Assembly (NCBI GenBank): GCA_021828295.1 | Contig: JAKASF010000001.1 | Coordinates: 2,702 to 66,701, forward strand | DNA length: 64,000 bases | From: Candidatus Micrarchaeota archaeon | GTDB lineage: Archaea > Micrarchaeota > Micrarchaeia > Micrarchaeales > CABMGC01 | Reading direction: 5' to 3' | Program-made: the position numbers and the translations under genes | In this document: piece by piece, positions 1 through 64,000 of the stretch | Layout: each line of letters begins with the position of its first letter | How positions within the stretch are numbered: the stretch's first letter is position 1 | The notes under the pieces: generated by a model | Database searches by the model: none | What the model saw: only the letters and a program-made list of their open reading frames with translations | What the model was told of the DNA's origin: nothing

Positions 1-495
1 CTTGCTCAGCTTGCTGTACAGCTCTGTCACTATGTCTATCCCGTAGCCCCGCACGTACGCGAAGGTCGCCTTCTCGTCGTCCACGGCCACCACCCCGAGC
101 CTCGGCTTCCGCGAATCCGCCACCGCCTTCTTTATCATGCCAAGCACGTAGGCCTTCCATTCCTCTTTCCATATGGTTATGGCGTCGCCCTCGCCCACCG
201 TCGTTGTGTGGTAGCCGCCGAGCTTGACGTACTCCATCGGACTGCCGCTGATTATCTTGCCCATCAGCCTGAGCTTCTGCGCGTTCTTGTCTATCTCGAC
301 CTTCTCCACGAGCAGCTCTATCACGACCTCCTTCTGCTCCCCTACGTCGCCCTCGTTCGGCCTGAAGCGCCTGTAGGTGGTGGCCGTGACCCTGTCCCCG
401 CTGCCTATGACCCGCGCGAGCAGGTAGAGGTCGTCGAACGAACCTGGTACGAGCTTCAGCTGGCCCGTAGACTCGCTGTATCTTATGACCTTCAT
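1..495 (-). CDS. pelA: Pelota/aDom34 ribosome-rescue factor, N-terminal 165 codons (3' end outside window)
   Basis: Absent from the ORF track because there is no stop in the window. A minus-strand ATG at 495..493 opens a frame that runs to position 1: MKVIRYSESTGQLKLVPGSFDDLYLLARVIGSGDRVTATTYRRFRPNEGDVGEQKEVVIELLVEKVEID...LGVVAVDDEKATFAYVRGYGI. This is the typical Pelota N-terminal domain and the start of the central domain. Confidence 0.8.
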   Translation of the reverse strand, partial: MKVIRYSESTGQLKLVPGSFDDLYLLARVIGSGDRVTATTYRRFRPNEGDVGEQKEVVIELLVEKVEIDKNAQKLRLMGKIISGSPMEYVKLGGYHTTTVGEGDAITIWKEEWKAYVLGMIKKAVADSRKPRLGVVAVDDEKATFAYVRGYGIDIVTELYSKLSK

Positions 496-545
496 GCGAG
501 CTCACCGCTCAGACAATTGATAAAAGTTTCAGTATTAATACAACT

Positions 546-1169
546 ATGTTTCCCCTGCTCCTGTTCAGCATCCTGAACCTGACGTACGGCGCGATAACCG
601 CTCTGATCTCGCAGTACGGCTACTACGCGATATTCGCGCTCATGCTTCTGGAGGCTGCAGCATTCCCGGTCCCGAGCGAGGTGGTGCTGCCCGCGGTGGG
701 CTTCCTTGCAGCAAACGGCACAATCGATCCCGCGATCAGCTTCGCAGCCGTCATATTCGGCGGAATAATCGGAATGGCGGTCGACTACTACATCGCCTAC
801 TTCCTAGGCAAGGACGTGGTCTACAGGCACCTCGCCTTCTTCCGCATAAGGGAGGAGCAGCTCAACGCGTTTGACGAGTGGTTCGCGGCCAACGGCGCCT
901 TCGCAGTGTTCATAACCAGGCTTATCCCGCTGGTGCGCGCGCTCATCAACTTCCCCGCCGGCTTCGCGCAGATGCCGATAAGGAAGTTCCTGATATACTC
1001 GATAGCCGGGACGCTGATATGGGACGCTTTGCTGATAGGTTTCGGCTACTACGCGCTCTCGCTCAGCAACTTCTACTACGTCATGGCTGCGATAATAGCG
1101 TTCGCGCTCGTTCTCTATCTCGTGTACTACTTCGCCATGAAAAGGATAGGTGGAAGGAAGAAGCGGTAG
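546..1169 (+). CDS. DedA/SNARE-associated family membrane protein
   Basis: 207 aa, multi-TM, with the family-typical segments LLEAAAFPVPSEVVLP and FITRLIPLVRALINFPAGFAQM. Confidence 0.8.
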   Translation: MFPLLLFSILNLTYGAITALISQYGYYAIFALMLLEAAAFPVPSEVVLPAVGFLAANGTIDPAISFAAVIFGGIIGMAVDYYIAYFLGKDVVYRHLAFFRIREEQLNAFDEWFAANGAFAVFITRLIPLVRALINFPAGFAQMPIRKFLIYSIAGTLIWDALLIGFGYYALSLSNFYYVMAAIIAFALVLYLVYYFAMKRIGGRKKR

Positions 1170-1496
1170 TCAGCCCTTCTTCTCCGAGAGTATGTAGTTC
1201 TTGACTACCTTTATTACCTGGTCGATGGCCTTCTTTATGTCGGCCTCGGTCTTCGCCCCGGTGCAGATTATCTTGCCGTTCTTGAAGAGAAGCAGCGCCA
1301 CCTTCGGCTCCTTTATCTTGTAGATCGCTCCTGGGAACTGCTCCGGCTCATAGTCAACATCGGGCGACGCCTTGGCTATGGCATAAAGGTCAAGCTCCAC
1401 TCCCAGATCCGCGCTAGCCACTATGTTCTCTATCTTGAACTGCGGCTTGAGCGCTACTCGCTTTGCCACTATATCACGTGCTTTATAAGCAGGCAA
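1170..1496 (-). CDS. Single-repeat TATA-binding-protein (TBP) domain protein, 108 aa
   Basis: FKIENIVASADLGVELDLYAIAKASPDVDYEPEQFPGAIYKIKEPKVALLLFKNGKIICTGAKTEADIKKAIDQVIKVV is one complete TBP repeat (IxN[IV]VAS ... YEPExFPG ... GK[IV]xxTGAK). Only one repeat fits between the stop at 1170 and the divergent L21e gene. Confidence 0.8.
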   Translation of the reverse strand: MPAYKARDIVAKRVALKPQFKIENIVASADLGVELDLYAIAKASPDVDYEPEQFPGAIYKIKEPKVALLLFKNGKIICTGAKTEADIKKAIDQVIKVVKNYILSEKKG

Positions 1497-1500
1497 GGTA

Positions 1501-1525
1501 TTTATATACCCACTTGCAATAATAT
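1501..1525. promoter_or_regulatory. Divergent promoter spacer with two TATA-like elements
   Basis: TTTATATA (1501-1508) and AATAATAT (1518-1525) lie in the 57-nt spacer between the minus-strand ATG at 1496 and the plus-strand ATG at 1554. The spacing suits archaeal TATA boxes for both genes. Confidence 0.4.
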
Positions 1526-1553
1526 CCTGTTTGTCGAATATCCAGTGATCAGC

Positions 1554-1841
1554 ATGAGCGAACGTTCACACGGCCTCTTCTCCGGAAGGGCAAGGCACCT
1601 TGCGAGGCACCACAAGCCGAGCAAGCTCGCGGTGAGCAGCCTGCTAAAGAACTTCAGCATAGGCGACAAGGTCGCTATAGTGCCGAAGGGCATCTTCCAG
1701 GACATACCGCACCCTAGATACAGGGGAAGGGTAGGCACGATAACTGAGAAGAGGGGCGGGGCCTATGTCGTCGAGCTGATGGTCTCGAACAAGACCAAGC
1801 GAACCCTCGTAGTGAACCAAAGGCACCTTGAAAAGATGTAA
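1554..1841 (+). CDS. rpl21e: 50S ribosomal protein L21e
   Basis: MSERSHGLFSGRARHLARHHKPS...IGDKVAIVPKGIFQDIPHPRYRGRVGTITEKRGGAYVVEL is the classic L21e pattern. The track start at 1545 is a GTG; I prefer the ATG at 1554. Confidence 0.9.
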   Translation: MSERSHGLFSGRARHLARHHKPSKLAVSSLLKNFSIGDKVAIVPKGIFQDIPHPRYRGRVGTITEKRGGAYVVELMVSNKTKRTLVVNQRHLEKM

Positions 1842-1843
1842 GG

Positions 1844-2062
1844 TCACCGCCTCCTGACCGAGTAGACGGGGAATCCACCATCGTGCTGCTCGCTGATAAG
1901 TTTTCCTTTCCTTGCCAGCGCTTCTATCCCGCTCTTGACTATGCTGCCGCTTACTCCCGAGCATTCGGAGATTGTGGCGTTTATCGTCGGCTCTGTGGCC
2001 CTCTTCCTCTCCTTGACGAAAGCCAGTATCTTGTCGTCGAGTTCCCCGGAGCCCAGCCTCAT
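1844..2062 (-). CDS. Small winged-helix-like protein (72 aa), function unknown
   Basis: Co-directional with and 23 nt downstream of the DUF655 gene. DDKILAFVKERKRATEPTINATISECSGVSGSIVKSGIEALARKGKL resembles a wHTH. Confidence 0.5.
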   Translation of the reverse strand: MRLGSGELDDKILAFVKERKRATEPTINATISECSGVSGSIVKSGIEALARKGKLISEQHDGGFPVYSVRRR

Positions 2063-2085
2063 CGGCCCGCGTACGTCTACCGTCG

Positions 2086-2667
2086 CTATCTTATCTCCCT
2101 GCTGTACGGCCTTGTGAGCATGTAGAACCTGCTGTCCCCCTTAAGCTCCTCTATCACGCGCTCGGTGAGCAGCTTTATCGGGTCCTGAAGGAGGGAGACG
2201 CGCTCGCTTATGTCCTTGAAGCTCGCGAACTCTTTCTCTTCCCTTGCCTTGATTATGGCGTTGAGGTGCTTCTTGCCAACGCCGGGCAGCAGCTCGAGCG
2301 AGTGCATTCGTATGTTCAGCGGCGAGGCAGTGTTGAATATGCCCACGAACTTGGCCTCGTTCTGCTTTATTATCTCGGTTACCGCGCCGGGCAGCTCGTT
2401 CTTCGCCACCTGGGTAAGGTCCGCGTACATTATCCTGGACTTGATCAGCGCTATCTTGTCGCGCTCGCCCTTGCCTATGTAGACCTTCTCCCTCACCCTT
2501 ATCTCGGAGACCTTCGGCACAGCCTCCAGGAGCGTGAACTTGGTCTCGCCGAGCAGCTGCACCAGAGGCTCGGGCTTAGGAGAGAACGATTTGCCGCTCG
2601 CTAGGTAGTCCAGTACCAGTGCGTACTCCTCCAGACCCTCGTGTTCGCGTGCTTCCTGCTGCTCCAT
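2086..2667 (-). CDS. DUF655-type RNA-binding protein (OB fold + helix-hairpin-helix)
   Basis: EEYALVLDYLASGK...LVQLLGETKFTLLEAVPK...HSLELLPGVGKKHLNAIIKAREEKEFASFKDISERV. The gene also sits in the conserved archaeal neighbourhood with rpoF and L21e. Confidence 0.75.
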   Translation of the reverse strand: MEQQEAREHEGLEEYALVLDYLASGKSFSPKPEPLVQLLGETKFTLLEAVPKVSEIRVREKVYIGKGERDKIALIKSRIMYADLTQVAKNELPGAVTEIIKQNEAKFVGIFNTASPLNIRMHSLELLPGVGKKHLNAIIKAREEKEFASFKDISERVSLLQDPIKLLTERVIEELKGDSRFYMLTRPYSREIR

Positions 2668-2706
2668 TTATACCCACTCGTGCTTCCTGCACAGGCATGC
2701 TCTGCC

Positions 2707-3045
2707 CTACTTCCCCCTGTGGCCCTTCACCACTTCCATCATCTTGCCGACCTCGTCCTCCTCGAAGGTCTTCTTCTCCTTCGCGAGTATGTGCTTCAGC
2801 TGCGTTACCTCGATCGGCATTATGTCCGCTATCTTTATAGCCGTGGACTCGCTTACCCCGTACTCCATAAGCTCCTTTACCATCTTCTTGGCGTCATCGG
2901 GGCTGGCCGTTACGAACTTCTTCATGTGCTCGTAGGCGAGCTTCTGCTCGTAGCCCAGCTCGCCGTCCTCCTTCCTGTCTTCCAGTATGGCAAGCGCTTC
3001 CGCTGACGTGACAGGCTTCCTATCGCTCTGGCTCTTCCCAATCAT
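2707..3045 (-). CDS. rpoF: DNA-directed RNA polymerase subunit F (Rpo4)
   Basis: 112 aa. SAEALAILEDRKEDGELGYEQKLAYEHMKKFVTASPDDAKKMVKELMEYGVSESTAIKIADIMPIEVTQLKHIL matches the RpoF/Rpb4-like pattern. Confidence 0.8.
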   Translation of the reverse strand: MIGKSQSDRKPVTSAEALAILEDRKEDGELGYEQKLAYEHMKKFVTASPDDAKKMVKELMEYGVSESTAIKIADIMPIEVTQLKHILAKEKKTFEEDEVGKMMEVVKGHRGK

Positions 3046-3074
3046 GCCTCCACGCCATTTTCTCTCGTTTAAGC

Positions 3075-3082
3075 TATTTAAA
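3075..3082. promoter_or_regulatory. Shared (bidirectional) TATA box TATTTAAA
   Basis: Centred about 26 nt upstream of the MoxR ATG (3105) and about 33 nt upstream of the rpoF ATG (3045, minus strand). The element is near-palindromic. Confidence 0.45.
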
Positions 3083-3104
3083 GCCTACGTATCGATATAA
3101 TAGC

Positions 3105-4022
3105 ATGCCGGCCGTGAACGCAAGCGACGTCTACAAGCAGATCCTCGAAGAGATGAAGAAGCACATAGCCGGCAAGATAGAGACCATAGAGCTCATGGTG
3201 ATCTCGATGGTTGCGAACGGCCACGCGCTCCTCGAGGGCGTGCCGGGAGTGGCGAAGACAACGATGACAAAGGCGCTCGCGAGCACGATACAGGCAGACT
3301 TCAAGAGGCTGCAGGGCACGCCTGACCTCGAGCCCAGGGACATAGTGGGCTACACCTACCTCGACACAGACAACTCGGTCAAGCTGGTCAAGGGCCCGGT
3401 ATTCACCAACATACTCCTTGTCGACGAGCTCAACAGGGCGCCTCCCAAGACGATGAGCGCACTTCTGGAGACACTTGAGGAGCGCCAGGTCACCCTTGGA
3501 GGGCAGACGCTTCCACTGATGAAGCCTTTCGTTGCATTCGCGACCCAGAACCCGCTCACGATAGAGGGAACGGAGCCGCTGCCGAAGGTGCTGGCGGACA
3601 GGTTCATAATGAAGATAAGCGTCGACTACCCGAGCATGCAGGAGGAGCAGGAGATGCTGCGCATAAAGGAGCGAGAGGAGAAGATAGAGGTAAAGAAGGT
3701 GATAGGCACCGCGGACGTGCTCGCGCTGCAGGAGCAGGCGAAGAAGGCGGTCCTGCCGGATGACGTGGCCCAGTACATAACCAAGATAGTCGATGCCACA
3801 AGGAAGGACATACATGTTGTCATGGGCGGCAGCCCGAGAGCCGACATAGCGTTCATGCAGTGCGGCAAGGCGAAGGCGCTGCTCGAGGGCAGGAGTCAGG
3901 TCACAAAGGACGACATAAAGTTTCTGGCCAGGCCGGTGCTCAGCCACCGCATAGCGGTGCGCGCGACCGGAGGCATAGGCGTGCACGGCATAATCGACGG
4001 CATACTCGCAACCATTGGGTAG
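3105..4022 (+). CDS. MoxR-family AAA+ ATPase
   Basis: Walker A LLEGVPGVAKTT. LLVDELNRAPPKTMSALLETLEERQVTLGG is the typical MoxR Walker B/sensor segment. 305 aa. Confidence 0.9.
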   Translation: MPAVNASDVYKQILEEMKKHIAGKIETIELMVISMVANGHALLEGVPGVAKTTMTKALASTIQADFKRLQGTPDLEPRDIVGYTYLDTDNSVKLVKGPVFTNILLVDELNRAPPKTMSALLETLEERQVTLGGQTLPLMKPFVAFATQNPLTIEGTEPLPKVLADRFIMKISVDYPSMQEEQEMLRIKEREEKIEVKKVIGTADVLALQEQAKKAVLPDDVAQYITKIVDATRKDIHVVMGGSPRADIAFMQCGKAKALLEGRSQVTKDDIKFLARPVLSHRIAVRATGGIGVHGIIDGILATIG

Positions 4023-4026
4023 TCTG

Positions 4027-5553
4027 ATGCATGCCAGCAGAAAGGAGAAAGTAGACAAACTGCTCGTTCTCCTCCTGCTAATCTCTCTTGTATACATCGC
4101 ATACTCGGTGGGCTACGCCGACTACAAGTACTACAGCTTCTCCGACGGCTGGTGGGACATGGGCATACAGCTGTCATCGTTCTACTACCACGTGGCGTGG
4201 CCGCAGACGATGCAGGGCCTTCAGTACCTCTCTTTCTCAAACCACATGGACCCGTTCGAGCTCCTGCTTCTGCCCGCATTCGCGCTCTACCCCAATCCCG
4301 CCACCCTCTTCCTGCTCCAGGATTTGGCTCTCGTCTGCGCCGCGATAGTCATCTACTACATCGGCAGGAACGCGCTCAAGAGCGCGTACGTTGGCATCGC
4401 GCTTGCGGTCGCTTTCCTGATTAATCCGGCGACGACCTCCCTGGTCTTCTTCGACTTCCACGCGGAGGCGTTCCTGCCCCTGTTCTACCTGCTCGCCTTC
4501 TACTTCTACCTGCGTTCCAGACCTGTTCTCTTCCTGTCCTGCTATCTGCTTCTTCTCTCAGTTATAGAGACATCGGTGCCGATAGGGATAACGCTGCTCG
4601 CCGGCCTTCTGATCTACGAGTACTCGCGCAGGTCAAGCGAGCCCATGCTGAAACGGCAGAACGTCAGGCTTATCGCCGCGTGCGCGCTTCTCACGCTTCT
4701 CTTCTTCGCCTTCTACTCGTTTTCTGTGAGCTACCTGACAGCGTCTTACGCTACTGGCGCCTACTCGTCGATGCCCCCGTACCAGCGAGTCATAAACTTC
4801 ATGCAGCTCCAGTACCAGGCGCTCGCCTCTCCCCCTGTGGTTCCTGGAGGAGCGTCGCTCTATCTCATCATTGTGACCGTCACGATAGGCGCAGCAGCCC
4901 TGCTGCTCGGGTTCGGAGGGTACTCGCTCAGGGCCCCCCTCGTAGCGCTGGTCCTGCTCTCTCCGTGGCTTTTCGAGATATTCATACTCCACAACGTCGG
5001 ATTCTCGCTCCTGGGCAGCGAGTACTACTCGTATGTGATCGGGGGCGCGGTAGTGGCATCGGCCATAGGAATCGAGAGGTCGGGAATCAAGAACAGGCTG
5101 GCCGCTATCGACAAGGCATTCTACATAATGTTCTCTGCGTTCCTGATAGCTGTGATAGCGCTCACGGCCACCCCTGTATTTGCCAATGCAGCGAACGTGC
5201 AGAATTGGCTTGCGCCGCAGAACCCCACGGGCGCGGAGCTGGCCGCAGCGACAGCCTCTCTGGATCCAAACTCCACAATACTTGCCCAGGAGTATCTTGC
5301 CGTCCATCTGTACAAGTTCAGGAACCTGGAGCTACAGCCCAACTTCGCTATAACGGTGTTCACCTCGCGCGGCTTTTCTGTGATAAACGACACTTTCTAC
5401 TGGTTCAAGCCGCAGTACGTGCTTGTAGACAATGCAACCCCCGGATACGCGGAGCTTGATGGGAGCAGCGGGTTCGACATATACTCGTACATGGGAGGCA
5501 ACTATACCCTGTACGGCACCTACGGCAACGTGACCGTGTACACTGAGCGGTAG
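4027..5553 (+). CDS. Polytopic membrane protein, DUF2079-like (GT-C-like fold suspected) with C-terminal extracytoplasmic domain
   Basis: The ATG lies 5 nt after the MoxR stop; the track's TTG at 4015 overlaps MoxR. The N-terminal WWDMGIQLSSFYY ... NHMDPFELLLLPAFALYPNPATLFLLQDLAL resembles the DUF2079 signature as I recall it. There are more than 10 TM spans. Confidence 0.55.
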   Translation: MHASRKEKVDKLLVLLLLISLVYIAYSVGYADYKYYSFSDGWWDMGIQLSSFYYHVAWPQTMQGLQYLSFSNHMDPFELLLLPAFALYPNPATLFLLQDLALVCAAIVIYYIGRNALKSAYVGIALAVAFLINPATTSLVFFDFHAEAFLPLFYLLAFYFYLRSRPVLFLSCYLLLLSVIETSVPIGITLLAGLLIYEYSRRSSEPMLKRQNVRLIAACALLTLLFFAFYSFSVSYLTASYATGAYSSMPPYQRVINFMQLQYQALASPPVVPGGASLYLIIVTVTIGAAALLLGFGGYSLRAPLVALVLLSPWLFEIFILHNVGFSLLGSEYYSYVIGGAVVASAIGIERSGIKNRLAAIDKAFYIMFSAFLIAVIALTATPVFANAANVQNWLAPQNPTGAELAAATASLDPNSTILAQEYLAVHLYKFRNLELQPNFAITVFTSRGFSVINDTFYWFKPQYVLVDNATPGYAELDGSSGFDIYSYMGGNYTLYGTYGNVTVYTER

Positions 5554-5595
5554 AGCCGCCCACGCCTTTTCGAGAAGCCGAATTTCAAAGATAGT

Positions 5596-5606
5596 TATTT
5601 AAATAG
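5596..5606 (+). promoter_or_regulatory. TATA box TTATTTAAATA
   Basis: About 40 nt upstream of the ATG at 5643. The predicted transcription start falls downstream of the track's TTG at 5619, which favours the 5643 start. Confidence 0.45.
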
Positions 5607-5642
5607 TGCATAACCATATTGCTTGAGATAAAAGGCGAAGGC

Positions 5643-6011
5643 ATGGCGATAAACAAGTTGCAGGTCCTGCTTTATACCATTACTTTGGCTAGCATAGTGT
5701 CGGTTGTGCTAGGAGACAGCCTCCTGAGCTCGCTCTCTGCGACGCTCTGCGGCTTCGTCACAACCATAAGGACCATAATAGGCGTTCTCGCGCTTGCTCT
5801 CTTCCTTATAGGTGGAGTTCTATATGCAATAGCCCACTTCCTCCCAACATCTCTCGATTATAGGAAGAACCTGATGGGCTGGTCCACCGCAATGATAGTC
5901 GGAGGCATAATCGGCCTCGTAGTGGTCATAATAGCGCAGCCGCTGGTTACGCTCTTCATCCAAACGGGCAGCGCCGCCGGAGGGAGCGTCTCGAGCATCT
6001 TCTGCCCTTAA
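5643..6011 (+). CDS. Small two-helix membrane protein, VirB2/TrbC/CedA1-like pilin candidate (locus A)
   Basis: 122 aa. The order is a signal-like N-terminus (MAINKLQVLLYTITLASIVSVVLG), a hydrophobic helix (IIGVLALALFLIGGVLYAIAHF), a short basic loop (LPTSLDYRKNLMGW), then a second helix (STAMIVGGIIGLVVVIIAQPLV). It is a paralogue of 62893..63270: LFLIGGVLYAIAHFLPTS aligns with LFIVAGIFYAIGQLFPAT. Confidence 0.6.
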   Translation: MAINKLQVLLYTITLASIVSVVLGDSLLSSLSATLCGFVTTIRTIIGVLALALFLIGGVLYAIAHFLPTSLDYRKNLMGWSTAMIVGGIIGLVVVIIAQPLVTLFIQTGSAAGGSVSSIFCP

Positions 6012-6036
6012 ATAGCTTGCCAGCCAATCCAGCAGC

Positions 6037-7938
6037 ATGCGATTAGAGCGGGGCAGGCTTACCTATCTTGAGCTCTTTGTCCTGCTCGTGCTGTTCATAC
6101 TCAACGCCGGTATAGCGCTCCTCTACTTCTACATCTCTCCCGGCGCAGCCTTCTTCAGCGCGGCGTTCGTGCTCTCCGCCATAGCGTTCATCATCGCCTA
6201 CGTGCTCGGGCGCCACTCCGCGTCCCGCAGAGACGGTTCCATAGACCTGCTTCACGCCCTCTTCTCGCTCTCTCTTTTCTCGTACCTGATGTCCTTCCTT
6301 ACTGCTGGAGATGCGGCACTAGGTCTCGCTGTCAAGTTCATCATCTCGCTGCAGTCCATGGGCCTCTGGCTGGTGCTCCTCATCCCCATATTCTTCCTCT
6401 CCTTCACAAGCGTCTACTTCCTGAGGAAGGAGCGCAGGAGCAACCCCGCTGCAAAGCTCGCGCTGCTTGCAGTGGTCTTGCTGATTCTTATCCTGTACTA
6501 CTTCGTTGCGCTCAAGGGCATCTTCACCGCCGATGACGAGGAGCTGCTCAAGCTGACCAGCGTCTCGATGCTGCTCAACGGCACCAACCCCTACGCCTCG
6601 TCGATCTCCCTGCTCCTATACCAGCATACGTCTACGATAGGCGCCACGCTCACCACCGCAAACACCTTCCTCGGCACCATGGACTATCCGGCCCTCTTCT
6701 TCCTCTCCTTCGTGCCATTCTACTTCGCGGCGCAGCCTGTCATAGGAAGCCTCAACACCGTATACGGACCCCTGCAGTTCAGCACCTTCCTCTTCATACT
6801 CATCGTTGCGTTCACGCTCCTGCTCAGGCAGAGGCAGCTTATGCGGCCGCAGCTCACGCTCATGCTCGTCTTCGTTCTCGCCGCCACGGAGCTGTCTTCC
6901 ATAACCACCTACCTCATGCTTGCGCTTCTGCTCATCGCCTACGCGAAGATAGAGTCGAGATATGCGTGGCTTCCCCTCGGACTCTGCCTCTCGCTGCAGC
7001 AGGAGCTCTGGCTGCCAGTCTTCCTGCTCTTCGCCTACTCTTTCAACAACCAGGGATTCGGGAGAGGCATGCGCAACGCGATCGGCGCAGCCGTGGTCTT
7101 CCTGGTATTCAACGCCTACTTCATAGCCATAAATCCCGAAGCCTACTTCGGCTCCATCTTCGGCACGCTCAACCAGCTCATCATGCCCTTCAACCCCTCG
7201 CCCATCGCCTTCCTCATGCTCAAGTCTTACCAGCTGCCGCTCACCTCCTATCCAGTGGTCTTCGAGGCGCTTGCGCTCCTGCTCGGGCTCGCGTTCCTCT
7301 ACCTCAACAGGAAGCCGCTGATTCCCCTCTTCGGCCTGCTGCCATTCCTTGTGCTCGACCACATACTCGTCTCCTACTACGCCTTCTTCCTCTTCTTCCT
7401 GCTCTTCGCGCTCTTCACCTACGACCGCGAGAATCGCGCGGGATGGATAGAGAAGCGGCTGCGCGAGCACAGGCGCGGGTTCTTCGCCCTGCTCGCCATC
7501 ATCGCGCTCTCCACCCTGATCTTCGTCTATGCATCGCACTCGGCATACGAGCGGAACTTCAGCATTGGCGTGGTCAACCAGACGCTGTCGGTCAACAGGA
7601 CGAGCAACACCACAGTGCTCGACGCGCAGCTCGTCTACAGCAACATGAGCAACAGCACTCTCTACGTCTTCGCTTTCAAGTACTACGGAGTATCGGCAGG
7701 CTTCTCAGGCCTGCTGAACCAGAGCCTGATAAGCGAACCGCAGGCCTGCCCCGGCGGCAACTACACCTGCCTGGTGAACGTGAACAGGATAGAGCTCGCC
7801 AGCTCCTCGGGCACCTATCCGCTGCGGCTCACCATACACTGGTCCAACGCCAGCGATGAGGTGAAGGACGTCGCCGTTGCACTGTACAACAGGCAGTACT
7901 TCTACGTTGCGGACAGCGTCGGGGCTTCCGGAGCCTGA
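6037..7938 (+). CDS. Large polytopic membrane protein, GT-C-type glycosyltransferase-like, with sequon-rich C-terminal ectodomain
   Basis: 633 aa with more than 12 TM spans. The loop motif DDEELLKLTSVSMLLNGTNPY resembles the acidic-loop/'G-x-NPY' feature of DUF2029/PMT-like GT-C enzymes. The C-terminus carries many N-x-S/T sequons. Confidence 0.45.
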   Translation: MRLERGRLTYLELFVLLVLFILNAGIALLYFYISPGAAFFSAAFVLSAIAFIIAYVLGRHSASRRDGSIDLLHALFSLSLFSYLMSFLTAGDAALGLAVKFIISLQSMGLWLVLLIPIFFLSFTSVYFLRKERRSNPAAKLALLAVVLLILILYYFVALKGIFTADDEELLKLTSVSMLLNGTNPYASSISLLLYQHTSTIGATLTTANTFLGTMDYPALFFLSFVPFYFAAQPVIGSLNTVYGPLQFSTFLFILIVAFTLLLRQRQLMRPQLTLMLVFVLAATELSSITTYLMLALLLIAYAKIESRYAWLPLGLCLSLQQELWLPVFLLFAYSFNNQGFGRGMRNAIGAAVVFLVFNAYFIAINPEAYFGSIFGTLNQLIMPFNPSPIAFLMLKSYQLPLTSYPVVFEALALLLGLAFLYLNRKPLIPLFGLLPFLVLDHILVSYYAFFLFFLLFALFTYDRENRAGWIEKRLREHRRGFFALLAIIALSTLIFVYASHSAYERNFSIGVVNQTLSVNRTSNTTVLDAQLVYSNMSNSTLYVFAFKYYGVSAGFSGLLNQSLISEPQACPGGNYTCLVNVNRIELASSSGTYPLRLTIHWSNASDEVKDVAVALYNRQYFYVADSVGASGA

Positions 7939-7982
7939 CGTGCTACTATTTTTAATGTTAATGCGTATGTGCTACTGGTTGA

Positions 7983-8714
7983 ATGGCCAGCCTGATCGAG
8001 GACGCGTGGGAGACGTACGCGAAGAACATAAGGCTAGTGCTCCTCTTCTCCATACCGTTCATAATCGCATTCCTCATTCCCGCTCTGGTTCCCGTGCCCA
8101 CGTACATCTCGAGCGGCGCCATCTTCCTGAGGACCGCTAGCATCTTCCTCAACCTCAACCCCGCGGCACTCGCGATAATAGTCATCTCCCTGTTCATCTC
8201 CCTGCTCTTCCTCAGCTTCGCCTTCGTGGCGATAAGCCTCATAGTAAAGGCCGAGAGAACTTTCACCAAGCACCCCGCAGCCGTGTTGCGCGGCGTGGAG
8301 CAGTATACGGGCAGGGTCTTCATAGTGCTTCTAGTGTATGCGCTCATCCTGCTTGGCGTCAATGTACTCGGCTACTTCCTCAACCTGCAGGGCCTGCTCA
8401 CTGCAATCGTGGGCTTCTTCCTCTTCATGGCCATCTTCTACGCGCCCACAGCTATTGTGATAGACAACAAGCGCATAGGCACGGCGCTCAACCAGAGCCT
8501 AGAGCTTGTGGCGAAGCAGCCCGGCTACTTCATCATGTGGGTCGTGGTGCTGGTCTTCGTTGTGGGCGTGGTCGACTTCGCTGTGATACACGCAACGGGC
8601 ACGCTGCTCTCCAGCTACATAATGCTCGTCCTGAACTCGCTCCTTATTCTTCCCTACTTCGTCATCTTCCAGGCCGAGGCCTACATGAAGAGGTTCTCGA
8701 TACTCAAGCATTGA
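7983..8714 (+). CDS. Polytopic membrane protein (243 aa), unknown function
   Basis: About 6 TM spans and no recognisable catalytic motif. It lies between the pilin-like gene and the paralogue array. Confidence 0.6.
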   Translation: MASLIEDAWETYAKNIRLVLLFSIPFIIAFLIPALVPVPTYISSGAIFLRTASIFLNLNPAALAIIVISLFISLLFLSFAFVAISLIVKAERTFTKHPAAVLRGVEQYTGRVFIVLLVYALILLGVNVLGYFLNLQGLLTAIVGFFLFMAIFYAPTAIVIDNKRIGTALNQSLELVAKQPGYFIMWVVVLVFVVGVVDFAVIHATGTLLSSYIMLVLNSLLILPYFVIFQAEAYMKRFSILKH

Positions 8715-8730
8715 CGCGAATCGGCTAGCC

Positions 8731-8738
8731 TATTTATA
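8731..8738 (+). promoter_or_regulatory. TATA box TATTTATA for the paralogue-array operon
   Basis: Centred about 33 nt upstream of the ATG at 8767. The track's ATG at 8740 abuts the box and so is an unlikely start. Confidence 0.45.
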
Positions 8739-8766
8739 GATGCGTATTTCAGTATGTGAAGAGAGA

Positions 8767-9930
8767 ATGAGGGGTAATCTTGCGCTTCTTCTCATTTCAA
8801 TTCTGCTGCTAGCCGGATCTGCGGCCGCAGCCCCCGCACCGACAAATCCGCTGACCTGCATCTCCTCCGCGCCGGCGATAGGCGGCAGCGCGATAAGCAT
8901 AGCGCTCGTTGCCCTACTCGTCTCGCTCAACGTAATCGCCATAGGCTACATAATCAGCAAGCTCGTGCCCGGGACAAAACTGGGCGACTGGGTGAGGAGC
9001 GAGTTCTGGGAGGTGGCAAAATCTGGCATGCTGATCGCCGGCGCGTTCGCCGCCATCGTGTTCATAGGCAACGTCTCCTCCATACTCGCCGGCCCCGGTG
9101 CCGTATCGGCTGGAACGACATCGAGCTTCGCGGCCTCCGCCTCTCTGGTCAACGGCGCATGCAGCTATCTCAACGGCGAGCAGGTCTTCATGTCAGATGC
9201 TTTCAACTATCTGCTAGGCATAGCCGGGAGCCTAGGCGCTCTGGCGCAGCTGCAGGTGAGCGCCTATTTCCCGTACCCTCCCGTGCCCGTGGGGTTCCTG
9301 CCGGTCGACTTCCAGTTCGGTTTCCGACTCAACCCGTACAAGAACGGCATGCTCACCGTCGTGTCCAAGACACAGTGGAAGTCGATCCTCGGAGACTCCA
9401 TCTACCTCATAGCGCTGCCTGTGTCGTTCATCATCTCGCTGCAGATCACAATGCTTCCCATACTCTACCTGCTGGGAATAGGCATGCTGATACCTATGGG
9501 GATAATCTTCCGGGCGTTCCCGTTCACCAGAGGCATAGGCGGAGCCCTGTTCGCCATTGGGGTCGGCGTTTCACTCATCTACCCTACGCTTCTGGTGCTG
9601 CTCAATGCCCCGGTCACCAGCGCGCTGCAGACCCTGAGCGCTCCGGAGGCGCAGTCCGGAGCCTGCAACTTCAATTGGCTTATATGCGGCCTTGCAAGCC
9701 CCCTCCTCTCGATGATTAGCTCGTTCCAGGGCATCGGCACCGCGTTCGCAAGCTTCAGCAGCATCTTTCCCGCGCTCAACGGCATACTCTCATACGCCGC
9801 GTTCATGATACTGCAGTTCGTACTTTTCGTGCTCGATCTCGCCATAACTTATTCGCTCGCCAACAACATAGCCGGAGTGCTAGGCGGCACGATAAGGCTG
9901 GAGATAGGAGGCAAGCTTAAGCTGAGGTAG
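8767..9930 (+). CDS. Polytopic membrane protein, array paralogue 1 (VirB6/TrbL/CedA-like candidate)
   Basis: Signal-like N-terminus MRGNLALLLISILLLAGSAAAAP. Family motif IIFRAFPFTRGIGGALFAIGVGVSLIYP. The C-terminal tail ...GVLGGTIRLEIGGKLKLR is shared with the other paralogues. Confidence 0.7.
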   Translation: MRGNLALLLISILLLAGSAAAAPAPTNPLTCISSAPAIGGSAISIALVALLVSLNVIAIGYIISKLVPGTKLGDWVRSEFWEVAKSGMLIAGAFAAIVFIGNVSSILAGPGAVSAGTTSSFAASASLVNGACSYLNGEQVFMSDAFNYLLGIAGSLGALAQLQVSAYFPYPPVPVGFLPVDFQFGFRLNPYKNGMLTVVSKTQWKSILGDSIYLIALPVSFIISLQITMLPILYLLGIGMLIPMGIIFRAFPFTRGIGGALFAIGVGVSLIYPTLLVLLNAPVTSALQTLSAPEAQSGACNFNWLICGLASPLLSMISSFQGIGTAFASFSSIFPALNGILSYAAFMILQFVLFVLDLAITYSLANNIAGVLGGTIRLEIGGKLKLR

Positions 9931-9931
9931 T

Positions 9932-11326
9932 GTGATGTTCGGCATAGCAAGTATACTGCTGGATGCGTCGACACCCAGCCCCACCGCCGCGTGCGGAGTC
10001 CAGGCGGCATCTGGCTGGCTCGGGATAGACGGTCTGGTGGTACTCGCCATAGTGACAGTTGCCGCGTTCATCTACGTGCTTGCAAACTTCCTTCCAGCGG
10101 CGAGGCGCGAGAAGCTGCGCGGCGCAGCGAACTACGAGATACTCGAGGCGCTCTTCAGCCTTGCCTTGGTGGTCGTGCTCTTCGTGGCGTGGTCAGCGGC
10201 GTGCAACATAGGCCCGCTCCTGACCCAGTCGACTACATCTACTTCAACGTATCAGGGGCTCTTCGGCGCAGACACGACGTATCTCGGCAACCTGCTCTAC
10301 CTCAACGGCGTCAACCTGGTCAGCAACCTCTACTCTACGTCGATAGGCTACATGATCGTTGCCAACATCTGGTACCTAGGCGCTACGGAAACCGCTAACT
10401 TCTTCGGCAGCAATCCGGTCAGCGTCCTCGGGAAGACGATCCCCGGAGCAACCTCGTCGCTGAACCCGCAGGTTGACGTCCTCTTCACCGAGTTCTCCGA
10501 ACTGTTCACCGCCATCTACGGCGCCCTGCTTGTCGGCGCTTTCAGCACCCTCTTCGTGCTCTCGTTCATCCTGCCCATAATAGAGGCCGGGGCCTTCGCC
10601 GTGGTCATACCCGTGGCGATAATAATGCGTTCGATCCCGTTCGCAGGCCCTGCGCTGAGGCGCACGTCCAACGCGTTCATAGCCTTGGCCATCGGCTTCT
10701 ATCTCGTGCTCCCCCTCATGATCGCATTCAACTCCTACGTCGCCACGTGCCTCAACATACCATACGGCGGCGGAACCGCCTCGTGCAACTACCTCAACAG
10801 CTTCCCTCAGATAAAGCAGTACCTTTCCGGCTATGCCAGCGTCGGCTCCCTCACCTCCGCAACAGCATCGATCTTCACGTCAACCGCAACGTCCGGCTAT
10901 GTCTCATCCAGCGGCTTAAGCGGGGTTAGCTGTGCCTCGCCAGACGACTACGTGTATGAGAGCACATGTGGGGATTCAAGCACCATAAAGCCCGGGAGCT
11001 GTCAACCCTTCTCATCTATCGAGAGCCAGGTCTGCGGAACGTACGCGATAAGCGGAACGAGCAGCAGCTACCTGCCCACAGGCGCGGCCACGCCGCTGAC
11101 CTTCTACAGCACCGCCTTCACCGGGCTTAACCAGTTCATCACGGAGATGTTCAACAGCCCCCAGGAGGCCGAGTACTACGGCAGCGCGGTCGCGTCCTAC
11201 CTCTTCCTGAGCGTAGTGATGCTTGCGATAGACCTGGCGATAACGGTCGGGTTCGTCTACGGCCTCTCAAAGGCCCTGGACTCTTTCGGCCAGCTCTTCG
11301 GCAGCGGGCCGGTATTGGGTGAATGA
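9932..11326 (+). CDS. Polytopic membrane protein, array paralogue 2, with one Cys-rich YVYE module
   Basis: GTG 9932/ATG 9935, 1 nt after the previous stop. Motif IIMRSIPFAGPALRRTSNAFIALAIGFYLVLP. Loop CASPDDYVYESTCGDSSTIKPGSCQPFSSIESQVC. Confidence 0.7.
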   Translation: MMFGIASILLDASTPSPTAACGVQAASGWLGIDGLVVLAIVTVAAFIYVLANFLPAARREKLRGAANYEILEALFSLALVVVLFVAWSAACNIGPLLTQSTTSTSTYQGLFGADTTYLGNLLYLNGVNLVSNLYSTSIGYMIVANIWYLGATETANFFGSNPVSVLGKTIPGATSSLNPQVDVLFTEFSELFTAIYGALLVGAFSTLFVLSFILPIIEAGAFAVVIPVAIIMRSIPFAGPALRRTSNAFIALAIGFYLVLPLMIAFNSYVATCLNIPYGGGTASCNYLNSFPQIKQYLSGYASVGSLTSATASIFTSTATSGYVSSSGLSGVSCASPDDYVYESTCGDSSTIKPGSCQPFSSIESQVCGTYAISGTSSSYLPTGAATPLTFYSTAFTGLNQFITEMFNSPQEAEYYGSAVASYLFLSVVMLAIDLAITVGFVYGLSKALDSFGQLFGSGPVLGE

Positions 11327-13227
11327 TGCAGCGCTTTGTGTTTGTCTTTGCTCTGCTCGCGTTCGCGGGCCTCTTCGGCAGCGGAGTCGCGGCAAGCACT
11401 AGCAGCACCCTCATCACTCCCTACTCGGCCTTCCAGGGATGGCTCCCCATAGTCTTCCTCGGCATACTCGTCAGCATAATGATCACCGCCTTCTACTACG
11501 TGCTCGGTGTCCTGCTTGACAACAAGAACGTGAAGAGCAGGGCCGTGGGAGAGTTCGCTCAGGCCACCGGCACAGCCATGCTCGTGGTGATAATACTGGG
11601 AGTCTTCGCCCTCATGGGCACCGGGCAGCTCTCGTTCGTATCGCTGCTCTCGCAGTCTTCGCTCGGCACCGTCTGCGGCCAGCTATACAGCTCGCCCCTA
11701 ACGCTGCTGGCCAACCAGCAGCCATCTGGAGTGCCCACGGCCACTAACACGATATGCGAATCCGCAACAGGTTCGCTCGGGGATCCGGTCACGAATAGCG
11801 TGGATTACGGACTGTACGCAGCGTACATAGTGATGGACAACCTCACAACCCAGGCTGCGAACAACATGAACGCGATGTACCTGACAGAGGGTTGGCTAGG
11901 CTTCCTTGCAAACTTCAACGCTTACGTGCAGGTCTGTGCCCCGCAGGACACCTGCATAGTGCCCCTGGCGCCCAGGGTGTTCAACATCCAGACGCAGTAC
12001 ACGCCCCTCGCCGGCTACACCTCTCTCACAACGCTGCTCAACCCGGTAGAAACAGAGTCGGTGCTCACATTCTATATCCTCTTCATACAGATGCTCGTGA
12101 TAACCATATTCCTCTACGCCTGGCCGTTCATTCTCGCGGCAGGCATACTGCTCAGGTCGACGTTCTTCACCAGAAAACTGGGTGGACTCCTGGTTGCGAT
12201 AACGCTTGCCATGGTGGTGGTGCTCCCTCTTACATATCTACTAGAGTACACCGCTTTTACGAACCTGAACCTTGGCCCGATAGGTGCAAGCAGCATACCC
12301 AACCAGGAGCTCTACGAGCAGAACGGCGCAAGCGTGGCAGTATACGGCATGCCTTCGCAGGGATACGTGCCAGCGTCTGCGGCAGGCGCGACCGGCTGCG
12401 CACCTTCCGATTATGTTTATTCTACAACATGCACCGCTCCATATTCCATAGGCAGCTCGCCGGCATGCGTGCCGTTCTCGCAGGCGCAGACGAGACTATG
12501 CCTCCAGGGCGGTTACGTGTCTGCTACGACAACCCAGAACCTACACAGCTCGTGTGTCGGTTCTTCGCACGGTAGTGTAGGATATGTGTATGAAACCCAG
12601 TGCGGTGTTCCCGATACCGCAGGTCAGCAATGCTCGTCCGACCCTTCACCTTCAAGCCTCTGCCCGACCAGCGGCTACGTGCTTTCGTCTTCGCTCTCCA
12701 CAAATCTCTGCGACCCGAGCACGCCCTACATATACGAGACCACGTGCGGAGACAGCTCTAGCATTGTGTCAAGCTCCTGCACAGCCAATCCTGTAAATTC
12801 AGGCACGGGGCAGGTGAACCTGTGCGTCGCGCCGCTCGACGCCAACATCAACTTCTTCGTGCTGCCCAACGTCGGCCAGGTGACCGGCTACTACGGCTGC
12901 AACGTTGGCGGTGACCTGCTCGCCAACGAGCTGGAGTTCGCCTCATGGTACCTCACTCCGCTCAATGCGTACTATGCGTTATCGCTTGCCGGGGGCCTGA
13001 TCGGGTCGCTGCCGCAGACTCCGCTCAACGGTTTCATACCAAACACGTGCACCCCAACAAACGCGCTCAACGCCGTCTTCGCGCTCGCAAACTCGTACGG
13101 TATAGTCTTCGTCTCCAGCATCTTCACTCTCATATTCAACGCCCTCATCGCGATCGCCGCTGTCTCGGGGCTGGCGACGCTGATGGGCGGTGACACAAGC
13201 ATACTCGGAATGGGTAGACTGATATGA
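11323..13227 (+). CDS. Polytopic membrane protein, array paralogue 3, with three Cys-rich modules
   Basis: ATGA start/stop overlap with paralogue 2. Motif ILLRSTFFTRKLGGLLVAITLAMVVVLP. Loops CAPSDYVYSTTC..., GYVYETQCGVPDTAGQQC..., PYIYETTCGDSSSIVSSSC... Confidence 0.7.
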   Translation: MMQRFVFVFALLAFAGLFGSGVAASTSSTLITPYSAFQGWLPIVFLGILVSIMITAFYYVLGVLLDNKNVKSRAVGEFAQATGTAMLVVIILGVFALMGTGQLSFVSLLSQSSLGTVCGQLYSSPLTLLANQQPSGVPTATNTICESATGSLGDPVTNSVDYGLYAAYIVMDNLTTQAANNMNAMYLTEGWLGFLANFNAYVQVCAPQDTCIVPLAPRVFNIQTQYTPLAGYTSLTTLLNPVETESVLTFYILFIQMLVITIFLYAWPFILAAGILLRSTFFTRKLGGLLVAITLAMVVVLPLTYLLEYTAFTNLNLGPIGASSIPNQELYEQNGASVAVYGMPSQGYVPASAAGATGCAPSDYVYSTTCTAPYSIGSSPACVPFSQAQTRLCLQGGYVSATTTQNLHSSCVGSSHGSVGYVYETQCGVPDTAGQQCSSDPSPSSLCPTSGYVLSSSLSTNLCDPSTPYIYETTCGDSSSIVSSSCTANPVNSGTGQVNLCVAPLDANINFFVLPNVGQVTGYYGCNVGGDLLANELEFASWYLTPLNAYYALSLAGGLIGSLPQTPLNGFIPNTCTPTNALNAVFALANSYGIVFVSSIFTLIFNALIAIAAVSGLATLMGGDTSILGMGRLI

Positions 13228-14570
13228 GGCCTAGCAAATACCTTGCATTTATCGCATTCGTCGCGATCTTTTCGATAGCTTCGGCTTCGTCAAGCATACT
13301 TCCCGGGCTCACCAACCTCTGCACTACCGAGCTCTCGGGCTCTCCAGGCAGCTTCACAAACGTGCCGACGAGCGCCATCGGTAACATAACTGGCATATCG
13401 CTGCTGATAGTGCTGCTCGTCTTCACTGTGCTCGGGCTCACGTACGGCGTAGGCATAGCGTTCGGGATAGAGAGCCTGCGCACCTTCACCAAGACAGAGG
13501 CGCTGGAGGGCGTTCTGACAGTAGCAATAATAGTCTTCGTTTCCGGCGGGCTGCTGTTCGCCGGAGGCGCAATCTCGTTCCTGTCGAACCTCGGTCTCAG
13601 CGGGCTGTCATCTGCCATCTCTACGATCTCGGGCTACGTTCCCGCCAGCTCCGTATCGGGCACTCCGTGCCCGTCAAGCAGCTACGTCTACGAAACATCG
13701 TGCGGCGATACCGGCAGCGCCACATTGCAAGCGTGGGTGCTGCAAGGCACATCGGTGGTTTACGACCAGTATACAGATTGCCGCAGCTCCTCCACCAAGA
13801 CCGGGCAGTCTATACAGCTCTACCAGATCTCCCAGTACGAATGCCCATCGAGCCCGCAGGCGGTCTCGTTCACCTCGTCGTACGACGTCTACAACAACCT
13901 CTGCAGCAATTTCATAAACACAGGCGTGAACAACGCCGTCGGCAACGCCATCTCCCCGATAGTCACCCTGTATCTGATTAACGCGCTGCACGACTCGAAG
14001 ATATCGCTCGCGCCCAACGGCGTCGGCGTTGTTTTCGAACCCTTCTTCGGGACGCAGCCGGAGATAACCATAATAGGGGACCAGCTTGGCGCGTACTTCG
14101 GCGTTACCATAATGTATCTCGGCCTCTCGTTCATGCTCATCTTCATCTATGCCGTATTCCCATTCTTCCTCTACGCCGGGGTGCTGCTGAGGTCGCTGCC
14201 GTGGACCCGCGCCGCCGGTGGCTCGCTCATAGCCTTCTTCTTCGCGTTCTACATACTCTTCCCGGCACTGCTCTACCCGTTCTCCATCTCAACCGTGACG
14301 GTCAACGGCTACCTGAACTCTCTGGGCGTGAGCGCCTACACCTCTTACGACCAGCTCACCGGCGTGGCAACCCAGCTGAGCAGCTCCCTGTTCGGCATCG
14401 GCATGTCCAACGAGATCGCCGCCTTCGCGCAGTCGCTCGCGGGGATAGGAATCACATTCTTGGGAGTTATCATAGCAATAGTAGTCTGCTTCGACTTCGT
14501 TGAGGTGCTCGGAGACCTGCTCGGGGCTCCGTCACTGCATTCCAGGAACCTGCTGAGCAAGGTGATATGA
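13224..14570 (+). CDS. Polytopic membrane protein, array paralogue 4, with one Cys-rich module
   Basis: ATGA overlap with paralogue 3. Motif VLLRSLPWTRAAGGSLIAFFFAFYILFP. Loop GYVPASSVSGTPCPSSSYVYETSCGDTGS. Confidence 0.7.
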   Translation: MRPSKYLAFIAFVAIFSIASASSSILPGLTNLCTTELSGSPGSFTNVPTSAIGNITGISLLIVLLVFTVLGLTYGVGIAFGIESLRTFTKTEALEGVLTVAIIVFVSGGLLFAGGAISFLSNLGLSGLSSAISTISGYVPASSVSGTPCPSSSYVYETSCGDTGSATLQAWVLQGTSVVYDQYTDCRSSSTKTGQSIQLYQISQYECPSSPQAVSFTSSYDVYNNLCSNFINTGVNNAVGNAISPIVTLYLINALHDSKISLAPNGVGVVFEPFFGTQPEITIIGDQLGAYFGVTIMYLGLSFMLIFIYAVFPFFLYAGVLLRSLPWTRAAGGSLIAFFFAFYILFPALLYPFSISTVTVNGYLNSLGVSAYTSYDQLTGVATQLSSSLFGIGMSNEIAAFAQSLAGIGITFLGVIIAIVVCFDFVEVLGDLLGAPSLHSRNLLSKVI

Positions 14571-14571
14571 G

Positions 14572-15621
14572 ATGAACGCGCTGCCATTTATGCTGACGAT
14601 CCAGAGCTACCTCACGTCGCCGCTCAATTACTGGTTCCCGGTAGCGTTCACTGCCGCCGTTGCGGTGATAGCAGTGCTCGCCATGATACTCATGTTTGGC
14701 TCATTCGTGGGCGCCGAGAGGCTGAGGGCGTGGGTGCGCGCCAAGATCTACGACGTGCTCATGTCCATAGTGCTCATGCTCGTCTTCCTCGCCGCAGTCA
14801 CGGCCGTGTTCTCGCAGAACGTGGTTCAGGTATTCAGCGCCGTGGGCCTGGCGCCCGGCGCGTGCACCGGCAGCGGATCGGGCACAGACCTTACCTCGCT
14901 TGCGACGTGCGACATGTGGAATTTCAATGGCTATGTGCAGACCTTTAACATCATAATCTTCTGGACAGCGCTGCGTTTCTCCTTTGTGCCCCAAATAGAT
15001 CTGAGCTACGAGGGTCCCTACTCGGGTACCGGCTTCGAGACCAAGATAACGCCGACACCGTCCGCGCTGGACAGCTTTGAGGGCTACCTTCTCGACGCGC
15101 TGTACACAGCGTTCGTGATCTCGCAGGTTCAGCTTCTGCTCCTCGGGGCGTCGCTGCTGCTCTTCTCAGTGCTTATGAGCGTGGGCCTGATATCTAGGCT
15201 TTTCGTGGTCACGCGCAGCTTCGGCGGAGCGCTGATAGCGCTAGCCATGGGCCTCGGGATAATCTATCCGTTGATGGTGAGCATCATCTACGGCTACATA
15301 GACGTCGGCATCTCAAGCGCATGCGTTGCTTCCGTGAGCGGCACCCCAATCTGCCTGATAGCCGATATCCCGGCGATCCTGACGTTGGTAAACGGCGTAA
15401 CCCTCCTGGTTGTCGGGATAGTGGTGCAGGGGGTCGTGGGTATCGCGGGCATCTCGCTCCCATTCCTCTTCCAGTTCTTCGAGATCGCAGGATTCGTCGG
15501 GGTAGGCTTGGTGATAGCCCCGGTGCTGACGTTTCTTATGGTAGATGTGTTTGTCATAGACTTTTCGCAGGTAGTGGGCGAGCGCATGGACTTCATGTCC
15601 CTGCTCACCGGAATCATATGA
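14572..15621 (+). CDS. Polytopic membrane protein, array paralogue 5
   Basis: Starts 1 nt after the previous stop. Motif GLISRLFVVTRSFGGALIALAMGLGIIYP. C-terminal tail FVIDFSQVVGERMDFMSLLTGII. Confidence 0.7.
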   Translation: MNALPFMLTIQSYLTSPLNYWFPVAFTAAVAVIAVLAMILMFGSFVGAERLRAWVRAKIYDVLMSIVLMLVFLAAVTAVFSQNVVQVFSAVGLAPGACTGSGSGTDLTSLATCDMWNFNGYVQTFNIIIFWTALRFSFVPQIDLSYEGPYSGTGFETKITPTPSALDSFEGYLLDALYTAFVISQVQLLLLGASLLLFSVLMSVGLISRLFVVTRSFGGALIALAMGLGIIYPLMVSIIYGYIDVGISSACVASVSGTPICLIADIPAILTLVNGVTLLVVGIVVQGVVGIAGISLPFLFQFFEIAGFVGVGLVIAPVLTFLMVDVFVIDFSQVVGERMDFMSLLTGII

Positions 15622-15631
15622 GGATGTCGGA

Positions 15632-16813
15632 ATGATCGGAAGAAAGGAGATCGCAATCTGGCTCGTGGTCCTGGCCGCGCTGCTAGCAGGAACTGCGTTT
15701 GCCGCGGTCCCGTCCTCAAGCGCATCATCGAGCTCCTCCGGCTGCACCATCTCCGCATTCGCGGGCGAGATCTCCCCTTGGTACTGCAGCCAGCTCAACC
15801 AGGCAGTTGCAAGCGTGTGGTACGAGTGGGCGCCTGTCGTGTTCATCGCGGTCCTGCTCTCTTTCTCGATATCCGCACTGATATTCCTCACAGGTGTAGC
15901 GATGCGCAGCGAGAAGCTGAGGAATTTTGGCATCGGCGAGCTGTACGAGACAGTGGCGACGCTTCTGATAGCCGCGTTCTTCCTTCTCTTGTCGGCCATA
16001 CTCTTCGGCATCCTTCCGTTCCCGATAACCGGCCCGCTAAATCCCTACACCACCTCGCTCACCTACATAGGCCATGTCATAAACTCCACGCAGACCCTGA
16101 TAACGAGCATGTACAATCCCATCATGATAGACTCCATGTACGCAAGCATCTCGCTCGGGGTCTGCGTTGGCAAGAGTACCGAAGCCAATGGCTGCGAAGG
16201 AAACACGCAATCGGCTTCTGGCGTCTCGGGATCGGGAGTTGCCACGCGGCTCGCAGGGGGCCTGGCGCAAAACGTGTTCAACAAGCTCGCTCCGGCGATC
16301 GCGCAGTTCTTCCTCATACCCGCAAACGCGGTCATGGGACTGCTGTCGGACGGCCTGCTCGCCCTCTACGCCGAGTTCTACTTCATACTCTTCTTCATGT
16401 ACATATCCATACCCGTGCTCCTCGTTCCTGGCGTGGTCCTCAGGGCCATCTTTCCGCTCAGGGCGGTGGGGGGCATGATGATAGCCGCGGCGTTCTCCTT
16501 CTTCCTTGTCATGCCTGTGCTCTTCAGCGTGGCGTACATACTCACGAGCCCCGGCCTGGTCTACCAGCTCAACCAGCAGGCGGCGCTGATAAGCGCCAAC
16601 GGGCAGGGCACGTCAGCGCAGACGAACGCGGACAGCGCGTCATCGGTACTGGCCCAGGAGGTGCAGGGGGTGCAGAGCGAGATGGGCGGCTACTTCCTGT
16701 CTGTGCTTTTCTACCCCGCGCTCATACTCGCGCTCTCCTATACAACGATGACCATAATCGCCGACTTCATAGGCGGCGCGTCGCAGATGAGCAGCAAGCT
16801 CAGGCTGATATAG
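15632..16813 (+). CDS. Polytopic membrane protein, array paralogue 6
   Basis: 10-nt spacer containing a purine-rich GAGGA. Motif VVLRAIFPLRAVGGMMIAAAFSFFLVMP. C-terminal tail IIADFIGGASQMSSKLRLI. Confidence 0.7.
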   Translation: MIGRKEIAIWLVVLAALLAGTAFAAVPSSSASSSSSGCTISAFAGEISPWYCSQLNQAVASVWYEWAPVVFIAVLLSFSISALIFLTGVAMRSEKLRNFGIGELYETVATLLIAAFFLLLSAILFGILPFPITGPLNPYTTSLTYIGHVINSTQTLITSMYNPIMIDSMYASISLGVCVGKSTEANGCEGNTQSASGVSGSGVATRLAGGLAQNVFNKLAPAIAQFFLIPANAVMGLLSDGLLALYAEFYFILFFMYISIPVLLVPGVVLRAIFPLRAVGGMMIAAAFSFFLVMPVLFSVAYILTSPGLVYQLNQQAALISANGQGTSAQTNADSASSVLAQEVQGVQSEMGGYFLSVLFYPALILALSYTTMTIIADFIGGASQMSSKLRLI

Positions 16814-16857
16814 AAAGATTATAAATGAGCGATGCATGAACCTATACGGGGTCTCCC

Positions 16858-17688
16858 TTGGCTATTTCGCAGAAGTTCCTTTTCTCGATCCTGATGCTAA
16901 TCTCGCTGATATTCATAATAGGCATCTACCTGCTCGATGTGCCAGCAGTCTTCAAGCTCGTGCTTGCAGTCCTCGCGCTCGCCTTCGACCTTCTCGCCTT
17001 CTCCACAAAGCTCTACATGAGTTTCTTCATCCCGTTCCTGAAGGCCAAGAACCGCACCGTTACCCTGGAGGCCGACGAGGCGTTCAACATGGCTCCCTCG
17101 GGCAACGCGATAGTGGTCAGGAGGGGCGGCAGCGTGTACGCCAGCGCATTCATCACCATACCAACCTACAGGTCCGCCACCGAGATGAACAACGAGGAGA
17201 AGATAGATTTCGCCAGGCTGTTCAGCAGGGCGCTCACTATATCGAAGAGCTCGGTCAAGTTCGCGACGCAGCTCTACGTGATCAACAAGGATGCTTACAT
17301 AAGCAACATCCGCGGCAGGCTCGACGAGGCGGAGGAGAAGTACCAGAACGCGAGCATGAACCCGCAGATGAAGAAGGCTGATTCGGAGCGCACACGCGGA
17401 GAGGCCACAATGTGGCACAACCTCTACGACAACGTCAACAAGGTGGGCTCTCAGGCCCTGGAGGCGTTCGCGATGGTCAGCGCCGAGGGCGGCACCGAGG
17501 AGGAGGCGATAAACCTGGTGCTCCAGCGCGCCGACGAGATAGCCTCTGGGGTAAGCTCCGTCTTCGGCGTCAGCGCCGCGGTGGTGGAGGGCGAAGACCT
17601 GCTGAGGTTCGTGGAGCCCGACCACATGATACCGCCAATAACAGTTGGCGAGCAGCTGCGCGAGAAGAACATGGCTGCTGAGATGTAG
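16858..17688 (+). CDS. 2-TM + soluble-domain protein, copy 1 (VirB3/VirB4-N-terminal-like candidate)
   Basis: TTG start about 30 nt downstream of ATTATAAAT (16817-16826). Two N-terminal TM helices are followed by ...KSSVKFATQLYVINKDAYISNIRGRLDEAEEKYQ. It is a paralogue of 17697..18521 and 61153..61884. Confidence 0.6.
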   Translation: MAISQKFLFSILMLISLIFIIGIYLLDVPAVFKLVLAVLALAFDLLAFSTKLYMSFFIPFLKAKNRTVTLEADEAFNMAPSGNAIVVRRGGSVYASAFITIPTYRSATEMNNEEKIDFARLFSRALTISKSSVKFATQLYVINKDAYISNIRGRLDEAEEKYQNASMNPQMKKADSERTRGEATMWHNLYDNVNKVGSQALEAFAMVSAEGGTEEEAINLVLQRADEIASGVSSVFGVSAAVVEGEDLLRFVEPDHMIPPITVGEQLREKNMAAEM

Positions 17689-17696
17689 GTGAATGC

Positions 17697-18521
17697 ATGG
17701 ATGAACGCACGATGATTTATCTTGGCTCGACGTGCCTGCTCGCGATAGTGATAATGGCGAGCTCCGCGGAATTCGGCAGCCTGTGGATAATCGCCTTCTT
17801 CCTTTCGATACTCGCCATAATGCTAATCTTCATACTCAACTACGCCGATTTCGTCGTGTTTCCGCTGTTCACATCGCTGCTGGGGGTCAAGATAGTGCCG
17901 GCGAAGAACTACTACATGCCAAAGGACAGCAGCAGCATAGTCAAGAACGTGGGCGGCATCTACTATGCAACGGGCTACCTCACAGCCAACGTCTACAACT
18001 ACGTCTTCGCCGCGGAGAGCGTGGACGAGGACGAGGCCGCGAAGCTGTCCGAGGGCCCCGACAAGTGGGAACGCATAGTAATGAACGCCGGCTTTCCGTT
18101 CAGGTTCAGCTTCGTCTCCGTCGCCGAGGACGTGCAGCGCTACAGGGACGAGCTGGAGGGCAAGCGCGGCGTCCTGGAGTTCCAGCTTTCCAAGGAGATG
18201 AGCAGCAGCACGCCGAGCGAGCTCACGATACAGGACCTGCAGAGGAAGATGAACGTGATAGACGCGAGGATAAACAGGCTGTCTGCTGGGGAGCGTCCCG
18301 TCGACTCCATCATGTATGTGGAGAGCACGGCCGTCGGGGTGAGCGAGAAGGAGGCGATAGACTCGCTGTCGAACCAGCTGGCTCACCTGCAGACACTGTT
18401 CAGCGCCTTCGACCTCAGCATAACGCGCGTGGTCGGCAGGGAGCTCTACCACCTCTTCACCTACAACTACGTGGTGCCCACCCGCGATGCGCTCGCGGAC
18501 ACGTTCAGCGCAGAGAGGTAG
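17697..18521 (+). CDS. 2-TM + soluble-domain protein, copy 2
   Basis: Two N-terminal TM helices. AGFPFRFSFVSVAEDVQRYRDELEGKRGVLEFQLSK aligns with ADFPFEFGLGVRSVEHVRILDALEEKRRLKEIELAR of the locus B protein. Confidence 0.65.
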   Translation: MDERTMIYLGSTCLLAIVIMASSAEFGSLWIIAFFLSILAIMLIFILNYADFVVFPLFTSLLGVKIVPAKNYYMPKDSSSIVKNVGGIYYATGYLTANVYNYVFAAESVDEDEAAKLSEGPDKWERIVMNAGFPFRFSFVSVAEDVQRYRDELEGKRGVLEFQLSKEMSSSTPSELTIQDLQRKMNVIDARINRLSAGERPVDSIMYVESTAVGVSEKEAIDSLSNQLAHLQTLFSAFDLSITRVVGRELYHLFTYNYVVPTRDALADTFSAER

Positions 18522-18561
18522 ATGTTATAAGGTTTGCCCAAGAATCAGAAAAGTTGATGCG

Positions 18562-20067
18562 ATGAGCCTCGTAAGACTGCAGAACATAATGAGCAACGAG
18601 CTTGCAAAGCGCACCATATTCAGCAGGCCCCCGGAGCCGCCGCAGGAGTACCTGCTCAACGATCCCACGGAGTCCATATTCATAGGCATAACGAAGCTCT
18701 TCCACGTTCCGTTCACCTGGACCTTCGCCAGCCTCACGAACCCGCACGTCGCCGTCGTGGGAATAACAGGCGCAGGAAAGAGCTTCTTCGTCAAGACCTT
18801 CCTGACAAGAGCCAGCTACATCTGGAACACGAACGCGATAATAATCGACTGGGCCGGGGAGTACAAGGCCTGGGTCAAGCAGAGCGGCGGCGTCGTGGTC
18901 TCCCTGGGCAAGGGCGACTACATAAACATAATGGACCTATCGGGGATGAAGCCGGTTGACAGATCGAAGCAGATAATAGGATCGTTCGAGATACTCACTG
19001 ACATAAGCGACTACCCCGAGCAGAAGAGGCTCACGGTCGAGGCAGTGGAGCAGGCCTATGTCAACTTCGGTTTCGCTATGGCGGACCCTCCGCCCCCTGG
19101 CAAGGAGTCGCCGACGCTGAAGGACGTGATCGGCCTGCTGGAGGAGAAGCTGCAGGAGGGAACGTACCAGTACCCTGCAGAGCTGGAGAACGCGGTCTAC
19201 AGGCTGAGGCAGTTCGCAAGGGAGGGCGAGGACTACTTCGCGAGGAAGAGCACCATAGATCTCGGCAAGCTCGCGTCGTCGGGGCTTGTTGCCATCGACC
19301 TGTCCAACCTTCCAGACGAGAAGTTCAGGGCGCTCGCCGCGCTCTTCATACTCCAAACGCTCAAGGAGAAGATGCGCATGGAGGGATGGAGCGCCTCCAA
19401 GGGCCTCAAGGCGCTTGTCGTGCTCGACGAGGCCTGGAAGGTCGCGAGCGACGAGAGGAGCGACGCAGTGATGATAGTCAGGGAGGGAAGGAAGTACCAG
19501 TTCGGGCTGATAGTCGCATCGCAGAACCCCACGGACATAAACGAGGCCATCTTCTCGAACGTCGGCACCACTATAATGCTCAGGATAAGGTTCGAGAAGT
19601 TCCTGGACTACCTGCAGGGCTCGCTCAACTTCTCAGACTTCATGCGCAAGGAGATAAGCAAGTTCGGAGTGGGGCAGGCGGCCATTGACATGTCCTTCCA
19701 GACCAGCGTGCAGTTCCCCGAGGTCTTCCTGATAGAGAGGGTCGTGGGCGAGATACCCCTCGACGTGTACACAATCACCATAGCTGACGTTCTCAGCCAG
19801 CAGGAGCTTTCCGACGCGAACGTGCAGAAGGAGTACTACTTCGAGAAGATAGACCTCAACTCAAAGTTCATACAGTCCAACGTCAACTCCGAGGCTATAA
19901 ACAACATCTTCAAGGAGCTGGACACGAGGAACCGCATGGTAGACGTGCGCAGCCTCGTGCAGGTGATGAGCAACGAGAAGGTCGGCAAGGACACGATAGT
20001 CGAGCTCCTCAGGAGCGTCGGGCTCTCCGACGCTGTCATCACCAAGGTCTTCGTATACGTAACATAG
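18562..20067 (+). CDS. VirB4/TrbE/CedB-like P-loop ATPase (FtsK-HerA superfamily), locus A
   Basis: Walker A VAVVGITGAGKSFFVK. IIIDWAGEY. Walker B ALVVLDEAWKVASD. LIVASQNPTDI. I moved the start from the track's 18487 to the ATG at 18562 (MSLVRLQ...), because the upstream extension is Arg-rich and overlaps the previous gene. Confidence 0.8.
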   Translation: MSLVRLQNIMSNELAKRTIFSRPPEPPQEYLLNDPTESIFIGITKLFHVPFTWTFASLTNPHVAVVGITGAGKSFFVKTFLTRASYIWNTNAIIIDWAGEYKAWVKQSGGVVVSLGKGDYINIMDLSGMKPVDRSKQIIGSFEILTDISDYPEQKRLTVEAVEQAYVNFGFAMADPPPPGKESPTLKDVIGLLEEKLQEGTYQYPAELENAVYRLRQFAREGEDYFARKSTIDLGKLASSGLVAIDLSNLPDEKFRALAALFILQTLKEKMRMEGWSASKGLKALVVLDEAWKVASDERSDAVMIVREGRKYQFGLIVASQNPTDINEAIFSNVGTTIMLRIRFEKFLDYLQGSLNFSDFMRKEISKFGVGQAAIDMSFQTSVQFPEVFLIERVVGEIPLDVYTITIADVLSQQELSDANVQKEYYFEKIDLNSKFIQSNVNSEAINNIFKELDTRNRMVDVRSLVQVMSNEKVGKDTIVELLRSVGLSDAVITKVFVYVT

Positions 20068-20074
20068 TGCTCGC

Positions 20075-20371
20075 ATGGCCGGAACCTTCACCATAAGCAG
20101 GATAGAGCTAAAGCGCATGCTCACCACCCTCGGCGTGAGCGAGCGCAGCATAGACGGGCTCGTGGCCGAGCTCAACAAGATGCACAGGCACGCCAACGCA
20201 GTTGCCTTCGCGGGCATGCTGCAGAAGGCGGGGCTGAAGGAGGGCGACGTGGCCAACGTGCTGAGGCGCATAGGCATAGACGACATCTCGATAACGAGCG
20301 TATTCGACACGCTCGAGGAGGAGCGCATAAGGAGCGCCTACGGGCGGGTTGTCGACATAGTGCTTGAGTAG
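20075..20371 (+). CDS. Small helical protein (98 aa) built from 'LxxxG[ILV]' modules
   Basis: MLTTLGVSERSIDGLV, MLQKAGLKEGDVANVLRRIGIDDISITSVF. The same module occurs at the C-termini of both locus ATPases (LLRSVGLSDAVITKVF; LRKLGIGEDELADSF). Confidence 0.55.
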   Translation: MAGTFTISRIELKRMLTTLGVSERSIDGLVAELNKMHRHANAVAFAGMLQKAGLKEGDVANVLRRIGIDDISITSVFDTLEEERIRSAYGRVVDIVLE

Positions 20372-20380
20372 GAGGTATAT

Positions 20381-20737
20381 TTGCCAAAGACTGTTTGCAT
20401 AATATGCGGGAAGGAGAAGAGAGGCATAGACGTAGCCGACGACCTCGTGCTCGACTCTATAAGGTGGTTCAAGCAGAACGTAACGCACAACGAGCGCGGC
20501 AACAGGCTCGTGGTGTGCAGGGAGTGCTATCCGAAATACGCGGCTAGCAGGAAGAAGTTCGAGTCGAGGCAGAGGCTCTACCTTGGCCTTGGCATAGTCT
20601 TCGCGCTGCTCAACGTGACGCTTTCCAGGACGCTTGCCAGCGTTGGCATCTCGCTGCTCATCCTGCTCCTCTTCATCTGCTTCTCCCTGATGAGCTACTC
20701 GCCAAGGATAAACATAAAAAAGCAACATAGTCAATAG
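20381..20737 (+). CDS. Zinc-ribbon (CxxC...CxxC) protein with two C-terminal TM helices
   Basis: TTG start 4 nt after a GGAGGT (20371-20376). CIICGKEK...VCRECYPKY, then LGLGIVFALLNV / ISLLILLLFICFSLM. Confidence 0.55.
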   Translation: MPKTVCIICGKEKRGIDVADDLVLDSIRWFKQNVTHNERGNRLVVCRECYPKYAASRKKFESRQRLYLGLGIVFALLNVTLSRTLASVGISLLILLLFICFSLMSYSPRINIKKQHSQ

Positions 20738-20767
20738 TAATCTGTTGGCAGAGATGGGCGTGAGCTA

Positions 20768-21502
20768 GTGCAGGAAGAGGCATCGGCTGCTGAGGCGGAG
20801 CCGAAGGTCGAGCAGGTCGAGTTCCCCGGCAGGCTACTAACCAGCGTGGACGACGTGAAGCAGAAGCTTTCGGGCATACCCTTCTACACCCTTCAGGCAG
20901 GCGCAGGCGGCCTGGAGATAGCAAGGGTAGAGAGCAGGAACATACACAAGAAGCCTTTCCTGTTCTACATAATAGACATAGGCTCAAGCTCGCTCAAACT
21001 CACATACTCGATAGTGCCTGGAAGCAGCGAGAGGCTTAGGCGGGCCGAGGTGATAAGGAACCTGGCGTCGCTGCTCTCTGTCGTGAGCGAGAGCTTCAAG
21101 ATAGACGATAGCAAGTTCTTCCAGTACGTGGACTCGGTGCTGGGCAGCCTGATGGAAGGCCTATCGCAGAGCTACAGCACGCTGTTCAACAAGTACGACG
21201 CGCTGCTCAACGAGTACGTGGAGGCGAAGAAGCTGCTCAGGGAGCTCGAATCCTCGAACAGGAACCTCACCATACAGACGAGCAAGCTGAGCGAGGACAC
21301 CAAGGCGCTCACCGCGCAGCTCAAGTCGCTGGAGACGTACTCCGACGAGGCCCTCATGTCGATGGTCCAGGAGTGGATAGAGGTGCACAACAGCTCCGTC
21401 GACATAGGCGAGTTCTCGAAGACGTACAAGGTCCCCGAGCCGAGGATCGAGCAGATACTCGACAAGATGGTCTCCATGGGCTACATAGAGCTGAAGAGTT
21501 AG
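20768..21502 (+). CDS. Coiled-coil protein with C-terminal winged-helix (locus A)
   Basis: GTG start, 244 aa. The central region LLNEYVEAKKLLRELESSNRNLTIQTSKLSEDTKALTAQLKSLE is a coiled coil. The C-terminus IGEFSKTYKVPEPRIEQILDKMVSMGYIELKS is wHTH-like. It is a homologue of 59358..60041. Confidence 0.6.
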   Translation: MQEEASAAEAEPKVEQVEFPGRLLTSVDDVKQKLSGIPFYTLQAGAGGLEIARVESRNIHKKPFLFYIIDIGSSSLKLTYSIVPGSSERLRRAEVIRNLASLLSVVSESFKIDDSKFFQYVDSVLGSLMEGLSQSYSTLFNKYDALLNEYVEAKKLLRELESSNRNLTIQTSKLSEDTKALTAQLKSLETYSDEALMSMVQEWIEVHNSSVDIGEFSKTYKVPEPRIEQILDKMVSMGYIELKS

Positions 21503-21511
21503 CTGGTTCGC

Positions 21512-21667
21512 ATGAAATATTTGGTAACAATAAACAGAAAGTACCAGTACGTCAGAGTCTACAACGTGCTGAAGAAGATGAACGAGAGCACAAACCCCCT
21601 CTCCAAGGCCGCGGAGAGGCTGATAGGCAGGTTCGTGCTCAAGAAGAAGGGCGAGGGCCTTGAGTGA
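21512..21667 (+). CDS. Small basic protein (51 aa), hypothetical
   Basis: Below the ORF-track size cut-off: MKYLVTINRKYQYVRVYNVLKKMNESTNPLSKAAERLIGRFVLKKKGEGLE. It fills the gap between neighbouring genes exactly. Confidence 0.3.
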   Translation: MKYLVTINRKYQYVRVYNVLKKMNESTNPLSKAAERLIGRFVLKKKGEGLE

Positions 21668-21679
21668 CGGGTGTGCCGC

Positions 21680-24022
21680 ATGCGTCCGGTAGCGAAGATA
21701 GCGATCGTGGTCGCGGCCTTCGCGGTGCTGCTCGCGGGCCTGGCGTTCTACGTTAGCAGTACGTTCTCTCAGTTCTCTCACGCCCCAGCGCCCCAGACGC
21801 AGCTCTCCGGCCCAATCACGCTTTCCGTCTCCGAGCCGTTCAGCGGCACCTACTCCATCAACGGCAGCGGCGCTGCAGTCTACTCGCTCCTGTCCTACTC
21901 TTCGGCAAACGCCACAAACGCCACAGTAACGATGAGCATCTACCCGAGGGATCCGGTATCGAGAATATATCTGCTCAACGTGAGCTCCACGTGCGTCGCG
22001 TGCTTCAACGAGAACCAGCTGAACTCGGAGCTGCAGAGCGAGTTGCTCTACTACAATCTCGTGGCAAACGGGACAAGCTTCCAGTACATAAACCAATCTG
22101 CGCTCTCCTCGGTGCCCGGCGGCTCGATAGTTATCGTACCGTCTGGCCTACTCCCGTTCTTCATGCTCAACGGCACCTCGTCGCTCATCTCGCTGCTCAA
22201 CAGGGGCGACACCATAATATACGCGGGTCTCAATTTCAGCAGATCTGTCGGCCCCAACGGGATAATCTTCATAAGCAGCCAGGCGATGCTCAACCAGCTC
22301 GGCCTCGCCAATCTCGACACCGTAGCGGTCAACTCGTCCCCGGTTGCAGGCAGCCAGGGCATAAACCAGAGCTTCAAGAAACCGACGTTCGCGTTCGCCG
22401 GCGGCAGCCTTTATGGCAACGCCACATTTGCCGCATCTGAGAACGGCACTGTGATAGCGTTCTCAAACTACCCCACCGGCTCGTGGAACTCGCCGGGCAG
22501 CATGGCCGCCGACATAGCCAGGGCCATAGCATCGGATTTTTGGATCCCTCGTCTGAGCGGCAGTGCCAGCACGCTCGATCTCGCCTCCAGGAGCGCGGGC
22601 AACCTTGGCATATTCTCTCCTGTCAGCGTGCCCGCGAGGAGCACAGCAAACCTGACCAGCCTGGTCAACGGCAGCTATACGGTGCTTACAATTACGGCGA
22701 TGAATGCGCAGTCGTCTGCAAACAGGAGGCTCGTCTCCCGCAACACGTACGAGCCCCTGGGTAGCGTGGGCGTGGCTTCCACTGTGGGCTTCACGCAGCT
22801 CGTGCCTGTGCAGATGCAGGTCAATAACCTGAACACGAGCCTGCTGGTGCATCTGGACGTGTACGACCTGAACCTGAGCTACGTGAGCTCCATCCCCATC
22901 GGTTTCATCAACAGCACGCTGGGCATAGTCAAGTTCCACGCGTTCACGCTTCCGAGCGGCTACTACCTTCTCGAGCTGAAGGACTTCAACAACAGGTACT
23001 TTGGGGGGGCCCTATTCCACATGGAGAACGTTACGATAACTCCTGTGGCTGTTGACTTCGCCAACGGGACCTTCTCGTTCTCGGTGTACAGCAATGGCCA
23101 GCCCGTGTCAAACGCCACCTACAGCGTCAACATAAACGGCCTCTACGGGAGCGAGGGGCAGGTATTCAACGGCGCGATAGACTACACGCTGCCGCATGGA
23201 ACTCTCATAGCCCACGGCGCAGAGAACTTCAACTTCGCGATACTAAACCAGAACTACACCTATTCCGCGCAGTACCAGTCGACGCAGCTCTACATCCCCA
23301 CCATATACATAGAGTTCGGCGTGGCCATACTGGTGGTGGTCCTCCTCAACCTAATACTCAAGCCGCCCAACCGCGACGAGTTCTACATCGACGTGCCAGA
23401 GTTCCCGCCTTCGAAGCGAGAGAAGGTGAAGGTCACTGAGAGTTCTGTGCTCGGCGTCTTCGACAAGGTCAACTACTACCACCGCTGGAAGTACATGCCG
23501 CTAACCGCAGACGAGCTCAAGCTCGGCATAGGAAACAACATACGCGTCAACAACATGCCCATCTCGATAACCATGCAGAACGCGAACGCGGCGCTGTCTG
23601 CGCTGGTGCAGGACAAGTCCGTCTCAGCGGCCTCGGGCTACTACGCGCCCACCGCATGGGTGACCGCGTCGGGGCACAGCGTCGAGTACCTTGCCGTGTT
23701 CAGGAAGCTGCGCGACTACTGCGTCGAGCACGCCATACTCTTCACGGACCTCGACTCCAACAGCACCGCAGACATGCTTATAACAAAGGACGGCAAGCAG
23801 ATGAGCGTCTTCATCTATTCGAGCGGCGCAAGGATGCACAAGCTCATAATATCGAGCGACTCCAAATCCGCCATCGTCTTCCTGAACGACGAGGCGGCGA
23901 GGGACTTCACCGCAGAGCTCTACAACTCATATGGAAAGCAGGCCGAGGTGCTGAAGCTTGGCATAGAGTACAACTACGTCAAGCTCGTGGACAGCGACCA
24001 CCTCGATCAGCTTGCGCTCTGA
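21680..24022 (+). CDS. Bitopic surface protein, sequon-rich ectodomain + cytoplasmic C-terminal domain (780 aa)
   Basis: N-terminal anchor/signal MRPVAKIAIVVAAFAVLLAGLAF. The ectodomain of about 540 aa carries many N-x-S/T sequons. A second TM (IEFGVAILVVVLLNLIL) is followed by a soluble tail of about 220 aa. No recognisable domain. Confidence 0.6.
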   Translation: MRPVAKIAIVVAAFAVLLAGLAFYVSSTFSQFSHAPAPQTQLSGPITLSVSEPFSGTYSINGSGAAVYSLLSYSSANATNATVTMSIYPRDPVSRIYLLNVSSTCVACFNENQLNSELQSELLYYNLVANGTSFQYINQSALSSVPGGSIVIVPSGLLPFFMLNGTSSLISLLNRGDTIIYAGLNFSRSVGPNGIIFISSQAMLNQLGLANLDTVAVNSSPVAGSQGINQSFKKPTFAFAGGSLYGNATFAASENGTVIAFSNYPTGSWNSPGSMAADIARAIASDFWIPRLSGSASTLDLASRSAGNLGIFSPVSVPARSTANLTSLVNGSYTVLTITAMNAQSSANRRLVSRNTYEPLGSVGVASTVGFTQLVPVQMQVNNLNTSLLVHLDVYDLNLSYVSSIPIGFINSTLGIVKFHAFTLPSGYYLLELKDFNNRYFGGALFHMENVTITPVAVDFANGTFSFSVYSNGQPVSNATYSVNINGLYGSEGQVFNGAIDYTLPHGTLIAHGAENFNFAILNQNYTYSAQYQSTQLYIPTIYIEFGVAILVVVLLNLILKPPNRDEFYIDVPEFPPSKREKVKVTESSVLGVFDKVNYYHRWKYMPLTADELKLGIGNNIRVNNMPISITMQNANAALSALVQDKSVSAASGYYAPTAWVTASGHSVEYLAVFRKLRDYCVEHAILFTDLDSNSTADMLITKDGKQMSVFIYSSGARMHKLIISSDSKSAIVFLNDEAARDFTAELYNSYGKQAEVLKLGIEYNYVKLVDSDHLDQLAL

Positions 24023-25614
24023 GCCTCCTCCTGCTCCGTCTCCCCATCTTCCTCCTTGAAAAGGCTCTTGTATCTCTTGTCTATGAGGTTCTTGAGCTCC
24101 TTCTCCGTCTCCTCCTTCTTCCTGCCCGTTATCTCCTCAAGGTCCGAAGAGAGCTGGCTCACGTAGCGCATTATAGTCTTGTAGCCGCTCTGCTGTATGC
24201 TTTTGTGCCTCTCCCCGCTCAGGAACCTCTGCAGCTTCCTGCCCGCGTCCTGCACCGCGAGCTTTATCTCCTCCACTATCTCGTCCTCCTGCGCAATCGC
24301 CTGCTTGCCCACGCCCGAGTACGGTATGTACACAGAGGAGACGTTAACGAGCACGCTCACCGGCTCCTCGTCGAACTTCGCAATGGAGTAGCGCTTCCAG
24401 TCTATGCCCTGCACCGCTTCTGTTATCGCGCAGCTGCCCGTGTCGAATAGCAGCGGCACCTTGTTTGCAAACCTGAGTATGTTGCCAGATACTGCAGCCC
24501 CGTTCTTCCTGCCCGCCTCGCCCCCGTAGGCTATGCCCACCTCTACCACGAATGGCACTCCTCCCTTGAATACCTGCGGCTTGCGCTCAACCACGCTGTT
24601 GAACTTCGGGTTGAGTATGTTCCCAATCGCTATCTCTATCTGCTTCTCGCCTATCGTAGACATCGCGTCCAGCTCCGGCCCTATCCACTTCACGTGCTTG
24701 AACGCCTCTACTATCCTGGTGGCGTCCTCCCACGTCAGCTGCCTCGGCGCCTTGTCGAAATCAACGTCCTTGGCCAGATCCATTAGCTCCCTCACCTTGT
24801 CGTGCGTCACCCTCGAGAACGAGTCGACGAGAAAAGAGGTGACCTTCCTGCTCTCGCTGATGTGCGCGAAATCGAGCAGGTCGCTGGCCGAGATTCCGAG
24901 CGGGTGCGGCAGTATCTGCCTGGGCTTGCGCGGCATCGTGTTCACCGATCTCGGGAAGACGGCCTCGTTCCCGTCGGGTTCCACGAGCTTTATGCTTGTG
25001 TGTGGGTTGGAGAGCGCTGTCCTGCGCACGTACTCGTAGACGCCGTGCTCGCTCTTCTCGTACTTCACGTCGCCGAACTCGCCCTCGACCACTAGTCCTC
25101 TGAAGTCTGGCTTGATCTGAACAAGGTTGTTCACCAGCGGCTTGTTGCCCTTTATGTCTATGCTGAGGTCACAGGTGTAGGCTTCCTTGCCGGTGCTCGA
25201 TTTTACGCGTATGCCCCTGCCAGTAGTTATGAGCGCGAAGATGGTGCAGCCTCCGGCGCCTATGCCCTGCTGCCCCCTCTGCTGCATGTACCTGTGGAAT
25301 TTGGTGCCCGTGAGCACCGATGCGAGAGCCTTGCCGACGTGCTTCGACGGTATGCCGGGACCGTTGTCGCGCACGTAAACGCCGTACCTGTTCTCCGATA
25401 TCTCCTTCACGCGTATCTCTATGTCTGGCAGTATGCCAGCCTCCTCGCAGGCGTCCAGGCTGTTGGTTATGTACTCGTGGGCTATCGTGGTGAGCGAGCG
25501 CACCTTGCCCGCGTAGCCGAGCATCTGGCTGTTCTTCCTGAAGAACTCGGTGATGGAGTGCTCCTTGAACTCCTTGAATATCTCGTCCGCGTTCTTTGTC
25601 TTCTCCTCGGCCAT
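24007..25614 (-). CDS. top6B: DNA topoisomerase VI subunit B
   Basis: GHKL/Bergerat motifs EYITNSLDACEEAG and VRDNGPGIP. 535 aa with the typical N-terminus ...ITEFFRKNSQMLGY. Confidence 0.9.
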   Translation of the reverse strand: MAEEKTKNADEIFKEFKEHSITEFFRKNSQMLGYAGKVRSLTTIAHEYITNSLDACEEAGILPDIEIRVKEISENRYGVYVRDNGPGIPSKHVGKALASVLTGTKFHRYMQQRGQQGIGAGGCTIFALITTGRGIRVKSSTGKEAYTCDLSIDIKGNKPLVNNLVQIKPDFRGLVVEGEFGDVKYEKSEHGVYEYVRRTALSNPHTSIKLVEPDGNEAVFPRSVNTMPRKPRQILPHPLGISASDLLDFAHISESRKVTSFLVDSFSRVTHDKVRELMDLAKDVDFDKAPRQLTWEDATRIVEAFKHVKWIGPELDAMSTIGEKQIEIAIGNILNPKFNSVVERKPQVFKGGVPFVVEVGIAYGGEAGRKNGAAVSGNILRFANKVPLLFDTGSCAITEAVQGIDWKRYSIAKFDEEPVSVLVNVSSVYIPYSGVGKQAIAQEDEIVEEIKLAVQDAGRKLQRFLSGERHKSIQQSGYKTIMRYVSQLSSDLEEITGRKKEETEKELKNLIDKRYKSLFKEEDGETEQEEAQSAS

Positions 25615-25615
25615 G

Positions 25616-26161
25616 CTATCTGCCCTCCTTCAGCCTCCTTCTCGCCTTCTCCATTATGGCATACGCCTTCTTGTGCGTCCCCCCTTCGAGAAGCACCTCC
25701 AGCGCCGCCTTCGCTACCTTTATCTCGTCAACTGTGCCGATCATGCTCACGGTGTCGCCGTATACGGCAAGATCCGCACCGCTGACCGACTGTATGTACG
25801 TCTTCGTCTTCCCGTCAGTGCCTATGACCCTCGCCTTAATCCTCTTTATCTGTTCCTCATTCTTAAAAAGCTGTTTCATGTCTATGCTCTCGAAGAAGCG
25901 CTCGTCGCTGAGCAGCTTGCACGCGGTGTCGAAGTCGAAGCCCCGCGCAAACGCCTGCATCACCACCCTGGCGTTGTACTCCTCGAGGGCGTCGCCGTCT
26001 ATCACGAGCTCATTCTCGTCCTTGACCTCTATCCTGCAGCCCAGCCGCTTCCTCACGCTCGCGGCCAGCTCCTTTCCCTTCAGGAGCTCGGCTCTCTTGG
26101 TTGGTATTAGGATCTGATGCAAACAGACACCGAGTATGCGATAGGTGCTTTGTTGCAGCAT
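25616..26161 (-). CDS. KH-domain RNA-binding protein (aDim2/Pno1-like)
   Basis: ILIPTKRAELLKGKELAASVRKRLGCRIEV and VIGTDGKTKTYIQSVSGADLAVYGDTVSMIG are two KH-like modules. The stop lies 1 nt before the top6B ATG. I chose the ATG at 26161; the track's alternative is 26215. Confidence 0.65.
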   Translation of the reverse strand: MLQQSTYRILGVCLHQILIPTKRAELLKGKELAASVRKRLGCRIEVKDENELVIDGDALEEYNARVVMQAFARGFDFDTACKLLSDERFFESIDMKQLFKNEEQIKRIKARVIGTDGKTKTYIQSVSGADLAVYGDTVSMIGTVDEIKVAKAALEVLLEGGTHKKAYAIMEKARRRLKEGR

Positions 26162-26242
26162 CCTTATAAGCCTAAAAGGCGCAGGCGAGCCGCAAATCGC
26201 GTCTGTCGACGGCAAAAGGGGCGCATAGCCAAGACAGGCGCA

Positions 26243-26285
26243 TTAGCGGAAGTCCGGAAGCGCAGTATACTGCTTCTTCCGCTAA
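26243..26285. promoter_or_regulatory. 43-nt imperfect palindrome/hairpin in divergent intergenic region
   Basis: TTAGCGGAAG (26243-26252) is the perfect reverse complement of CTTCCGCTAA (26276-26285). The core contains the 12-nt perfect palindrome GCAGTATACTGC. Confidence 0.4.
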
Positions 26286-26380
26286 AGCGCAATGTTTAAA
26301 TATCTTAATCATCACACAGATATGATTGTTTCATGATTCTATCGTGAAAGGATCCGGGGACAGTCGCGGAGTGGGAGCGA

Positions 26381-26872
26381 ATGAATAGGAAAAAGATGGA
26401 AACGGAGCTGCAGGAGCTCAAGAAGCAGGTAAGCGAGCTGCTGCAGAAGAACAACACCGAGATCCCCGCGAACCTCAGCGCCGAGGGCTGGTACAAGTAC
26501 CTTGGCGAGCAGCGAGAGAAGACAAACATGATGCTTTCAACACTTGTAGAGCGAATGAGGGCACTGGAGAGCAACGTCGCCGAGATGGCGATGACCGAGC
26601 CACAGGAGAGCTACGAGACGCCAAGAGAGGAGCAGCAGGTGGAGCTCTCGCCAGCAGACGTTAGGATACTCAACTTCATCCAGACAAGGCCGCAGATGAT
26701 GGCCTGCGCAGAGGACGTTAGGAAGTACATGGGATACAGAGGCAACAACGCCGCGTGCGCCAGGATGAACAGGCTCAGGCTGATGGGCCTGCTTGAGACA
26801 CACAGGCTCGGCCATCGTGTGTATTATGCTGGCAAGGCGACCATGAAACTTATTGTATCACCTCCACAGTAG
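26381..26872 (+). CDS. Coiled-coil + C-terminal winged-helix protein, putative regulator
   Basis: 163 aa. N-terminal heptad-like METELQELKKQVSELLQK. C-terminal LSPADVRILNFIQTRPQMMACAEDVRKYMGYRGNNAACARMNRLRLMGLLE is wHTH-like. Confidence 0.5.
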   Translation: MNRKKMETELQELKKQVSELLQKNNTEIPANLSAEGWYKYLGEQREKTNMMLSTLVERMRALESNVAEMAMTEPQESYETPREEQQVELSPADVRILNFIQTRPQMMACAEDVRKYMGYRGNNAACARMNRLRLMGLLETHRLGHRVYYAGKATMKLIVSPPQ

Positions 26873-26984
26873 GAAAATGTGGGCCTGCGTCTTCCCCCAA
26901 GGGCAGGCCCCTAACATTTCCTGTTGGCAGCGGTTTGCCAGGCTGCCATAAAATGTTAAATAGCTGAGCCACTGCAATAGAAGC

Positions 26985-27968
26985 ATGAGGAACGTAGCGG
27001 TGCTCTCGCACATAGCGGACATAGATGGGGTGGGAGCAGCGGCTCTGGTGCGCATGCGGTATCGAATACCGCTAAACCAGATCTTCCTCATCAGCCACGA
27101 TAGGGACGAGGTGCTCAAGGCCGCACAGGGCCTGCGCAGGCTGGGCGGCAAAGGGCTGCTCGTTTTCATAACCGACCTAAATCCCAGCGCAGACACCATG
27201 GATGTGTATGAGTCTATGGTAAAGGAGATCAAGGGCCGCGGAGGCAGCGTTGTCTGGCTCGACCACCATGTCTGGAGCAAAGAGGCTATAAGGAGAATAC
27301 CCGGCGCGTGTGGCGTCGCCATCTTCGGCGAGAACAGGGAGATGTGCGCAACGCAGATCGTCCACAGGTTCTTGGAGCTCGATTCGCGGTTTGCCAACGA
27401 GTTCGCTGACAACGTGCACTACATCGACCTCTTCTTGCCCACGAAAAACAAAAAGTACAAGAGAAGGGCCGAGGAGTACAAACTCGGCATAGACTACTAC
27501 CTGATGCGCGGCACCCACGAATCGCAGCAGAACAAGCTCAGGCGCCTGGCCGGGGCCATATCGTCTGGCAGGTTCACCGACCCAGACCTGCATCGCGCTG
27601 CCCTGAAATTCAAAGCATTGAACAGCAAGAGAATAGCCCTGCTTCTCCGCAACCTCGTCTACCTGTCTCCCCAGATCGTGCTCGCGTTCTCGAAGCAGGT
27701 GGACTCAACCGACGCCTGCCATGAGATGCTCGAGAAGACGGAAGCAGACATCTCCATTCTCATAAAGACCGACACCGGCCACTGCAGCATAAGGAGCAGG
27801 AAAGCAGACACCGTGCCCCTAGCGCGCACACTGGGTGGCGGGGGGCATCCGCACGCGTCGGGGTTCAGCGTAGACGTAAGGCGCTACAATTCCTTCAAAA
27901 CTGCAAATGGCAGGGAAAAATTCCTAGGTGCAGTTAAACTGAAGGCAGACAAGCTAGGACTTCTATGA
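26985..27968 (+). CDS. DHH/DHHA1-family phosphoesterase (NrnA/RecJ-like)
   Basis: Motifs SHIADIDGVGAA (DxD), VFITDLNP, WLDHHVW (DHH) and GGGHPHASGF (DHHA1). A TATA-like ATGTTAAATAG lies at 26953-26963. Confidence 0.8.
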   Translation: MRNVAVLSHIADIDGVGAAALVRMRYRIPLNQIFLISHDRDEVLKAAQGLRRLGGKGLLVFITDLNPSADTMDVYESMVKEIKGRGGSVVWLDHHVWSKEAIRRIPGACGVAIFGENREMCATQIVHRFLELDSRFANEFADNVHYIDLFLPTKNKKYKRRAEEYKLGIDYYLMRGTHESQQNKLRRLAGAISSGRFTDPDLHRAALKFKALNSKRIALLLRNLVYLSPQIVLAFSKQVDSTDACHEMLEKTEADISILIKTDTGHCSIRSRKADTVPLARTLGGGGHPHASGFSVDVRRYNSFKTANGREKFLGAVKLKADKLGLL

Positions 27969-28475
27969 AACCGGCTCGGTTTCCTGACCAAGCGCCTCAA
28001 GTTCGTACCCAAAGCCCCATCTCCTTGCCAGATCGTCCGCTTCAGCTTCTCTTTTTTGAGAGTCTTCAGGCCCTGAGTGTTCGTTCAGCCACACGTGTGC
28101 AAGCTCGTGCGCCATCACGGCCTTTGCGGCTTCTTCGGAAAGCTGAGAAAGCAGGTCAGTGTATACGCGTATCACCTGGATTCCTCTAGGGAAGTTCTCC
28201 CCTTCCTGCTCGGTCCTCCTGGCGCGTTTCAGGTGGGTTATCGCAACCGTCTCAGCGGTCTCTCCATCTTCGCGCTCATCTGAGAAATCGAATCTCCGCA
28301 ACGAACCGAAATCATAGCCCGTCGGTATTCTGGATATGACCTCAGCAAGCATGTCATACGTGCGTTCGTCAACGCCTCCAGCCTTCACATGCCCGAAGGT
28401 AAGCACGCCCCCGCGGAAATCAGGTTTGAGAATAGGCTGCCCTGTGCTCTCCCCGATTTGGAACGTGGTCGCCAT
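27963..28475 (-). CDS. Putative zinc metallopeptidase (HExxH)
   Basis: 170 aa. AVMAHELAHVWLNEH is the only recognisable motif. Confidence 0.5.
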   Translation of the reverse strand: MATTFQIGESTGQPILKPDFRGGVLTFGHVKAGGVDERTYDMLAEVISRIPTGYDFGSLRRFDFSDEREDGETAETVAITHLKRARRTEQEGENFPRGIQVIRVYTDLLSQLSEEAAKAVMAHELAHVWLNEHSGPEDSQKREAEADDLARRWGFGYELEALGQETEPVS

Positions 28476-28536
28476 AAATCTACAAATCAGTGGTTAATGA
28501 TGCGGATTTTATAACCATTCCGTACAGATTCGACAG

Positions 28537-29745
28537 CTAGACGTTAACCGTGCCGTAGCCAGCCAGCCTCCATCTCTGGCTGAAGTTGCGCAGCACCGAG
28601 ACCTTCGCCGCCTTGTCTATGCAGGCTGCATGCCTGAGCTCGATGCTCAGCGAGTTCTTCTTCGCGCTCTTCACGTAGCCGACGTTGGTGCCCGTGCCTA
28701 TCCCCAGCAGCAGCGGCTCCTCCACCTTGAACGCCTGCTTTGGCAGGTCGTCGCGGTTCAGCGACTCGTACTTCATGTCGAGCGAGTAAGTTACCTCAGG
28801 GAGCTTGCCCACGCTGCCGACCATCTGCCCCACTAGGGTGTCCGCCTTGGTCGTCGCGGGATCGAGATCCGTTCCTATGGCTATCAGGCCTCCGGCTATT
28901 GCCTCGTCGAGCCTGTCCTTGTCGGCCGAGAGGCTCTCCACCTTCGCGATTATCGGCTCGTACGTCTCCTTCTTCTGCTTGTCCTTCGAGGTGACGATGC
29001 CCGGCCTTATCTCTATCTCGTCGCCCACCTTGAACTTTCCCCTTATTATCGATCCGCCAACCACGCCTCCCTTTATGTCCTTTATCTTGGTGCCCGGCCT
29101 GTTCACGTCGAACGATCTTGCAATGTACATCGCTGGGTCCGAGGCGATGTCGCGCTGCGGCAGAGGCAGGTTGGCCAGCTCAGAGAGGACCACGTCTACG
29201 TTGACGTTCCTGTTCGGCATAACTGGTATGATCTTAGCGTTGGCTATGCTGCTGCCCTTGATGAAGTTCTTTATCTGCTCGTAGTTCTTTATCGAGCGCT
29301 CCCTGCCGACTATGTCTATCTTGGTCTGCACTATCACCGCGTTCTTTATTCCCAGGGCGTTGATCAGCATGAGGTGCTCCTTTGTCTGCGGCATCGGCAC
29401 CGGCTCCGTGGCCGCGATGACGAAGAGCGCCGCGTCTATTATGTTCGACCCAGCAATCGCTGTGGCCATGAGCGTCTCGTGGCCAGGCGCGTCGAGCATC
29501 GAGAGCCTTCGCACCGGCTTCGCGTCCTTCCCGTCCTTGCACTTCAGCTCCGTGGTGTACTCATCGCCGCACATCCTTATCGTAGCATCCGAATAGCCGA
29601 GCTTTATCGTCATGCTCCTCTTTATGCTCTCGCTGTGGACATCGGTCCAGTTGTGCGTTATCGCGTATGTGAGCGTCGTCTTGCCGTGGTCGACGTGGCC
29701 CAGAGTTCCTATATTGAGCTGGCTCTGCTTGAAACTATCCTCCAT
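28537..29745 (-). CDS. eif2g: Translation initiation factor aIF2 gamma subunit
   Basis: G1 GHVDHGKTTL, DAPGH, QTKID. 402 aa. The zinc-knuckle region has only two Cys (RMCGDEYTTELKCKDG). Confidence 0.9.
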   Translation of the reverse strand: MEDSFKQSQLNIGTLGHVDHGKTTLTYAITHNWTDVHSESIKRSMTIKLGYSDATIRMCGDEYTTELKCKDGKDAKPVRRLSMLDAPGHETLMATAIAGSNIIDAALFVIAATEPVPMPQTKEHLMLINALGIKNAVIVQTKIDIVGRERSIKNYEQIKNFIKGSSIANAKIIPVMPNRNVNVDVVLSELANLPLPQRDIASDPAMYIARSFDVNRPGTKIKDIKGGVVGGSIIRGKFKVGDEIEIRPGIVTSKDKQKKETYEPIIAKVESLSADKDRLDEAIAGGLIAIGTDLDPATTKADTLVGQMVGSVGKLPEVTYSLDMKYESLNRDDLPKQAFKVEEPLLLGIGTGTNVGYVKSAKKNSLSIELRHAACIDKAAKVSVLRNFSQRWRLAGYGTVNV

Positions 29746-29785
29746 AAACCTAATAGTAAGGGAAGGGAAATATTATAAGACGGAG

Positions 29786-30202
29786 TCACTTCGCTTCGGG
29801 GGCCTGCTCCTTCGCCTCTGCCTTCTCCTTCTTCGGGAACAGCTCATCGAGGCTCTTGCTGCCGTATTCTGCTATCGCGGTGTTCACCTGGCCCGTGTCT
29901 GCGCTGATCGTGTTGCCGCGCACCAGCCTCCTTCTTCTGATTCCGCCCCCGGTTTTGGTTATGCCTGGCCCCCCGCCGATTAGCGCCCTGGCCTTCCTGC
30001 TCCCGTCTATCTCCTTCCTGCTCGGCGACCCCATGTTGTCGCTCAGCCCGGTTATCTGCAGCTTGAAGCCGTCGAGGCCCACGATGGTTCCCTCTATAGT
30101 CTCGCCTATCTTCTTTCCCAGCAGCGCGCTCTCGCTCTCCTTCGGCACCTCCATCTGCGCCGTTCTCCCGCTCTTCTTGTCAGAAAAAACAATCTTCATC
30201 AT
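29786..30202 (-). CDS. rps6e: 30S ribosomal protein S6e
   Basis: KIVFSDKKSGRTAQMEV...LGKKIGETIEGTIVGLDGFKLQITGLSDNMGSPSRKEIDGSRKARAL... is the S6e pattern. Confidence 0.85.
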   Translation of the reverse strand: MMKIVFSDKKSGRTAQMEVPKESESALLGKKIGETIEGTIVGLDGFKLQITGLSDNMGSPSRKEIDGSRKARALIGGGPGITKTGGGIRRRRLVRGNTISADTGQVNTAIAEYGSKSLDELFPKKEKAEAKEQAPEAK

Positions 30203-30204
30203 AA

Positions 30205-32502
30205 CTACCTATACATGCTCTCCGGCTCTTCCTTGAACCTCCTTATGCGCTCGGCCACCTCCTTCGGCACGGCCGGCTTTATCTCCTGCAGCGCCTTCAT
30301 GAAGTCCTCCTTCCTCACTATGAGGAGCTCGGCGTAGAGCTTGTTCACCTGCTCTTCCATCTCCTTGAGCTTCGACTGCCTCTGCTTCTCTTCCATCGAG
30401 GTGTCGTTTCGTATCCTCTCTATCTCCTTCTCAAGGTCGTTCCTTATCTTGACTATCTGCGGCTCTGCGCGCCTTATCGCGTTCATTCCCGCTTCCCTCA
30501 CGACGTTCTCTATCTCGGCCCCTGTATAGTCTTCGGTTATCTTGGAGAGCTCCATCAGGTCCACGTCCTTGTCTATCGGCATGCGCTTGGTGTGAACCTT
30601 GAAGACCTCGAGCCTCTCGACCTCGTTGGGCATGAGTATCTCTATTATCCTGTCGAACCTGCCCGGACGCAGCAGCGCCGGGTCTATGTTCTCGGGCCTG
30701 TTCGTCGTGCCTATGACCACGACGTTCTTGAGGTCCTGCAGCCCGTCCATCTCTATGAGCAGCGTATCAACTATCCTGTCAGATACGGAGCCGCTCGTGT
30801 CCATCTCCCCGGACCCTCGCGTCCTGCCTATCGAGTCTATCTCGTCTATCAGCACGATGCATGGGGCCGCCATCCTGGCCTTCCTGAACAGCTCCCTTAC
30901 GGTCTTCTCGCTCTCCCCGACGAACTTGTTCTGTATTTCAGGTCCCTTTATCGTTATGATGTTGGCCTCGCTCTCGTTGGCAACGGCCTTTGCGATCAGC
31001 GTCTTGCCCGTTCCCGGAGGCCCGACCAGCAGTATTCCCTTTATCGCCCTTATTCCCACCGACTCGAACGCGTGCGCGTCCTTCAGCGGCAGCTCCACCG
31101 CTTCCTTGATCTCCGCCTTCACCTTCTCCAAGCCCCCTATGTCGTTCCAGTGGACGTTGGGCCTCTCGACGAAGACCTCCCTCAGCGCGCTGGGCCTTAT
31201 GCTCTTGAACGCGTCCATGAAGTTGTCGCTGGTGACGTTCAGGCGCTGGAGTATGTCGTCAGGTATCCTCTTCTTGTCTGCTATCCTGGGCCAGAAGTCA
31301 CGGAGGGAGGCCATCGCGGCCTCCTTCGCCAGCGCGCTCAGGTCCGCGCCCGTGTATCCGTGAGTTATCTCGGCAAGCCTGTCCAGGCTCACATCCTTGA
31401 GCGGCATGTTCCTCGTGTGTATCTGGAGTATCTCCTTCCTAGCTGTCCTGTCCGGTATGCCTATCTCTATCTCCCTGTCGAATCTCCCGGGCCTCCTCAG
31501 CGCCTGGTCTATCGCATCCGGCCTGTTGGTCGCGGCAAGGACGATCACCTGGGTTCTTGCCTGCATCCCGTCAAGAAGCGTGAGCAGCTGCGAGACCATC
31601 CTGCGTTCCACCTCGTTGGTCGCCTCCTCCCTCTTAGGGGCGATGGCGTCTATCTCGTCCATGAATATTATGCTAGGGGCCTTCTCGTTGGCCTCCTTGA
31701 ATATCTCCCTGAGCTTCTCCTCGCTCTCGCCCACGAACTTGCTCACAAGCTCGGGTCCCGATATTGAGATGAAGTGCGCGTCGCTCTCATTGGCAACTGC
31801 CTTGGCCAGCAGCGTCTTGCCTGTTCCCGGCGCGCCGTAGAGGAGCACTCCCTTCGGGGGCTCTATGCCCAGCCTCTCGAATACTTCGGGATAGCGTATC
31901 GGGTATTCTACCATCTCCCTTATCTTCTGTATCTCGCCCTTCAATCCGCCTATGTCCTCATAATGAACATCAGCAATCCTTACCTCAGATTCAGATACCG
32001 GCTCCTCCTTTACAGTAAGCTGCGTCTCTTTCGTTATCTTCACCACCCCGTGTGGTGAGACCTGCACGACTATGAAGTTGAAGACGAGCCCGAACATCGG
32101 TATAGGTATCGAGTCTCCCTTGACCAGAGGCCTGTTCTCAAGCCTGCGCTTCGCGTACTCGGCGAAATCCGGGGAGAGCGGCGGTCTCTGGTTGGCCGGC
32201 GGTGCTATGGTTACCTTCTCCGCCTCCTTCACCTCTGCCTTCGAGACGAAGACCTTGTCCCCTATTCCAACTCCGATGTTCTGCCTCAGATAACCGTCTA
32301 TGCGTATGAAACCGAGACCCTCGTCGCTCGGATGCGCCTGCCAAACTATAGCGGCCGTGGACTTGTTCTTGCCCTTTATCTCTACGGCCTCTCCCGAGAC
32401 CACGCCGAGCGCCTTCTGCGACTTGGAGTCGAGCCTAGCGATTCCTCTGCCCGAATCAGTAATCAGCGCATCGCTGACCGTGAGCTCTATGCCGTTAGAC
32501 AT
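30205..32502 (-). CDS. cdc48: Cdc48/VCP-type AAA+ ATPase (two AAA domains)
   Basis: 765 aa. N-domain [19 protein letters not shown]. Two Walker A motifs, [15 protein letters not shown] and [15 protein letters not shown]. Walker [10 protein letters not shown] / IVLIDEIDS. Confidence 0.95.
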
Positions 32503-32567
32503 GGGGTACCCCCTTTAGCATAGATTATGCCTGTGAAAGTTAATAAAACCTTTGCGGTTTGTCGGGA

Positions 32568-33305
32568 CTAGAAGGCAACGGCCCGGTAAAACTGGGACAG
32601 CAGTAGGGCTATTATCAGGATAAGCACAAGGCCCGGAAGCAGGGCAAGGAGAGGCACGACGAGCGTGAGCAGCACGAAGATAACAGCTATCACGGCGGCG
32701 AAGACGCCCCTGTTCCACCTGTATACCTTGCTGCCGTCGAGCGGGAAGATGGGCAGCATGTTGAAGAACGCTAGGTAGATGCTGATGAACACTATGAAGC
32801 TGAGCGCTATCTGGAGGTAGGAGAAGGAGGAGAGCGAGGCGCCGAAGAGTATCCTGGTGACCCCGGACCCGAAGCCCGGGAAGAGCGCGCTTCCGAGAGC
32901 GAAGAACACGGCGAACACGGCGAAGTTGGTCAGAGGCCCTGCGAGCGATACATATGCCTCTTCCTTCCTTGTGAAGTGCGGCGCGTAGATCATCGTGGCG
33001 CCTGGAAGGCCGACCAGGAAGCCGAACAGGCTGGTCGCGAGCGTGATGAGTATGCCGCTGTCAGATTTTCTGAACGCTGCCATCGCCCCGAAGCGCTGCG
33101 CCACGAACTTGTGCATCAGCTCGTGCAGCACGAACGAGAGCGAGACCGCGACGAACGAGATGGGCAGTAGGTAAAGGAACGCGATGGAGGAGAGCCCGAA
33201 GATGCCTCCGGAGAGCACGAGCGCGAAGCCTATGGTTAGCGCCGCATCTGCTACCAGTATGTCCTCGACCTCCCTGCTCAGGCTAAAGCCGCCGGTGATT
33301 CTCAT
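32568..33305 (-). CDS. Site-2 protease / peptidase M50 family membrane metalloprotease
   Basis: HELMHKFVAQRFG (HExxH) and FNMLPIFPLDGSKV (NxxPxxPLDG). Polytopic. Confidence 0.85.
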   Translation of the reverse strand: MRITGGFSLSREVEDILVADAALTIGFALVLSGGIFGLSSIAFLYLLPISFVAVSLSFVLHELMHKFVAQRFGAMAAFRKSDSGILITLATSLFGFLVGLPGATMIYAPHFTRKEEAYVSLAGPLTNFAVFAVFFALGSALFPGFGSGVTRILFGASLSSFSYLQIALSFIVFISIYLAFFNMLPIFPLDGSKVYRWNRGVFAAVIAVIFVLLTLVVPLLALLPGLVLILIIALLLSQFYRAVAF

Positions 33306-33365
33306 GCGAAGGATACTAGTGGGGCAAACAATCTTATTAAGTGCTGGTGAATAATGAGGTTGTGC

Positions 33366-33438
33366 AGCTCCATCGTCTAGTGGTCAAGGACAGCAGGCTC
33401 TGGACCTGCAGACCCCAGTCCGAATCTGGGTGGAGCTA
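33366..33438 (+). tRNA. tRNA-Gln (anticodon CTG)
   Basis: Hand-folded, 73 nt. The acceptor stem AGCTCCA/TGGAGCT is perfect. Anticodon arm GCAGG-CTCTGGA-CCTGC. T arm CCCAG-TCCGAAT-CTGGG, where the T loop has C at position 55 instead of the canonical U. Confidence 0.8.
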
Positions 33439-33499
33439 CTCTCCGGATCTGTTCCCCGAACATTCGGCTTAACATGCCTGTGTCGCTTCCTCCATCCGA

Positions 33500-34492
33500 C
33501 TATGGCGTCCTTTTCTGCAGAACGTAGCCCTGTATGGCCACTATAGTTTTCATGTCCGCTATCTCTCCCGAAGCGATCATCTCAATTGCCTTTTCAGGAG
33601 TTACCCGTTCGAACTGCTTGAGTATGGTCTCGTGCCCCTCCAGCGATTGGCTGCCCTCCTCCTCAACGTCGGCGTAGAACACATACATCTTCTCCGAGGC
33701 CCTTCCCGGAGTCGAATAGCCGCTGGCGATCTTCTTCATGTTGCGTATCTTCAGTCCGCCCTCCTGTGCGGCCTCCTTCACGGCGTTCTCCTCGGGCTTC
33801 TCGTACTCCCCGGTCTTTGTCTTGTCTATCTTGCCCGCGATCGCCTCAAGGAGCCACTCCCCATTGCCATCGTTGGCCGGCGTCCTGTGCTGGCGTATGA
33901 GCAGTATGTTGCCATTTGCATCTATAGGCAGCACCACAGCCGCGTTGCCGAAATCCACATACGATCTATTGAACTCCCTTCCCGTTGAGTCCTTCCACAC
34001 CTGCTCGTGGTAGGTGAAGATTCCGCGTTTGTCAAGCTGATGGGGTGTGTCGCTTATCCTTTTCGGCGTGTTCTCCCTCTCGCTCTCCCTGACCACGTCT
34101 TCAGGTTTCAGCATCTCTCTGAAGGCGTTTTCGGTCTGTTTCAGAGTGCCAGCCGTCTGCTCCTTGCGCTGCTCTGCCTGCTGCGCCGCCTTGACCGGTG
34201 CAGACGCCGTCCCTGCCTCAACGGCCTTTCCCTTGAGCTTCCGGCTCTTCTTGGCAACCACGTCGTGGAAAGCCTTGACGATAGAATAGAGGCGCTCCCT
34301 GTCAACCGCGCCCAGGTCCATCGCGTTGGCGGCCTTGGCAAGCCTGAAGAACTCTTGGGCTTTGTCGTTTATGCTTTCGAGGTCCCCTGCGCTTGCTCCG
34401 GGGTTGCCTATGTGCTTTGCCAACTGATCAGCGTAGCCGCTTATAGAAGCGATCAGTTCTTGTTTACGTCCCCCAGCAGTCTCGGCTCCCAT
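33500..34492 (-). CDS. Nudix hydrolase (ADP-ribose pyrophosphatase-like) with about 150-aa N-terminal extension
   Basis: The C-terminal half, AVVLPIDANGNILLIRQHR...GKIDKTKTGEYEKPEENAVKEAAQEGGL, is a degenerate Nudix box. The N-terminal region is helical and low-complexity. Confidence 0.65.
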   Translation of the reverse strand: MGAETAGGRKQELIASISGYADQLAKHIGNPGASAGDLESINDKAQEFFRLAKAANAMDLGAVDRERLYSIVKAFHDVVAKKSRKLKGKAVEAGTASAPVKAAQQAEQRKEQTAGTLKQTENAFREMLKPEDVVRESERENTPKRISDTPHQLDKRGIFTYHEQVWKDSTGREFNRSYVDFGNAAVVLPIDANGNILLIRQHRTPANDGNGEWLLEAIAGKIDKTKTGEYEKPEENAVKEAAQEGGLKIRNMKKIASGYSTPGRASEKMYVFYADVEEEGSQSLEGHETILKQFERVTPEKAIEMIASGEIADMKTIVAIQGYVLQKRTP

Positions 34493-34771
34493 CTCAACCT
34501 ATTATTATTCTCAATTTGCCTCTTAATAAATGTACGCAGAACATCAGTACCTGTCAGATGGAACAGCAGAAGAGGATCAAGATCAATGCCATCTCGCCTG
34601 TGGTGCTGTTAGAGCGCGCGCCTGGGCCGCCTCGTTCGGATACAACGCCGATGTCAACGCCAGCATGTACACAGGAGAGCGCCTCTATTACGTTCCGTAA
34701 CAGGCATGACGAACCAGTCTCCAGCTATACATACTTTTTTATGCTTGCATTTGAAGAACTCACTCGGGAGC

Positions 34772-35194
34772 ATGCCAGCCGAACCTAGCGACCACGTCAT
34801 AGTCTGCGGATACGGGCTCGTGGGGGAGAAGGTGGTCGACATACTTACGCAGCACGGCATCGATGTAGTGGTCATCGACGTGAATAAGGCGAAGGTAGAC
34901 GCGCTCACAGAGAGGGGCGTGCGCGCCGTGCTCGGCGACGCCACGTCATCGAGGGTGCTGAGGTCCGCGGGCGTGGAGAGGGCCAGGGCGATAGCGGTGG
35001 CGATGGACGACGACGCCAAGAACCTCTTCACGGTCATAACGGCGCGCAGCCTCAACGAGAAGATAGTCATAGCCACAAGGGCCAACGACGAGCTGCTGAA
35101 GGACAAGCTCAAGGAGGCAGGGGCTAAGTTTGTCGCCACGCCCAACAAATCAGCAAGCGACGAGCTCTTCAGGGAGCTGACGAAGGGTGCCTAG
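34772..35194 (+). CDS. Stand-alone RCK/TrkA-N NAD-binding domain protein
   Basis: HVIVCGYGLVGEKVVDILTQHGIDVVVIDVN...VLGDATSSRVLRSAGVERARAIAVAM. I prefer the ATG at 34772 over the track's 34706, because the A/T-rich TTTTTTAT at 34735-34742 lies inside the longer ORF. Confidence 0.8.
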   Translation: MPAEPSDHVIVCGYGLVGEKVVDILTQHGIDVVVIDVNKAKVDALTERGVRAVLGDATSSRVLRSAGVERARAIAVAMDDDAKNLFTVITARSLNEKIVIATRANDELLKDKLKEAGAKFVATPNKSASDELFRELTKGA

Positions 35195-35196
35195 GG

Positions 35197-35964
35197 ATGG
35201 AGGCAAACAGGGAGGACGCCTTCAACGTCATGGTGCTGACCACCGTTATAGTAGTGGTAGTTATAGCGCTATCGATATTTGCACTCGCGGCGCTGACGCA
35301 CAACCTCTATCTAGATTCCTACTTCACCCTCGAGGCATTCTTCGACGCGCAGAACACAGCGGCTTCTACCGAGCTGGCCTCCCTCGCCTTCTCTGAGGGG
35401 CTCTCGCAGCTCGTGCCGATCGTGCTGATAGTCGCGGTGGACAACCTGAGCAGGATACTGATAGTCAGCTTCATCATAGCAGCCGTGCTGGACTTCCTCA
35501 CCTACGCGAACGTGGAGCAGATAATCAACACGTTCAAGGCGCGCGGCCTCAAGAACCACGTGATAATCTGCGGATACAACGACATAGCCGACAGGCTGAT
35601 CAAGAGGCTGCGTGAGCAGCATACGAGCTACCTGCTGATAGACCCCCGCAGGGGCATGGACGCGGAGTTCGCGGAGAAGAAGCTGTTCGGGATAGTCGGC
35701 GACTTCGCCAACGAGGAACTGCTCAAGAACGCGAGGATAGAGCGCGCATCTGCGATAGCGTTCGTCTCCAACAGCGACGTCTCTAACGTAGCAGCAGCGC
35801 TGGTTGCGCGCAGGCTAAACCCCAACATAAAGATACTGCTGCGTCTCGCAGAGGAGGGGGTAAGGAAGGAGGTATACCAGATAGGGGCCGATATGGCCGT
35901 GATCCCGGAGCACCTGGCCGGGATAGAGATCGGCGAGTACGTGACCAGGTCGGTGGGTGCCTAG
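35197..35964 (+). CDS. Membrane protein with C-terminal RCK/TrkA-N domain (channel-like, no canonical K+ filter seen)
   Basis: N-terminal TM helices followed by HVIICGYNDIADRLIKRLREQHTSYLLID...VGDFANEELLKNARIERASAIAFV. There is no T-V-G-Y-G motif. Confidence 0.7.
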   Translation: MEANREDAFNVMVLTTVIVVVVIALSIFALAALTHNLYLDSYFTLEAFFDAQNTAASTELASLAFSEGLSQLVPIVLIVAVDNLSRILIVSFIIAAVLDFLTYANVEQIINTFKARGLKNHVIICGYNDIADRLIKRLREQHTSYLLIDPRRGMDAEFAEKKLFGIVGDFANEELLKNARIERASAIAFVSNSDVSNVAAALVARRLNPNIKILLRLAEEGVRKEVYQIGADMAVIPEHLAGIEIGEYVTRSVGA

Positions 35965-36690
35965 ATGGTGAAACTACGCGCAGTGCAGATAATCTCCGTT
36001 ATTCTGATATTCGTCATCTTCATAGTTTCCACGGCTCTTGTCGCATCGGCTAACTACACTATTCTTGCGGCCTCGCTCTTCACCATGATGAACATCATAG
36101 GGGCCACGTTCCCGCCCTCGGCCAGCCTGGTTGACGCCAAAAACCCGCTCATCCTCTTCTCGCTGACGCTGGCCGGCATAGCCAACGTGATATTCACCAT
36201 AACCTTCGCCACCATATTCTATCAGCTGCTGGTGGGGATAGACGTGAGGTACGTGCTGCTGAAGCAGAGGCTGCGCACCGTCTCCAGCCACGTGGTTCTC
36301 ACCCCTATAAATTCAATGAGCCTCGAGCTGGCCAGAAAGCTCAAGGAGAACAGAACGCAGCCATTGCTCATAGACGAGAACAAGTACGAGGTCAGGAGGG
36401 CGCACCGCGCCGGCTTCCTGGCCATACACGGCAACCCAGCGGAGCAGGACACGCTGCGCGAGGCCAGGGTAGACCACGCCCTGGCGCTCTGCACGCTCTA
36501 CGATGACGACATAAAGAACACGCTTGTCACCATCGAGGCCAGGCGCGGGGGCAGGCAGATCCGCGTCCTCACCAGGATAAAGCACGTAGAGGACATACCG
36601 AAGATGGAAAGGTCTGGTGCGCGCAGGGTGATACTGCCCGAGGCCGCGGTGGGCATAGAGCTCGGCGACTTCCTCCTTGCTAACAGCTAG
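35965..36690 (+). CDS. Membrane protein with C-terminal RCK-like domain
   Basis: The start abuts the previous stop. TM helices followed by HVVLTPINSMSLELARKLKENRTQPLLIDEN...HGNPAEQDTLREARVDHALALCTL. Confidence 0.65.
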   Translation: MVKLRAVQIISVILIFVIFIVSTALVASANYTILAASLFTMMNIIGATFPPSASLVDAKNPLILFSLTLAGIANVIFTITFATIFYQLLVGIDVRYVLLKQRLRTVSSHVVLTPINSMSLELARKLKENRTQPLLIDENKYEVRRAHRAGFLAIHGNPAEQDTLREARVDHALALCTLYDDDIKNTLVTIEARRGGRQIRVLTRIKHVEDIPKMERSGARRVILPEAAVGIELGDFLLANS

Positions 36691-36759
36691 GTTTGCCGTC
36701 AGCTCCGTGCGCGTCCAGAAAGGGTTAAATCTTTAAAGGCGATACCCTTATGGTATAGC

Positions 36760-37959
36760 ATGGCCGACCAGCCGATTACTACCAGCATCGACGACCTTGT
36801 CAAGTACCTCAACGAGCACGGCGAAACAGATTCAACCACGCTAGCATCGGCGCTGAAGGTAGGCGAAGGAATCATAGAGACCTGGTCCGATGTGCTCGAA
36901 AAGGCGCAGATTGTCAGGGTAAACTACAAGCTTGGCAAGATGTACGTATCGCCCATGGTGGTCAGCAAGGAGGGCGCGGAGGTAGCCAAGAAGACTGTCG
37001 AGCTGAAGAAGGGAGCCGCGGAGACGGAGCTCGCAAGCCAGATAAGCATGATAAACCAGCTCAACTCGCGCCTCGAGGAGTTCAGGAAGTATGTTGCTGG
37101 CGCTGACGTGGCTTTCAAGGCCAAGGGCGGGCAGGCAAAGGGGGCCCTGGACCAGATAGACAAACTCGTTTCTCAGGTTGACGGGGCATACAGGAGGCTG
37201 AAGGAGAAGAAGGATCTTGTCGACCAGCTCTCGGAGAGGCTCGACAAGGACGCAGCAAAACTGGAGGAGAAGGCCAAGAGCGCAGGGAGCGTATCAGGAG
37301 ACGACAGCGACACGCTCCGCATAATAAACGACATAAGCGCAAAGCTCGACGATTCCGAGGGCAGGCTGCGCGCGCTCAACGCAAGCATAGTCTCAACCTT
37401 AGATCAGAGCAGGAGCAGCTTCGCACAACTATCGAACAGCATAAAGGAGGAGACCAAGGCGCTGCGGGAGACACTGAACCAGCGCGAGAAGGAGCTGCAG
37501 GAGTACGAATCATCGCTGAAGTCGTACAGGCAGGAGTCGGAGTCTGTGAAGAGGCAGGCAGCGAAGGAACGCGTCAAGATGACCGACGATGTTGCCAGAG
37601 CGAGCGACGATGCGAGGAAGGTATACGCTGTAGCCGAGAAGCAGATTATAGACGTGAAGAGGACGCTCACAGAGATGAAGAGCCAGTTCGGAGGTTTCGC
37701 GGACCTGAGCGACAGGCTTAATGGAATAAGGAGCAGCATAGAGTCGATATCCAAGGAGAAGGATGAGCTTCAGAAGGAGCTGGCGCAGCTGCAGGAGCAG
37801 CTCCGCGCTCTCTCCTCGATAGACACGTCAAAGGTGGCCGAGAAGACCATGAGGATGCAGCAGATAGAGAAGAGCGTCTCTGAGGCGGCGAAGAAGGAGG
37901 AGGAGCTGAACAAGAAGGCCGACGGCGTAAAGAGCGGGATAGACAAGATGGCGAAGTGA
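36760..37959 (+). CDS. N-terminal winged-helix + long coiled-coil protein (399 aa), first gene of pilus-machinery operon
   Basis: A TATA-like CTTTAAAGG (36731-36739) lies 25 nt upstream. N-terminus IDDLVKYLNEHGETDSTTLASALKVGEGIIETWSDVLEKAQIV. The remainder is heptad-rich (E/K/L/S). Confidence 0.6.
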   Translation: MADQPITTSIDDLVKYLNEHGETDSTTLASALKVGEGIIETWSDVLEKAQIVRVNYKLGKMYVSPMVVSKEGAEVAKKTVELKKGAAETELASQISMINQLNSRLEEFRKYVAGADVAFKAKGGQAKGALDQIDKLVSQVDGAYRRLKEKKDLVDQLSERLDKDAAKLEEKAKSAGSVSGDDSDTLRIINDISAKLDDSEGRLRALNASIVSTLDQSRSSFAQLSNSIKEETKALRETLNQREKELQEYESSLKSYRQESESVKRQAAKERVKMTDDVARASDDARKVYAVAEKQIIDVKRTLTEMKSQFGGFADLSDRLNGIRSSIESISKEKDELQKELAQLQEQLRALSSIDTSKVAEKTMRMQQIEKSVSEAAKKEEELNKKADGVKSGIDKMAK

Positions 37960-37963
37960 GTTG

Positions 37964-39487
37964 ATGCAGGACGCGCAAACGCAGCAGAGGGGAGGAGAGA
38001 AGGAGTATGCCTCGTACGAGCTAGACGCGCACGGGCTGAAAATATCTGTGCGGATACTCGACAAAGGCAGCTTCGTGCCGATCTACGAGGTCACAGTGCC
38101 GGGCCTCGGCGACGCCACCAAGGTGCTGCTCATCTCGCTGAGGCAGGAGCTGCTCTCGATGGTCCCGATAGATCCGACGAGGATAGAGGACCAGGAGTAC
38201 GTCAACGAGCTCACGCAGAAGTACATCGAGGCCTCCAACGTGATAATAGACAGGTACCTGCCGGGCTCCACCCCCGACACGAAGAAGATACTCATCGCCT
38301 ACGTTATCAACTTCATGCTGGGCCTGGGCGACCTGGAGGGGCCGCTGTCCGACGACAACCTCGAGGAGGTTGCTGTCAACACTTCAAAGGAGCCGATATG
38401 GGTATACCACAAGAAGTTTGGATGGTGCAAGACCAACCTGATGGTCCAGGACGAGGACGTAGTCTACAACGACGCCGAGCAGATAGGCAGGCGAATAGGC
38501 AGGCAGATCTCGAACCTCGCGCCGCTGATGGACGCTGAACTTCCAGACGGCTCGAGGGTCAACGCCACCCTATACCCAATCTCGCAGAAGGGCAACACGA
38601 TAACGATAAGGAAGTTCGGAAAGAACCCGTGGACGATGACCGCCATGGTGGCCAACGGCACGCTCTCATCAGAGGTGGCCGCGCTGACCTGGCTTGCGGT
38701 GGAGAACGAGGTCAGCATACTCATATCGGGGGGCACGGCCAGCGGAAAGACCAGCTTCCTGAACGGCATGAGCATCTTCATACCCCCGAGCCACAGGGTC
38801 ATCTCGGTAGAAGAGGACCGCGAACTGACGCTGCCCAACTTCCTTCACTGGGTGCCGATGCTCACGAGGCAGCCCAACCCCGAGGGCAAGGGCGAGATCA
38901 CCCTGTACAACCTCATGATCAACGCGCTCAGGCAGAGGCCAGACGTGATGCTGGTAGGAGAGGTGAGGACGAAGAGCGATGCCGAAACGCTCTTCGAGGC
39001 CATACACACCGGACACGCGGTCTACGGCACAGTGCACGCCGACAACGCGCAGGACACTATAGTGCGTATGACAAACCCGCCGATAGACGTCCCGAAGATG
39101 ATGCTTAACGCTTTCGGAGGGGTAATCTCGCTCTTCAGGCACAGGAGGCTTGGTATAAGGCGTGTGCTTGAGTTTGCAGAGATGCTCAGGAGCGGCGATG
39201 TCAGCGTCGTGTACAGGTGGGACGCGAGGAACGACGCATTCGCGCAGATAGCAGAGATTGCCAGGCTTAGCGAGACCATCTCGCTGTACGGGGGCTACGA
39301 CAGGAACGAGCTCTCCGACAACCTGGAAGGCAAGCAGAAGATACTCAACTGGATGGTGAAGAACAACATAACAGACGTCGACAGCGCCGGCTACGTTGTC
39401 TCGAGCTACTACAGGAACGCGGAGAAGGTGCTCAAGATGGCCTCCGACAACGTTCCTTACTCGAAGGATATGCTGGAAAAGCTCTAG
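37964..39487 (+). CDS. Type IV pilus/archaellum-type secretion ATPase (ArlI/FlaI/PilB/VirB11 family)
   Basis: Walker A ISGGTASGKTSFLNG. Asp box VEEDRELTLP. Walker B RQRPDVMLVGEVR. His box HTGHAVYGTVHA. Confidence 0.9.
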   Translation: MQDAQTQQRGGEKEYASYELDAHGLKISVRILDKGSFVPIYEVTVPGLGDATKVLLISLRQELLSMVPIDPTRIEDQEYVNELTQKYIEASNVIIDRYLPGSTPDTKKILIAYVINFMLGLGDLEGPLSDDNLEEVAVNTSKEPIWVYHKKFGWCKTNLMVQDEDVVYNDAEQIGRRIGRQISNLAPLMDAELPDGSRVNATLYPISQKGNTITIRKFGKNPWTMTAMVANGTLSSEVAALTWLAVENEVSILISGGTASGKTSFLNGMSIFIPPSHRVISVEEDRELTLPNFLHWVPMLTRQPNPEGKGEITLYNLMINALRQRPDVMLVGEVRTKSDAETLFEAIHTGHAVYGTVHADNAQDTIVRMTNPPIDVPKMMLNAFGGVISLFRHRRLGIRRVLEFAEMLRSGDVSVVYRWDARNDAFAQIAEIARLSETISLYGGYDRNELSDNLEGKQKILNWMVKNNITDVDSAGYVVSSYYRNAEKVLKMASDNVPYSKDMLEKL

Positions 39488-39498
39488 GGTGAGATTGA

Positions 39499-40137
39499 TT
39501 GGCTGACGAAACCGATTACCAGAAGATGGTTGCTCTAGTGGAATCTATAGGCGAGGCGCCGAGCCCCGAGTCGATAACTGTTGACGTTAGCGAGGCGTTC
39601 CAGGACAGGCTGCAGGTCAGGAGCCTGAAGTATCTCGATGTGAGCGAGCCTCTGGATAGGCTGGAGGCGCACAGGCCCGCCCCGCAGCAGCGCGCCGTGG
39701 TCCAGCAGCCGAGCACGCCCAAACCGCAGGTCCAGCCACAGGTCCAGCCGCAGCAGCCAGCGCCACAGGTGCCAAAGCGCCAGGTGTCGAAGGAGATGAC
39801 TGGCGCAGCATCAAAGCTCAGGAGCATGGTCGGAGGGGCCGGGAAGGAGTTCGCCGAGAGCGTCACCAAACGCGTAGAGGAGACGCAGGAGGCTGGCCTC
39901 GTTATGCCAAAGCTCTCCCTGCAGGACCAGGTCTCAGATCTCGACAAGATAAAGGAAGGTCTCGATGAGAAGGTGTTTGACAGGGACCAGCTCAAGATAA
40001 TAGCCCAGGAGATCAGGGGCATCTCGCAGGTCGCAGCACGGGAGGACGTGGGCAGGATGAGCAGCGACCAGAGGGAGCTGGCCGAGATGAGGAACCAAAG
40101 GATTAAAGAGATAAAAAGCGGACTGAATGCAGCGTAG
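39499..40137 (+). CDS. Hypothetical protein with P/Q-rich linker
   Basis: 212 aa, with a TTG start (alternative ATG at 39526). QQPSTPKPQVQPQVQPQQPAPQVPK. No recognisable domain. It lies in the operon between the ATPase and the platform genes. Confidence 0.45.
   Translation: MADETDYQKMVALVESIGEAPSPESITVDVSEAFQDRLQVRSLKYLDVSEPLDRLEAHRPAPQQRAVVQQPSTPKPQVQPQVQPQQPAPQVPKRQVSKEMTGAASKLRSMVGGAGKEFAESVTKRVEETQEAGLVMPKLSLQDQVSDLDKIKEGLDEKVFDRDQLKIIAQEIRGISQVAAREDVGRMSSDQRELAEMRNQRIKEIKSGLNAA
39724..39774 (+). repeat. Short tandem repeat encoding PQVQPQVQPQQPAPQVP
   Basis: CAGGTCCAGCC[AG] is repeated in tandem within CCGCAGGTCCAGCCACAGGTCCAGCCGCAGCAGCCAGCGCCACAGGTGCCA. Confidence 0.6.
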
Positions 40138-40149
40138 CTGCGTGGTCTA

Positions 40150-41325
40150 ATGGCTATATTTGGAGGCAAGAAAAAAGCTGAAAAGGAGGAGAACAAGGGC
40201 CCGATACTAGGTTTCACCAAGCCGAAGAGGTTCCTGTTCTTCAAGATAAAGTCCAAGCCCATATACTCGAACCCGGGACCGGCTCAGCAGCCTCCTTCCG
40301 CCCCGCAGCCCCAAACCCAACCGCGGCCGCAGATACGGTCCGCGCCAGAACCCCCAAAGCCGCAGGCCGGCTCTCCGAGGCAGATGCCGAAGATGCCAAG
40401 CCTGTGGCCCCGCAAGCCCGAGGCCGGGCCGCAGGCGCAGCCGAGCGCCCAGCAAGCCCAACGGCCGCCGTCTCTAGGGCTGCAGCACCCCGCAGGAAGG
40501 CCGAACCAGTTCCAAATATACCTGATGAGCGTCGCGGAGAGGCACAAGGACCTCGAGGCCGCGCTGAGGGCCGAGGGGATAAAGGAGAGCCCGTACGAGT
40601 TCGTCAGGAAGATGTTCATGTACTCGGTGATAGTCAGCGTAGTGATAGCGCTCTGCACCGGCATACTTCTCGCTTCCAACGGCGTCACTCCGATACTCGC
40701 GTTGCTGCTGGGCGTGGCGTGCTACTATGGCCTGTTCAACAGGTTCATCAGGTACCCGCTCGACAGGAGCAAGGTGGTCGGCAAGGAGATAGAGAAGGAC
40801 ATACTCTTCGCCGCCAGGGACCTGGTCATAAGCATGCGATCCGGAATGCCGCTCTTCAACGCAATAACTGCCGTGAGCACAGGCTACGGCGCGGCCAGCC
40901 TCGAATTCGCCAAGGTGGTCGAGCTGGTGCAGCTCGGCACTCCGATAGAGCAGGCCCTCGACGAGGTTAGCAACAGGTCGCAGTCGAAGACGTTCAAGAG
41001 GATAACGCTGCAGGCCACGGTGAGCCTGAAGGCAGGCGCCGATGTGGTCGGTGCGCTGCAGGGGGTGGTGGACGAGGTAATGCAGGAGCGCGTCATAGAG
41101 CTGAGGAGGTACGGGCAGAGGCTCAACGCGCTCGCAATGTTCTACATGCTCTTCGGTGTCATCTTCCCGAGCATGGGGATAGCAGTCGCTGCGATACTCA
41201 CCACGTTCATCAACCTATTCACAGTTGACGAGTCTACGCTGCTCGCGGCGCTGATAGGCATCTTCTTCCTGCAGGTCATATTCCTGAACATAATGAGGTC
41301 CTCGAGGCCTACATTCGCGATGTGA
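40150..41325 (+). CDS. Pilus platform protein, single T2SSF domain (TadB-like half of ArlJ/PilC) with P/Q-rich N-terminal region
   Basis: N-terminal residues of about 40-120 are P/Q/A-rich. Then LFAARDLVISMRSGMPLFNAITAVSTGYGAASLEFAKVVELVQLGTPIEQALDEV plus flanking TM helices form a T2SSF-type domain. Confidence 0.75.
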   Translation: MAIFGGKKKAEKEENKGPILGFTKPKRFLFFKIKSKPIYSNPGPAQQPPSAPQPQTQPRPQIRSAPEPPKPQAGSPRQMPKMPSLWPRKPEAGPQAQPSAQQAQRPPSLGLQHPAGRPNQFQIYLMSVAERHKDLEAALRAEGIKESPYEFVRKMFMYSVIVSVVIALCTGILLASNGVTPILALLLGVACYYGLFNRFIRYPLDRSKVVGKEIEKDILFAARDLVISMRSGMPLFNAITAVSTGYGAASLEFAKVVELVQLGTPIEQALDEVSNRSQSKTFKRITLQATVSLKAGADVVGALQGVVDEVMQERVIELRRYGQRLNALAMFYMLFGVIFPSMGIAVAAILTTFINLFTVDESTLLAALIGIFFLQVIFLNIMRSSRPTFAM

Positions 41326-41329
41326 AAAA

Positions 41330-42322
41330 ATGAAGATAGAATACGAGAGGCTCATATCAAGGAGCGTTGCAAACCTCTTCGTTCGCGAGCTCGAGCTCGC
41401 GGGCGTGAAGACGAACATCAACAGCTTCATCCGCACCATGGTCCTGGGCGGCCTAGCGATCTTCGTGCTCGTCCCCATCGCGCTCTTCTTGGGCGCCGGC
41501 CTGAACGCCGGCATCGCCGTCTTCGGAGGGATAGCCGCAGCGGCCATATTCGAGGTAGTCATATACGCGCTGCTCGAGTTCAAGATAGAGCAGAGGAAGA
41601 CGTTCGTGGAGGACCTGCTTCCGGATTACCTGCAGCTTGCTGCTGCAAACGTGAGGAGCGGCATAGCCCTCGACAAGGCGATGGTCCTTGCGGCACGCCC
41701 CGAATTCGGATACTTCAGCGATGACGTGAAGGAGATGAACAAGGAACTGTACGGCGGCGAGACGCTGCAGCAGGCGATGACCAACCTCGGCAGGAGATAC
41801 AGGTCGACGCAGCTCCAGCACACGATACGAATGATGAACGAGGGCATACAGTACGGCGGAGGCATGACAGACCTTCTCAACCAGATAGCCAAGGACATAC
41901 GCAACCAGCACATGGTTCAGAAGGAGATAAGCGGGCAGCTGTTCATGTACACGATATTCATCGCATTCGCGGCGCTGATAGGCGCCCCGATTCTTTACGC
42001 TCTCACGTCGCAGATGATAGGCGTTACAGATACTGTATGGGCCGGAATACTGAAGCAGAATCCCGGCGGCCTGCCTACAGCAGGCATCTCGTTCCTCAGG
42101 CCCAGCCCGCCAAAGATAACCATAGCCGCGTACCACAACTTCGCGCTCGCCAGCGTTATACTCATCTGCGGCTTCGGCGCTTTCATAGTCTCGGCGATAT
42201 CCACAGGTTCCGTGCTCAAGGGCATACGCTATCTGCCAATATTCCTCATCGTGGGCCTCGGCATCTTCTTCGTCGTGTCGTCGCTGATAGGCGGCATCTT
42301 CACCAGCATAAGCGGCGTGTGA
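41330..42322 (+). CDS. Pilus platform protein, single T2SSF domain (TadC-like half)
   Basis: LPDYLQLAAANVRSGIALDKAMVLAARPEFGYFSDDVKEMNKELYGGETLQQAMTNLGRRY plus TM helices. It starts 4 nt after the previous gene. Confidence 0.75.
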   Translation: MKIEYERLISRSVANLFVRELELAGVKTNINSFIRTMVLGGLAIFVLVPIALFLGAGLNAGIAVFGGIAAAAIFEVVIYALLEFKIEQRKTFVEDLLPDYLQLAAANVRSGIALDKAMVLAARPEFGYFSDDVKEMNKELYGGETLQQAMTNLGRRYRSTQLQHTIRMMNEGIQYGGGMTDLLNQIAKDIRNQHMVQKEISGQLFMYTIFIAFAALIGAPILYALTSQMIGVTDTVWAGILKQNPGGLPTAGISFLRPSPPKITIAAYHNFALASVILICGFGAFIVSAISTGSVLKGIRYLPIFLIVGLGIFFVVSSLIGGIFTSISGV

Positions 42323-44989
42323 CTACTGGGGCGTCTGGAATCCCAGGGACTGCCACTCGTTCGATGTCGCGGCGATTGTGGAGAGGCCTGGTGCGTTGTA
42401 CGTTCCCGAGAAGTAAGGATAGATCACATTGGATGCCGTTCCGTTATCGTTATAGCCGCTGTAGTCTTTGGCGTTCCCGTTGAGCGGCCACCAGCCGATC
42501 AGGTTGCCCACTATTGGCAAGCCGGCAATCCCCTGCTGATACAGCCGTTTGATCTGCAACGCCGAGAGGCCAGCGCTGTAGATCTGCACGTTAGTTATGT
42601 TGCCCGAAAACTTTCCGTTGTGTATCGAAGTGTCGCCCACAGTCACCTGGCAGTAGCCGCTTCCCCCATTGCATGTGGAACTGTACGTTATGGATCCCGT
42701 GTGCGTCACAACCCCCGAGCTTACCCCATCGGTGTATATGATGACGTTGCTGCCATCGTAGACTCCCGTCACCATATGCCATCCTATAGCGATACCGTTT
42801 GCTGATGCGATATCCGTTGCGCTTATCGCGTTGCCCACTCCGAAGGATGGAGCCGTCGCACTACCGGCAAAAAAGAGTCCATACCCTCCACACGTGCCGC
42901 ACGAGTCCACCCCGGAATCGAGTAGCGACGGAGAGCTTTGTGAGGTGCCGATGCGTTCGGCCCACAGGTTGACCGTAACCGCAGTCGAGGGCTGCAGGAT
43001 CGAATTGGTGCCGTCATTGATATGCGTGTTCTGGCCGTTGAAGTTTGCAGTCTGCATGCGGCCACTCTGCACCTCGAGAGGCATGTAACCGGCATACAGC
43101 TCGGGTACGGTGTTGGAAGCGCAGCTTGTTACCGATACACAGGAAAGAAGCCCCGGTATGGGCGAGAGCGACGTGGGCACCGTAGTCTGAAACACGCTAT
43201 CCCTCGCATATCCAGGAAGCAGAACGAATGAAACTCCGTTCACCAGTATCCCGTTGTTGCTGTTTCCGCTGTAGTCGTTCGCGTTCCCGTTTAGCGGCCA
43301 CCATCCAACCACGTTTCCGGAGATCGGCACTCCAGATATGCCCTCTTGGTAAAGTTTCTGTACCTGCGGCGAGGCGAGCTGCGTGTTATAGATCTGCACA
43401 TCGCCTATCTGCCCGCCGAACGGGGCTCCGCTACTGGTCTGGTAGACGCCTATGAACGCGGTTCCGCTAAGTACCGTATTGGGAGTCGCGCCTGCGCTGC
43501 ACGTCGCCACGCCTCCCACGCCATCGTCGTATATGACCAAGTTGTTATTCGTGCCGGAAACCAGCGCGCCGCCGCTGTAGGCGAAGCCCACCAGATGCCA
43601 CGAGTTGTCTGTGACCGTAGCCGTAATGTAGCAATACGTGCCCTGTATCTCCCACTCGATCTGATTTGGGGACAGATCAAGGAGCAATGCCGAAACCTCC
43701 GAGTTCGACACTGTCCCGTACGACGAAATCACCTCTTCTCCGGTATTTGAAGTTCTGATCCATGCAAACATCGATCTCGCGCTGCTTCCCGTAGGCAGTC
43801 CCGAGTCGCTTACCTGCACGTACTGGTTGCTCGCGCTTGTGAAGCCCCCTGCCTGCGTGCCGAAGCCAGAGAAGGTGAAGATTCCGCTAGGAGACTGCGC
43901 GTTGAAGCTTGCCTGAGCCCTGTCCAGGTAAGACGGCGCGAAGGGCGACGCGAAGAAGTAGCCGTTGCTCGCTGCGCCGCGCAGGTTCTCTATGTTGAAC
44001 GTGGCGTTTGCGGGCCCGTAAAGCAGGACCCGCGTTCCTGAAGGCATCAGCGCGAGGACGTTCGATGAGGCCGGGTATACGAGATACGGCCCGGCGGGCA
44101 GGGTTGACGGCGCTATATAGGAGATGAGTCCGGCATAGCTGTTCTCGCAGCTTTCGAGCCCTATCGCGTTGTACGTTGCCAGTATTGTGTTTGACTCAAT
44201 CGGCTGGGTCGATATCTGCGAGGGTATAGAGCCGCATGATGCCCCGCTCACCGCGTTGCTCGCCAGCCAGTACACTGTCCCATACGCATAGCCCGCGGTG
44301 TTGCTAGATGTGGCATAGGCTCCCCCCATCCTGGTGCTGAGGTTTGCTATATTCGCGAAGGCAACTGGACTCAGCACGCCGCGCTGCGCCGCGAAGAGGT
44401 CCGGGGTGTTGTTGAGCGAGAGAGACGCGTTGACCGGTATAGTGTATTGGTAGTTGTCTCCAGACGAGTTGACTCCTATGCGCTCCATGTACGAGATGCG
44501 TATGTGGTACGGGTCCGTCTGGTAGATCACGGGCCTGCTCTCGTTTACGGCTACCGATTGGGCCGCGAAGCCGATCACGTTTGCTACCGAAAGATTGTAC
44601 TGCTTCAGCGTGAGGTTGCCCATCGCGTTCTGCGGGTAGCCAGACGTGTCGTTGGGCAGCATCCCGTTGGTGACCAGGTACGAGAGGTAGAGGCTGGAGT
44701 TCGTGATGAAGTTGGACTTCCTGTACGAAGGCGTCGACTCGTACGTCGCCAGCGTGGATATCGCCCTGCTGAGGCTCGCGGCCGCGAAGTTGTTCGCGCT
44801 CAGCTTGAAGAGGTTCGCATAGTTCGTAGAGGCAGAGGAGACCGCGAGCGACTGCGCCAGGTTGTTGGAGCTCACGTTAAGCAACGCGAAGGCGAAGAGC
44901 TCTGCGAGCAGCAGCAACAGCAGGATTAGCATTATCAGTGTCATCAGCTGCCCCTTGCTCTGCCCCGCTATGATGCTTTTCAGCTCCAT
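42323..44989 (-). CDS. Giant pilin-like surface protein (888 aa): class III signal peptide + LamG/concanavalin-like modules
   Basis: N-terminus MELKSIIAGQSKGQLMTLIMLILLLLLLAELFAF (KGQ followed by a hydrophobic helix). Two LamG junction motifs, VVGWWPLNGNANDYSGNSNNG and LIGWWPLNGNAKDYSGYNDNG, each preceded by VQIY[NS]..L...Q...LYQ.GI.G.P. Confidence 0.75.
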   Translation of the reverse strand: MELKSIIAGQSKGQLMTLIMLILLLLLLAELFAFALLNVSSNNLAQSLAVSSASTNYANLFKLSANNFAAASLSRAISTLATYESTPSYRKSNFITNSSLYLSYLVTNGMLPNDTSGYPQNAMGNLTLKQYNLSVANVIGFAAQSVAVNESRPVIYQTDPYHIRISYMERIGVNSSGDNYQYTIPVNASLSLNNTPDLFAAQRGVLSPVAFANIANLSTRMGGAYATSSNTAGYAYGTVYWLASNAVSGASCGSIPSQISTQPIESNTILATYNAIGLESCENSYAGLISYIAPSTLPAGPYLVYPASSNVLALMPSGTRVLLYGPANATFNIENLRGAASNGYFFASPFAPSYLDRAQASFNAQSPSGIFTFSGFGTQAGGFTSASNQYVQVSDSGLPTGSSARSMFAWIRTSNTGEEVISSYGTVSNSEVSALLLDLSPNQIEWEIQGTYCYITATVTDNSWHLVGFAYSGGALVSGTNNNLVIYDDGVGGVATCSAGATPNTVLSGTAFIGVYQTSSGAPFGGQIGDVQIYNTQLASPQVQKLYQEGISGVPISGNVVGWWPLNGNANDYSGNSNNGILVNGVSFVLLPGYARDSVFQTTVPTSLSPIPGLLSCVSVTSCASNTVPELYAGYMPLEVQSGRMQTANFNGQNTHINDGTNSILQPSTAVTVNLWAERIGTSQSSPSLLDSGVDSCGTCGGYGLFFAGSATAPSFGVGNAISATDIASANGIAIGWHMVTGVYDGSNVIIYTDGVSSGVVTHTGSITYSSTCNGGSGYCQVTVGDTSIHNGKFSGNITNVQIYSAGLSALQIKRLYQQGIAGLPIVGNLIGWWPLNGNAKDYSGYNDNGTASNVIYPYFSGTYNAPGLSTIAATSNEWQSLGFQTPQ
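43266..43303 (-). repeat. 38-nt exact inter-gene repeat (copy 1) encoding WWPLNGNANDYSG
   Basis: CCGCTGTAGTCGTTCGCGTTCCCGTTTAGCGGCCACCA is identical to 49956..49993. Diverged copies lie at about 42455-42505, 45151-45201, 48308-48358, 48947-48997 and 49637-49684. Confidence 0.9.
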
Positions 44990-47148
44990 GAGTATACACC
45001 CACGCTTATAGTGTTGCTCGAACCAGTGGCGTAGTTGAGGACGGGCAGCAGCGTGCTCGCCTTAGATATCTCGTAAGCGTTGGAGAGCGATGGCGCAGTG
45101 TAGGCCACGTTAACGAATCCAGCGCTGCCTACCTGGAACGCTGTATTGAAGTCTGCGTAGTCGTTGGTGCTGCCGCTCAGCGGGTACCAGGCCACGAGGC
45201 CCGCGCCGCTCACCGGAACGCCTCCGGGCCCGTTCCTGTAGAGCGTGAAGATCTGCTGCCGGCTCAGCGCGGTGTTGTAGACCTGCAGGTCGGCAACGTT
45301 GCCCGTGAAGTACCTGCTGTCAGTGGGCAGGCCCCCGCCTACTGTGAGGTTTATTTTTGGGGTCGCATAAGAGAGCGAGCCCGAAATGCCTGTAGAAAGC
45401 GGGATGTTGGCGTTAATGTACAGGTTAACGTCGCTGCCGTTGTACGAGCCGGTTACGAAGTACCACCTGCCGGTGCTGAGCGTATAGCCCGGACTGCTGG
45501 TAACAGTGCCGCCGATGCTGGCATTGAACAGGAGCACTCCAGAAGAAGATATCTCGAAGAACCAGCCGCAGTTGGTGGTCGGGGATGCGCATCCTCCGCC
45601 GTTGTCTCCGTAGCTGACGACCCTGCTGCCGCTTGAGGGGTAGGAGCTGACGTTCATCCAGAACGAGACGCTTGCCAATGTGGTGTTCAACGGTCCCGAG
45701 TTCCTTGCGATGTCAAAACCTTTCGCTCCGTTGAAATGGGCCACGCTGAGCGTGTTCGTCGAGATGCTGCCGGCGAACAGCGTATAGTTGGCGGCGGGGT
45801 AGACGCTGTTCAGTAGCGCCTTTCCACAGCCTGCCTGGCCGTTCAGGAACATGGTCGCCGCCGCTGCGAGCAGTGTCGTGTGTGGCGGCGAGAAGCACGA
45901 GCCGTACGCGAGGACCTGGTTGTTGGCAATAACGAAGAGCTTCCCGTAGGCGAGCGTCATGTACGGGTATATGGTTGCTCCGTGCAGGCTCGCAAACCAC
46001 TTTATCGTACCTGTTGAGAGGTTCTCGCCTGCGAGCCCGTCCTGCCATAGCGTATAGACCATGGTGCTTGTGACCACAGGCGTCGCGTTGACTACGTTCG
46101 CTCCGAAGTAGGCCGGCACGGCGACGCTCCAGTACGCGTTGCCGCTGGGCGAGATCGCGGCCACGCCTGCAGTGGTCTGGTATACGCTGTAGTTCTTGTA
46201 CACCGCTGCGCCGGTCACGGCGCTGGTGGTCCCGACAGGGAAGCCCGGAACTACGGTGCCGTTGGTGTATATCGCGTTCGCGTTGGCTCCGGTTCCAAGG
46301 TAGTATGTGCTCTGCTCGCTTGCAGACCTCGTCGGGGCGCTTCCAGAGTACGCGGTGCTCGTGAGTGATGCGGATGCTGTCCCTGCGCGGACTATGACGT
46401 TGACAGCGTTGCTGCTGGTCTTCACCACAAGGCTGCCCCCTGCGCCGGTTATCGATACCGGCGCCGCTGCCAGCGAGTATGACCAGTAGGAGGTGCCGTT
46501 GGTCGAGTAATACGAATGTACCTTGTTGTCGCTCCCTCCGAAGATGACCTCGTTGTTGTAGGCCATCATCGCCGTGTCTGGCGAGATGCCGCTTACCGAG
46601 TTGGTGCTCCAGACCCTGGCGCCTGTGCCGGCGTTCACCGCCGTAAGGTTGGTCGCATTCATGAAGTATATCATCCCGGAGTATGCGGCTGGAGTGCTGC
46701 CCACGTTGTTTATCGTGTTTATCGCCCACGCACGCGTGTTCGTGGTCGCATTGACTGCATAGAGCACGCTGTTTGCCGCGAAGTAGATGTTGCCGTAGGC
46801 GGCCACCACCCCTGTGGTGATCGTGTTGCCTGGGCTGAAGCTAGACACGAGTATCGGCTCGCTCGGCCCAATCGGGTTGCTGCTGTTCTCCCTTACCCCT
46901 CCGAGGAAGAGCGGCCATGTCTCGTTCATTCCCAGGTACTGGTTGTAGAGCGATGCGGCAAGCACGCTGCTGTTGCGCACCGAGTCTACGGTTGTGCCGG
47001 CGAGGTTCGCCAATATCGCCTGCGCATTCGAGTAGTGCAGGCTGTACGCGGTCGGGCTGTAGTAGTTGAACAGCAGCAGGACCGATATCCCTACTATCGC
47101 TATTACGAGCGCGAATATCGCATCCATCGTGAATACTATGCCCTTCAT
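44980..47148 (-). CDS. Pilin-like surface protein (722 aa): class III signal peptide + PQQ-like beta-propeller region + C-terminal LamG module
   Basis: N-terminus MKGIVFTMDAIFALVIAIVGISVLLLF. Repeats of the type LYAVNATTNTRAWA / LTAVNAGTGARVWS / VHSYYSTNGTSYWS. C-terminus LQVYNTALSRQQIFTLYRNGPGGVPVSGAGLVAWYPLSGSTNDYADF. Confidence 0.7.
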   Translation of the reverse strand: MKGIVFTMDAIFALVIAIVGISVLLLFNYYSPTAYSLHYSNAQAILANLAGTTVDSVRNSSVLAASLYNQYLGMNETWPLFLGGVRENSSNPIGPSEPILVSSFSPGNTITTGVVAAYGNIYFAANSVLYAVNATTNTRAWAINTINNVGSTPAAYSGMIYFMNATNLTAVNAGTGARVWSTNSVSGISPDTAMMAYNNEVIFGGSDNKVHSYYSTNGTSYWSYSLAAAPVSITGAGGSLVVKTSSNAVNVIVRAGTASASLTSTAYSGSAPTRSASEQSTYYLGTGANANAIYTNGTVVPGFPVGTTSAVTGAAVYKNYSVYQTTAGVAAISPSGNAYWSVAVPAYFGANVVNATPVVTSTMVYTLWQDGLAGENLSTGTIKWFASLHGATIYPYMTLAYGKLFVIANNQVLAYGSCFSPPHTTLLAAAATMFLNGQAGCGKALLNSVYPAANYTLFAGSISTNTLSVAHFNGAKGFDIARNSGPLNTTLASVSFWMNVSSYPSSGSRVVSYGDNGGGCASPTTNCGWFFEISSSGVLLFNASIGGTVTSSPGYTLSTGRWYFVTGSYNGSDVNLYINANIPLSTGISGSLSYATPKINLTVGGGLPTDSRYFTGNVADLQVYNTALSRQQIFTLYRNGPGGVPVSGAGLVAWYPLSGSTNDYADFNTAFQVGSAGFVNVAYTAPSLSNAYEISKASTLLPVLNYATGSSNTISVGVYSWS

Positions 47149-47687
47149 CAGCCAACACCAAAGCTCTTGTTAGTCCAGATTATTATCAGTACGCTTACAG
47201 GAACGCCATTGAGAACAGCAGACTGTCTTGCAACCTGTATGGCGTACGGGTTCCTCGTGTAGGGATACAGGCCCATCGCGAGCGTCGAGTTGCTCGAGTT
47301 TATTGCTATGTACCAGTCGTAGCCCACGCCCAGCAGCTGCTTTGTAGATTCGTATGTCAGCGTGTTGTAGTTGCTCATGGCCGCTAGCGCCGCTATCTTG
47401 CCGGGGGAGAGCTGGCTCCCGCTCCCTGTGCCGAGCCCGATGCTGACGTTGGACCACGTGAGCGTGTTGGTCACGTTAATCGCCGAGTTCCAGTTCTGCG
47501 GCGTGCCCCGCGTCAGGACCCGGCCCTGGAGGCTCTGCAGCTGTGCCTGCATCGTCTGGAGCCCGAGGCCGTATGCCGTGCTGTACTGGCCGCTTATGTT
47601 CACCCAGACAAACGTGAGCAGTATGAGCGCAGACCCGAATATGATCATGGCGAATATGACGTCAAACGACCAGAATTGGGCTTTCAT
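47148..47687 (-). CDS. Small pilin-like protein (179 aa), candidate major or minor pilin
   Basis: MKAQFWSFDVIFAMIIFGSALILLTF. The ATG at 47687 forms an ATGA overlap with the upstream stop. The track's 294-aa version (to 48032) adds an Arg-rich extension that overlaps the upstream gene. Confidence 0.7.
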   Translation of the reverse strand: MKAQFWSFDVIFAMIIFGSALILLTFVWVNISGQYSTAYGLGLQTMQAQLQSLQGRVLTRGTPQNWNSAINVTNTLTWSNVSIGLGTGSGSQLSPGKIAALAAMSNYNTLTYESTKQLLGVGYDWYIAINSSNSTLAMGLYPYTRNPYAIQVARQSAVLNGVPVSVLIIIWTNKSFGVG

Positions 47688-50600
47688 GGTGACCAACTCA
47701 GTGGGATGAGCGCGTATGCGCTTGGAGGCGACTGCGCGTTGTACAGCTGCTGTATCTGCGGCTGCGTGAGCGGAATGTTGTATAGCTGTACGTCGGCGAG
47801 CGTGCCGTTGAGGTAGTCGTTGGCCGTTCCGTCGGCCCCTATGTAGAACGGGTTGCTGTTCGCCACGCTTCCGATTCCAGACGCGCTGCCTGTGGAGGCC
47901 ACTGCGCCATCGGCGTAGGTTGTGACGTACTGCCCCGACAGGAAAGTGCACGCCACGAAGTGCCATCTGCTGTCCGCGTACGAGCCCGTGCTGTCGTACC
48001 TGGCGTTTCCGCCCCCTCCGTTGACCCCGCATGCCAGTTCGCCGCCGTTCTCCATGCGGAAGTCGAAGCCCGCGGAGCTGCCCACGTAGCCGTGGTACAG
48101 TATCGAGGGCGAGCCGCTAGAGTAGCCTGCTTTCATCCACGCCGTGACAGTGAATGCAGCTGTGGGGTTGACATATTGCGGCACTTTTATGTAGCCGTTC
48201 TGGCCGTTGAGGCTGACACCGGTTCCTGCGAACACGCTGGGCTGCGCGGGTAGCGATACCGTGTGCGAGTAGTACATGACGTTGGATGCGGTTCCGTTGT
48301 TGCCCCTGCCAGAATAGTCGTTCGCATTCCCGTTTAGCGGCCACCACCCCACGAGGCTCGTGTTGCTTATAGGCGCTCCCTCCGCTCCCCTGCTGTAGAT
48401 CTGCGCGATCTGGTTCGAGTTCAGCGTTGTGCTGTACACCTGGACGTTGAGCACGTTGCCAACGAAGGCGCCGTCGTTGCCCCTGCCTATCTCGAGCGGG
48501 CCTATGTTGTTGAACGTCGTGGCTAGGGAGAGCGAGCCGTCGTAGACGCCGTTTACGAATATCTTGAACGTGGAGCCATCGTAGGTGCCCACGAGATTGT
48601 ACAGCGTGTTGGCCTGCAGCGCCTGCGCGGTCGAAGGAAATGCCTGGTTCTGCGCGGAGAATCCGGCCACGCCGGTCGACCTTATGTACATCGTATATCC
48701 ACCTCCGGAGCCGTAGTTCATCTGCAGGGCGTCGGATTGCACTATATTGCTTGGAATCAGCCAGATAGACACCGCTATGTCGCTGGCAACGTTCAGCGAT
48801 CCCGAAAGGGGCACGCTCACGTAGCTTCCCCCGCTCACGGCGTTGAAGCTCGCGGCAAGCACCCCGCTCGAGTTGCTTATCGCGCCTGTCGTCGTGGGGC
48901 TTGCGGTGAATCCAAGGTTGCCGTATATGGTGCCGTTGAGCCCGTCGCCAGAATAGTCGAGCGCGTCTCCTGCAAGGGGCCACCAGCCCACCAGTCCCGC
49001 ATTTGTTGGCGGCACACCTGATACTCCCTGCTGGTAGAGCTGTTGCAGCTGCGATTGCGTGAGGAGCGAGTTGTACACCTGCGCATCAGCCATGCCGCCG
49101 CTGAAGTACTGTCCGGATTTCTTGCTGTCGTCTGTTCCAATGTATGGGACCGCGGTGCCTCCGTACGTGATTGCGCCGCCGCTGTACGTGTAAGACTGCG
49201 CGAGAACTCCGTTCAGGTACGTGGACACCACGTTCGTGACAGAGTTGTATTCGCAGGTCACCATGTACCACTTCCCCAGTACCAGAGACGGGGTGATCGA
49301 GTTGCTGGATCCAGAATTGCCGCTGGAGGTATGGACCGCGCAATCGGCCGCAGTCGACGGTGAGCTGCCGCAGTCGAAATCCATCTGCCAGCCTCCCCCG
49401 CCGTCGGCTCCGTTCTGCATCACCCTCTGGCACCTTCCGGCGGTGCCGCTGGCCGTTGACTCGTACTGCGGATCGATCCAAGCAGAATACGTTATTGCTG
49501 ACGATGGTTGCAGCAACGCCGTGTTCGCTGGAGCAATGTAGCTCGTGTTGCCGTCGAAATCAGCCACAGAGTTGGGGTTGCCCCATCCCGCTCCCCCAAG
49601 CAGTGAGCCCGAGCTGCCGCCGCCGCTCGCGTCAGAGGCCGCGTTGCCCTGCCCGAGGTTGAGCGGCCACCAGCCTATGAGGTTGCCGTCCAGGGCGGTG
49701 TTGCCGTTGTATGCCGTTGCCTTGACAACAGCCTGGCCGTTCGTCAGGTTCTGCGTTAGGAAGGCCACCGCTATTCCCGCAGTGTTGGTGTAGTTTGAGG
49801 TTGCATGGGCGTTCCCGTTAAGGTTTCCAAGAGTGGTAGTGAACCCGACAAGGTCGTTGGCAATCGCGTATCCCGCCTGGTTGGTGACGTTCGCAAAGAG
49901 CTCCGCGACTGTAGTGAAGAGCAGCGGTCCGCTAACGACTCCGTTGTTTCCCTGCCCGCTGTAGTCGTTCGCGTTCCCGTTTAGCGGCCACCAGCCTATG
50001 ACATTCGCGGCAAGTATCGGAGGGCTTGTTATTCCCTGCGAATACAGGGACTGAACCTGGCTTGACGAAAGGACCGCATTGTAGACCTGGACGTTGCTCA
50101 TTCCGCCGTTCCAGTACGTCGAACCTGCGCCGTTTTCCTGCCCGATCAGAACCGGATTTGAAGAGGCCGAGTAGGTCTTCGCGTATGAGACGCACGAGCC
50201 TCCAAGCAGCGCCCCGTTTATGTAGAAGCAAACCTGGTTGTTTCCGTTATTCGTTATCACGACATAGTACCAGGCGCCTTCGCGCAGCACCACGCTGGAT
50301 GATTGTACATAGGCATAGCTCGAGCCGTCTCCTATAAGCAATTCGAGCACATCGCTCGCTCCGCAGTAGCGAAACTCATATCCAGAGCTCGACCCCAGCT
50401 TCGATAGCATTGATTGGCAGTCACTATGCGAGTTCTCATAGAGCCACGCAGAATAAGAGAAAGGACTCGACGCAAATCGCAGAGCAGGGGTATCAGCGAC
50501 GGTGATGACGCTGGTTTGTCCGTTGAAGAGCGCAGCGTGCGCTGACTGCGATGAGAGACTCACGTTGGCTGCCTGAACGCTCGCGTTCGGGCAGTTGTAA

Positions 50601-51046
50601 TCGACGCATATGGTCCCGAACGAGTTCTGTATGTAGAGCGTGCCGTTCGCTATCGGAAGGTTGTAGTAGAAGGTGCCGGGCTGGAGGTACGAGCTGCTCG
50701 ATGCCACGTTCTTCACTGTGCTGAACGCATACGCCTGGATCGCCTGGCTGCCCACGCTCGCGTTCACTATCACCTCTCCGTTCTTAGTTATCAGCAGCTG
50801 GTACGCAAGCGTGCCCACATCTCCTGTTATCGGGACCCTGGCTGTGTAGCCGTTGCCTGCCTGCAGAGCCGTGTCCATCTGCGCCGCTATGCTCTGTGCC
50901 ACGAGCTGCTCCTGCGAGAAGAGCTGGCTGCTGAGCGTCTGCGCCCTCTGCGTGGCGATCAGGGAGAAGAGGAAGAGAAAGACCACGAGCACGAATGCGA
51001 AGATAATCATGAATTCCAGAGCTATCTGCAATTTCTTTCCAGGCAT
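47684..51046 (-). CDS. Giant pilin-like surface protein (1120 aa): class III signal peptide + four LamG-type modules
   Basis: N-terminus MPGKKLQIALEFMIIFAFVLVVFLFLF. Four junction motifs: VIGWWPLNGNANDYSGQGNNG, LIGWWPLNLGQGNA, LVGWWPLAGDALDYSGDGLNG, LVGWWPLNGNANDYSGRGNNG. Confidence 0.75.
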   Translation of the reverse strand: MPGKKLQIALEFMIIFAFVLVVFLFLFSLIATQRAQTLSSQLFSQEQLVAQSIAAQMDTALQAGNGYTARVPITGDVGTLAYQLLITKNGEVIVNASVGSQAIQAYAFSTVKNVASSSSYLQPGTFYYNLPIANGTLYIQNSFGTICVDYNCPNASVQAANVSLSSQSAHAALFNGQTSVITVADTPALRFASSPFSYSAWLYENSHSDCQSMLSKLGSSSGYEFRYCGASDVLELLIGDGSSYAYVQSSSVVLREGAWYYVVITNNGNNQVCFYINGALLGGSCVSYAKTYSASSNPVLIGQENGAGSTYWNGGMSNVQVYNAVLSSSQVQSLYSQGITSPPILAANVIGWWPLNGNANDYSGQGNNGVVSGPLLFTTVAELFANVTNQAGYAIANDLVGFTTTLGNLNGNAHATSNYTNTAGIAVAFLTQNLTNGQAVVKATAYNGNTALDGNLIGWWPLNLGQGNAASDASGGGSSGSLLGGAGWGNPNSVADFDGNTSYIAPANTALLQPSSAITYSAWIDPQYESTASGTAGRCQRVMQNGADGGGGWQMDFDCGSSPSTAADCAVHTSSGNSGSSNSITPSLVLGKWYMVTCEYNSVTNVVSTYLNGVLAQSYTYSGGAITYGGTAVPYIGTDDSKKSGQYFSGGMADAQVYNSLLTQSQLQQLYQQGVSGVPPTNAGLVGWWPLAGDALDYSGDGLNGTIYGNLGFTASPTTTGAISNSSGVLAASFNAVSGGSYVSVPLSGSLNVASDIAVSIWLIPSNIVQSDALQMNYGSGGGYTMYIRSTGVAGFSAQNQAFPSTAQALQANTLYNLVGTYDGSTFKIFVNGVYDGSLSLATTFNNIGPLEIGRGNDGAFVGNVLNVQVYSTTLNSNQIAQIYSRGAEGAPISNTSLVGWWPLNGNANDYSGRGNNGTASNVMYYSHTVSLPAQPSVFAGTGVSLNGQNGYIKVPQYVNPTAAFTVTAWMKAGYSSGSPSILYHGYVGSSAGFDFRMENGGELACGVNGGGGNARYDSTGSYADSRWHFVACTFLSGQYVTTYADGAVASTGSASGIGSVANSNPFYIGADGTANDYLNGTLADVQLYNIPLTQPQIQQLYNAQSPPSAYALIPLSWSP
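49956..49993 (-). repeat. 38-nt exact inter-gene repeat (copy 2)
   Basis: Identical to 43266..43303. Confidence 0.9.
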
Positions 51047-51047
51047 C

Positions 51048-51518
51048 TCATACCTTGGGGGTGAGGTACACGCACGGCACCGCGTTGTTGCTCGGGCACG
51101 AAGCTACCGAGGTCACGTTCACCAGGTAGGTTCCAGTGGACGTTATGCCTCCTAGGGAGCCGCTCACGTTCACCGGCGTGTACGCGGTGATGTAGCTGAG
51201 GCCCGAGGGCGACGTTATCACGAATATGACCTCGTGCCCTATCGTGTTGTTCACATTGCCGACGTAGATGAACCTCACGTTTGGAGGTACCTGTATCTGC
51301 ACCAGCTGCTTTGCCGGCGGTCCCTGGCTGCCTATGAGCGTGGCCGTGCTGGCCAGCTTGCTCGCCGCCTGCTGGGACTGTATGGCCGACAGGTTAGTGT
51401 TCGTGCTCGCCAGCTGTATGAAAGCTATTATCACCAGAGGCAGCAGTATCGCGAGCCCGAAGGCTAGCGTCACGAGCAGCTCGAAGCTCGACTGAAGCCT
51501 TTTACTCCCGTTCCTCAT
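51048..51518 (-). CDS. Small pilin-like protein (156 aa), first gene of pilin operon
   Basis: MRNGSKRLQSSFELLVTLAFGLAILLPLVIIAFI. The KRLQ-xxx-E-L pattern is shared with the next gene (KKLQIALEF). I moved the start to the ATG at 51518; the track's 51686 extension is Arg/Ser-rich and overlaps the CBS gene. Confidence 0.65.
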   Translation of the reverse strand: MRNGSKRLQSSFELLVTLAFGLAILLPLVIIAFIQLASTNTNLSAIQSQQAASKLASTATLIGSQGPPAKQLVQIQVPPNVRFIYVGNVNNTIGHEVIFVITSPSGLSYITAYTPVNVSGSLGGITSTGTYLVNVTSVASCPSNNAVPCVYLTPKV

Positions 51519-52659
51519 AGTGTCTCTCCGCAAGCCTCCTATTGCTGAGGAAGCTCTCCTTCCTGGTGCGCACGCGTTTGTAGATGCTGTCGAGGAGCGC
51601 GTCGAGCGTGCTCTCGAGGTTGTAGCCGTTCGCATGCGCAAACACCACGCCCCGCTTCCGCAGCGCGAGCCTCGCGTGCAGCTCATAGTTCCTCTCCCTG
51701 TGCCTCTTGACGTTCACAGAGACGTAATCGACCTCGTTGTGCCCGAACCTGTCTATCTTGCTTACGAGCCTGTTCATGCTGTCGCGTATCGCCTGCTCGT
51801 AGTCCCCGGTGTACTCGTCCAGCCCGGAGACCATCACCCTGCTCTGCGTCTTCGCTGTTGCCGCTGCAGCGCTCTCTATTATGTCCCTGATGGAGACCAC
51901 GCCCACCGGCACAGAGTTCTTTGTGACAACCAGCGCTGATATCCTGTTCTCCAGGAGCATCTTCGCCGCGTCTTCTGCGCGCCTGTCCGCGTCTATCGTG
52001 TATACCGGAGCGCGCATTATGCTCGCAGCAGAGATGTTGGACGGCGAGAAGGCGTACGACTTCCTCTCCGGAAGCCTCTCCTCTGGTTTGGTAAGCCTGT
52101 CTGCTATGTCCCTCTGGGATATGACCCCGGAGAGCCTGCCCTTGGCATCGAGCACCACCACCCTCGCTATCTTGTTCTTCTCCATCGCGTTTCTTGCCTG
52201 GGCCATGCTCGAGTCCTGGGGTATGGAGATTATCGGCGAGGACATCATGTCCGCCACCTTGGCCTTGGCCAGCATGTGCAGCGAGAGTATGGTGCTTACC
52301 ACTACGTCGCGCCTCACCACCCCCGTTATCCTGCTTCCCTCCTGGTAGGGCAGCGCCTTGGCGGAGAAGTCGTGGAAGTAGTTGATCAGCATGCCGAGAG
52401 AGGTGCTGGAATCGAGAACCGGAAGCTTCCGCGCGAACTTGCCCACAGGCAGGCTCTTGGAGAACTTGAGCGGGCCGATCGCCTGCTCCCTGAACAGCGA
52501 CCTGTCGTCCACCAGGCCAAAGTACTCCCTGTCGCGGAGCACCACCACCACGCCCAGCTTCCTTACCTTGTCCATCGTCTCCGTTACAGGCGTCTTGTAT
52601 TCGTAGAACTGCGCGTCAGAGACAAACTCCTTTGGCAATGCTTCGAATAGAGCTGGCAA
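51502..52659 (-). CDS. CBS-domain (two CBS pairs) protein fused to C-terminal HPF/RaiA (ribosomal S30AE)-like domain
   Basis: There are four CBS-like units (e.g. VVVLRDREYFGLVDDRSL; ARVVVLDAKGRLSGVISQRDI; ALVVTKNSVPVGVVSIRDI). The C-terminus VMVSGLDEYTGDYEQAIRDSMNRLVSKIDRFGHNEVDYVSVNVKRHRERNYELHARLALRKRGVVFAHANGYNLESTLDALLDSIYKRVRTRKE follows the beta-alpha-beta-beta-beta-alpha pattern of HPF/YfiA. Confidence 0.6.
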   Translation of the reverse strand: MPALFEALPKEFVSDAQFYEYKTPVTETMDKVRKLGVVVVLRDREYFGLVDDRSLFREQAIGPLKFSKSLPVGKFARKLPVLDSSTSLGMLINYFHDFSAKALPYQEGSRITGVVRRDVVVSTILSLHMLAKAKVADMMSSPIISIPQDSSMAQARNAMEKNKIARVVVLDAKGRLSGVISQRDIADRLTKPEERLPERKSYAFSPSNISAASIMRAPVYTIDADRRAEDAAKMLLENRISALVVTKNSVPVGVVSIRDIIESAAAATAKTQSRVMVSGLDEYTGDYEQAIRDSMNRLVSKIDRFGHNEVDYVSVNVKRHRERNYELHARLALRKRGVVFAHANGYNLESTLDALLDSIYKRVRTRKESFLSNRRLAERHYEERE

Positions 52660-52712
52660 ATGTACCTCCTCCCTTTAAAATATTCCCCTGATAAGGATTA
52701 AATAGACATCGC

Positions 52713-52783
52713 GCCAGGATGGCAGATCGGCTATGCGACCGCCTGCAGAGCGGTAAAGGAGGGTTCAACTCCCTCTCCTGGCT
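52713..52783 (+). tRNA. tRNA-Cys (anticodon GCA)
   Basis: Hand-folded, 71 nt. Acceptor GCCAGGA/TCCTGGC. Anticodon arm ACCGC-CTGCAGA-GCGGT. T arm GAGGG-TTCAACT-CCCTC. An upstream TATA-like GATTAAATAG is present. Confidence 0.85.
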
Positions 52784-52795
52784 CTGCTGCTCCCG

Positions 52796-52837
52796 AGAGA
52801 AAAGAAAAAAAGGAAAGCGGAAAACAAAAAGCCGCTT
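52796..52837 (-). terminator. Hairpin + oligo-T terminator downstream of membrane gene 52838..53179
   Basis: The minus strand reads AAGCGG-CTTTTTGTTTT-CCGCTT followed by TCCTTTTTTTCTTTTCTCTC, immediately after the TGA stop. Confidence 0.55.
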
Positions 52838-53179
52838 TCAGTAAGACAGCATCGCGCCTATGAACGTGAGCAGAAGCGCAAGAACGCTCCAGTAGAACCA
52901 GCCCGTGCCCCCGCTTATTATCACGAAGGTTATCGCGGCCGTGCTCACGAATCTCCACGCCATGTCCTGCTTCACCTGCGCCTTCCCTGCGATCGTCCCT
53001 ATCCCTGTGAAGAACAGGGTCACAGCGAAGAACAGCGCCACCCCGACTATTATCGGAGCCAAGAACGCCGCCGCGTTCAGCCAGCTTCCGGCCGCAGCGC
53101 CGCCGCCGTACCACGTGAAGAACACGTAGAGGTACACCAAGGAGCCCAAGAAGGTGAGGACCCCGCCGATCTGTGCCAT
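52838..53179 (-). CDS. Small membrane protein (113 aa, about 4 TM)
   Basis: MAQIGGVLTFLGSLVYLYVFF... A TATA-like CTTTAAAGAATA (minus strand, about 53225-53236) lies upstream of the ATG at 53179. The track's GTG at 53278 would give a GTGA overlap with the archease stop and is an alternative start. Confidence 0.55.
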   Translation of the reverse strand: MAQIGGVLTFLGSLVYLYVFFTWYGGGAAAGSWLNAAAFLAPIIVGVALFFAVTLFFTGIGTIAGKAQVKQDMAWRFVSTAAITFVIISGGTGWFYWSVLALLLTFIGAMLSY

Positions 53180-53274
53180 AGAGCTCTTTTTAGCCACAGT
53201 AACACCGATTAGCATACAATGCATATTCTTTAAAGCGTTGCTTACCGTGCCGGGTCCCGCTGGGGCGCAGGCTT

Positions 53275-53715
53275 TCACACGTCTACGGTTACCCTGGCAG
53301 AATAGCCGTTCTTGCCTCTGCTTATTTTCAGGCCGTGCGGGGTCACTCCCTTTACATCGAGCAGCGCCGCGTACCGCTTCGTGCGCTTGTAGAAGATGCA
53401 GCCGTGCAGCACCATGCCCGCCGCGCTCTTGCTTATCATGTTCACCTTGAAGCCGAAAGCGTTCAGCTTCTTCTCGTCGACCTTCGAGACAATCTTCTGG
53501 AGCGCGAACCAGAGCATGTCCTCCTCGTTCGTAGCCCGCTCTGTTATCCTGGCCGTTCTTGCCTTTGCCGCATCCCTCCTTATCTTACCGGCGTCGAACA
53601 TCACTCCAAGCATGGCGAGCGCGGCGTTCTCTAGCAGGCCTTTGAAGCTCCTGCCGTAGGCGATGAACTCCACGTCCGCAGTGTGCGGCATGTACTTGAA
53701 TCTGGCGCGCGCCAT
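53275..53715 (-). CDS. Archease (RtcB tRNA-ligase activator)
   Basis: MARARFKYMPHTADVEFIAYGRSFKGLLENAALAM... carries the PHTAD signature, and the C-terminus is VKGVTPHGLKI. The ATG at 53715 lies 24 nt downstream of the TATA TTATATAAA. Confidence 0.85.
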   Translation of the reverse strand: MARARFKYMPHTADVEFIAYGRSFKGLLENAALAMLGVMFDAGKIRRDAAKARTARITERATNEEDMLWFALQKIVSKVDEKKLNAFGFKVNMISKSAAGMVLHGCIFYKRTKRYAALLDVKGVTPHGLKISRGKNGYSARVTVDV

Positions 53716-53734
53716 GCTCAAGGTTCTCAATATG

Positions 53735-53743
53735 TTTATATAA
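53735..53743. promoter_or_regulatory. TATA box TTTATATAA in divergent spacer (archease / archaeosortase-like gene)
   Basis: Centred 24 nt upstream of the minus-strand ATG at 53715. Confidence 0.45.
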
Positions 53744-53838
53744 TGCTAATTTCCTTATTAGCGTGTCCTGTGAAGAACAGAGTAACTACTGACTCGTGAT
53801 GAAGTCTATATCGGCTGAGGACAAGGTTGAATGATAAG

Positions 53839-55359
53839 ATGCGCTACAACGCCAGGTTCGCGGCCCTGCTCCTCATCGCGGCGACAGTACTCCTTCTGTC
53901 CACTTCGCTCTTCATAACCCAGACGGCGATAAGCGACACCGACCCATCAACGTACGTCATCGTGCCTATACTGATGCTGCCGCTCCTTGTCCTCTTCTCG
54001 ATGAAATCAAAACCAGTTCCCAATGTCGATAAAAGGAGCGCGCTTGTAGGCATTGCCGCATTCGCAGCCTTCATCGCATTGACTCTCGTGCTCAGGGTGT
54101 ACTTCACCTTCTTCTTCATCAGCTTCAGGGCCGATATGCTGCTCATGCCCCTGGCTCTCGCCGCTTCAATCTGCCTGCTGTTCGGGATAAGCAATATCTC
54201 AAAGTTTCGCGTGGCTCTGGTATACTCCCTGCTAGCGTCTCCAATGGTCCTCTACCCGATACTTGTACAGGCTGGCGCGTTCACCCAGGCAAACAGCGCA
54301 CTCGTCTACTCCGTGATAAGACTCTTCATAAGCGGGGTAAGCTATACAGCACCTATCACGATAAGCGCCAACGGTTATAGCATAGGCATAGGCCAGGCGT
54401 GCGTGAGCATAGGCACGTTCATCGCGCTCGCGCTCTTCCTTGTCCCTGTCGCATACCTGTACAACGGCACGGTGAAGAGGAGGGCGCTCTGGGCCGCAAG
54501 CGGCGTAGCGCTGCTCTTCGTCCTCAACCTGGCGAGGATGCTCGGCATCTCGCTGGTCTGGCTGGGCTACGGTCCGAACACAACAGCGGCGCTGATCCAC
54601 ACATTCATAGGTGTGCTTCTCTTCTACATCGACATAGTGGTCATGATCATGATTGCAGGCTTCTTCGGCCTCGCGATAGAGAAGCTCTCGCGCAGCAGGA
54701 GGAAACCGAGAGCTGAGCATGTCTCTCCCTGGCCCGCCGCTGCCGCCTTTGCCTTCTGCGCGGTCTACGTGCTTATCACGCTGAACTACTCTTCGGCATT
54801 CCTAATCTCGCCGATGGCCTTCCAGAACAGCCAGCCGTTCAACTACTCCAATCCTCTCGTGTCGGGCGGCATACAGTCTCTCATAAACAGGGGCAACTTC
54901 ACCAGCCTCGCGGTCGCCACGCCGAACGGCACAAGCGTATTCATAACACTGACCAATGCCTCTATAAGCAGCATCGAGCCCGTGCTGCTCTTCGTGACGG
55001 TTCCAAACAGCAATGTGGTTTCTGGCCTTCAGTCGCACAACATCGTTCTGGGCGAGATGCGCTTCTTCAACGCTCGGGGCGCGGCGGAGACAGAATTCGA
55101 TCTTGTATCGAACAGCACCGAGTTCCTCGTGTACAACACTAACCTCGAGCTTGTGCTATCGAACTCTTCGGAGACAACCGCGTCAGCGTACCTGATAGTG
55201 CCCGCTGCGGACCTGCCCGCGGAGAACCTCACGTGCGGCAGCTACGACCCCGTATACTCGTGGTTGGCCAACCTGCCTTTCTCGTCGAGCCACAACTCTA
55301 CCGTGGAGCAGAAACTGCTCGCGGCGCAGTGCTTCTCCTACAAGCTCCTCTGGGCTTGA
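53839..55359 (+). CDS. Exosortase/archaeosortase-family membrane protein with about 200-aa C-terminal extracytoplasmic domain
   Basis: Polytopic. The candidate catalytic triad is spaced as in archaeosortases: IGQACVSIGTF (Cys), then 45 aa later LNLARMLG (Arg), then ALIHTFIGVLLF (His). The start is ATG 53839 or TTG 53827. Confidence 0.55.
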   Translation: MRYNARFAALLLIAATVLLLSTSLFITQTAISDTDPSTYVIVPILMLPLLVLFSMKSKPVPNVDKRSALVGIAAFAAFIALTLVLRVYFTFFFISFRADMLLMPLALAASICLLFGISNISKFRVALVYSLLASPMVLYPILVQAGAFTQANSALVYSVIRLFISGVSYTAPITISANGYSIGIGQACVSIGTFIALALFLVPVAYLYNGTVKRRALWAASGVALLFVLNLARMLGISLVWLGYGPNTTAALIHTFIGVLLFYIDIVVMIMIAGFFGLAIEKLSRSRRKPRAEHVSPWPAAAAFAFCAVYVLITLNYSSAFLISPMAFQNSQPFNYSNPLVSGGIQSLINRGNFTSLAVATPNGTSVFITLTNASISSIEPVLLFVTVPNSNVVSGLQSHNIVLGEMRFFNARGAAETEFDLVSNSTEFLVYNTNLELVLSNSSETTASAYLIVPAADLPAENLTCGSYDPVYSWLANLPFSSSHNSTVEQKLLAAQCFSYKLLWA

Positions 55360-55398
55360 GGAAAGCAATATAATCTGAAGCATGAAGAGATAAGGAGA

Positions 55399-55473
55399 GG
55401 GCTCGTAGCTTAGCCTGGTTGGAGCGCCCGACTGATAATCGGGAGGTCGAGAGTTCAAATCTCTCCGGGCCCA
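55399..55473 (+). tRNA. tRNA-Ile (anticodon GAT)
   Basis: Hand-folded, 75 nt. Acceptor GGGCTCG/CGGGCCC (one G-U pair). Anticodon arm CCCGA-CTGATAA-TCGGG. T arm GAGAG-TTCAAAT-CTCTC. Confidence 0.9.
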
Positions 55474-55534
55474 CTCATTCAAGCGAAAGAATAAATACCA
55501 GTCAAAAACACTATGCTTTGAGTCGTGATCTCGC

Positions 55535-56260
55535 ATGCCGGGGAGAATAGTAGCAACATGCATGGACCGCAGACTGCCCCAAAAGATAGAGGAGCTGGGC
55601 GGCGGCATACACGTAAGCAATGCAGGCTGCAACATAGCCTCGATGGGAGGCACTATCGCAGAGCTTGTCCGCAGGAATCCTGGCGTAAAGGAGATAGTGG
55701 CACGCGTGCATACCGATTGCGGAGCTATGGGCGCCGTCGACGATGCGAGGAGAGGCAACGAATCGAAATACGGAGAGCGCACAAGGGATACGCTATTCAG
55801 TCAGTTCAAGCTCCTGAAGTGGGCCGACAGGGCAGTGCTTGAAACCGAGGTGAACGCGGAAGTGCAGCTCAAAGCCCTCCAGAAACTGCGTGAGGCTGTG
55901 CTGGAACTCACGGGTAGAAACGTCGGCGTGCGTGTAGAGGTGATAGACACGAGCGCGATAGCCGTTCCCGATATGGATCACGAGAGGTTCGCGCTGCTCG
56001 TCTCGAAGCCGTCCGAGGTTCCGGTTCCAGAGATAATATCCAGAGCGGGACTGGAGCAGTTCGCCACCTACTCCATACAGCTGCTCAGCCTCAACGAGGC
56101 GCTCGGCGATGTGGGGCTCACGATAAACAACATCGGGGTGCACAGGGTTGTGTTCGGGTTCGCCTCCAAAGAGGAGGAAACAGAAGCGAAAGCGAATGCA
56201 AACTCGCTGTTGAAATCTTTTCCTGGAGCGGTCTTTGAGACCGTCGACATAAGCGCCTAG
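55535..56260 (+). CDS. Beta-class carbonic anhydrase-like protein
   Basis: The metal-site pattern ATCMDRR (CxDxR) ... SNAGC ... RVHTDCGAMG (HxxCG) matches beta-CA/CS2-hydrolase-type enzymes. 241 aa. Confidence 0.55.
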   Translation: MPGRIVATCMDRRLPQKIEELGGGIHVSNAGCNIASMGGTIAELVRRNPGVKEIVARVHTDCGAMGAVDDARRGNESKYGERTRDTLFSQFKLLKWADRAVLETEVNAEVQLKALQKLREAVLELTGRNVGVRVEVIDTSAIAVPDMDHERFALLVSKPSEVPVPEIISRAGLEQFATYSIQLLSLNEALGDVGLTINNIGVHRVVFGFASKEEETEAKANANSLLKSFPGAVFETVDISA

Positions 56261-58422
56261 TAGTTAGTCTGCTTCGCAGGTTCGGGACCCTGCGGGGTTT
56301 CGGGCAGGTGTCCATCGTCTTGGGCCTGGCCGTAGGAGCGGGCGGGAGGCCTGCCGAGTATCAGGAAGATTATTATCATGGCTATTACAGCCACGACTAT
56401 GGCTGTCTGAGTAAGAGATCCGTACGGGGATGCTGCGTTGCTGGCCGTAGAGTTAGTGCTGGAGTTGGTGGGTCGTATAGTTATCGCAACGTTGGCAGCC
56501 GTTATGTTGAACGGCGATCCGGTTATCGCGTAGAACGACATGCCTGGGGAGCTGGCTCTGTATAAGTAGGAGGTCGAGTTCGAGGAAACCAACGTGGTCT
56601 TCAACTTTGTCCAGGAGCTGGTGCTGACATTGTACCTGTAGAGCGAGAGGTTTTCAGGACTGACGTTGTTGTTGAGCATCCATGTCCTTGTCACATTGAA
56701 GGTGTAGTTTACGTTCCTTACGTTTGCGTCGCCTATGGTGCTGTTTACAGCGATATAGCCGGCCGCTTTGCCTGGCGGCGCGGGGAGCGTCGCGCCAGCG
56801 GATCCCAGCTGGTTTGCAGACGTATACGATTTGATCGATATCGCGCTTGCGGTGAAGTTGTTCCTTACCGAGAAGTTGACGCTCCTCACAGGAATTCCGG
56901 ATCCGGTCACGTTGACCTTAGTGGCGAATCCGTTCTGCACGTTGCTTATGCTCACAACCGCGGCGCTTTCAGAGCCGTAAGTCGTAACGTTCGCCGGGAC
57001 GTACCTCGTAGTTGTCTTGTTGCCTGCCAGCGTCTGCGCAACGTAGATCTGCTGCGTGGTGGTCTTGTTGACCACGGTCGTGTTCTCAAAAGCTTGCTTT
57101 ATGAGAGGAACTGCAACCCTCTGCACCAGGGGCACCGAGCCCAGAGTTTGTGGGCTGGACGCCGCTGTCTTGATTGCGCTTATGTTCACTACCACAGTTG
57201 ATGAGTTGCCTGCAGCTACCCACTTCGCTACGTAGGTCGAGTTGCCGCGCTCGGTTATGTTGCTCGTGTTGAGATCTGGGGTATAACCGTGGGGCGTGTA
57301 GTTGACCACAAGCCCGCGCAGCAGAATAGCGTTCTGGGCTATCGCATTGGCGGTAGTGGAAAGCGTGCCATTACCCACGAAACCCTCTATGGTTCCGTTC
57401 GCGGTAGCGTTACCTGTGGCCGCAGAGCAGCTTATGCATGCAAGCTTTACCGAGATTCCGTTGACGCTGCTAGCTATTGAGTTTGCAGTGGTCTGTATCT
57501 GGATACCTATGCTGGCCGATACGTTCGCCACTGTTCCCTGCGGCAGCGAGGAGACGAGGGTTGCGTTCCTGATTATCGGCACGTTAGTTGGATACACGGC
57601 GTTGGAAGGATAAGTGATAGCGACAGGGACTACGCACGCGGTGCCGTTGAAGTATTCGCTGCTTGGGCACGCACAGACGTTGGCTGCGGACCTGTAGACG
57701 CTCCCTCCAGAGCAGAGAGGAGTGCCAGTTGCGCATGTGCCACCAAGCTGTGAGTACTCGCCAACCGGGCATCTGCATGAGCCCAGCGCTGAATTGTATA
57801 CCGCCCCTCCTGAGCAGTACGGTGCCACTGTCGTGGTTGCAGAAGTTGTGTGCTGTGCTGTAGAAGAGTTTATTGTGATGGTCGCTTGCAGGCTTGTGGT
57901 CCTCGGCGTTGTCGAGGAATTACCCGCTGTGCTTCGCGGCTGAACCGTGCTAGTGATCACTGTCGTGGTGTTCTTCGCGGACGTTTTGTTGGTCGTGTTG
58001 ATCGAGCTTGCAGCAGCCGTTGTGGTAGCTTGTATAGAAGTGGGGCGCGTGGTGTTTGCTATGGCATTTGCAGTAGTGATTACCGATATCGATAACGTTG
58101 TGGAGGAACTGGTCGTGTTCCTTGTGCTCGTGGTGTTCTTCGTGGTGACCGTGCTGCTGACAGTAACACTCGTCGATATGCTTGTGCTGTTCCTTGTCGT
58201 AGTAGTGCTCTTTGTAGTGGTCGTGTTCCTTGTAGTGGTAGTGATTTTTGTTGTAGTGTTCCTTGTTGTTGTGCTGTTGCCTGTGAGGTTGGCTGCAGGT
58301 AACGCACCGGTCAATATGCTCACCACGAGCAGGCTAGCCAGAAGCAAAAGAGCGGCACGGTTCAAAATCATCGATATGATTGCTATCAGCATTTTTAATA
58401 AAGTGCGCCTTCGCCTTGGCAC
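56257..58422 (-). CDS. Sequon- and Thr-rich surface glycoprotein candidate (721 aa) with C-terminal TM anchor
   Basis: GTG start immediately after the upstream stop. N-terminus MPRRRRTLLKMLIAIISMILNRAALLLLASLL. A T/N-rich stalk (NTTTKITTTTRNTTTTKSTTTTRNSTS...). Dozens of N-x-S/T sequons. The C-terminus is ...SPYGSLTQTAIVVAVIAMIIIFLILGRPPARS plus a 30-aa tail. Confidence 0.65.
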   Translation of the reverse strand: MPRRRRTLLKMLIAIISMILNRAALLLLASLLVVSILTGALPAANLTGNSTTTRNTTTKITTTTRNTTTTKSTTTTRNSTSISTSVTVSSTVTTKNTTSTRNTTSSSTTLSISVITTANAIANTTRPTSIQATTTAAASSINTTNKTSAKNTTTVITSTVQPRSTAGNSSTTPRTTSLQATITINSSTAQHTTSATTTVAPYCSGGAVYNSALGSCRCPVGEYSQLGGTCATGTPLCSGGSVYRSAANVCACPSSEYFNGTACVVPVAITYPSNAVYPTNVPIIRNATLVSSLPQGTVANVSASIGIQIQTTANSIASSVNGISVKLACISCSAATGNATANGTIEGFVGNGTLSTTANAIAQNAILLRGLVVNYTPHGYTPDLNTSNITERGNSTYVAKWVAAGNSSTVVVNISAIKTAASSPQTLGSVPLVQRVAVPLIKQAFENTTVVNKTTTQQIYVAQTLAGNKTTTRYVPANVTTYGSESAAVVSISNVQNGFATKVNVTGSGIPVRSVNFSVRNNFTASAISIKSYTSANQLGSAGATLPAPPGKAAGYIAVNSTIGDANVRNVNYTFNVTRTWMLNNNVSPENLSLYRYNVSTSSWTKLKTTLVSSNSTSYLYRASSPGMSFYAITGSPFNITAANVAITIRPTNSSTNSTASNAASPYGSLTQTAIVVAVIAMIIIFLILGRPPARSYGQAQDDGHLPETPQGPEPAKQTNY
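58050..58290 (-). repeat. Imperfect tandem repeats encoding Thr/Asn-rich (N-T-T-T-[KR]) stalk
   Basis: The plus strand shows reiterated GTAGTGGT/GTTGTAGTG units. On translation these give TTRNTTTKITTTTRNTTTTKSTTTTRNSTSISTSVTVSSTVTTKNTTSTRNTTSSSTT. Confidence 0.6.
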
Positions 58423-58692
58423 TCAAAAAAGCGCGGCGATGCATATGAGGATTAGCAGATTTACTGCAAGCAGCGCGACCATGTGTTTACCGCTGCCGCT
58501 CGCCTCGTAGGGTTTAATGCGCCATACCAGTGCAATGCTGCCTGCCGCTGCCGCGATCACAGCAACCGATAGGTATTCGGTCGCTTGGAGCAGTACGAGC
58601 GCCGTCGCTCCTGTGCAGATAAGACTCGCAAACAGTACGCACGCTATCGCAGGCCTGTTCTCCATTGTGCCACGCTTGTAGATCTTTCGCAT
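58423..58692 (-). CDS. Small membrane protein (about 80-89 aa, 3 TM)
   Basis: ...MENRPAIACVLFASLICTGATALVLL...VAVIAAAAGSIALVW...MVALLAVNLLILICIAALF. The start is uncertain (58692 or 58665). The stop abuts the start of the next gene. Confidence 0.45.
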   Translation of the reverse strand: MRKIYKRGTMENRPAIACVLFASLICTGATALVLLQATEYLSVAVIAAAAGSIALVWRIKPYEASGSGKHMVALLAVNLLILICIAALF

Positions 58693-58700
58693 GTTGTGCG

Positions 58701-58883
58701 CTATATCACCATGTAGACTAAGATTGCGGAAAAGAAGAGCAGAATGAATCCCAGCATCTGCTTCTGCAGCGTGTCGTTTCTCTTGCCGGCAAGGCGGCAC
58801 GCCATCGCGACGGTAACGTATGCGCTGGATGCAATCGCGCTTGCGTCCAACACCGAGACTACGAAGATGCTCAGCATGTCCAT
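58701..58883 (-). CDS. Small 2-TM membrane protein (60 aa)
   Basis: MDMLSIFVVSVLDASAIASSAYVTVAMACRLAGKRNDTLQKQMLGFILLFFSAILVYMVI. The ATG at 58883 lies 1 nt after the upstream stop (58885). Confidence 0.45.
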   Translation of the reverse strand: MDMLSIFVVSVLDASAIASSAYVTVAMACRLAGKRNDTLQKQMLGFILLFFSAILVYMVI

Positions 58884-58884
58884 T

Positions 58885-59361
58885 CTATACAGCCTCAACA
58901 TCAAGCGCGTATCCCGCCAGATACTGTACGAGCACCCCCGATTCTCTGCCGAAGTAAAGGTGAGCGAGCAGCTCAATCTCGTCTCTGACAAACAGCGTCA
59001 GTCGAGGCTCTGTCCGTGCCGTCGCTGTCTCAAAATGACGCGAAAACCATGCGACTTCGGCAATTCCCAGTTTACGGAATGCATCGATTCTCATGACCTC
59101 TCCGAATTCGTTGCGTTTAAGCAGGCCGGCAACGAGCAGCCTGTCATGCGCCTCGCTCTCAAACATGGCGTCTCTAGTAGTGCAGGCTGCATCGCAGCCT
59201 TCGCTTGCGCCATTGCCCAAACAAACACCTTCACGCGTCTCTGCAGCTATAACCGTTATGCGATCCCTGGTCAGGGCCACGGACCTGGCGACCGCCACAA
59301 AAGCGATGCCTCCGATCACCGGCAGGAACTGCAGTACATAACCATAGATCACGCTGTTCAT
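58885..59361 (-). CDS. N-terminally anchored protein (158 aa), unknown function, locus B
   Basis: ATGA overlap with the upstream gene stop (59358-59361). N-terminal TM VIYGYVLQFLPVIGGIAFVAVA. No recognisable motif. Confidence 0.5.
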   Translation of the reverse strand: MNSVIYGYVLQFLPVIGGIAFVAVARSVALTRDRITVIAAETREGVCLGNGASEGCDAACTTRDAMFESEAHDRLLVAGLLKRNEFGEVMRIDAFRKLGIAEVAWFSRHFETATARTEPRLTLFVRDEIELLAHLYFGRESGVLVQYLAGYALDVEAV

Positions 59362-60041
59362 AGTCTCACTAGCTTGAAGGTGCCTTTTCCAGTGCTCACC
59401 ACCCTATAACCGGCGCTCTCGGCTCCATCGAGCGCCGCCACGACCTCCTTCTTGCCTATTCCCAGCCGTCCAGCAATGCTTCCCACACTGTGGTCAGAGA
59501 AACTGGACAGCACAACGGCTCTCAGCACCACCCTCTTGAGAGTCTCGGCCAGTTTGCTCCGCTCCTCCTTAAGCGACGCGTTCTCGCTGAGCGTCGCCAT
59601 AAGCCTCCGCGAAAGTATCGTGTCAGGGATTGCATCTCTCGTCTGACTTCTGGCGTATTGCATGGTATCGAGCTGCTGCTCCGCGATTGTCATTATCAGA
59701 TACGGGTAAAGGGAGTTCATCTCAACGTCATAGCAGCTTGAGAGGGTGTGCAGCACTCCCAGAAGCCTCAGCATGGCTTCCTGAAGATGGCGCATCGGAG
59801 TATGTTTCGAGTAGATGCTTACTGCAATGCTTTCTTTGTCAAGTTCAAGCAAGAAAAAGTGATCCCTGCCATCCTTCTCTCCTATTACATAAGCAAGCGA
59901 ATTACCGTCGCGTTCCAGCTCCATCGATGGGTAGGGCCTTAGGCATTCCTTGATTCTTGCAAAGCTGGACATGGGCTTTGCCCCCACGCTTATCCTGCTG
60001 AACAGGTAGCTCTTCCTGCCCATGTTTAGTTTGACGCTCAT
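59358..60041 (-). CDS. Coiled-coil protein with C-terminal winged-helix (locus B), homologue of 20768..21502
   Basis: DHFFLLELDKESIAVSIYS aligns with KPFLFYIIDIGSSSLKLTYS. A central coiled coil is present (LSENASLKEERSKLAETLKR). The C-terminus VGSIAGRLGIGKKEVVAALDGAESAGYRVV is wHTH-like. There is an ATGA overlap with the ATPase stop. Confidence 0.6.
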   Translation of the reverse strand: MSVKLNMGRKSYLFSRISVGAKPMSSFARIKECLRPYPSMELERDGNSLAYVIGEKDGRDHFFLLELDKESIAVSIYSKHTPMRHLQEAMLRLLGVLHTLSSCYDVEMNSLYPYLIMTIAEQQLDTMQYARSQTRDAIPDTILSRRLMATLSENASLKEERSKLAETLKRVVLRAVVLSSFSDHSVGSIAGRLGIGKKEVVAALDGAESAGYRVVSTGKGTFKLVRL

Positions 60042-61156
60042 TCATTCAACCGTTGAGATGCCACTGCGGCCGCGAAGGAGTCAGCCAGCTCGTCCTCGCC
60101 TATTCCAAGTTTCCTAAGCGCGGCGAGAAGTCTTCTACGGTTTGCCCCCCTGCCGAGAAGGAACACTATCAGCGCCGAAAGGTCGACATAGCCGTTCCTC
60201 TCTCCCGCGCGCAATGCCTCCTGCGCGTCACCCTCGCTGCATGCCTCGCATACCGCCTCTTCAAGTTTAGATCTGGCTATCTCGTGTCTCGTCGCACCAC
60301 CCGCGTTTAACCTAACAATGTCATCGAGCATAATCCCATGCACGTTCTTGATTAGGCAGAACTCCCTCTTCCCAGAGACGAGCGTCTGCAGAGCGGCGCA
60401 GCTTCCAACTCCCAATCCCTGTATCGTTTCAATCTGCCCGCTCCTCAGTCCGTAGTTTGCCGCGAGCCTGCTTAGTCCCTGCCTGTTCTGAAGCCTGAAG
60501 ATGAAGAGCGTTGCTGCGTTTGACAGCATTGCTAGGTCTACGTCCTCGACGAGCTGCGAGGAGAAGATCAGGCCGTAGCCGTACTTCCTGCCCTCGCGGA
60601 GCAGGGTCTGCAACGCCTTGCTGCGCTCCAGAAGCTTCCACGCCTCGTCCAACATGATATAGACGCGCTTTCCGTTCGCTGCGCGCATGCGCATTCCCTC
60701 TATCATACTGGTGAGGACATCATCGGCTATGGAGGCTCGGATCCGCTGGTTTCCGGAGTCTGCAAGGTTGATATAGACTATCCCAGAAACCTTTTTTGCT
60801 AACAACGAATCCGCCAATTTCGGGTCGGCCCGTTCCTCTCCCGCCTGATCTACAAGGGCTTTGTACTCCCCGGTGAAATCTACCAGGACGATCGTCGCTC
60901 CCGCTATCTGGGCGAGCTTGAGCATAAGGCTGCGCATGAGATAGGTTTTTCCGCTGCCAGTTATCCCGCATACAAACACATGTGGGTTTACTGCGTTGTT
61001 GAGGTCAAGGAAGTAAGGGAGGCCTCTCGTCCCGCCTATCAGCACCCCGCTTCTTGCAGATTCTATTGCACGCGCTGTCCCCTGTGCGCCAGTGTCCGGG
61101 AATCTGATTAGGTCTGCGGCATACGAGACCTTTGCAAATCCGCCATCGGCTCTCAT
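60038..61156 (-). CDS. VirB4/TrbE/CedB-like P-loop ATPase (FtsK-HerA superfamily), locus B, compact 372-aa form
   Basis: Walker A VFVCGITGSGKTYLMR. IVLVDFTGEY. Walker B RVYIMLDEAWKLLE. LIFSSQLVED. The ATG at 61156 forms an ATGA overlap with the upstream stop. The track's version (to 61324) would overlap the upstream gene by 170 nt. Confidence 0.8.
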   Translation of the reverse strand: MRADGGFAKVSYAADLIRFPDTGAQGTARAIESARSGVLIGGTRGLPYFLDLNNAVNPHVFVCGITGSGKTYLMRSLMLKLAQIAGATIVLVDFTGEYKALVDQAGEERADPKLADSLLAKKVSGIVYINLADSGNQRIRASIADDVLTSMIEGMRMRAANGKRVYIMLDEAWKLLERSKALQTLLREGRKYGYGLIFSSQLVEDVDLAMLSNAATLFIFRLQNRQGLSRLAANYGLRSGQIETIQGLGVGSCAALQTLVSGKREFCLIKNVHGIMLDDIVRLNAGGATRHEIARSKLEEAVCEACSEGDAQEALRAGERNGYVDLSALIVFLLGRGANRRRLLAALRKLGIGEDELADSFAAAVASQRLNE

Positions 61157-61884
61157 GCAGCTCCCAACCCCGTCTCCAGCTCCTGCAGCAGCGCCTCGCC
61201 CTTTAGCACCTCGTGCTCGAAGCCCAGCATCGAGGAGAACGAGTCCGCCATTATCCCCGCGTTCCTGGAAGCTTCCCGCGCCGCGTCGATTCCGCTCTGA
61301 GACCTGGCGAATGTCTTCAAGCACATGCTCAAACTCAGCAGTTTTTCTCCGCGCACACTGCGTATCTCGCTCTCAATTGTGCTCAGTTCTCTCCTCAGCC
61401 CGTTGATCCTGTCCTGCTTCTTCGGGTCCGTCCTGGCAAGCTCTATCTCTTTGAGTCTCCTCTTTTCCTCTAGGGCGTCGAGTATGCGTACGTGTTCGAC
61501 GCTTCTCACACCTAGGCCGAACTCGAACGGGAAATCTGCCTTTGCCACAAGCGTCTCCAGGTGCTCGCCGTTTCTCTCTCCAGGGTCGCCGCTGAGGAGC
61601 ACGCACGAAACCGCATGATATTCATTCCCGATCTTCTTGACTGCGGCTGACAGGTCCTCGCTGAGCGTATAGCCGTCGCTTATCTCTATCACGCTCCCGC
61701 GCCTCAGCAGGAGGTTGTTGATCACGTGTCCGGAGCGGAAGTAGAGAGCCGAGGCGAGGAGCAGCACCACCGAGAGAAGCACCAGTGCTCCGCTCTGCAT
61801 CAAAAGCGCTGAGACGAAAATGACTCCAGCAAGCGAGTAGAATGCGTAAGAGTAAAATGCGTTCCTTACTTCAAGTTTCGTCAT
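61153..61884 (-). CDS. 2-TM + soluble-domain protein (locus B), homologue of 16858..17688 and 17697..18521
   Basis: MTKLEVRNAFYSYAFYSLAGVIFVSALLMQSGALVLLSVVLLLASALYF, then ...ADFPFEFGLGVRSVEHVRILDALEEKRRLKEIELAR. The ATG at 61884 lies 4 nt after the upstream stop. Confidence 0.65.
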   Translation of the reverse strand: MTKLEVRNAFYSYAFYSLAGVIFVSALLMQSGALVLLSVVLLLASALYFRSGHVINNLLLRRGSVIEISDGYTLSEDLSAAVKKIGNEYHAVSCVLLSGDPGERNGEHLETLVAKADFPFEFGLGVRSVEHVRILDALEEKRRLKEIELARTDPKKQDRINGLRRELSTIESEIRSVRGEKLLSLSMCLKTFARSQSGIDAAREASRNAGIMADSFSSMLGFEHEVLKGEALLQELETGLGAA

Positions 61885-61888
61885 AAGA

Positions 61889-62896
61889 TCACAAGAGGTT
61901 GAACTTCCCGAAGAAGTTGTCCGAACCGAGCAGCGTGGCAAGCTCCTTCACCGATATTGCGGTGAGCATGAGGCTGAAAGCGGGCAGCACAAAAGAGTTC
62001 ATTATGAAGTAGGCAATAATGCCAAACGTGTAGCTCACGAGGTTAGATATCTGCTTCGAAACGGCTCCCCCGATGTCCTCAAGGCTGCCCACGATTCCCG
62101 TTCCGTTGGCTCCCTGGTTCGCGTAGGCCATCACGCTGCTTTCCACGTTACTCGTGTTCAACGAGAGCGTAGAGAGGCTTGTCTGGTTGGATACGAGCGT
62201 ATATGCGTTTGCTATGCCGGCATTGAGCAGGTAGGTCATTGGGAATACGATGTAGAAGCCTATCGCGAGCGCTATCAGGAAACCGCCAGTCTTTCTGGTG
62301 GGGTAGAAGGTGCGCAGTACAAGCCCCAGCGGAAGGATGAGGGTGAGCGCGCTTGCCGCTACGAAAATCAGGACCGACGCCTGGACAGTCGCGCTCACGG
62401 CTGCGGCCCCAAGAGCCTGTATCGCGCTCTGCACCTGTGCAAGCACCGGACTCAGAAAGAGCCTGAAGACGCCAAGCGCCGCATACAGCGATGTGAGCCC
62501 TATTATCAGGAGCGTGATGCTGCCCAGCACCGAGTAGTGGTAGCTGCCAAGGTAGTAGTACTGGCCCGGCCCTATGAGGTAATCGTACGCGAAGCAGATG
62601 GCCGCGTTGTACTGCAGAGATTGGCTGCAGCTGAGCCGTGTGCCGTTGGAGAGCACCGCTGCGTTGACAAAGGAGCCGACAACGCCGCCGTTGGCAAAAA
62701 GCACCAGGAAACCTCCGACGAGCGCGCCGTTGAACAAGGACTGCATTATCTCGTTCTTCCCCCATTCTTTGAGCCTCCTGTCGTTCATGGCGTAGCCGCA
62801 GCCCAGCAGCACTCCACCTATGGTCAGCATGATGCTGACAAGAATCACGGATATGTTCAACCCGTACAGTCCGAAAGGGGCCGAGAGGATCGTCAC
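61889..62896 (-). CDS. Polytopic membrane protein, 7th member of the array family (VirB6/TrbL/CedA-like candidate), locus B
   Basis: Family motif LVLRTFYPTRKTGGFLIALAIGFYIVFP. C-terminal tail ISVKELATLLGSDNFFGKFNLL. GTGA overlap with the pilin-like gene stop. Confidence 0.7.
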   Translation of the reverse strand: MTILSAPFGLYGLNISVILVSIMLTIGGVLLGCGYAMNDRRLKEWGKNEIMQSLFNGALVGGFLVLFANGGVVGSFVNAAVLSNGTRLSCSQSLQYNAAICFAYDYLIGPGQYYYLGSYHYSVLGSITLLIIGLTSLYAALGVFRLFLSPVLAQVQSAIQALGAAAVSATVQASVLIFVAASALTLILPLGLVLRTFYPTRKTGGFLIALAIGFYIVFPMTYLLNAGIANAYTLVSNQTSLSTLSLNTSNVESSVMAYANQGANGTGIVGSLEDIGGAVSKQISNLVSYTFGIIAYFIMNSFVLPAFSLMLTAISVKELATLLGSDNFFGKFNLL

Positions 62897-63270
62897 ACAG
62901 ACACGTTGGTTATGTTGGTAAGAAGGTGGGTCGAAGCAAGCGCCAGGCCGTTCGAGGCCACTGACAGCACCGCCACGATTATCGCACCCACAAGTATATC
63001 TATGGCCGTGGAATGGAAGTTTGCCCTCTTCGTTGCCGGGAAGAGCTGCCCTATGGCATAGAAGATTCCGGCCACGATGAAGAGCACGGCGCTCAGCACC
63101 GGGCCGAGATGAGCAAGGAGATTCTGTATGCCCGTAAGCGTGCCGATTATGTCAAACGAAAATGCTGCTGCGTAGGATTTTCCGGAGAACAGCATAAGCA
63201 GCAGCCACATTATCTTCGCATACCGTTTTACCACCGCGACGACCGTAGCTGCATAACTCTCTCTTCTCAT
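62893..63270 (-). CDS. Small two-helix membrane protein, VirB2/TrbC/CedA1-like pilin candidate (locus B)
   Basis: 125 aa. Signal-like IMWLLLMLFSGKSYAAAFS, helix VLSAVLFIVAGIFYAIGQLF, basic loop PATKRANFHS, helix TAIDILVGAIIVAVLSVA. It is a paralogue of 5643..6011. Confidence 0.6.
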   Translation of the reverse strand: MRRESYAATVVAVVKRYAKIMWLLLMLFSGKSYAAAFSFDIIGTLTGIQNLLAHLGPVLSAVLFIVAGIFYAIGQLFPATKRANFHSTAIDILVGAIIVAVLSVASNGLALASTHLLTNITNVSV

Positions 63271-63293
63271 TTATTTACCTCAATATCTAATCA

Positions 63294-63302
63294 TTTATTT
63301 AA
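63294..63302 (-). promoter_or_regulatory. TATA box (minus strand TTAAATAAA) for the locus B operon
   Basis: Centred about 28 nt upstream of the ATG at 63270, within an AT-rich divergent spacer (63271-63390). Confidence 0.45.
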
Positions 63303-63390
63303 GTAAAAGTATATAAGCTTTTCCGGCCATAGGCATACTCGAGCCTCCAAAAGCAAAGATTTATATCAGTTGTAATACATGTTATACAAT

Positions 63391-63657
63391 ATGAAGAAGG
63401 ATGTCCTTGTTGCGAGGAATGTGGACAAGGAGGCCTATGCCAGATTTAGACGAAAGGCGCTAGAGAGAGGGCTTAACGTTGGTGCGGCTCTAACAAGCGC
63501 CATGGAGCTGTGGATGGAAAAAGGCTCAAAAAAGAAAAAAGACATCAGAAACCTGATGGCTCTGGAGGGCTTCATAAAGATGGGCAGAAAAGGCAACTGG
63601 AGCGAACATGTAGACGACATATTATACGGGAGCTATAATGATATTCCTAGACACTAG
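63391..63657 (+). CDS. vapB: VapB-type antitoxin candidate (ribbon-helix-helix-like)
   Basis: MKKDVLVARNVDKEAYARFRRKALERGLNVGAALTSAMELW is RHH-like. It overlaps the downstream PIN gene by 20 nt. The TATA TTTATAT (63360-63366) lies 28 nt upstream. Confidence 0.55.
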   Translation: MKKDVLVARNVDKEAYARFRRKALERGLNVGAALTSAMELWMEKGSKKKKDIRNLMALEGFIKMGRKGNWSEHVDDILYGSYNDIPRH

Positions 63658-64000
63658 CTTTTTTGTTGCTTTTTGCTTAGAGGAAGACGATAGGCACGAG
63701 GAGGCTGTCAGGATAAGGAAAGAATTGTTTGCAGGCAAATTTGGGCATGCATACACTTCAGAATACGTGTTTGATGAAACGCTAACGCTGCTTCTGCATT
63801 TAACAAAAGATCTCCAAAAGACAATAAAATTTGGAGAGCTTCTTGGAAAAAGCGCAGAAATTCTCCCTGTGGGAAGCGGGGCGTTCTCCATGTCATGGAC
63901 CATTTTCAAGCAGCAGAGATCCACTAAGTTCAGCTTTACAGACTGCACAATAATAAACACGCTCAACAGCGCTAGAATAGGCAATATAGCAACTTTCGAC
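63638..64000 (+). CDS. vapC: PIN-domain toxin (VapC-like), first 121 codons; 3' end outside window
   Basis: Absent from the ORF track because there is no stop in the window. MIFLDTSFFVAFCLEEDDRHEEA...SEYVFDETLTLLL...FSFTDCTIINTL carries the conserved acidic residues of PIN domains (D5, E/D about 45, D about 100). Confidence 0.7.
   Translation, partial: MIFLDTSFFVAFCLEEDDRHEEAVRIRKELFAGKFGHAYTSEYVFDETLTLLLHLTKDLQKTIKFGELLGKSAEILPVGSGAFSMSWTIFKQQRSTKFSFTDCTIINTLNSARIGNIATFD

Follow-up and report, generated by a model that had tools for sequence, protein, structure and literature searches.

Gene content and organization of the locus

Seventeen co-directional open reading frames (ORFs; g1–g17) occupy positions 5643–24022 of the window, the whole 64,000-nucleotide stretch of DNA analysed, which comes from a ~0.77 Mb Micrarchaeota (DPANN) MAG with a completeness of 88% (Table 1). 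An ORF check placed all of them on the plus strand at the coordinates given in the first-pass annotation, which had estimated about 18 genes; the count is 17. The block is bounded by MoxR-like and DUF2079 genes on one side and by Topo VI-B on the other, and the family and structure matches of these neighbours agree with their earlier labels. GC content of the locus equals that of its flanks, and no tRNA was found at its borders. In public annotation the products are called "hypothetical" or "HerA-like ATPase", with the JGI label 'DNA helicase HerA-like ATPase' on the g12 orthologues, and no account of the locus was found in the literature searched.

Table 1 Features of the locus, its flanks and a second system in the window
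Feature	Coordinates	Strand	Description	Junction with next gene
MoxR-like AAA+	3105-4022		Flank; PDB 2r44 match, 5.6e-61
DUF2079 protein	4015-5553		Flank; 3.4e-27
g1	5643..6011	+	122 aa, VirB2/TrbC-type pilin candidate
g2	6037..7938	+	633-aa polytopic protein, sequon-rich C-terminal ectodomain
g3	7983..8714	+	243-aa membrane protein, ~6-7 TM segments; accessory
g4	8767..9930	+	VirB6-like paralogue 1 of 6; joint HMM 1.2e-77	1 nt gap
g5	9932..11326	+	VirB6-like paralogue 2 of 6; Cys-rich extracellular insert; joint HMM 1.2e-58	ATGA overlap
g6	11323..13227	+	VirB6-like paralogue 3 of 6	ATGA overlap
g7	13224..14570	+	VirB6-like paralogue 4 of 6	1 nt gap
g8	14572..15621	+	VirB6-like paralogue 5 of 6	10 nt gap
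g9	15632..16813	+	VirB6-like paralogue 6 of 6; the paralogue modelled
g10	16858..17688	+	TM hairpin + VirB4-N-terminal-domain-like soluble domain	8 nt gap
g11	17697..18521	+	TM hairpin + VirB4-N-terminal-domain-like soluble domain
g12	18562..20067	+	501 aa, FtsK-HerA-superfamily P-loop ATPase, the motor	7 nt gap
g13	20075..20371	+	98 aa, free-standing copy of g12-type C-terminal helical domain	9 nt gap
g14	20381..20737	+	Cytoplasmic Cys4 zinc ribbon + C-terminal TM hairpin
g15	20768..21502	+	Cytoplasmic coiled-coil protein, C-terminal winged-helix-like domain	9 nt gap
g16	21512..21667	+	51-aa basic protein; 12 K+R vs 4 D+E	3 nt gap
g17	21671..24022	+	783-aa bitopic envelope protein
Topo VI-B	24007-25614	-	Flank; 1.1e-52
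Minimal paralogous system	56257-63270	-	Pilin, one VirB6-like, one NTD-like, ATPase

The junctions across the core had been described as ATGA overlaps or gaps of 1–12 nt and as a sign of co-translation. Many are indeed ATGA overlaps or gaps of 1–10 nt, but gaps of 25–52 nt precede g2, g3, g4, g10, g12 and g15. Since TATA-like boxes lie ~30 nt 5' of g1, g4, g10 and g12, the sequence suggests several transcription units rather than one. In agreement with the first-pass annotation, none of the 17 products was identified as a relaxase, VirD4, integrase or replication protein in family searches. Counterparts of VirB8, VirB3 and the hydrolase were not identified for the locus, and NurA was found neither in the locus nor in the 88%-complete genome.

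A pilin candidate and six VirB6-like paralogues

The g1 product is laid out as a signal peptide followed by two hydrophobic helices with a short basic loop between them. A conserved cysteine pair, C36 and C121, brackets the helical hairpin and is kept in 12/12 further pilins of the same system type from other orders. While g1 itself matched Pfam T4SS_pilin below threshold (E 0.018; 15.6 vs 26.6 bits), nine of its 16 orthologues matched T4SS_pilin (best 1.6e-5) and six matched TrbC/VirB2 (best 9.7e-8) in Pfam. These matches and the layout bear out the VirB2/TrbC likeness proposed earlier, and sequence comparison supports the assignment of the g1 family to the VirB2-type pilins.

The six tandem polytopic proteins encoded by g4–g9 are real though distant paralogues: pairwise BLAST E values range from 1e-4 to 1e-8 at 24–31% identity, all six match a joint HMM at 1e-58 to 1e-77, and they have an R-x5-R-x2-GG motif in common. 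The large loop of g6 carries 3–4 Cys-rich repeats of the YVYE[ST]xCG type, with 18 cysteines. In the tree each paralogue forms one clade with a support of 99–100 (100 for g4 and g5). The g4 clade spans two families (support 100), and g5, g8 and g9 each group with the corresponding position, 2, 5 and 6, of another order (support 88, 95 and 96). The trees of the paralogues divide along family lines, and the six clades are ancient and positionally conserved.

The pilin family aligns with the N-terminal two helices of the g4–g9 paralogues (hhalign 83.6%, E 8e-6); likewise, the N-terminus of g5 aligns with g1 by BLAST (E 0.001), and h1 matched the joint HMM of the six paralogues at 6e-7. None of 119 paralogue sequences matched TrbL or any other family in Pfam, and the TrbL model had zero matches in the genome. 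The AF2 model of g9 (pLDDT 74) gave TrwI/VirB6 as its best Foldseek match (8rt9_F, 8rtd_L; E 0.3, prob up to 0.9). When the model was compared with 48,161 PDB chains by VIA-align, TrwI (7o3v_F; Z 9.8, 228/261 residues) ranked first and DotA (9ngy; Z 8.5) second, and these were the only two chains with Z >= 8. The VirB6 match has a Z of 9–10 at an rmsd of ~6 A, a level at which chance matches between helical proteins occur. The earlier suggestion of VirB6/TrbL/CedA likeness thus holds for the fold and for the pilin-related N-terminus, but not as a sequence match to TrbL. Structural modelling of g9 supports g4–g9 as a VirB6-like polytopic array.

A probable VirB4-like ATPase divided among genes

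The paralogy of the two 2-TM proteins g10 and g11 escaped BLAST, which detected no similarity between them, but it was upheld by hhalign of the two families (97.6%, E 4.5e-12, 256 columns). Orthologues of g10 are present in 24/26 loci. For the g11 model (AF2, pLDDT 77), the best Foldseek match was TrwK/VirB4 (7o42; E 0.01, prob 0.99–1.0), and VIA aligned model residues 70–270 with TrwK 221–380 over 150 residues (Z 10.9, rmsd 3.5 A). VirB4 was the sole full-domain match for g11 among the 48,161 chains (Z 8.5, 162 residues). This match to the VirB4 N-terminal domain is non-helical and covers the full domain. The VirB4-NTD-like fold predicted for g10 and g11, overlooked in the first reading, is stronger evidence of a VirB4 relationship than the ATPase itself.

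All three ATPase motifs previously noted (GITGAGKS, VVLDEAWK and ASQNPTD) were found in g12, the counterpart of the C-terminal ATPase domain of VirB4, CedB and CedD together with the C-terminal helical domain. Just ~55 residues precede the P-loop, and Pfam gave no HAS-barrel match. The protein matched DUF87 (5.8e-16), AAA_10 (1.6e-13) and P-loop_TraG (2.6e-11) in Pfam, and CedD (1.8e-19), VirB4-like CD1110 (8.9e-19, aligned as one stretch, 38–371), CedB (1.3e-17) and HerA (1.8e-15) in NCBIfam; every match to a curated T4SS, Ced or HerA model lay far below the cut-off of that model. Among PDB sequences HerA was best (8wiv, 2e-13; 4d2i, 5e-13), with VirB4 (4ag5) at 4e-9. That g12 belongs with VirB4/CedB rather than HerA is therefore borne out by the best models (CedD, CD1110, CedB), but HerA is almost equal there and leads in the PDB. 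On sequence alone, g12 is best described as a CedB/CedD/VirB4/HerA-grade ATPase core, which cannot be separated from HerA. Because g10 and g11 carry the NTD-like fold and g12 the ATPase core, VirB4 appears to be split over genes. The product of g13 matches positions 424–500 of the ATPase-family HMM (E 2.9e-10), and free-standing genes for such a C-terminal helical domain also occur in other orders.

Accessory genes

Although g2 had been listed as part of the machine, it is not a conserved member: some relatives have it between g1 and g3, many others lack it or carry it elsewhere, and it was rejected from the core as a variable neighbour. A family search with g2 returned nothing significant (Wzy_C_2 at E 0.069), which leaves the GT-C likeness proposed earlier tentative, and g2 does not resemble the DUF2079 protein upstream. 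Orthologues of g3 are conserved within the order (20/26 loci, 37–78% identity); its sole family match was sub-threshold, to the NCBIfam BPSS1780 family (8.2e-5). In another order, a search run without a g3 profile matched the six VirB6-like paralogues alone in the interval from the pilin to the NTD-like gene.

The zinc-ribbon protein g14, with invariant C6, C9 and C46, adjoins the ATPase in every class locus examined. It was considered as VirB3 and rejected, as the match (E 0.041) did not recur among orthologues. Both g15 and g17 are kept across the class. Sub-threshold matches recur among 25 g15 orthologues, namely ZapB (23), PCI (19), EAP30 (19), FeoC (9) and Rrf2 (9). The small protein g16 was detected in 19/26 loci (31–72% identity). 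In g17, an N-terminal anchor is followed by a sequon-rich ectodomain of ~515 aa, a TM segment (545–563) and a highly conserved cytoplasmic domain of ~220 aa; 21 of its 22 N-x-S/T sequons fall within the predicted ectodomain. No match to g17 was obtained in family and structure collections.

Conservation and a second, minimal system

The order g1, g3–g17 is kept in 24/26 loci from three families of the same order. An orthologue of g12 is present in 41/41 relatives (62–91% identity within the order) and in 134/151 sampled genomes of the class, and genomes carrying the class-wide system measure 0.7–1.5 Mb. Identity declines with taxonomic rank, and at least 13 loci have Topo VI-B next to them. 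Several other orders of the class have the ATPase module apart from the paralogue arrays, and we infer the functional coupling of the two from lineages where they adjoin. Since the locus is colinear in 24/26 loci and the ATPase occurs in 134/151 genomes, it is a vertically inherited core system of Micrarchaeota and not a mobile element. This chromosomal, inherited context agrees with the earlier view that it is no conventional conjugative plasmid or ICE. Searched with tblastn, g12 gave distant plasmid matches (23–28% identity) to TraC, TraG-type conjugative-transposon ATPases and DUF87 genes, and 170/319 of the matching plasmids are predicted to be conjugative; no relative was found among IMG/VR contigs. 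The gene order of the minimal paralogous system at 56257–63270 is that of the main locus, and the order pilin, VirB6-like, VirB4-like is thus found twice in the window.

Comparison with known systems

The Ced system of Sulfolobales imports DNA with the pilin CedA1, the VirB6-like CedA and CedE and the VirB4-like CedB and CedD (PMC9905601, PMC11868833). CedA1 and CedA, like VirB2 and VirB6, pair a pilin with a channel protein that has a related N-terminus (PMC9905601), and CedB and CedD each combine a TM segment, a partial VirB4-like N-terminal domain and a HerA-clade ATPase (PMC11868833). Ced and the Micrarchaeota locus are alike in being chromosomal and relaxase-free, with a VirB2-like pilin, a VirB6-like polytopic protein and a HerA-clade/VirB4-like ATPase. 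In both, the N-terminus of the channel protein shares homology with the pilin, and two paralogous proteins divide the VirB4 N-terminal function between them (CedB and CedD in Ced, g10 and g11 in the Micrarchaeota locus). This homology and the best curated models of g12, CedD and CedB, sustain the choice of Ced/Ted as the nearest analogue. The locus proteins are nevertheless not Ced orthologues, because their scores are far below the equivalog cut-offs (69.8 vs 600 bits; 63.7 vs 700). The Micrarchaeota locus also differs in encoding the TM plus N-terminal domain and the ATPase in separate genes, in having six VirB6-like paralogues where Ced has one or two, and in its additional conserved g3 and g13–g17. 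Compared at the level of genes, it lies in a DPANN phylum without the Ups partner.

The Ted system of Thermoproteales consists of the pilin TedC, TedA and TedB (PMC9905601). The pilin resembles TedC in its cleavable signal peptide, and the minimal set of pilin, VirB6-like protein and VirB4-like ATPase recurs, with an NTD-like gene added, in the 56257–63270 system. The likeness is one of gene composition and signal peptide, without demonstrated sequence similarity. TedB is a full-length VirB4, and Ted loci are neighboured by ParA/VirC1, HerA and Rad50 genes, all missing from the Micrarchaeota locus.

We also compared the inner-membrane complex of the bacterial R388 T4SS (TrwI/VirB6, TrwK/VirB4, TrwM/VirB3; PDB 7o3v, 7o41, 7o42, 8rtd). 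At the fold level, g9 matches TrwI (Z 9–9.9) and g11 matches TrwK residues 220–382 (Z 8.2–10.9). The Micrarchaeota locus has no counterparts of VirB5, VirB7–B11 or VirD4; VirB6 is a homopentamer in the bacterial system, in contrast to six distinct paralogues, and VirB4 is one polypeptide instead of a split one. The Rickettsiales rvh T4SS contains several tandem, divergent VirB6-family genes (rvhB6). It is a chromosomal T4SS with duplicated components in a reduced-genome obligate symbiont (PMC2653234, PMC7648143). The shared features are the chromosomal T4SS, the reduced-genome symbiont, the duplicated components and the tandem VirB6-family expansion, whereas rvh is bacterial and diderm, has a full VirB scaffold and has VirB6 paralogues that are recognisable TrbL-family members; the two expansions are of independent origin.

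Patescibacteria (CPR) have a phylum-wide, mostly relaxase-free, VirB4-centred chromosomal T4SS that includes VirB2-like pilins and has probably been recruited to the symbiotic way of life of these ultra-small episymbionts (PMC12102498). Lifestyle, VirB4-centred system, near-absence of relaxases and VirB2-like pilins are all shared. The Patescibacteria differ in their domain of life, in a detectable full-length MPF-FATA VirB4 and in having no six-fold VirB6-like array.

Interpretation

The locus is probably a chromosomal, vertically inherited derivative of T4SS/conjugation machinery of the Ced/Ted kind, core to Micrarchaeota. A HerA-type ATPase membrane complex, which might for instance pump the chromosome or DNA during division or export and assemble the surface protein g17 or the S-layer, is an unlikely alternative identity, under which the pilin and VirB6 likeness would be the generic resemblance of helical membrane proteins. 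DUF87/HerA as best Pfam match, the HerA hits in the PDB, the JGI name, the paralogues' missing sequence tie to TrbL and helical fold matches of Z < 13 all speak for it. It is at odds with the short stretch before the P-loop and its missing HAS-barrel, the missing NurA, the VirB4-specific, non-helical fold of g10/g11, the pilin-family matches recurring among g1 orthologues, the T4SS channel proteins in both top places for g9, and the twofold gene order in the window. The present data argue strongly against an integrated conjugative element or plasmid remnant, with MPF-FATA-like archaeal conjugation genes in a chance chromosomal position, and we regard it as highly improbable. The plasmid matches of g12 could be read this way, and the Mia14 genome paper speculated on conjugative elements rich in membrane proteins (PMC5498576). 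Nonetheless, the products include no relaxase, VirD4, integrase or replication gene, there is no border tRNA or GC shift, gene order and the Topo VI-B neighbour are constant across families, identity follows taxonomy over 134/151 class genomes, paralogue trees mirror the family split, and no IMG/VR relative was found.

A third possibility, a host-interaction organelle, overlaps with the preferred reading, because it proposes a different function of the same machinery and not a different identity. The six-paralogue ring and g17 would form a large envelope 'barrel' or docking pore that joins Micrarchaeota to host cells and admits lipids, nucleotides or cytoplasm, and the ATPase would serve in assembly or gating. 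Cryo-ET of the micrarchaeon ARM-1 shows a 21-nm barrel-like envelope structure docking intercellular nanotubes (PMC11329633), ARMAN cells are linked to Thermoplasmatales by pilus-like connections (PMC5498576, PMC5864196), genomes of 0.7–1.5 Mb retain the system as a core feature throughout the class, and the relaxase-free chromosomal T4SS of Patescibacteria is reported to be essential for epibiotic growth (PMC12102498). However, the imaged structures are not directly tied to the locus genes, and the ARM-1 nanotubes appeared host-derived (PMC11329633); we consider such a host-interaction organelle quite improbable.

Our preferred reading is a domesticated Ced/Ted-like machine without a relaxase, which would form a pilus or conduit and have a fixed hetero-oligomeric platform of VirB6-like proteins. 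As a T4SS/Ced/Ted relative whose channel-like subunits are of six kinds and whose ATPase is divided over separate genes, the locus is a candidate for the apparatus by which a tiny symbiotic acid-mine-drainage archaeon trades material with other cells. In this machine, g1, which matches the pilin families, would be a Sec-exported VirB2-type pilin held in the membrane as a helical hairpin, and a disulfide between its terminal cysteines may tie the N- and C-termini in a mimic of TrbC/VirB2 cyclisation. The six non-interchangeable VirB6-like subunits g4–g9 would build a fixed hetero-oligomeric platform or channel, possibly a ring with one of each that matches a hexameric motor. With a membrane hairpin and the VirB4-NTD fold, g10 and g11 may bind the g12 core and tether it to the platform, and ATP hydrolysis by g12 could extract pilin and polymerise the pilus or conduit, or drive the substrate. 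At the cytoplasmic face, g13, g14, g15 and g16 would be accessories, possibly for substrate recruitment, while g17 may span the envelope with a glycosylated ectodomain. The locus encodes neither a relaxase nor a coupling protein; by analogy with Ced/Ted import, its cargo is most likely DNA or another macromolecule passing between the DPANN cell and its partner.

Organization of the locus

The locus comprises 17 co-directional open reading frames (ORFs), g1–g17, at 5643-24022. The first-pass annotation had described a co-directional block of about 18 genes; the block stood, and the count became 17. Its flanks were as annotated, with a MoxR-like gene and a DUF2079 gene upstream and Topo VI-B downstream, and the GC content of the locus was the same as that of the flanks. 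Gene junctions, described as ATGA overlaps or gaps of 1–12 nt, had this form in the core (ATGA overlaps or 1–10 nt), but gaps of 25–52 nt precede g2, g3, g4, g10, g12 and g15. In four gaps, those before g1, g4, g10 and g12, a TATA-like box lies about 30 nt upstream of the start codon. Judged from these boxes, several transcription units across 5643-24022 would be as likely as one operon. A bacterial promoter/terminator scan of the locus was uninformative, since the organism is an archaeon. The membrane protein gene g2, first counted within the system, is present, absent or displaced in relatives, and is thus a neighbour rather than a member. It was also considered as a paralogue of the adjoining DUF2079 protein, to which it has no similarity.

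Coordinates of the locus flanks, the minimal system and related features
Feature	Position	Strand	Evidence or remark
MoxR-like AAA+	3105-4022		PDB 2r44, 5.6e-61
DUF2079	4015-5553		upstream flank
Large-system pilin with Cys pair	5643-6011		also at relatives' loci L117, L123, L125, L128, L129, L130
Cys-rich loop repeats, g5	10900-11050		BLAST-linked at 44-58% identity
Cys-rich loop repeats, g6	12350-12830		BLAST-linked at 44-58% identity
Cys-rich loop repeats, g7	13620-13730		BLAST-linked at 44-58% identity
g13, ATPase C-terminal helical domain	20075-20371		HMM positions 424-500, E 2.9e-10
Topo VI-B	24007-25614		convergent to locus
tRNA-Cys	52713-52784
EpsH-domain protein, 510 aa	53827-55359	+	exosortase/archaeosortase-type, 5.5e-11
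tRNA-Ile	55399-55474
Surface protein, 721 aa	56257-58422	-	minimal system; S/T- and sequon-rich
h4 ATPase	60038-61324	-	ATPase HMM 9e-37; DUF87 1e-13; TrwB_AAD_bind 6e-12
h3 TM + VirB4-NTD-like	61153-61941	-	g11 HMM 8.7e-10
h2 VirB6-like (single)	61889-62896	-	joint HMM 1.6e-40
h1 pilin	62893-63270	-	pilin HMM 2e-10; TrbC 0.0024
Minimal-system pilin of a relative	L120:12071-12316		zero Cys
ATPase with intein	L129:6488-9628	-	other Micrarchaeia lineage
ATPase with intein	L130:2665-5826	+	other Micrarchaeia lineage
Further DUF87/HerA-family ATPase genes, window's genome	C16:62797-63072; C25:38080-38682		ORFs 522, 725 aa
Separate VirB6-like arrays, genome G045	C2:86-93 kb; C3:77-85 kb
Separate VirB6-like arrays, genome G046	C1:117-124 kb; C14:14-25 kb
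Separate VirB6-like arrays, genome G082	C2:24-31 kb; C1:147-154 kb
Separate VirB6-like arrays, genomes G126, G100

The putative pilin and the VirB6-like paralogues

The VirB2/TrbC/CedA1-like architecture proposed for g1 was borne out by sequence, hydropathy and an alignment of 16 orthologues, in which a signal peptide, two hydrophobic helices and a short basic loop were recognized. The same architecture was found in 12 pilins from other orders. Against the T4SS_pilin model PF18895, g1 itself remained below threshold (15.6 bits, cut-off 26.6); among the orthologues, 9/16 matched this family (best 1.6e-5) and 6/16 matched TrbC, PF04956 (best 9.7e-8). A Cys pair is conserved in the 16 aligned orthologues, with C121 invariant and C36 in at least 90%. 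In large-system pilins, including all 12 from other orders, one Cys precedes helix 1 by about 10 residues and the second sits at, or close to, the C-terminus; minimal-system pilins (h1 and that of one relative) have none.

The six tandem polytopic proteins g4–g9 are distant paralogues, as first annotated, confirmed by BLAST and a joint HMM. They are polytopic (five or more TM segments) and encoded beside a pilin and a VirB4-like ATPase, as is the case in the minimal system. A TrbL/VirB6/CedA match had been expected for 8767-16813. At the sequence level it failed: among 119 paralogue sequences no Pfam family recurred, whether TrbL (0/119) or a known permease or transporter family, and the TrbL/VirB6 model PF04610 had no match in the whole genome. 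At the fold level a moderate match was seen. AlphaFold models cover g9 and g11, and with the g9 model (pLDDT 74) Foldseek placed TrwI, the VirB6 of R388, at ranks 1–2 (E 0.3). Comparison of g9 with TrwI by VIA gave Z 9.0–9.9 with 225–249 of about 265 residues aligned, a score lower than the Z of about 13 attainable by chance among helical proteins. When g9 was compared with 48,161 chains independently of Foldseek, TrwI ranked first (Z 9.8, 228/261 residues) and DotA of Dot/Icm second (Z 8.5); these were the sole matches at Z >= 8, a range not decisive alone for helical proteins. The ESM Atlas neighbours of g9, which serve as leads only, were Micrarchaeota hypothetical proteins and a ‘CedA1 domain’ cluster at 0.88. 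PDB sequence-profile searches with g1, g9, g11, g15 and g17 returned nothing significant.

Profile-profile alignment by hhalign matched the pilin to helices 1 and 2 of the paralogues (83.6%, E 8e-6, 55 columns), g1 and g5 were linked by BLAST at E 0.001, and h1 matched the joint paralogue HMM at 6e-7. Homology between a pilin and the N-terminus of a channel protein has been reported for CedA1/CedA and VirB2/VirB6, and TedA was tied to VirB6 and CedA only via profile-profile comparison (PMC9905601). We regard g4–g9 as putative VirB6 counterparts, on a moderate helical fold match together with context.

A tree of 92 paralogues had one clade per array position (support 99–100), each mirroring the family split, and positions 2, 5 and 6 of the other order paired with g5, g8 and g9. 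Thus, the six-fold set is ancient and its members are not interchangeable. Cys-rich repeats of the form C-x-[PS]-x-x-YVYE[ST]xCG-x(6-12)-C occur in large extracellular loops of g5, g6 and g7, and g6 holds 18 Cys.

A VirB4 apparently in separate parts

The two proteins first described as paralogous with two TM segments and a soluble part, g10 and g11, are indeed paralogues (hhalign 97.6%). In the g11 model (pLDDT 77) a TM hairpin is joined to an alpha/beta domain, for which residues 220–382 of TrwK, the VirB4 of R388, were the only full-domain match in the PDB (Foldseek probability 0.99–1.0; Z 8.2–10.9, rmsd 3.3–3.5 Å over 150–162 residues). This segment takes in no more than the second half of the N-terminal domain (NTD) of TrwK.

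The ATPase g12 carries the motifs GITGAGKS, VVLDEAWK and ASQNPTD quoted for it and has an FtsK-HerA superfamily P-loop core, with DUF87, AAA_10 and P-loop_TraG above the Pfam cut-offs. It is a RecA-like core only: the P-loop lies at about residue 67, preceded by about 55 residues, and a VirB4-type NTD is lacking. The best curated models were CedD (69.8 bits, cut-off 600), the VirB4-like CD1110 (67.2, cut-off 325) and CedB (63.7, cut-off 700). Other VirB4-type models scored lower (TIGR00929, 40.2 bits, cut-off 643; TraC, 45.8, cut-off 567). VirB4/TrbE/CedB rather than HerA had been expected for g12; HerA models followed these closely, and all scores were far below the cut-offs. A complex prediction for g12 with the g11 soluble domain (residues 64–274) scored 0.01, which gives no verdict and was counted neither way. 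Two further DUF87/HerA-family ATPase genes occur in the genome carrying the window.

From the structural model of g11, VirB4 appears to be split into two paralogous membrane-anchored NTD proteins (g10/g11) and a separate ATPase, g12. NTD-like protein and ATPase were separate genes in 40/40 loci examined. Two candidate NTD-ATPase fusions, ORFs of 1,047 and 1,054 aa, proved instead to be intein-bearing ATPases. These inteins, of about 510–530 aa (Intein_splicing and LAGLIDADG_3), occur in two other Micrarchaeia lineages, one interrupting the Walker A site and one lying close to Walker B. The 98-aa helical protein of the first-pass annotation, g13, is a stand-alone duplicate of the ATPase C-terminal helical domain, an arrangement kept in other orders.

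Accessory genes

Descriptions of the remaining products were upheld: g14 combines a zinc ribbon of the Cys4 type with a TM hairpin, g15 is a coiled-coil protein whose C-terminus is winged-helix-like, g16 is small and basic, and the bitopic surface protein g17 has an ectodomain rich in sequons and a cytoplasmic domain that is conserved. The g17 C-domain had no ESM Atlas match. A likeness of g14 to VirB3 was rejected, as it did not recur among 26 orthologues.

A minimal second system and other orders

A minimal paralogous system on the minus strand, at 56257-63270, encodes a pilin, a VirB6-like protein, a TM and NTD-like protein and an ATPase in the same order as the main locus, together with the S/T-rich surface protein and two small ORFs. 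The h4 ATPase type recurs in nearly all relatives. Just upstream of the surface gene lies a gene for an EpsH-domain protein, adjoined by tRNA-Cys and tRNA-Ile.

In other orders of the class, the module of NTD-like protein, ATPase, (g13), g14, g15 and g17 was always found together, sometimes with one to three pilin genes upstream. The VirB6-like family is placed away from this module there, in two tandem arrays of about 6–7 genes each, with 12–17 matches per genome. One further family resembles the window, with two pilins, six paralogues and two NTD-like genes.

Comparison with known systems

The Ced (Sulfolobales) and Ted (Thermoproteales) DNA-import systems are the closest known systems, and the locus shares their composition and logic. 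It is not orthologous to Ced: equivalog scores were about one tenth of the cut-offs, and CedD and CedB, although best-scoring, are far too distant for orthology. In CedB and CedD, a single chain combines a TM segment, part of the VirB4 NTD and a HerA-clade ATPase (PMC11868833). The split VirB4 resembles them, with the parts in separate genes here. The locus is set apart from Ced/Ted by this split, by the six-member VirB6-like set and by the conserved g13–g17 module.

Tandem VirB6 expansion is a feature of the Rickettsiales T4SS and a functional parallel to g4–g9 (PMC2653234); the relaxase-free T4SS of Patescibacteria is another functional parallel to the locus (PMC12102498). In the open literature, no published description of this system was found for DPANN or Micrarchaeota, nor was its gene order described there as a characterized system. 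Micrarchaeota genome papers treat only type IV pili and Sec/Tat, and public protein names are ‘hypothetical protein’, ‘ATP-binding protein’ and ‘HerA-like ATPase’. Cryo-ET of Micrarchaeota-host pairs revealed pilus-like links, nanotubes and a barrel-like envelope structure, with genes unassigned (PMC11329633, PMC5498576).

The locus offers a concrete class-wide gene set that may bear on host attachment and material uptake in DPANN. Its paralogues define a large membrane-protein family that lacks annotation and of which public data contain at least 3,301 representative clusters. If our assignments are true, domesticated T4SS-type machinery would reach beyond Crenarchaeota, a VirB6-type platform would have become fixed as six distinct subunits, and a natural split VirB4 would be useful to separate the roles of the NTD and C-terminal domain.

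Proposed working

What the analysis shows is which families and folds the products match, which of them are paralogues, and how far the genes and their order are conserved; the mechanism is what we infer. A pool of g1 pilin would be held in the membrane, and g4–g9 would form a fixed hetero-oligomeric VirB6-like platform to which g10/g11 may tether a hexameric g12. ATP would then drive either pilin extraction and polymerization or substrate translocation. The g14–g16 products may lie at the cytoplasmic face, where the g15 winged helix possibly handles nucleic acid, and g17 would span the envelope. TrbC/VirB2 pilins undergo head-to-tail cyclization, and the Cys pair of g1 may join the termini by a disulfide in a functionally similar way.

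Since relaxase and coupling protein are missing, Ced/Ted-like transfer of DNA is our default guess for the cargo, by analogy; uptake from, or attachment to, a host is equally open. A host-interaction organelle would differ in function, not in identity. A fuller picture, which we regard as unlikely, is that the six paralogues, one copy of each, would assemble into a hetero-hexameric ring seated on a hexameric motor of the split-VirB4 kind. The machine would then be the long-sought structure of the envelope, be it a pilus, a conduit or a docking barrel, by which Micrarchaeota trade DNA or cytoplasmic material with their hosts, as other DPANN perhaps do too; it would be an archaeal counterpart of the T4SS on which Patescibacteria depend for episymbiosis.

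Alternative explanations and inheritance

If g12 were a HerA, the locus could encode a machine unrelated to T4SSs. HerA came first among the PDB sequence matches of g12, followed by VirB4, and the curated HerA models (56.4 bits, cut-off 800; 52.5, cut-off 970) scored close behind CedD, CD1110 and CedB. A HerA-NurA repair helicase is made less likely by these sub-threshold scores, by a HAS-barrel search of g12 without a match at E <= 1, and by NurA, which was absent among the locus products and whose model had no match in the 88%-complete genome (0.77 Mb, with the window as contig 14); Mre11/Rad50 were likewise not found among the locus products. Any non-T4SS HerA machine is disfavoured by the VirB4 NTD fold in g10/g11, by recurring pilin-family matches and by the repeated order of pilin, VirB6-like protein and ATPase, which speak for the T4SS-related reading.

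A mobile element would account for a T4SS-like gene set by recent acquisition, but distribution and context contradict it. As first noted, relaxase, VirD4-type coupling ATPase, integrase and replication gene were absent from the 17 products, and no tRNA borders the locus; with the conserved context and a class-wide vertical distribution, a conjugative plasmid or ICE was rejected. An orthologue of g12 was found in 41/41 relatives (identity 62–91%) and in 134/151 sampled genomes of the class (E <= 1e-40), at 50–60% identity in other orders. Among 26 loci retrieved across three families of the order, 24 were colinear for g1, g3, g4...g17, three of the 24 being cut by contig ends; of the other two, one had an inversion and one g12–g17 only. 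At least 13 loci, from two families, have Topo VI-B as their convergent neighbour. Colinearity, the class-wide ATPase and this shared neighbour together exclude a recently acquired mobile element, and viral contigs scanned with the ATPase profile contained no relatives.

Window DNA was found in mine-drainage metagenomes. Public relatives with orthologues include a Mancarchaeum MAG and Ca. Micrarchaeum sp. A_DKE, which is in culture and whose ATPase has 70% identity. Contigs with Micrarchaeota-type ATPases (L047, L069 and L081; 69–73% identity) also appear in public MAGs that bear the titles Saccharimonadales, Methanothrix and Acidiferrales, a placement that is probably binning contamination.

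Follow-up and report, generated by a model that had tools for sequence, protein, structure and literature searches.

The molecular basis of host attachment and host exploitation by DPANN archaea is largely unknown, and cryo-tomography has revealed intercellular tubes and structures that span the envelope, to which no genes have been assigned (PMC11329633). A 64,000-nucleotide stretch of DNA from a Candidatus Micrarchaeota archaeon, referred to here as the window, contains a gene cluster that supplies concrete candidate genes and raises a specific question: several of its membrane proteins carry copies of a small module with four cysteines, and it has to be asked what this module is and what it might do on the proteins that bear it. 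[quoted passage not shown]

Five copies of one module in a family of six membrane proteins

The module follows the consensus GYVP-x6-9-C-x3-5-YVYExxCG[DN]PxT-x3-6-C-x6-10-LCP and comprises 45-70 amino acids. Its five copies in the window, initially noticed in a preliminary description of this DNA, were all recovered at the same positions by regular expression and translation. One copy is located in loop 2 of P2, before the last transmembrane (TM) helix (residues 321-368; 10892..11035, +). Three copies are present in loop 2 of P3, namely copies a (residues 346-393; 12358..12501, +), b (residues 396-447; 12508..12663, +), which is the most divergent, and c (residues 450-501; 12670..12825, +), the latter being directly followed by a conserved NINFFVLPN sequence that closes an insertion hot spot. 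The P4 copy occupies a different loop, loop 1 after TM3, and contains a long C2-C3 spacer (residues 136-207; 13629..13844, +). Each of the five copies contains four cysteines, in line with the even number originally noted, although the P4 string quoted at that time stopped short of the third and fourth cysteine (C186 and C207), which are found further downstream.

The relatedness of the repeats was analyzed in two ways. In Smith-Waterman comparisons against 2000 composition-preserving shuffles, the six copy pairs without P3 copy b reached z = 6.4-13.2 and 0/2000 shuffles attained the observed score, while pairs that include copy b were weaker (z = 2.3-4.4). An independent hidden Markov model (HMM), built exclusively on 48 instances from genomes other than that of the window, was searched against 1050 six-frame open reading frames of the window and identified exactly the five copies, copy b included. 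Domain E-values ranged from 3.5e-11 to 4.6e-9 (P2, 2.9e-9; P3 copies a, b and c, 4.6e-9, 5.4e-10 and 3.5e-11; P4, 5.6e-11), and the next-best match in the window had E = 0.39. Thus, the repeats pass the statistical test of homology by both approaches; they are real, homologous and members of one coherent family, for which 54 unique instances were collected. At the nucleotide level the five copies are unalike, and therefore show no sign of recent gene conversion.

The module-bearing genes had been described as three consecutive paralogues. They are indeed adjacent, but they represent genes 2-4 of six tandem paralogues, P1-P6. P1 (8740..9930, +; 396 aa) was assigned by alignment and by hhalign probabilities of 98.2-99.5% against P2-P6, and has 1:1 orthologues at the same position across loci. 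Alignment, synteny and hhalign likewise define P2 (9932..11326, +; 464 aa, one module), P4 (13224..14570, +; 448 aa, one module), P5 (14572..15621, +; 349 aa) and P6 (15632..16813, +; 393 aa), the last two being devoid of modules. P3 (11323..13227, +; 634 aa, three modules), for which 24 homologues were found, is the largest subunit, and the open reading frames of its orthologues vary from 467 to 978 aa (stop to stop) because of inserts in loop 2. All six are polytopic proteins with 5-6 helices and anciently diverged paralogues, with mutual hhalign probabilities of 95-99.5%.

The cluster looks like a domesticated conjugation-type machine

The gene context of the modules was overlooked in the preliminary description: the modules are borne by subunits of a conserved machine, among whose further components are a putative conjugation-type pilin and a VirB4/HerA-type ATPase. 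The cluster is chromosomal and operon-like; its gene order is identical in ~58 loci, nearly all of which are labelled Micrarchaeota (DPANN), and the housekeeping neighbours Rpb4 and DUF655 are common to genomes that are only 42% identical in P3. An integrative conjugative element or plasmid was considered and rejected, because mobile-element genes are missing and the cluster is syntenic rather than patchy; Pfam and NCBIfam detected no relaxase, coupling protein or integrase among the cluster genes.

Upstream of P1, the cluster encodes three further membrane proteins. U0 (5643..6011, +; 122 aa) has a signal peptide, two hydrophobic helices with a basic loop between them, and conserved cysteines close to each end of the mature protein, and is a candidate VirB2/TrbC-type pilin. 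Since the window copy stays below the threshold for PF18895 (T4SS_pilin; E = 0.018), this assignment depends on its orthologues, of which 11/22 match PF04956 (TrbC; best E = 8.5e-6) and 9/22 match PF18895 (best E = 9.6e-7). In addition, TrwL of R388 gives a full-length alignment with the U0 profile (hhalign 38%). U1 (6037..7938, +; 633 aa) is a syntenic protein with ~10-12 TM helices, whose C-terminal domain contains many N-glycosylation sequons and which has only a weak Wzy_C_2 match (E = 0.069), while U2 (7983..8714, +; 243 aa) is a 6-TM protein that is conserved in the cluster by synteny and has a weak BPSS1780-family match.

Downstream of P6, hydropathy predicts for D1 (16858..17688, +; 276 aa) an N-terminal TM hairpin and a cytoplasmic domain of ~200 aa; D2 (17697..18521, +; 274 aa) is its paralogue (hhalign 95.4%), and neither has a relative in PDB or Pfam. 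The ATPase (18562..20067, +; 501 aa) clearly belongs to the FtsK-HerA superfamily. It matches the Pfam families DUF87 (6.9e-16), AAA_10 (1.9e-13) and TraG P-loop (3.1e-11), and the NCBIfam models CedD (2e-19), CD1110 VirB4-like (1e-18) and CedB (1.4e-17), followed by HerA, all far below the cut-offs. Matches to PDB sequences include HerA and VirB4 (4ag5; 7e-9, the longest alignment), and the protein thus appears VirB4/CedB/HerA-like, with about equal scores for HerA and VirB4 models. Four small conserved genes, recognized from their reading frames and synteny, follow (S1-S4; 20075..21667, +): S1 (98 aa), S2 (118 aa; zinc ribbon and 2 TM), S3 (244 aa; coiled coil and winged-helix-like) and S4 (51 aa). 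A single weak match of S2 to PF05101 (E = 0.041) was repeated in 0/18 orthologues, and S2 was therefore rejected as a VirB3-like protein. BIG (21671..24022, +; 783 aa), the last conserved cluster gene, encodes a bitopic protein without a Pfam family, whose extracellular domain is rich in sequons and whose C-terminal domain is cytoplasmic. At the other end, a MoxR gene is located upstream at 3105-4022. In the MoxR-associated predicted archaeal secretion system, arCOG01314/DUF4350, vWA-domain and Ig-like S-layer-type proteins are encoded beside MoxR (PMC5898192); this system was rejected, as no DUF4350 or vWA match was found in the scanned cluster genes.

Overall, the cluster looks like a domesticated conjugation-type (T4SS/Ced/Ted-like) envelope machine. 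A serious but clearly less likely alternative is that it is no relative of these systems, but a distinct and undescribed envelope machine driven by a HerA-type ATPase, e.g. for the export of S-layer or surface proteins or for cell division, in which case the modules would again decorate the surface, although as part of a different apparatus. The absence of detectable VirB6 homology in P1-P6 fits such a machine: none of 96 orthologues matches TrbL in Pfam, a profile of 120 TrwI sequences gives hhalign values of <= 1%, as do controls, and a Foldseek search of PDB with the P3 model retrieves TrwI only at E = 2.1 (TM 0.30). The same applies to the ambiguous scores of the ATPase, to D1, D2, S1-S4 and BIG, which are without T4SS counterparts, and to the missing relaxase and coupling protein. 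However, Ced and Ted also operate without a relaxase, two independent Pfam pilin models match about half of the U0 orthologues, and R388 TrwL gives a full-length alignment with U0. Furthermore, the N-terminal TM hairpin of P2 and, less so, of P1 resembles the U0 pilin profile (hhalign 73% and 37%; reversed controls and seven families of unrelated membrane or bitopic proteins give <= 4%), a relationship that has been reported for CedA/CedA1 and VirB6/VirB2 (PMC9905601).

Comparison with known systems

[quoted passage not shown] Like the Micrarchaeota cluster, they are chromosomal rather than plasmid-borne, lack a relaxase and combine a VirB2-like pilin with polytopic membrane protein(s), whose N-terminal hairpin resembles the pilin, and an ATPase of the VirB4/HerA clade. 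They also contain paralogous components (CedA/CedE, CedB/CedD). Unlike Ced and Ted, the cluster has six paralogous membrane subunits whose genes follow one another in a fixed tandem order, and in addition two bitopic paralogues and a large component that resembles a glycoprotein, and the likeness comes without detected sequence homology of P1-P6 to VirB6. A Cys-rich module has not been described for Ced or Ted proteins, and the hosts differ as well, a DPANN symbiont on the one hand and free-living crenarchaea on the other.

Consecutive VirB6 paralogues in an obligate symbiont or parasite, some of them with large lineage-specific extra regions, are known from the rvh T4SS of Rickettsiales, but these are recognizable TrbL/VirB6 members in a diderm envelope (PMC2653234; PMC7648143). 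The rvh extensions are huge and mainly C-terminal, whereas those in the cluster are small Cys-rich modules inside loops. In the Trw system of Bartonella, exposed T4SS parts are tandemly amplified and diversified, which is read as providing variant surfaces for host-specific adhesion. Several TrwI copies are found on one Bartonella chromosome (e.g. P0207/P0243 and P0225/P0265). In contrast to the inserted mini-domain seen here, Bartonella amplifies whole genes (trwL, trwJIH), and its duplications are recent while those of P1-P6 are ancient.

Two further systems come from symbionts. Ultra-small episymbiotic Patescibacteria (CPR) contain chromosomal, relaxase-less T4SS-like clusters, which are MPF-FATA-like (PMC12102498), and Nanohaloarchaeota encode 'SPEARE' proteins, single giant polypeptides in which a VirB4/TraG-like ATPase domain is combined with ~75 tandem extracellular Ig-like domains (PMC10266531). 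Together they share with the Micrarchaeota cluster an origin in ultra-small episymbionts, T4SS-like genes without a relaxase and repeated extracellular domains for which a role in host interaction has been proposed. Their architectures are different, and both lack the six-paralogue set as well as the four-Cys module.

Location and fold of the module

The preliminary description had placed the modules outside the cell, and topology prediction agrees. Lysine and arginine residues are mostly confined to short loops that are predicted to be cytoplasmic, while the long loops contain almost none; loop 2 of P3 has 1 K/R in 286 aa. By our own segmentation, the large majority of the 46 cysteines in P1-P6 are in predicted outside segments. 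The same P3 loop-2 site is occupied by a PKD domain in two other loci (L028 and L029; PKD_4, 33.1 and 29.7 bits; gathering score 27), and one P1 orthologue has a PKD domain in its N-terminal outside segment. The positive-inside pattern, the cysteine distribution and the PKD domains therefore point to an extracellular location of the module-bearing loops.

Within the family alignment, C2, C3 and C4 never vary, and conservation of C1 is at least 90%; together with G4, E25 and G29, the four cysteines are sharply conserved across 39-54 instances. Their spacing is long and variable (C1-C2 10-25, C2-C3 9-30 and C3-C4 8-20 residues). AlphaFold predicts the isolated P3 copy c as a small β-unit (mean pLDDT 74.5; 81-85 over residues 1-40) with strands at GYV, at YIYE and before C3, and all five models of the isolated module score 71-75. 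The module is thus most likely a three-stranded β-unit that would be locked by two disulfides. This partly sustains the earlier proposal of disulfide-stabilised knobs: cysteine conservation, extracytoplasmic location and a confident small β-fold support it, and make the disulfides themselves plausible. Because C1 and C3 were lost jointly in one clade (L014, L015 and P0030), a single event, pairing can tentatively be proposed as C1-C3 and C2-C4.

An insertion hot spot with lineage-specific content

As anticipated in the preliminary description, the copy number of the module varies between relatives. P3 orthologues contain 0, 1, 2 or 3 tandem modules depending on the lineage, and many have none. 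The variation is focused on a hot spot in loop 2, between '...VYG' and 'INFFVLP', which by lineage holds nothing, 1-3 tandem modules, a PKD domain or other inserts. Only the window, L005 and L010 have the single P4 module, which is missing in L001, L006, L008 and L012. The P2 module is restricted to the window genome; none of the P2 orthologues examined has it, not even that of the closest relative L005. In the window lineage, loop 1 of P4 and loop 2 of P2 have also received a copy of the module, which is a clear case of domain transfer among paralogous subunits of one machine. The window holds no module beyond the five, and a motif scan of JGI metagenomes retrieved P3 orthologues only, plus two chance matches. 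Within this scope of window and metagenome scan the module is limited to the P family, a restriction that is less firmly established than it looks.

Such variability could also be expected for a neutral and expandable spacer, i.e. a Ser/Thr-rich low-complexity segment with cysteines that is duplicated by slippage, tolerated at a permissive site and devoid of specific binding, so that it only adds loop length. Many P3 orthologues manage without any module, its S/T/G/P-rich composition would suit a spacer, and when P3 is modelled at full length its module region reaches a pLDDT of only 30-50, compared to 85-95 for the TM core. In addition, modules are conserved neither more nor less than adjoining loops (36-46% identity versus 43-47% for other outside loops); as they are not more divergent, they carry no signature of diversifying selection beyond insertions and deletions. 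Nevertheless, we consider a neutral spacer improbable. The motif is sharply conserved, the isolated module gives a confident fold, the copies are old, as judged from their lack of nucleotide similarity, the intact module was transplanted to different loops of two other paralogues, and the site accommodates a folded PKD domain in other lineages.

Relation to known domains

The view that the module is not a named domain has stood up to all searches. Neither Pfam nor NCBIfam contains a match, a profile search against PDB sequences yielded nothing significant, and Foldseek found no match to the module model at E <= 10. We regard it as a previously undescribed small extracellular domain family. It is not a PKD domain, which occupies the same P3 site in other Micrarchaeota: the module is shorter and unrelated in sequence, and the window proteins have no PKD match (PF00801/PF18911).

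Sushi/CCP domains (PF00084) comprise ~60 aa with a conserved Trp and four cysteines that are paired 1-3 and 2-4. With the module they share the four cysteines and a local GY...C...(W/Y)VY...C motif, and the pairing tentatively proposed above would suit them. The module might be a very divergent member of a known disulfide-rich extracellular family, such as Sushi/CCP or a cystine-knot-like unit, rather than a new one. The two best PDB matches point in this direction, a Sushi domain of the C4b-binding protein (GYVRSHSTQTMTCNSDGEWVYNTFC, aligned to GYV..C..YVYE..C; E = 0.15) and NGF (QYFFETKCRDPNPVDSGC; E = 0.2), but neither is significant, and Pfam reports no Sushi, EGF or other match. The Sushi alignment covers only half a domain and places C1 and C2 of the module on C3 and C4 of Sushi, so that the register is unlike that of a whole domain. 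The module also lacks a conserved Trp, and the Foldseek result offers no help. Sushi/CCP was rejected on these grounds, and membership in any such family seems very unlikely.

Still less credible is an extracellular Cys4 site for zinc, iron or copper, which might sense or sequester metals where the habitat is acidic and rich in them: the four conserved cysteines would fit, and the isolate names of many related MAGs were taken to mean acid-mine-drainage or hot-spring bins, but the module has no CxxC or CxxH pairs such as those that occur at fixed spacing in the usually cytoplasmic zinc ribbons, zinc knuckles and ferredoxin-like modules, the cysteines are far and variably apart, no His and no acidic residue other than E25 is conserved, Pfam and PDB yield no metal-site family, and the module is predicted to face an outside that is probably oxidising.

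A possible role at the cell surface

On the favoured interpretation of a decorated T4SS/Ced/Ted-like machine, P1-P6 would make up a platform or channel in the membrane; the ATPase would act on this structure, and pilin assembly would start from it. As rigid, acid- and protease-resistant and possibly glycosylated knobs, the modules would lengthen the exposed crown of the platform and make it more diverse, and they may reach through the S-layer as spacers or offer the host cell a contact surface. A more speculative extension, which we consider rather unlikely in its entirety, is that P1-P6 build a pseudo-sixfold heteromeric ring matching a hexameric VirB4/HerA-type ATPase and constitute, together with U0, a Micrarchaeota-wide domesticated conjugation-like conduit for host docking and for the uptake of DNA or other macromolecules. 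Modules or PKD domains at the tip of P3 would then be exchangeable host or S-layer contacts that tune partner specificity.

Independent of such models, one chromosomal Micrarchaeota cluster combines a candidate conjugation-type pilin and an ATPase with six paralogous membrane subunits, a set without precedent, and it contains a defined hot spot at which surface domains are swapped in according to lineage, among them a new small and presumably disulfide-rich domain family, PKD and others. A parallel exists in Saccharimonadia, where a T4SS-like system has been reported to be essential for epibiotic growth (PMC12102498).

Copies, Sequence and Fold of the Module

The five copies of the four-Cys module that the preliminary description placed at nt 10892-13844 were all found there, within three of the six tandem polytopic membrane paralogues (P1-P6): one in P2 (aa 321-368), three in P3 (copies a, b and c; aa 346-393, 396-447 and 450-501) and one in P4 (aa 136-207). 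Each copy contains four Cys, in line with the even number noted earlier, and the homology of the repeats also held. When local alignment scores were each compared with 2000 composition-preserving shuffles, the six pairs without P3-b, the middle P3 copy, beat 2000/2000 shuffles (z = 6.4-13.2); pairs including P3-b were weaker (z = 2.3-4.4). An HMM built from 48 module instances, all from other genomes, recovered exactly the five window modules (E = 3.5e-11 to 4.6e-9) from 1050 six-frame window ORFs, and the best non-module match had E = 0.39. No nucleotide similarity was found between the copies, so recent gene conversion between them was rejected; they are therefore old duplications.

Iterated profile searches of all proteins and loci fetched converged on 54 unique module instances with the consensus xGYVP-x6-9-C1-x3-5-YVYExxC2G[DN]PxT-x3-6-C3-x6-10-LC4P, in which G4, C2, C3 and C4 are invariant and C1, E25 and G29 reach 90% conservation or more. 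As suspected from the initial reading, the module corresponds to no named domain in Pfam or NCBIfam. The best matches in a PDB sequence-profile search, a Sushi domain (E = 0.15) and NGF (E = 0.2), are not significant and have the wrong Cys register, and both were rejected. A scan of JGI metagenomes with a degenerate DNA motif for YVYE[ST]xCG[DN]P returned five stretches, three of them P3 orthologues with the same neighbouring genes and the other two chance matches out of frame. Across the proteins and loci fetched and the JGI metagenomes scanned, the module is therefore confined to the P family.

An AlphaFold model of the isolated module, built with a 35-row module alignment, reached a mean pLDDT of 74.5 (81-85 over residues 1-40) and places strands at GYV and YIYE and immediately ahead of C3. 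Foldseek with this model returned nothing from the PDB at E <= 10. Within a full-length P3 model the module region is of low confidence (pLDDT 30-50), probably because copy-number differences scramble the alignment. In one clade (L014, L015, P0030) the first module lacks both C1 and C3, and this joint loss, a single event, tentatively suggests that C1 pairs with C3 and C2 with C4. We regard the module as a new small domain, predicted to be extracellular and probably locked by disulfides.

Membrane Topology of P1-P6

P1-P6 share one architecture. An optional signal-like helix comes first, then a transmembrane (TM) hairpin whose loop is basic ('E-K-L-R'), the long loop 1, two TM helices connected by a conserved 'R-S-x-P-F-T-R-x-x-G-G' loop, the long loop 2 and a final TM helix, with a short basic stretch at the C-terminus. 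Lys and Arg are concentrated in the short loops and nearly absent from the long ones, with 1 K/R in the 286 aa of P3 loop 2. By our own segmentation, the long loops and the segment that follows the first helix together hold the large majority of the 46 Cys of P1-P6. Orthologues provide independent anchors: loop 2 of two P3 orthologues (L028:10001-11671 and L029:4719-6482) contains a PKD domain that scores above the Pfam gathering cut-off, and one P1 orthologue has a PKD domain directly after the signal-like helix. On the basis of this K/R pattern, the Cys placement and the PKD domains of orthologues, the modules are predicted to be extracellular, as had been proposed.

The C-termini of P1-P6 end in a short conserved basic-hydrophobic tail (e.g., window 13210-13227 and 16796-16813), which reads '...GLSRLI' in P3 orthologues, 'KLRLI' in P6, 'SKVI' in P4 and 'KLKLR' in P1. 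The tail might serve for docking at the cytoplasmic face.

An Insertion Hot Spot in P3

The module site of P3 is bounded by the conserved motifs '...VYG' and 'INFFVLPN', and the sequence between them differs widely among orthologues, whose ORFs range from 467 to 978 aa from stop to stop. The suggested variation in copy number is borne out, since P3 orthologues carry no insert (e.g., L013, L044 and L025), one module (L008), two (L001, L006, L009, L011 and L012) or three (the window, L005 and P0025). Other orthologues have a PKD domain at this site (L028, L029) or different Cys-containing inserts (L026, L038, L043). We read the module as one among several exchangeable decorations that occupy a hot spot of the exposed P3 crown; one lineage has also acquired it in the adjacent paralogues P2 and P4. 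Only the window, L005 and L010 have the P4 module, which is inserted cleanly, and the P2 module occurs only in the window genome. The position of the module and its equivalence to PKD domains suggest that it may act as a structural spacer or in contact or adhesion. Diversifying hypervariability was rejected, because module identity (36-46%) is comparable with the 43-47% of the remaining outside loops.

Further P3 orthologues, L050:9443-11371 and the 975-aa protein of L032 (9914-12838), carry SprB/Ig-like repeats, which are weak in L032. The PKD domains or SprB/Ig-like repeats of L028, L029, L050 and L032 lie at the module site of the window or elsewhere in the outside loops. P2 orthologues without a module already have 'SG-x-V-P/S ... 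GL-x-G-L/V-S' at the insertion point (window 10880-10930, P2 aa ~318-333); the insertion in P2 may therefore have brought in just the part with the Cys residues, the GYV strand having arisen from loop sequence that was already there. In L010 (JAMCYP010000009.1, 9914-12495), P3 and P4 are each broken into two ORFs, probably by frameshifts or assembly errors.

A Conserved Gene Cluster in Micrarchaeota

The carrier proteins are encoded in a cluster with the order U0-U1-U2-P1-P2-P3-P4-P5-P6-D1-D2-ATPase-S1-S2-S3-(S4)-BIG, which is kept in essentially all of the ~58 Micrarchaeota loci that are of sufficient length. Even genomes that are only 42% identical in P3 have the housekeeping genes Rpb4 and DUF655 next to the cluster. 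On synteny and these neighbours, a mobile element was rejected and the cluster is taken as vertically inherited. All six P proteins are homologous to one another (hhalign, 95-99.5%), and 1:1 orthologues exist for each, so the paralogy is ancient. D1 and D2, each a TM hairpin with a cytoplasmic domain, are likewise paralogues (hhalign, 95%), and a search of their profile against the PDB detected no relatives, only coiled-coil noise. A P-family profile matched 2766 cluster representatives at E <= 1e-3 among 1.84 billion proteins.

The window is archaeal, as its genes for topoisomerase VI subunit B, aIF2-gamma and CDC48 show, and has a GC content of ~57%. P3 (634 aa) is identical to one protein of assembly GCA_027357515.1, and P3 homologues with a taxon name carry Micrarchaeaceae or 'Marsarchaeota' MAG labels. 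Almost every one of the 58 related loci bears a Micrarchaeota label, and the organism is accordingly placed in this DPANN phylum. The Marsarchaeota label of the L010 MAG is probably wrong, and two contigs with the full P1-P6 cluster deposited as 'Saccharimonadales bacterium' (L059, DATJMH010000008.1) and 'bacterium' (L056, JAKBPE010000008.1) are most likely mis-binned Micrarchaeota.

The whole 17-19-gene cluster spans 5619-24022 (+) of the window and is found in L005-L062. Across the ~58 loci there are always exactly six P and two D paralogues, six being also the number of subunits in the hexameric ATPase family. The last gene, BIG (21671-24022, +), encodes a 783-aa bitopic protein with a ~540-aa outside domain dense in N-x-S/T sequons and a ~200-aa cytoplasmic domain; it has no match in Pfam and keeps its place at the cluster end, in inverted orientation in a few genomes (L009, L011, L014, L015). 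Many genomes retain a MoxR-type AAA+ ATPase (3105-4022, +) immediately upstream of the cluster; a MoxR-associated secretion system (Makarova et al. 2015) was rejected, as its partner components are absent. Two large polytopic proteins flank the pilin gene, a DUF2079 protein (4015-5553, +; 3.4e-27) and U1 (6037-7938, +), which has a weak Wzy_C_2 match (E = 0.069) and a sequon-rich C-terminal domain. Both might glycosylate the Ser/Thr-rich loops or the pilin.

Relation to Conjugation-Type Systems

The cluster ATPase belongs to the FtsK-HerA superfamily, with CedD, VirB4-like, CedB and HerA as the closest models. A start at 18562, backed by public gene calls and orthologues, gives a 501-aa protein; the longest ORF begins at 18487 and overlaps D2 (18487-18561). 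By sequence, U0 is built like a conjugative pilin. Roughly half of the U0 orthologues match Pfam TrbC/VirB2 (best 8.5e-6) or T4SS_pilin (best 9.6e-7), and R388 TrwL aligns over its full length with the U0 profile (hhalign, 38%). The N-terminal TM hairpins of P2 (73%) and P1 (37%) also resemble the pilin profile (controls <= 4%), a relationship that Beltran et al. (PMC9905601) also described between CedA and CedA1 and between VirB6 and VirB2.

The P proteins are not recognisable as VirB6/TrbL: Pfam searches with 96 orthologues, hhalign against a 120-sequence TrwI profile and a PDB profile search were negative or at control level, and Foldseek gave E = 2.1 and TM 0.30. S2 was also rejected as VirB3, because its lone weak Pfam match is absent from 18/18 orthologues; it is a zinc ribbon and 2-TM protein.

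Related ideas in the literature concern the Ced/Ted systems, the combination of VirB4-like ATPase domains and Ig repeats in Nanohaloarchaeota (PMC10266531) and T4SS-like clusters in Patescibacteria (PMC12102498). A literature search for the cluster in Micrarchaeota or DPANN found no description, which does not disprove that one exists elsewhere. We assign the module carriers to a machine that is found throughout Micrarchaeota and has a pilin and an ATPase of the conjugation type. It is filed here as a new variant of T4SS/Ced/Ted-like systems, its six-paralogue membrane set not being assigned to VirB6.

The candidate pilin U0 (5643-6011, +) has one Cys, C36 ('LCG'), at the start of the mature part and a second, C121, at or beside the C-terminal residue, and both are at least 90% conserved among 22 orthologues (in L005-L062). 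TrbC and VirB2 pilins are known to undergo head-to-tail cyclisation, which an end-to-end disulfide in U0 would mimic.
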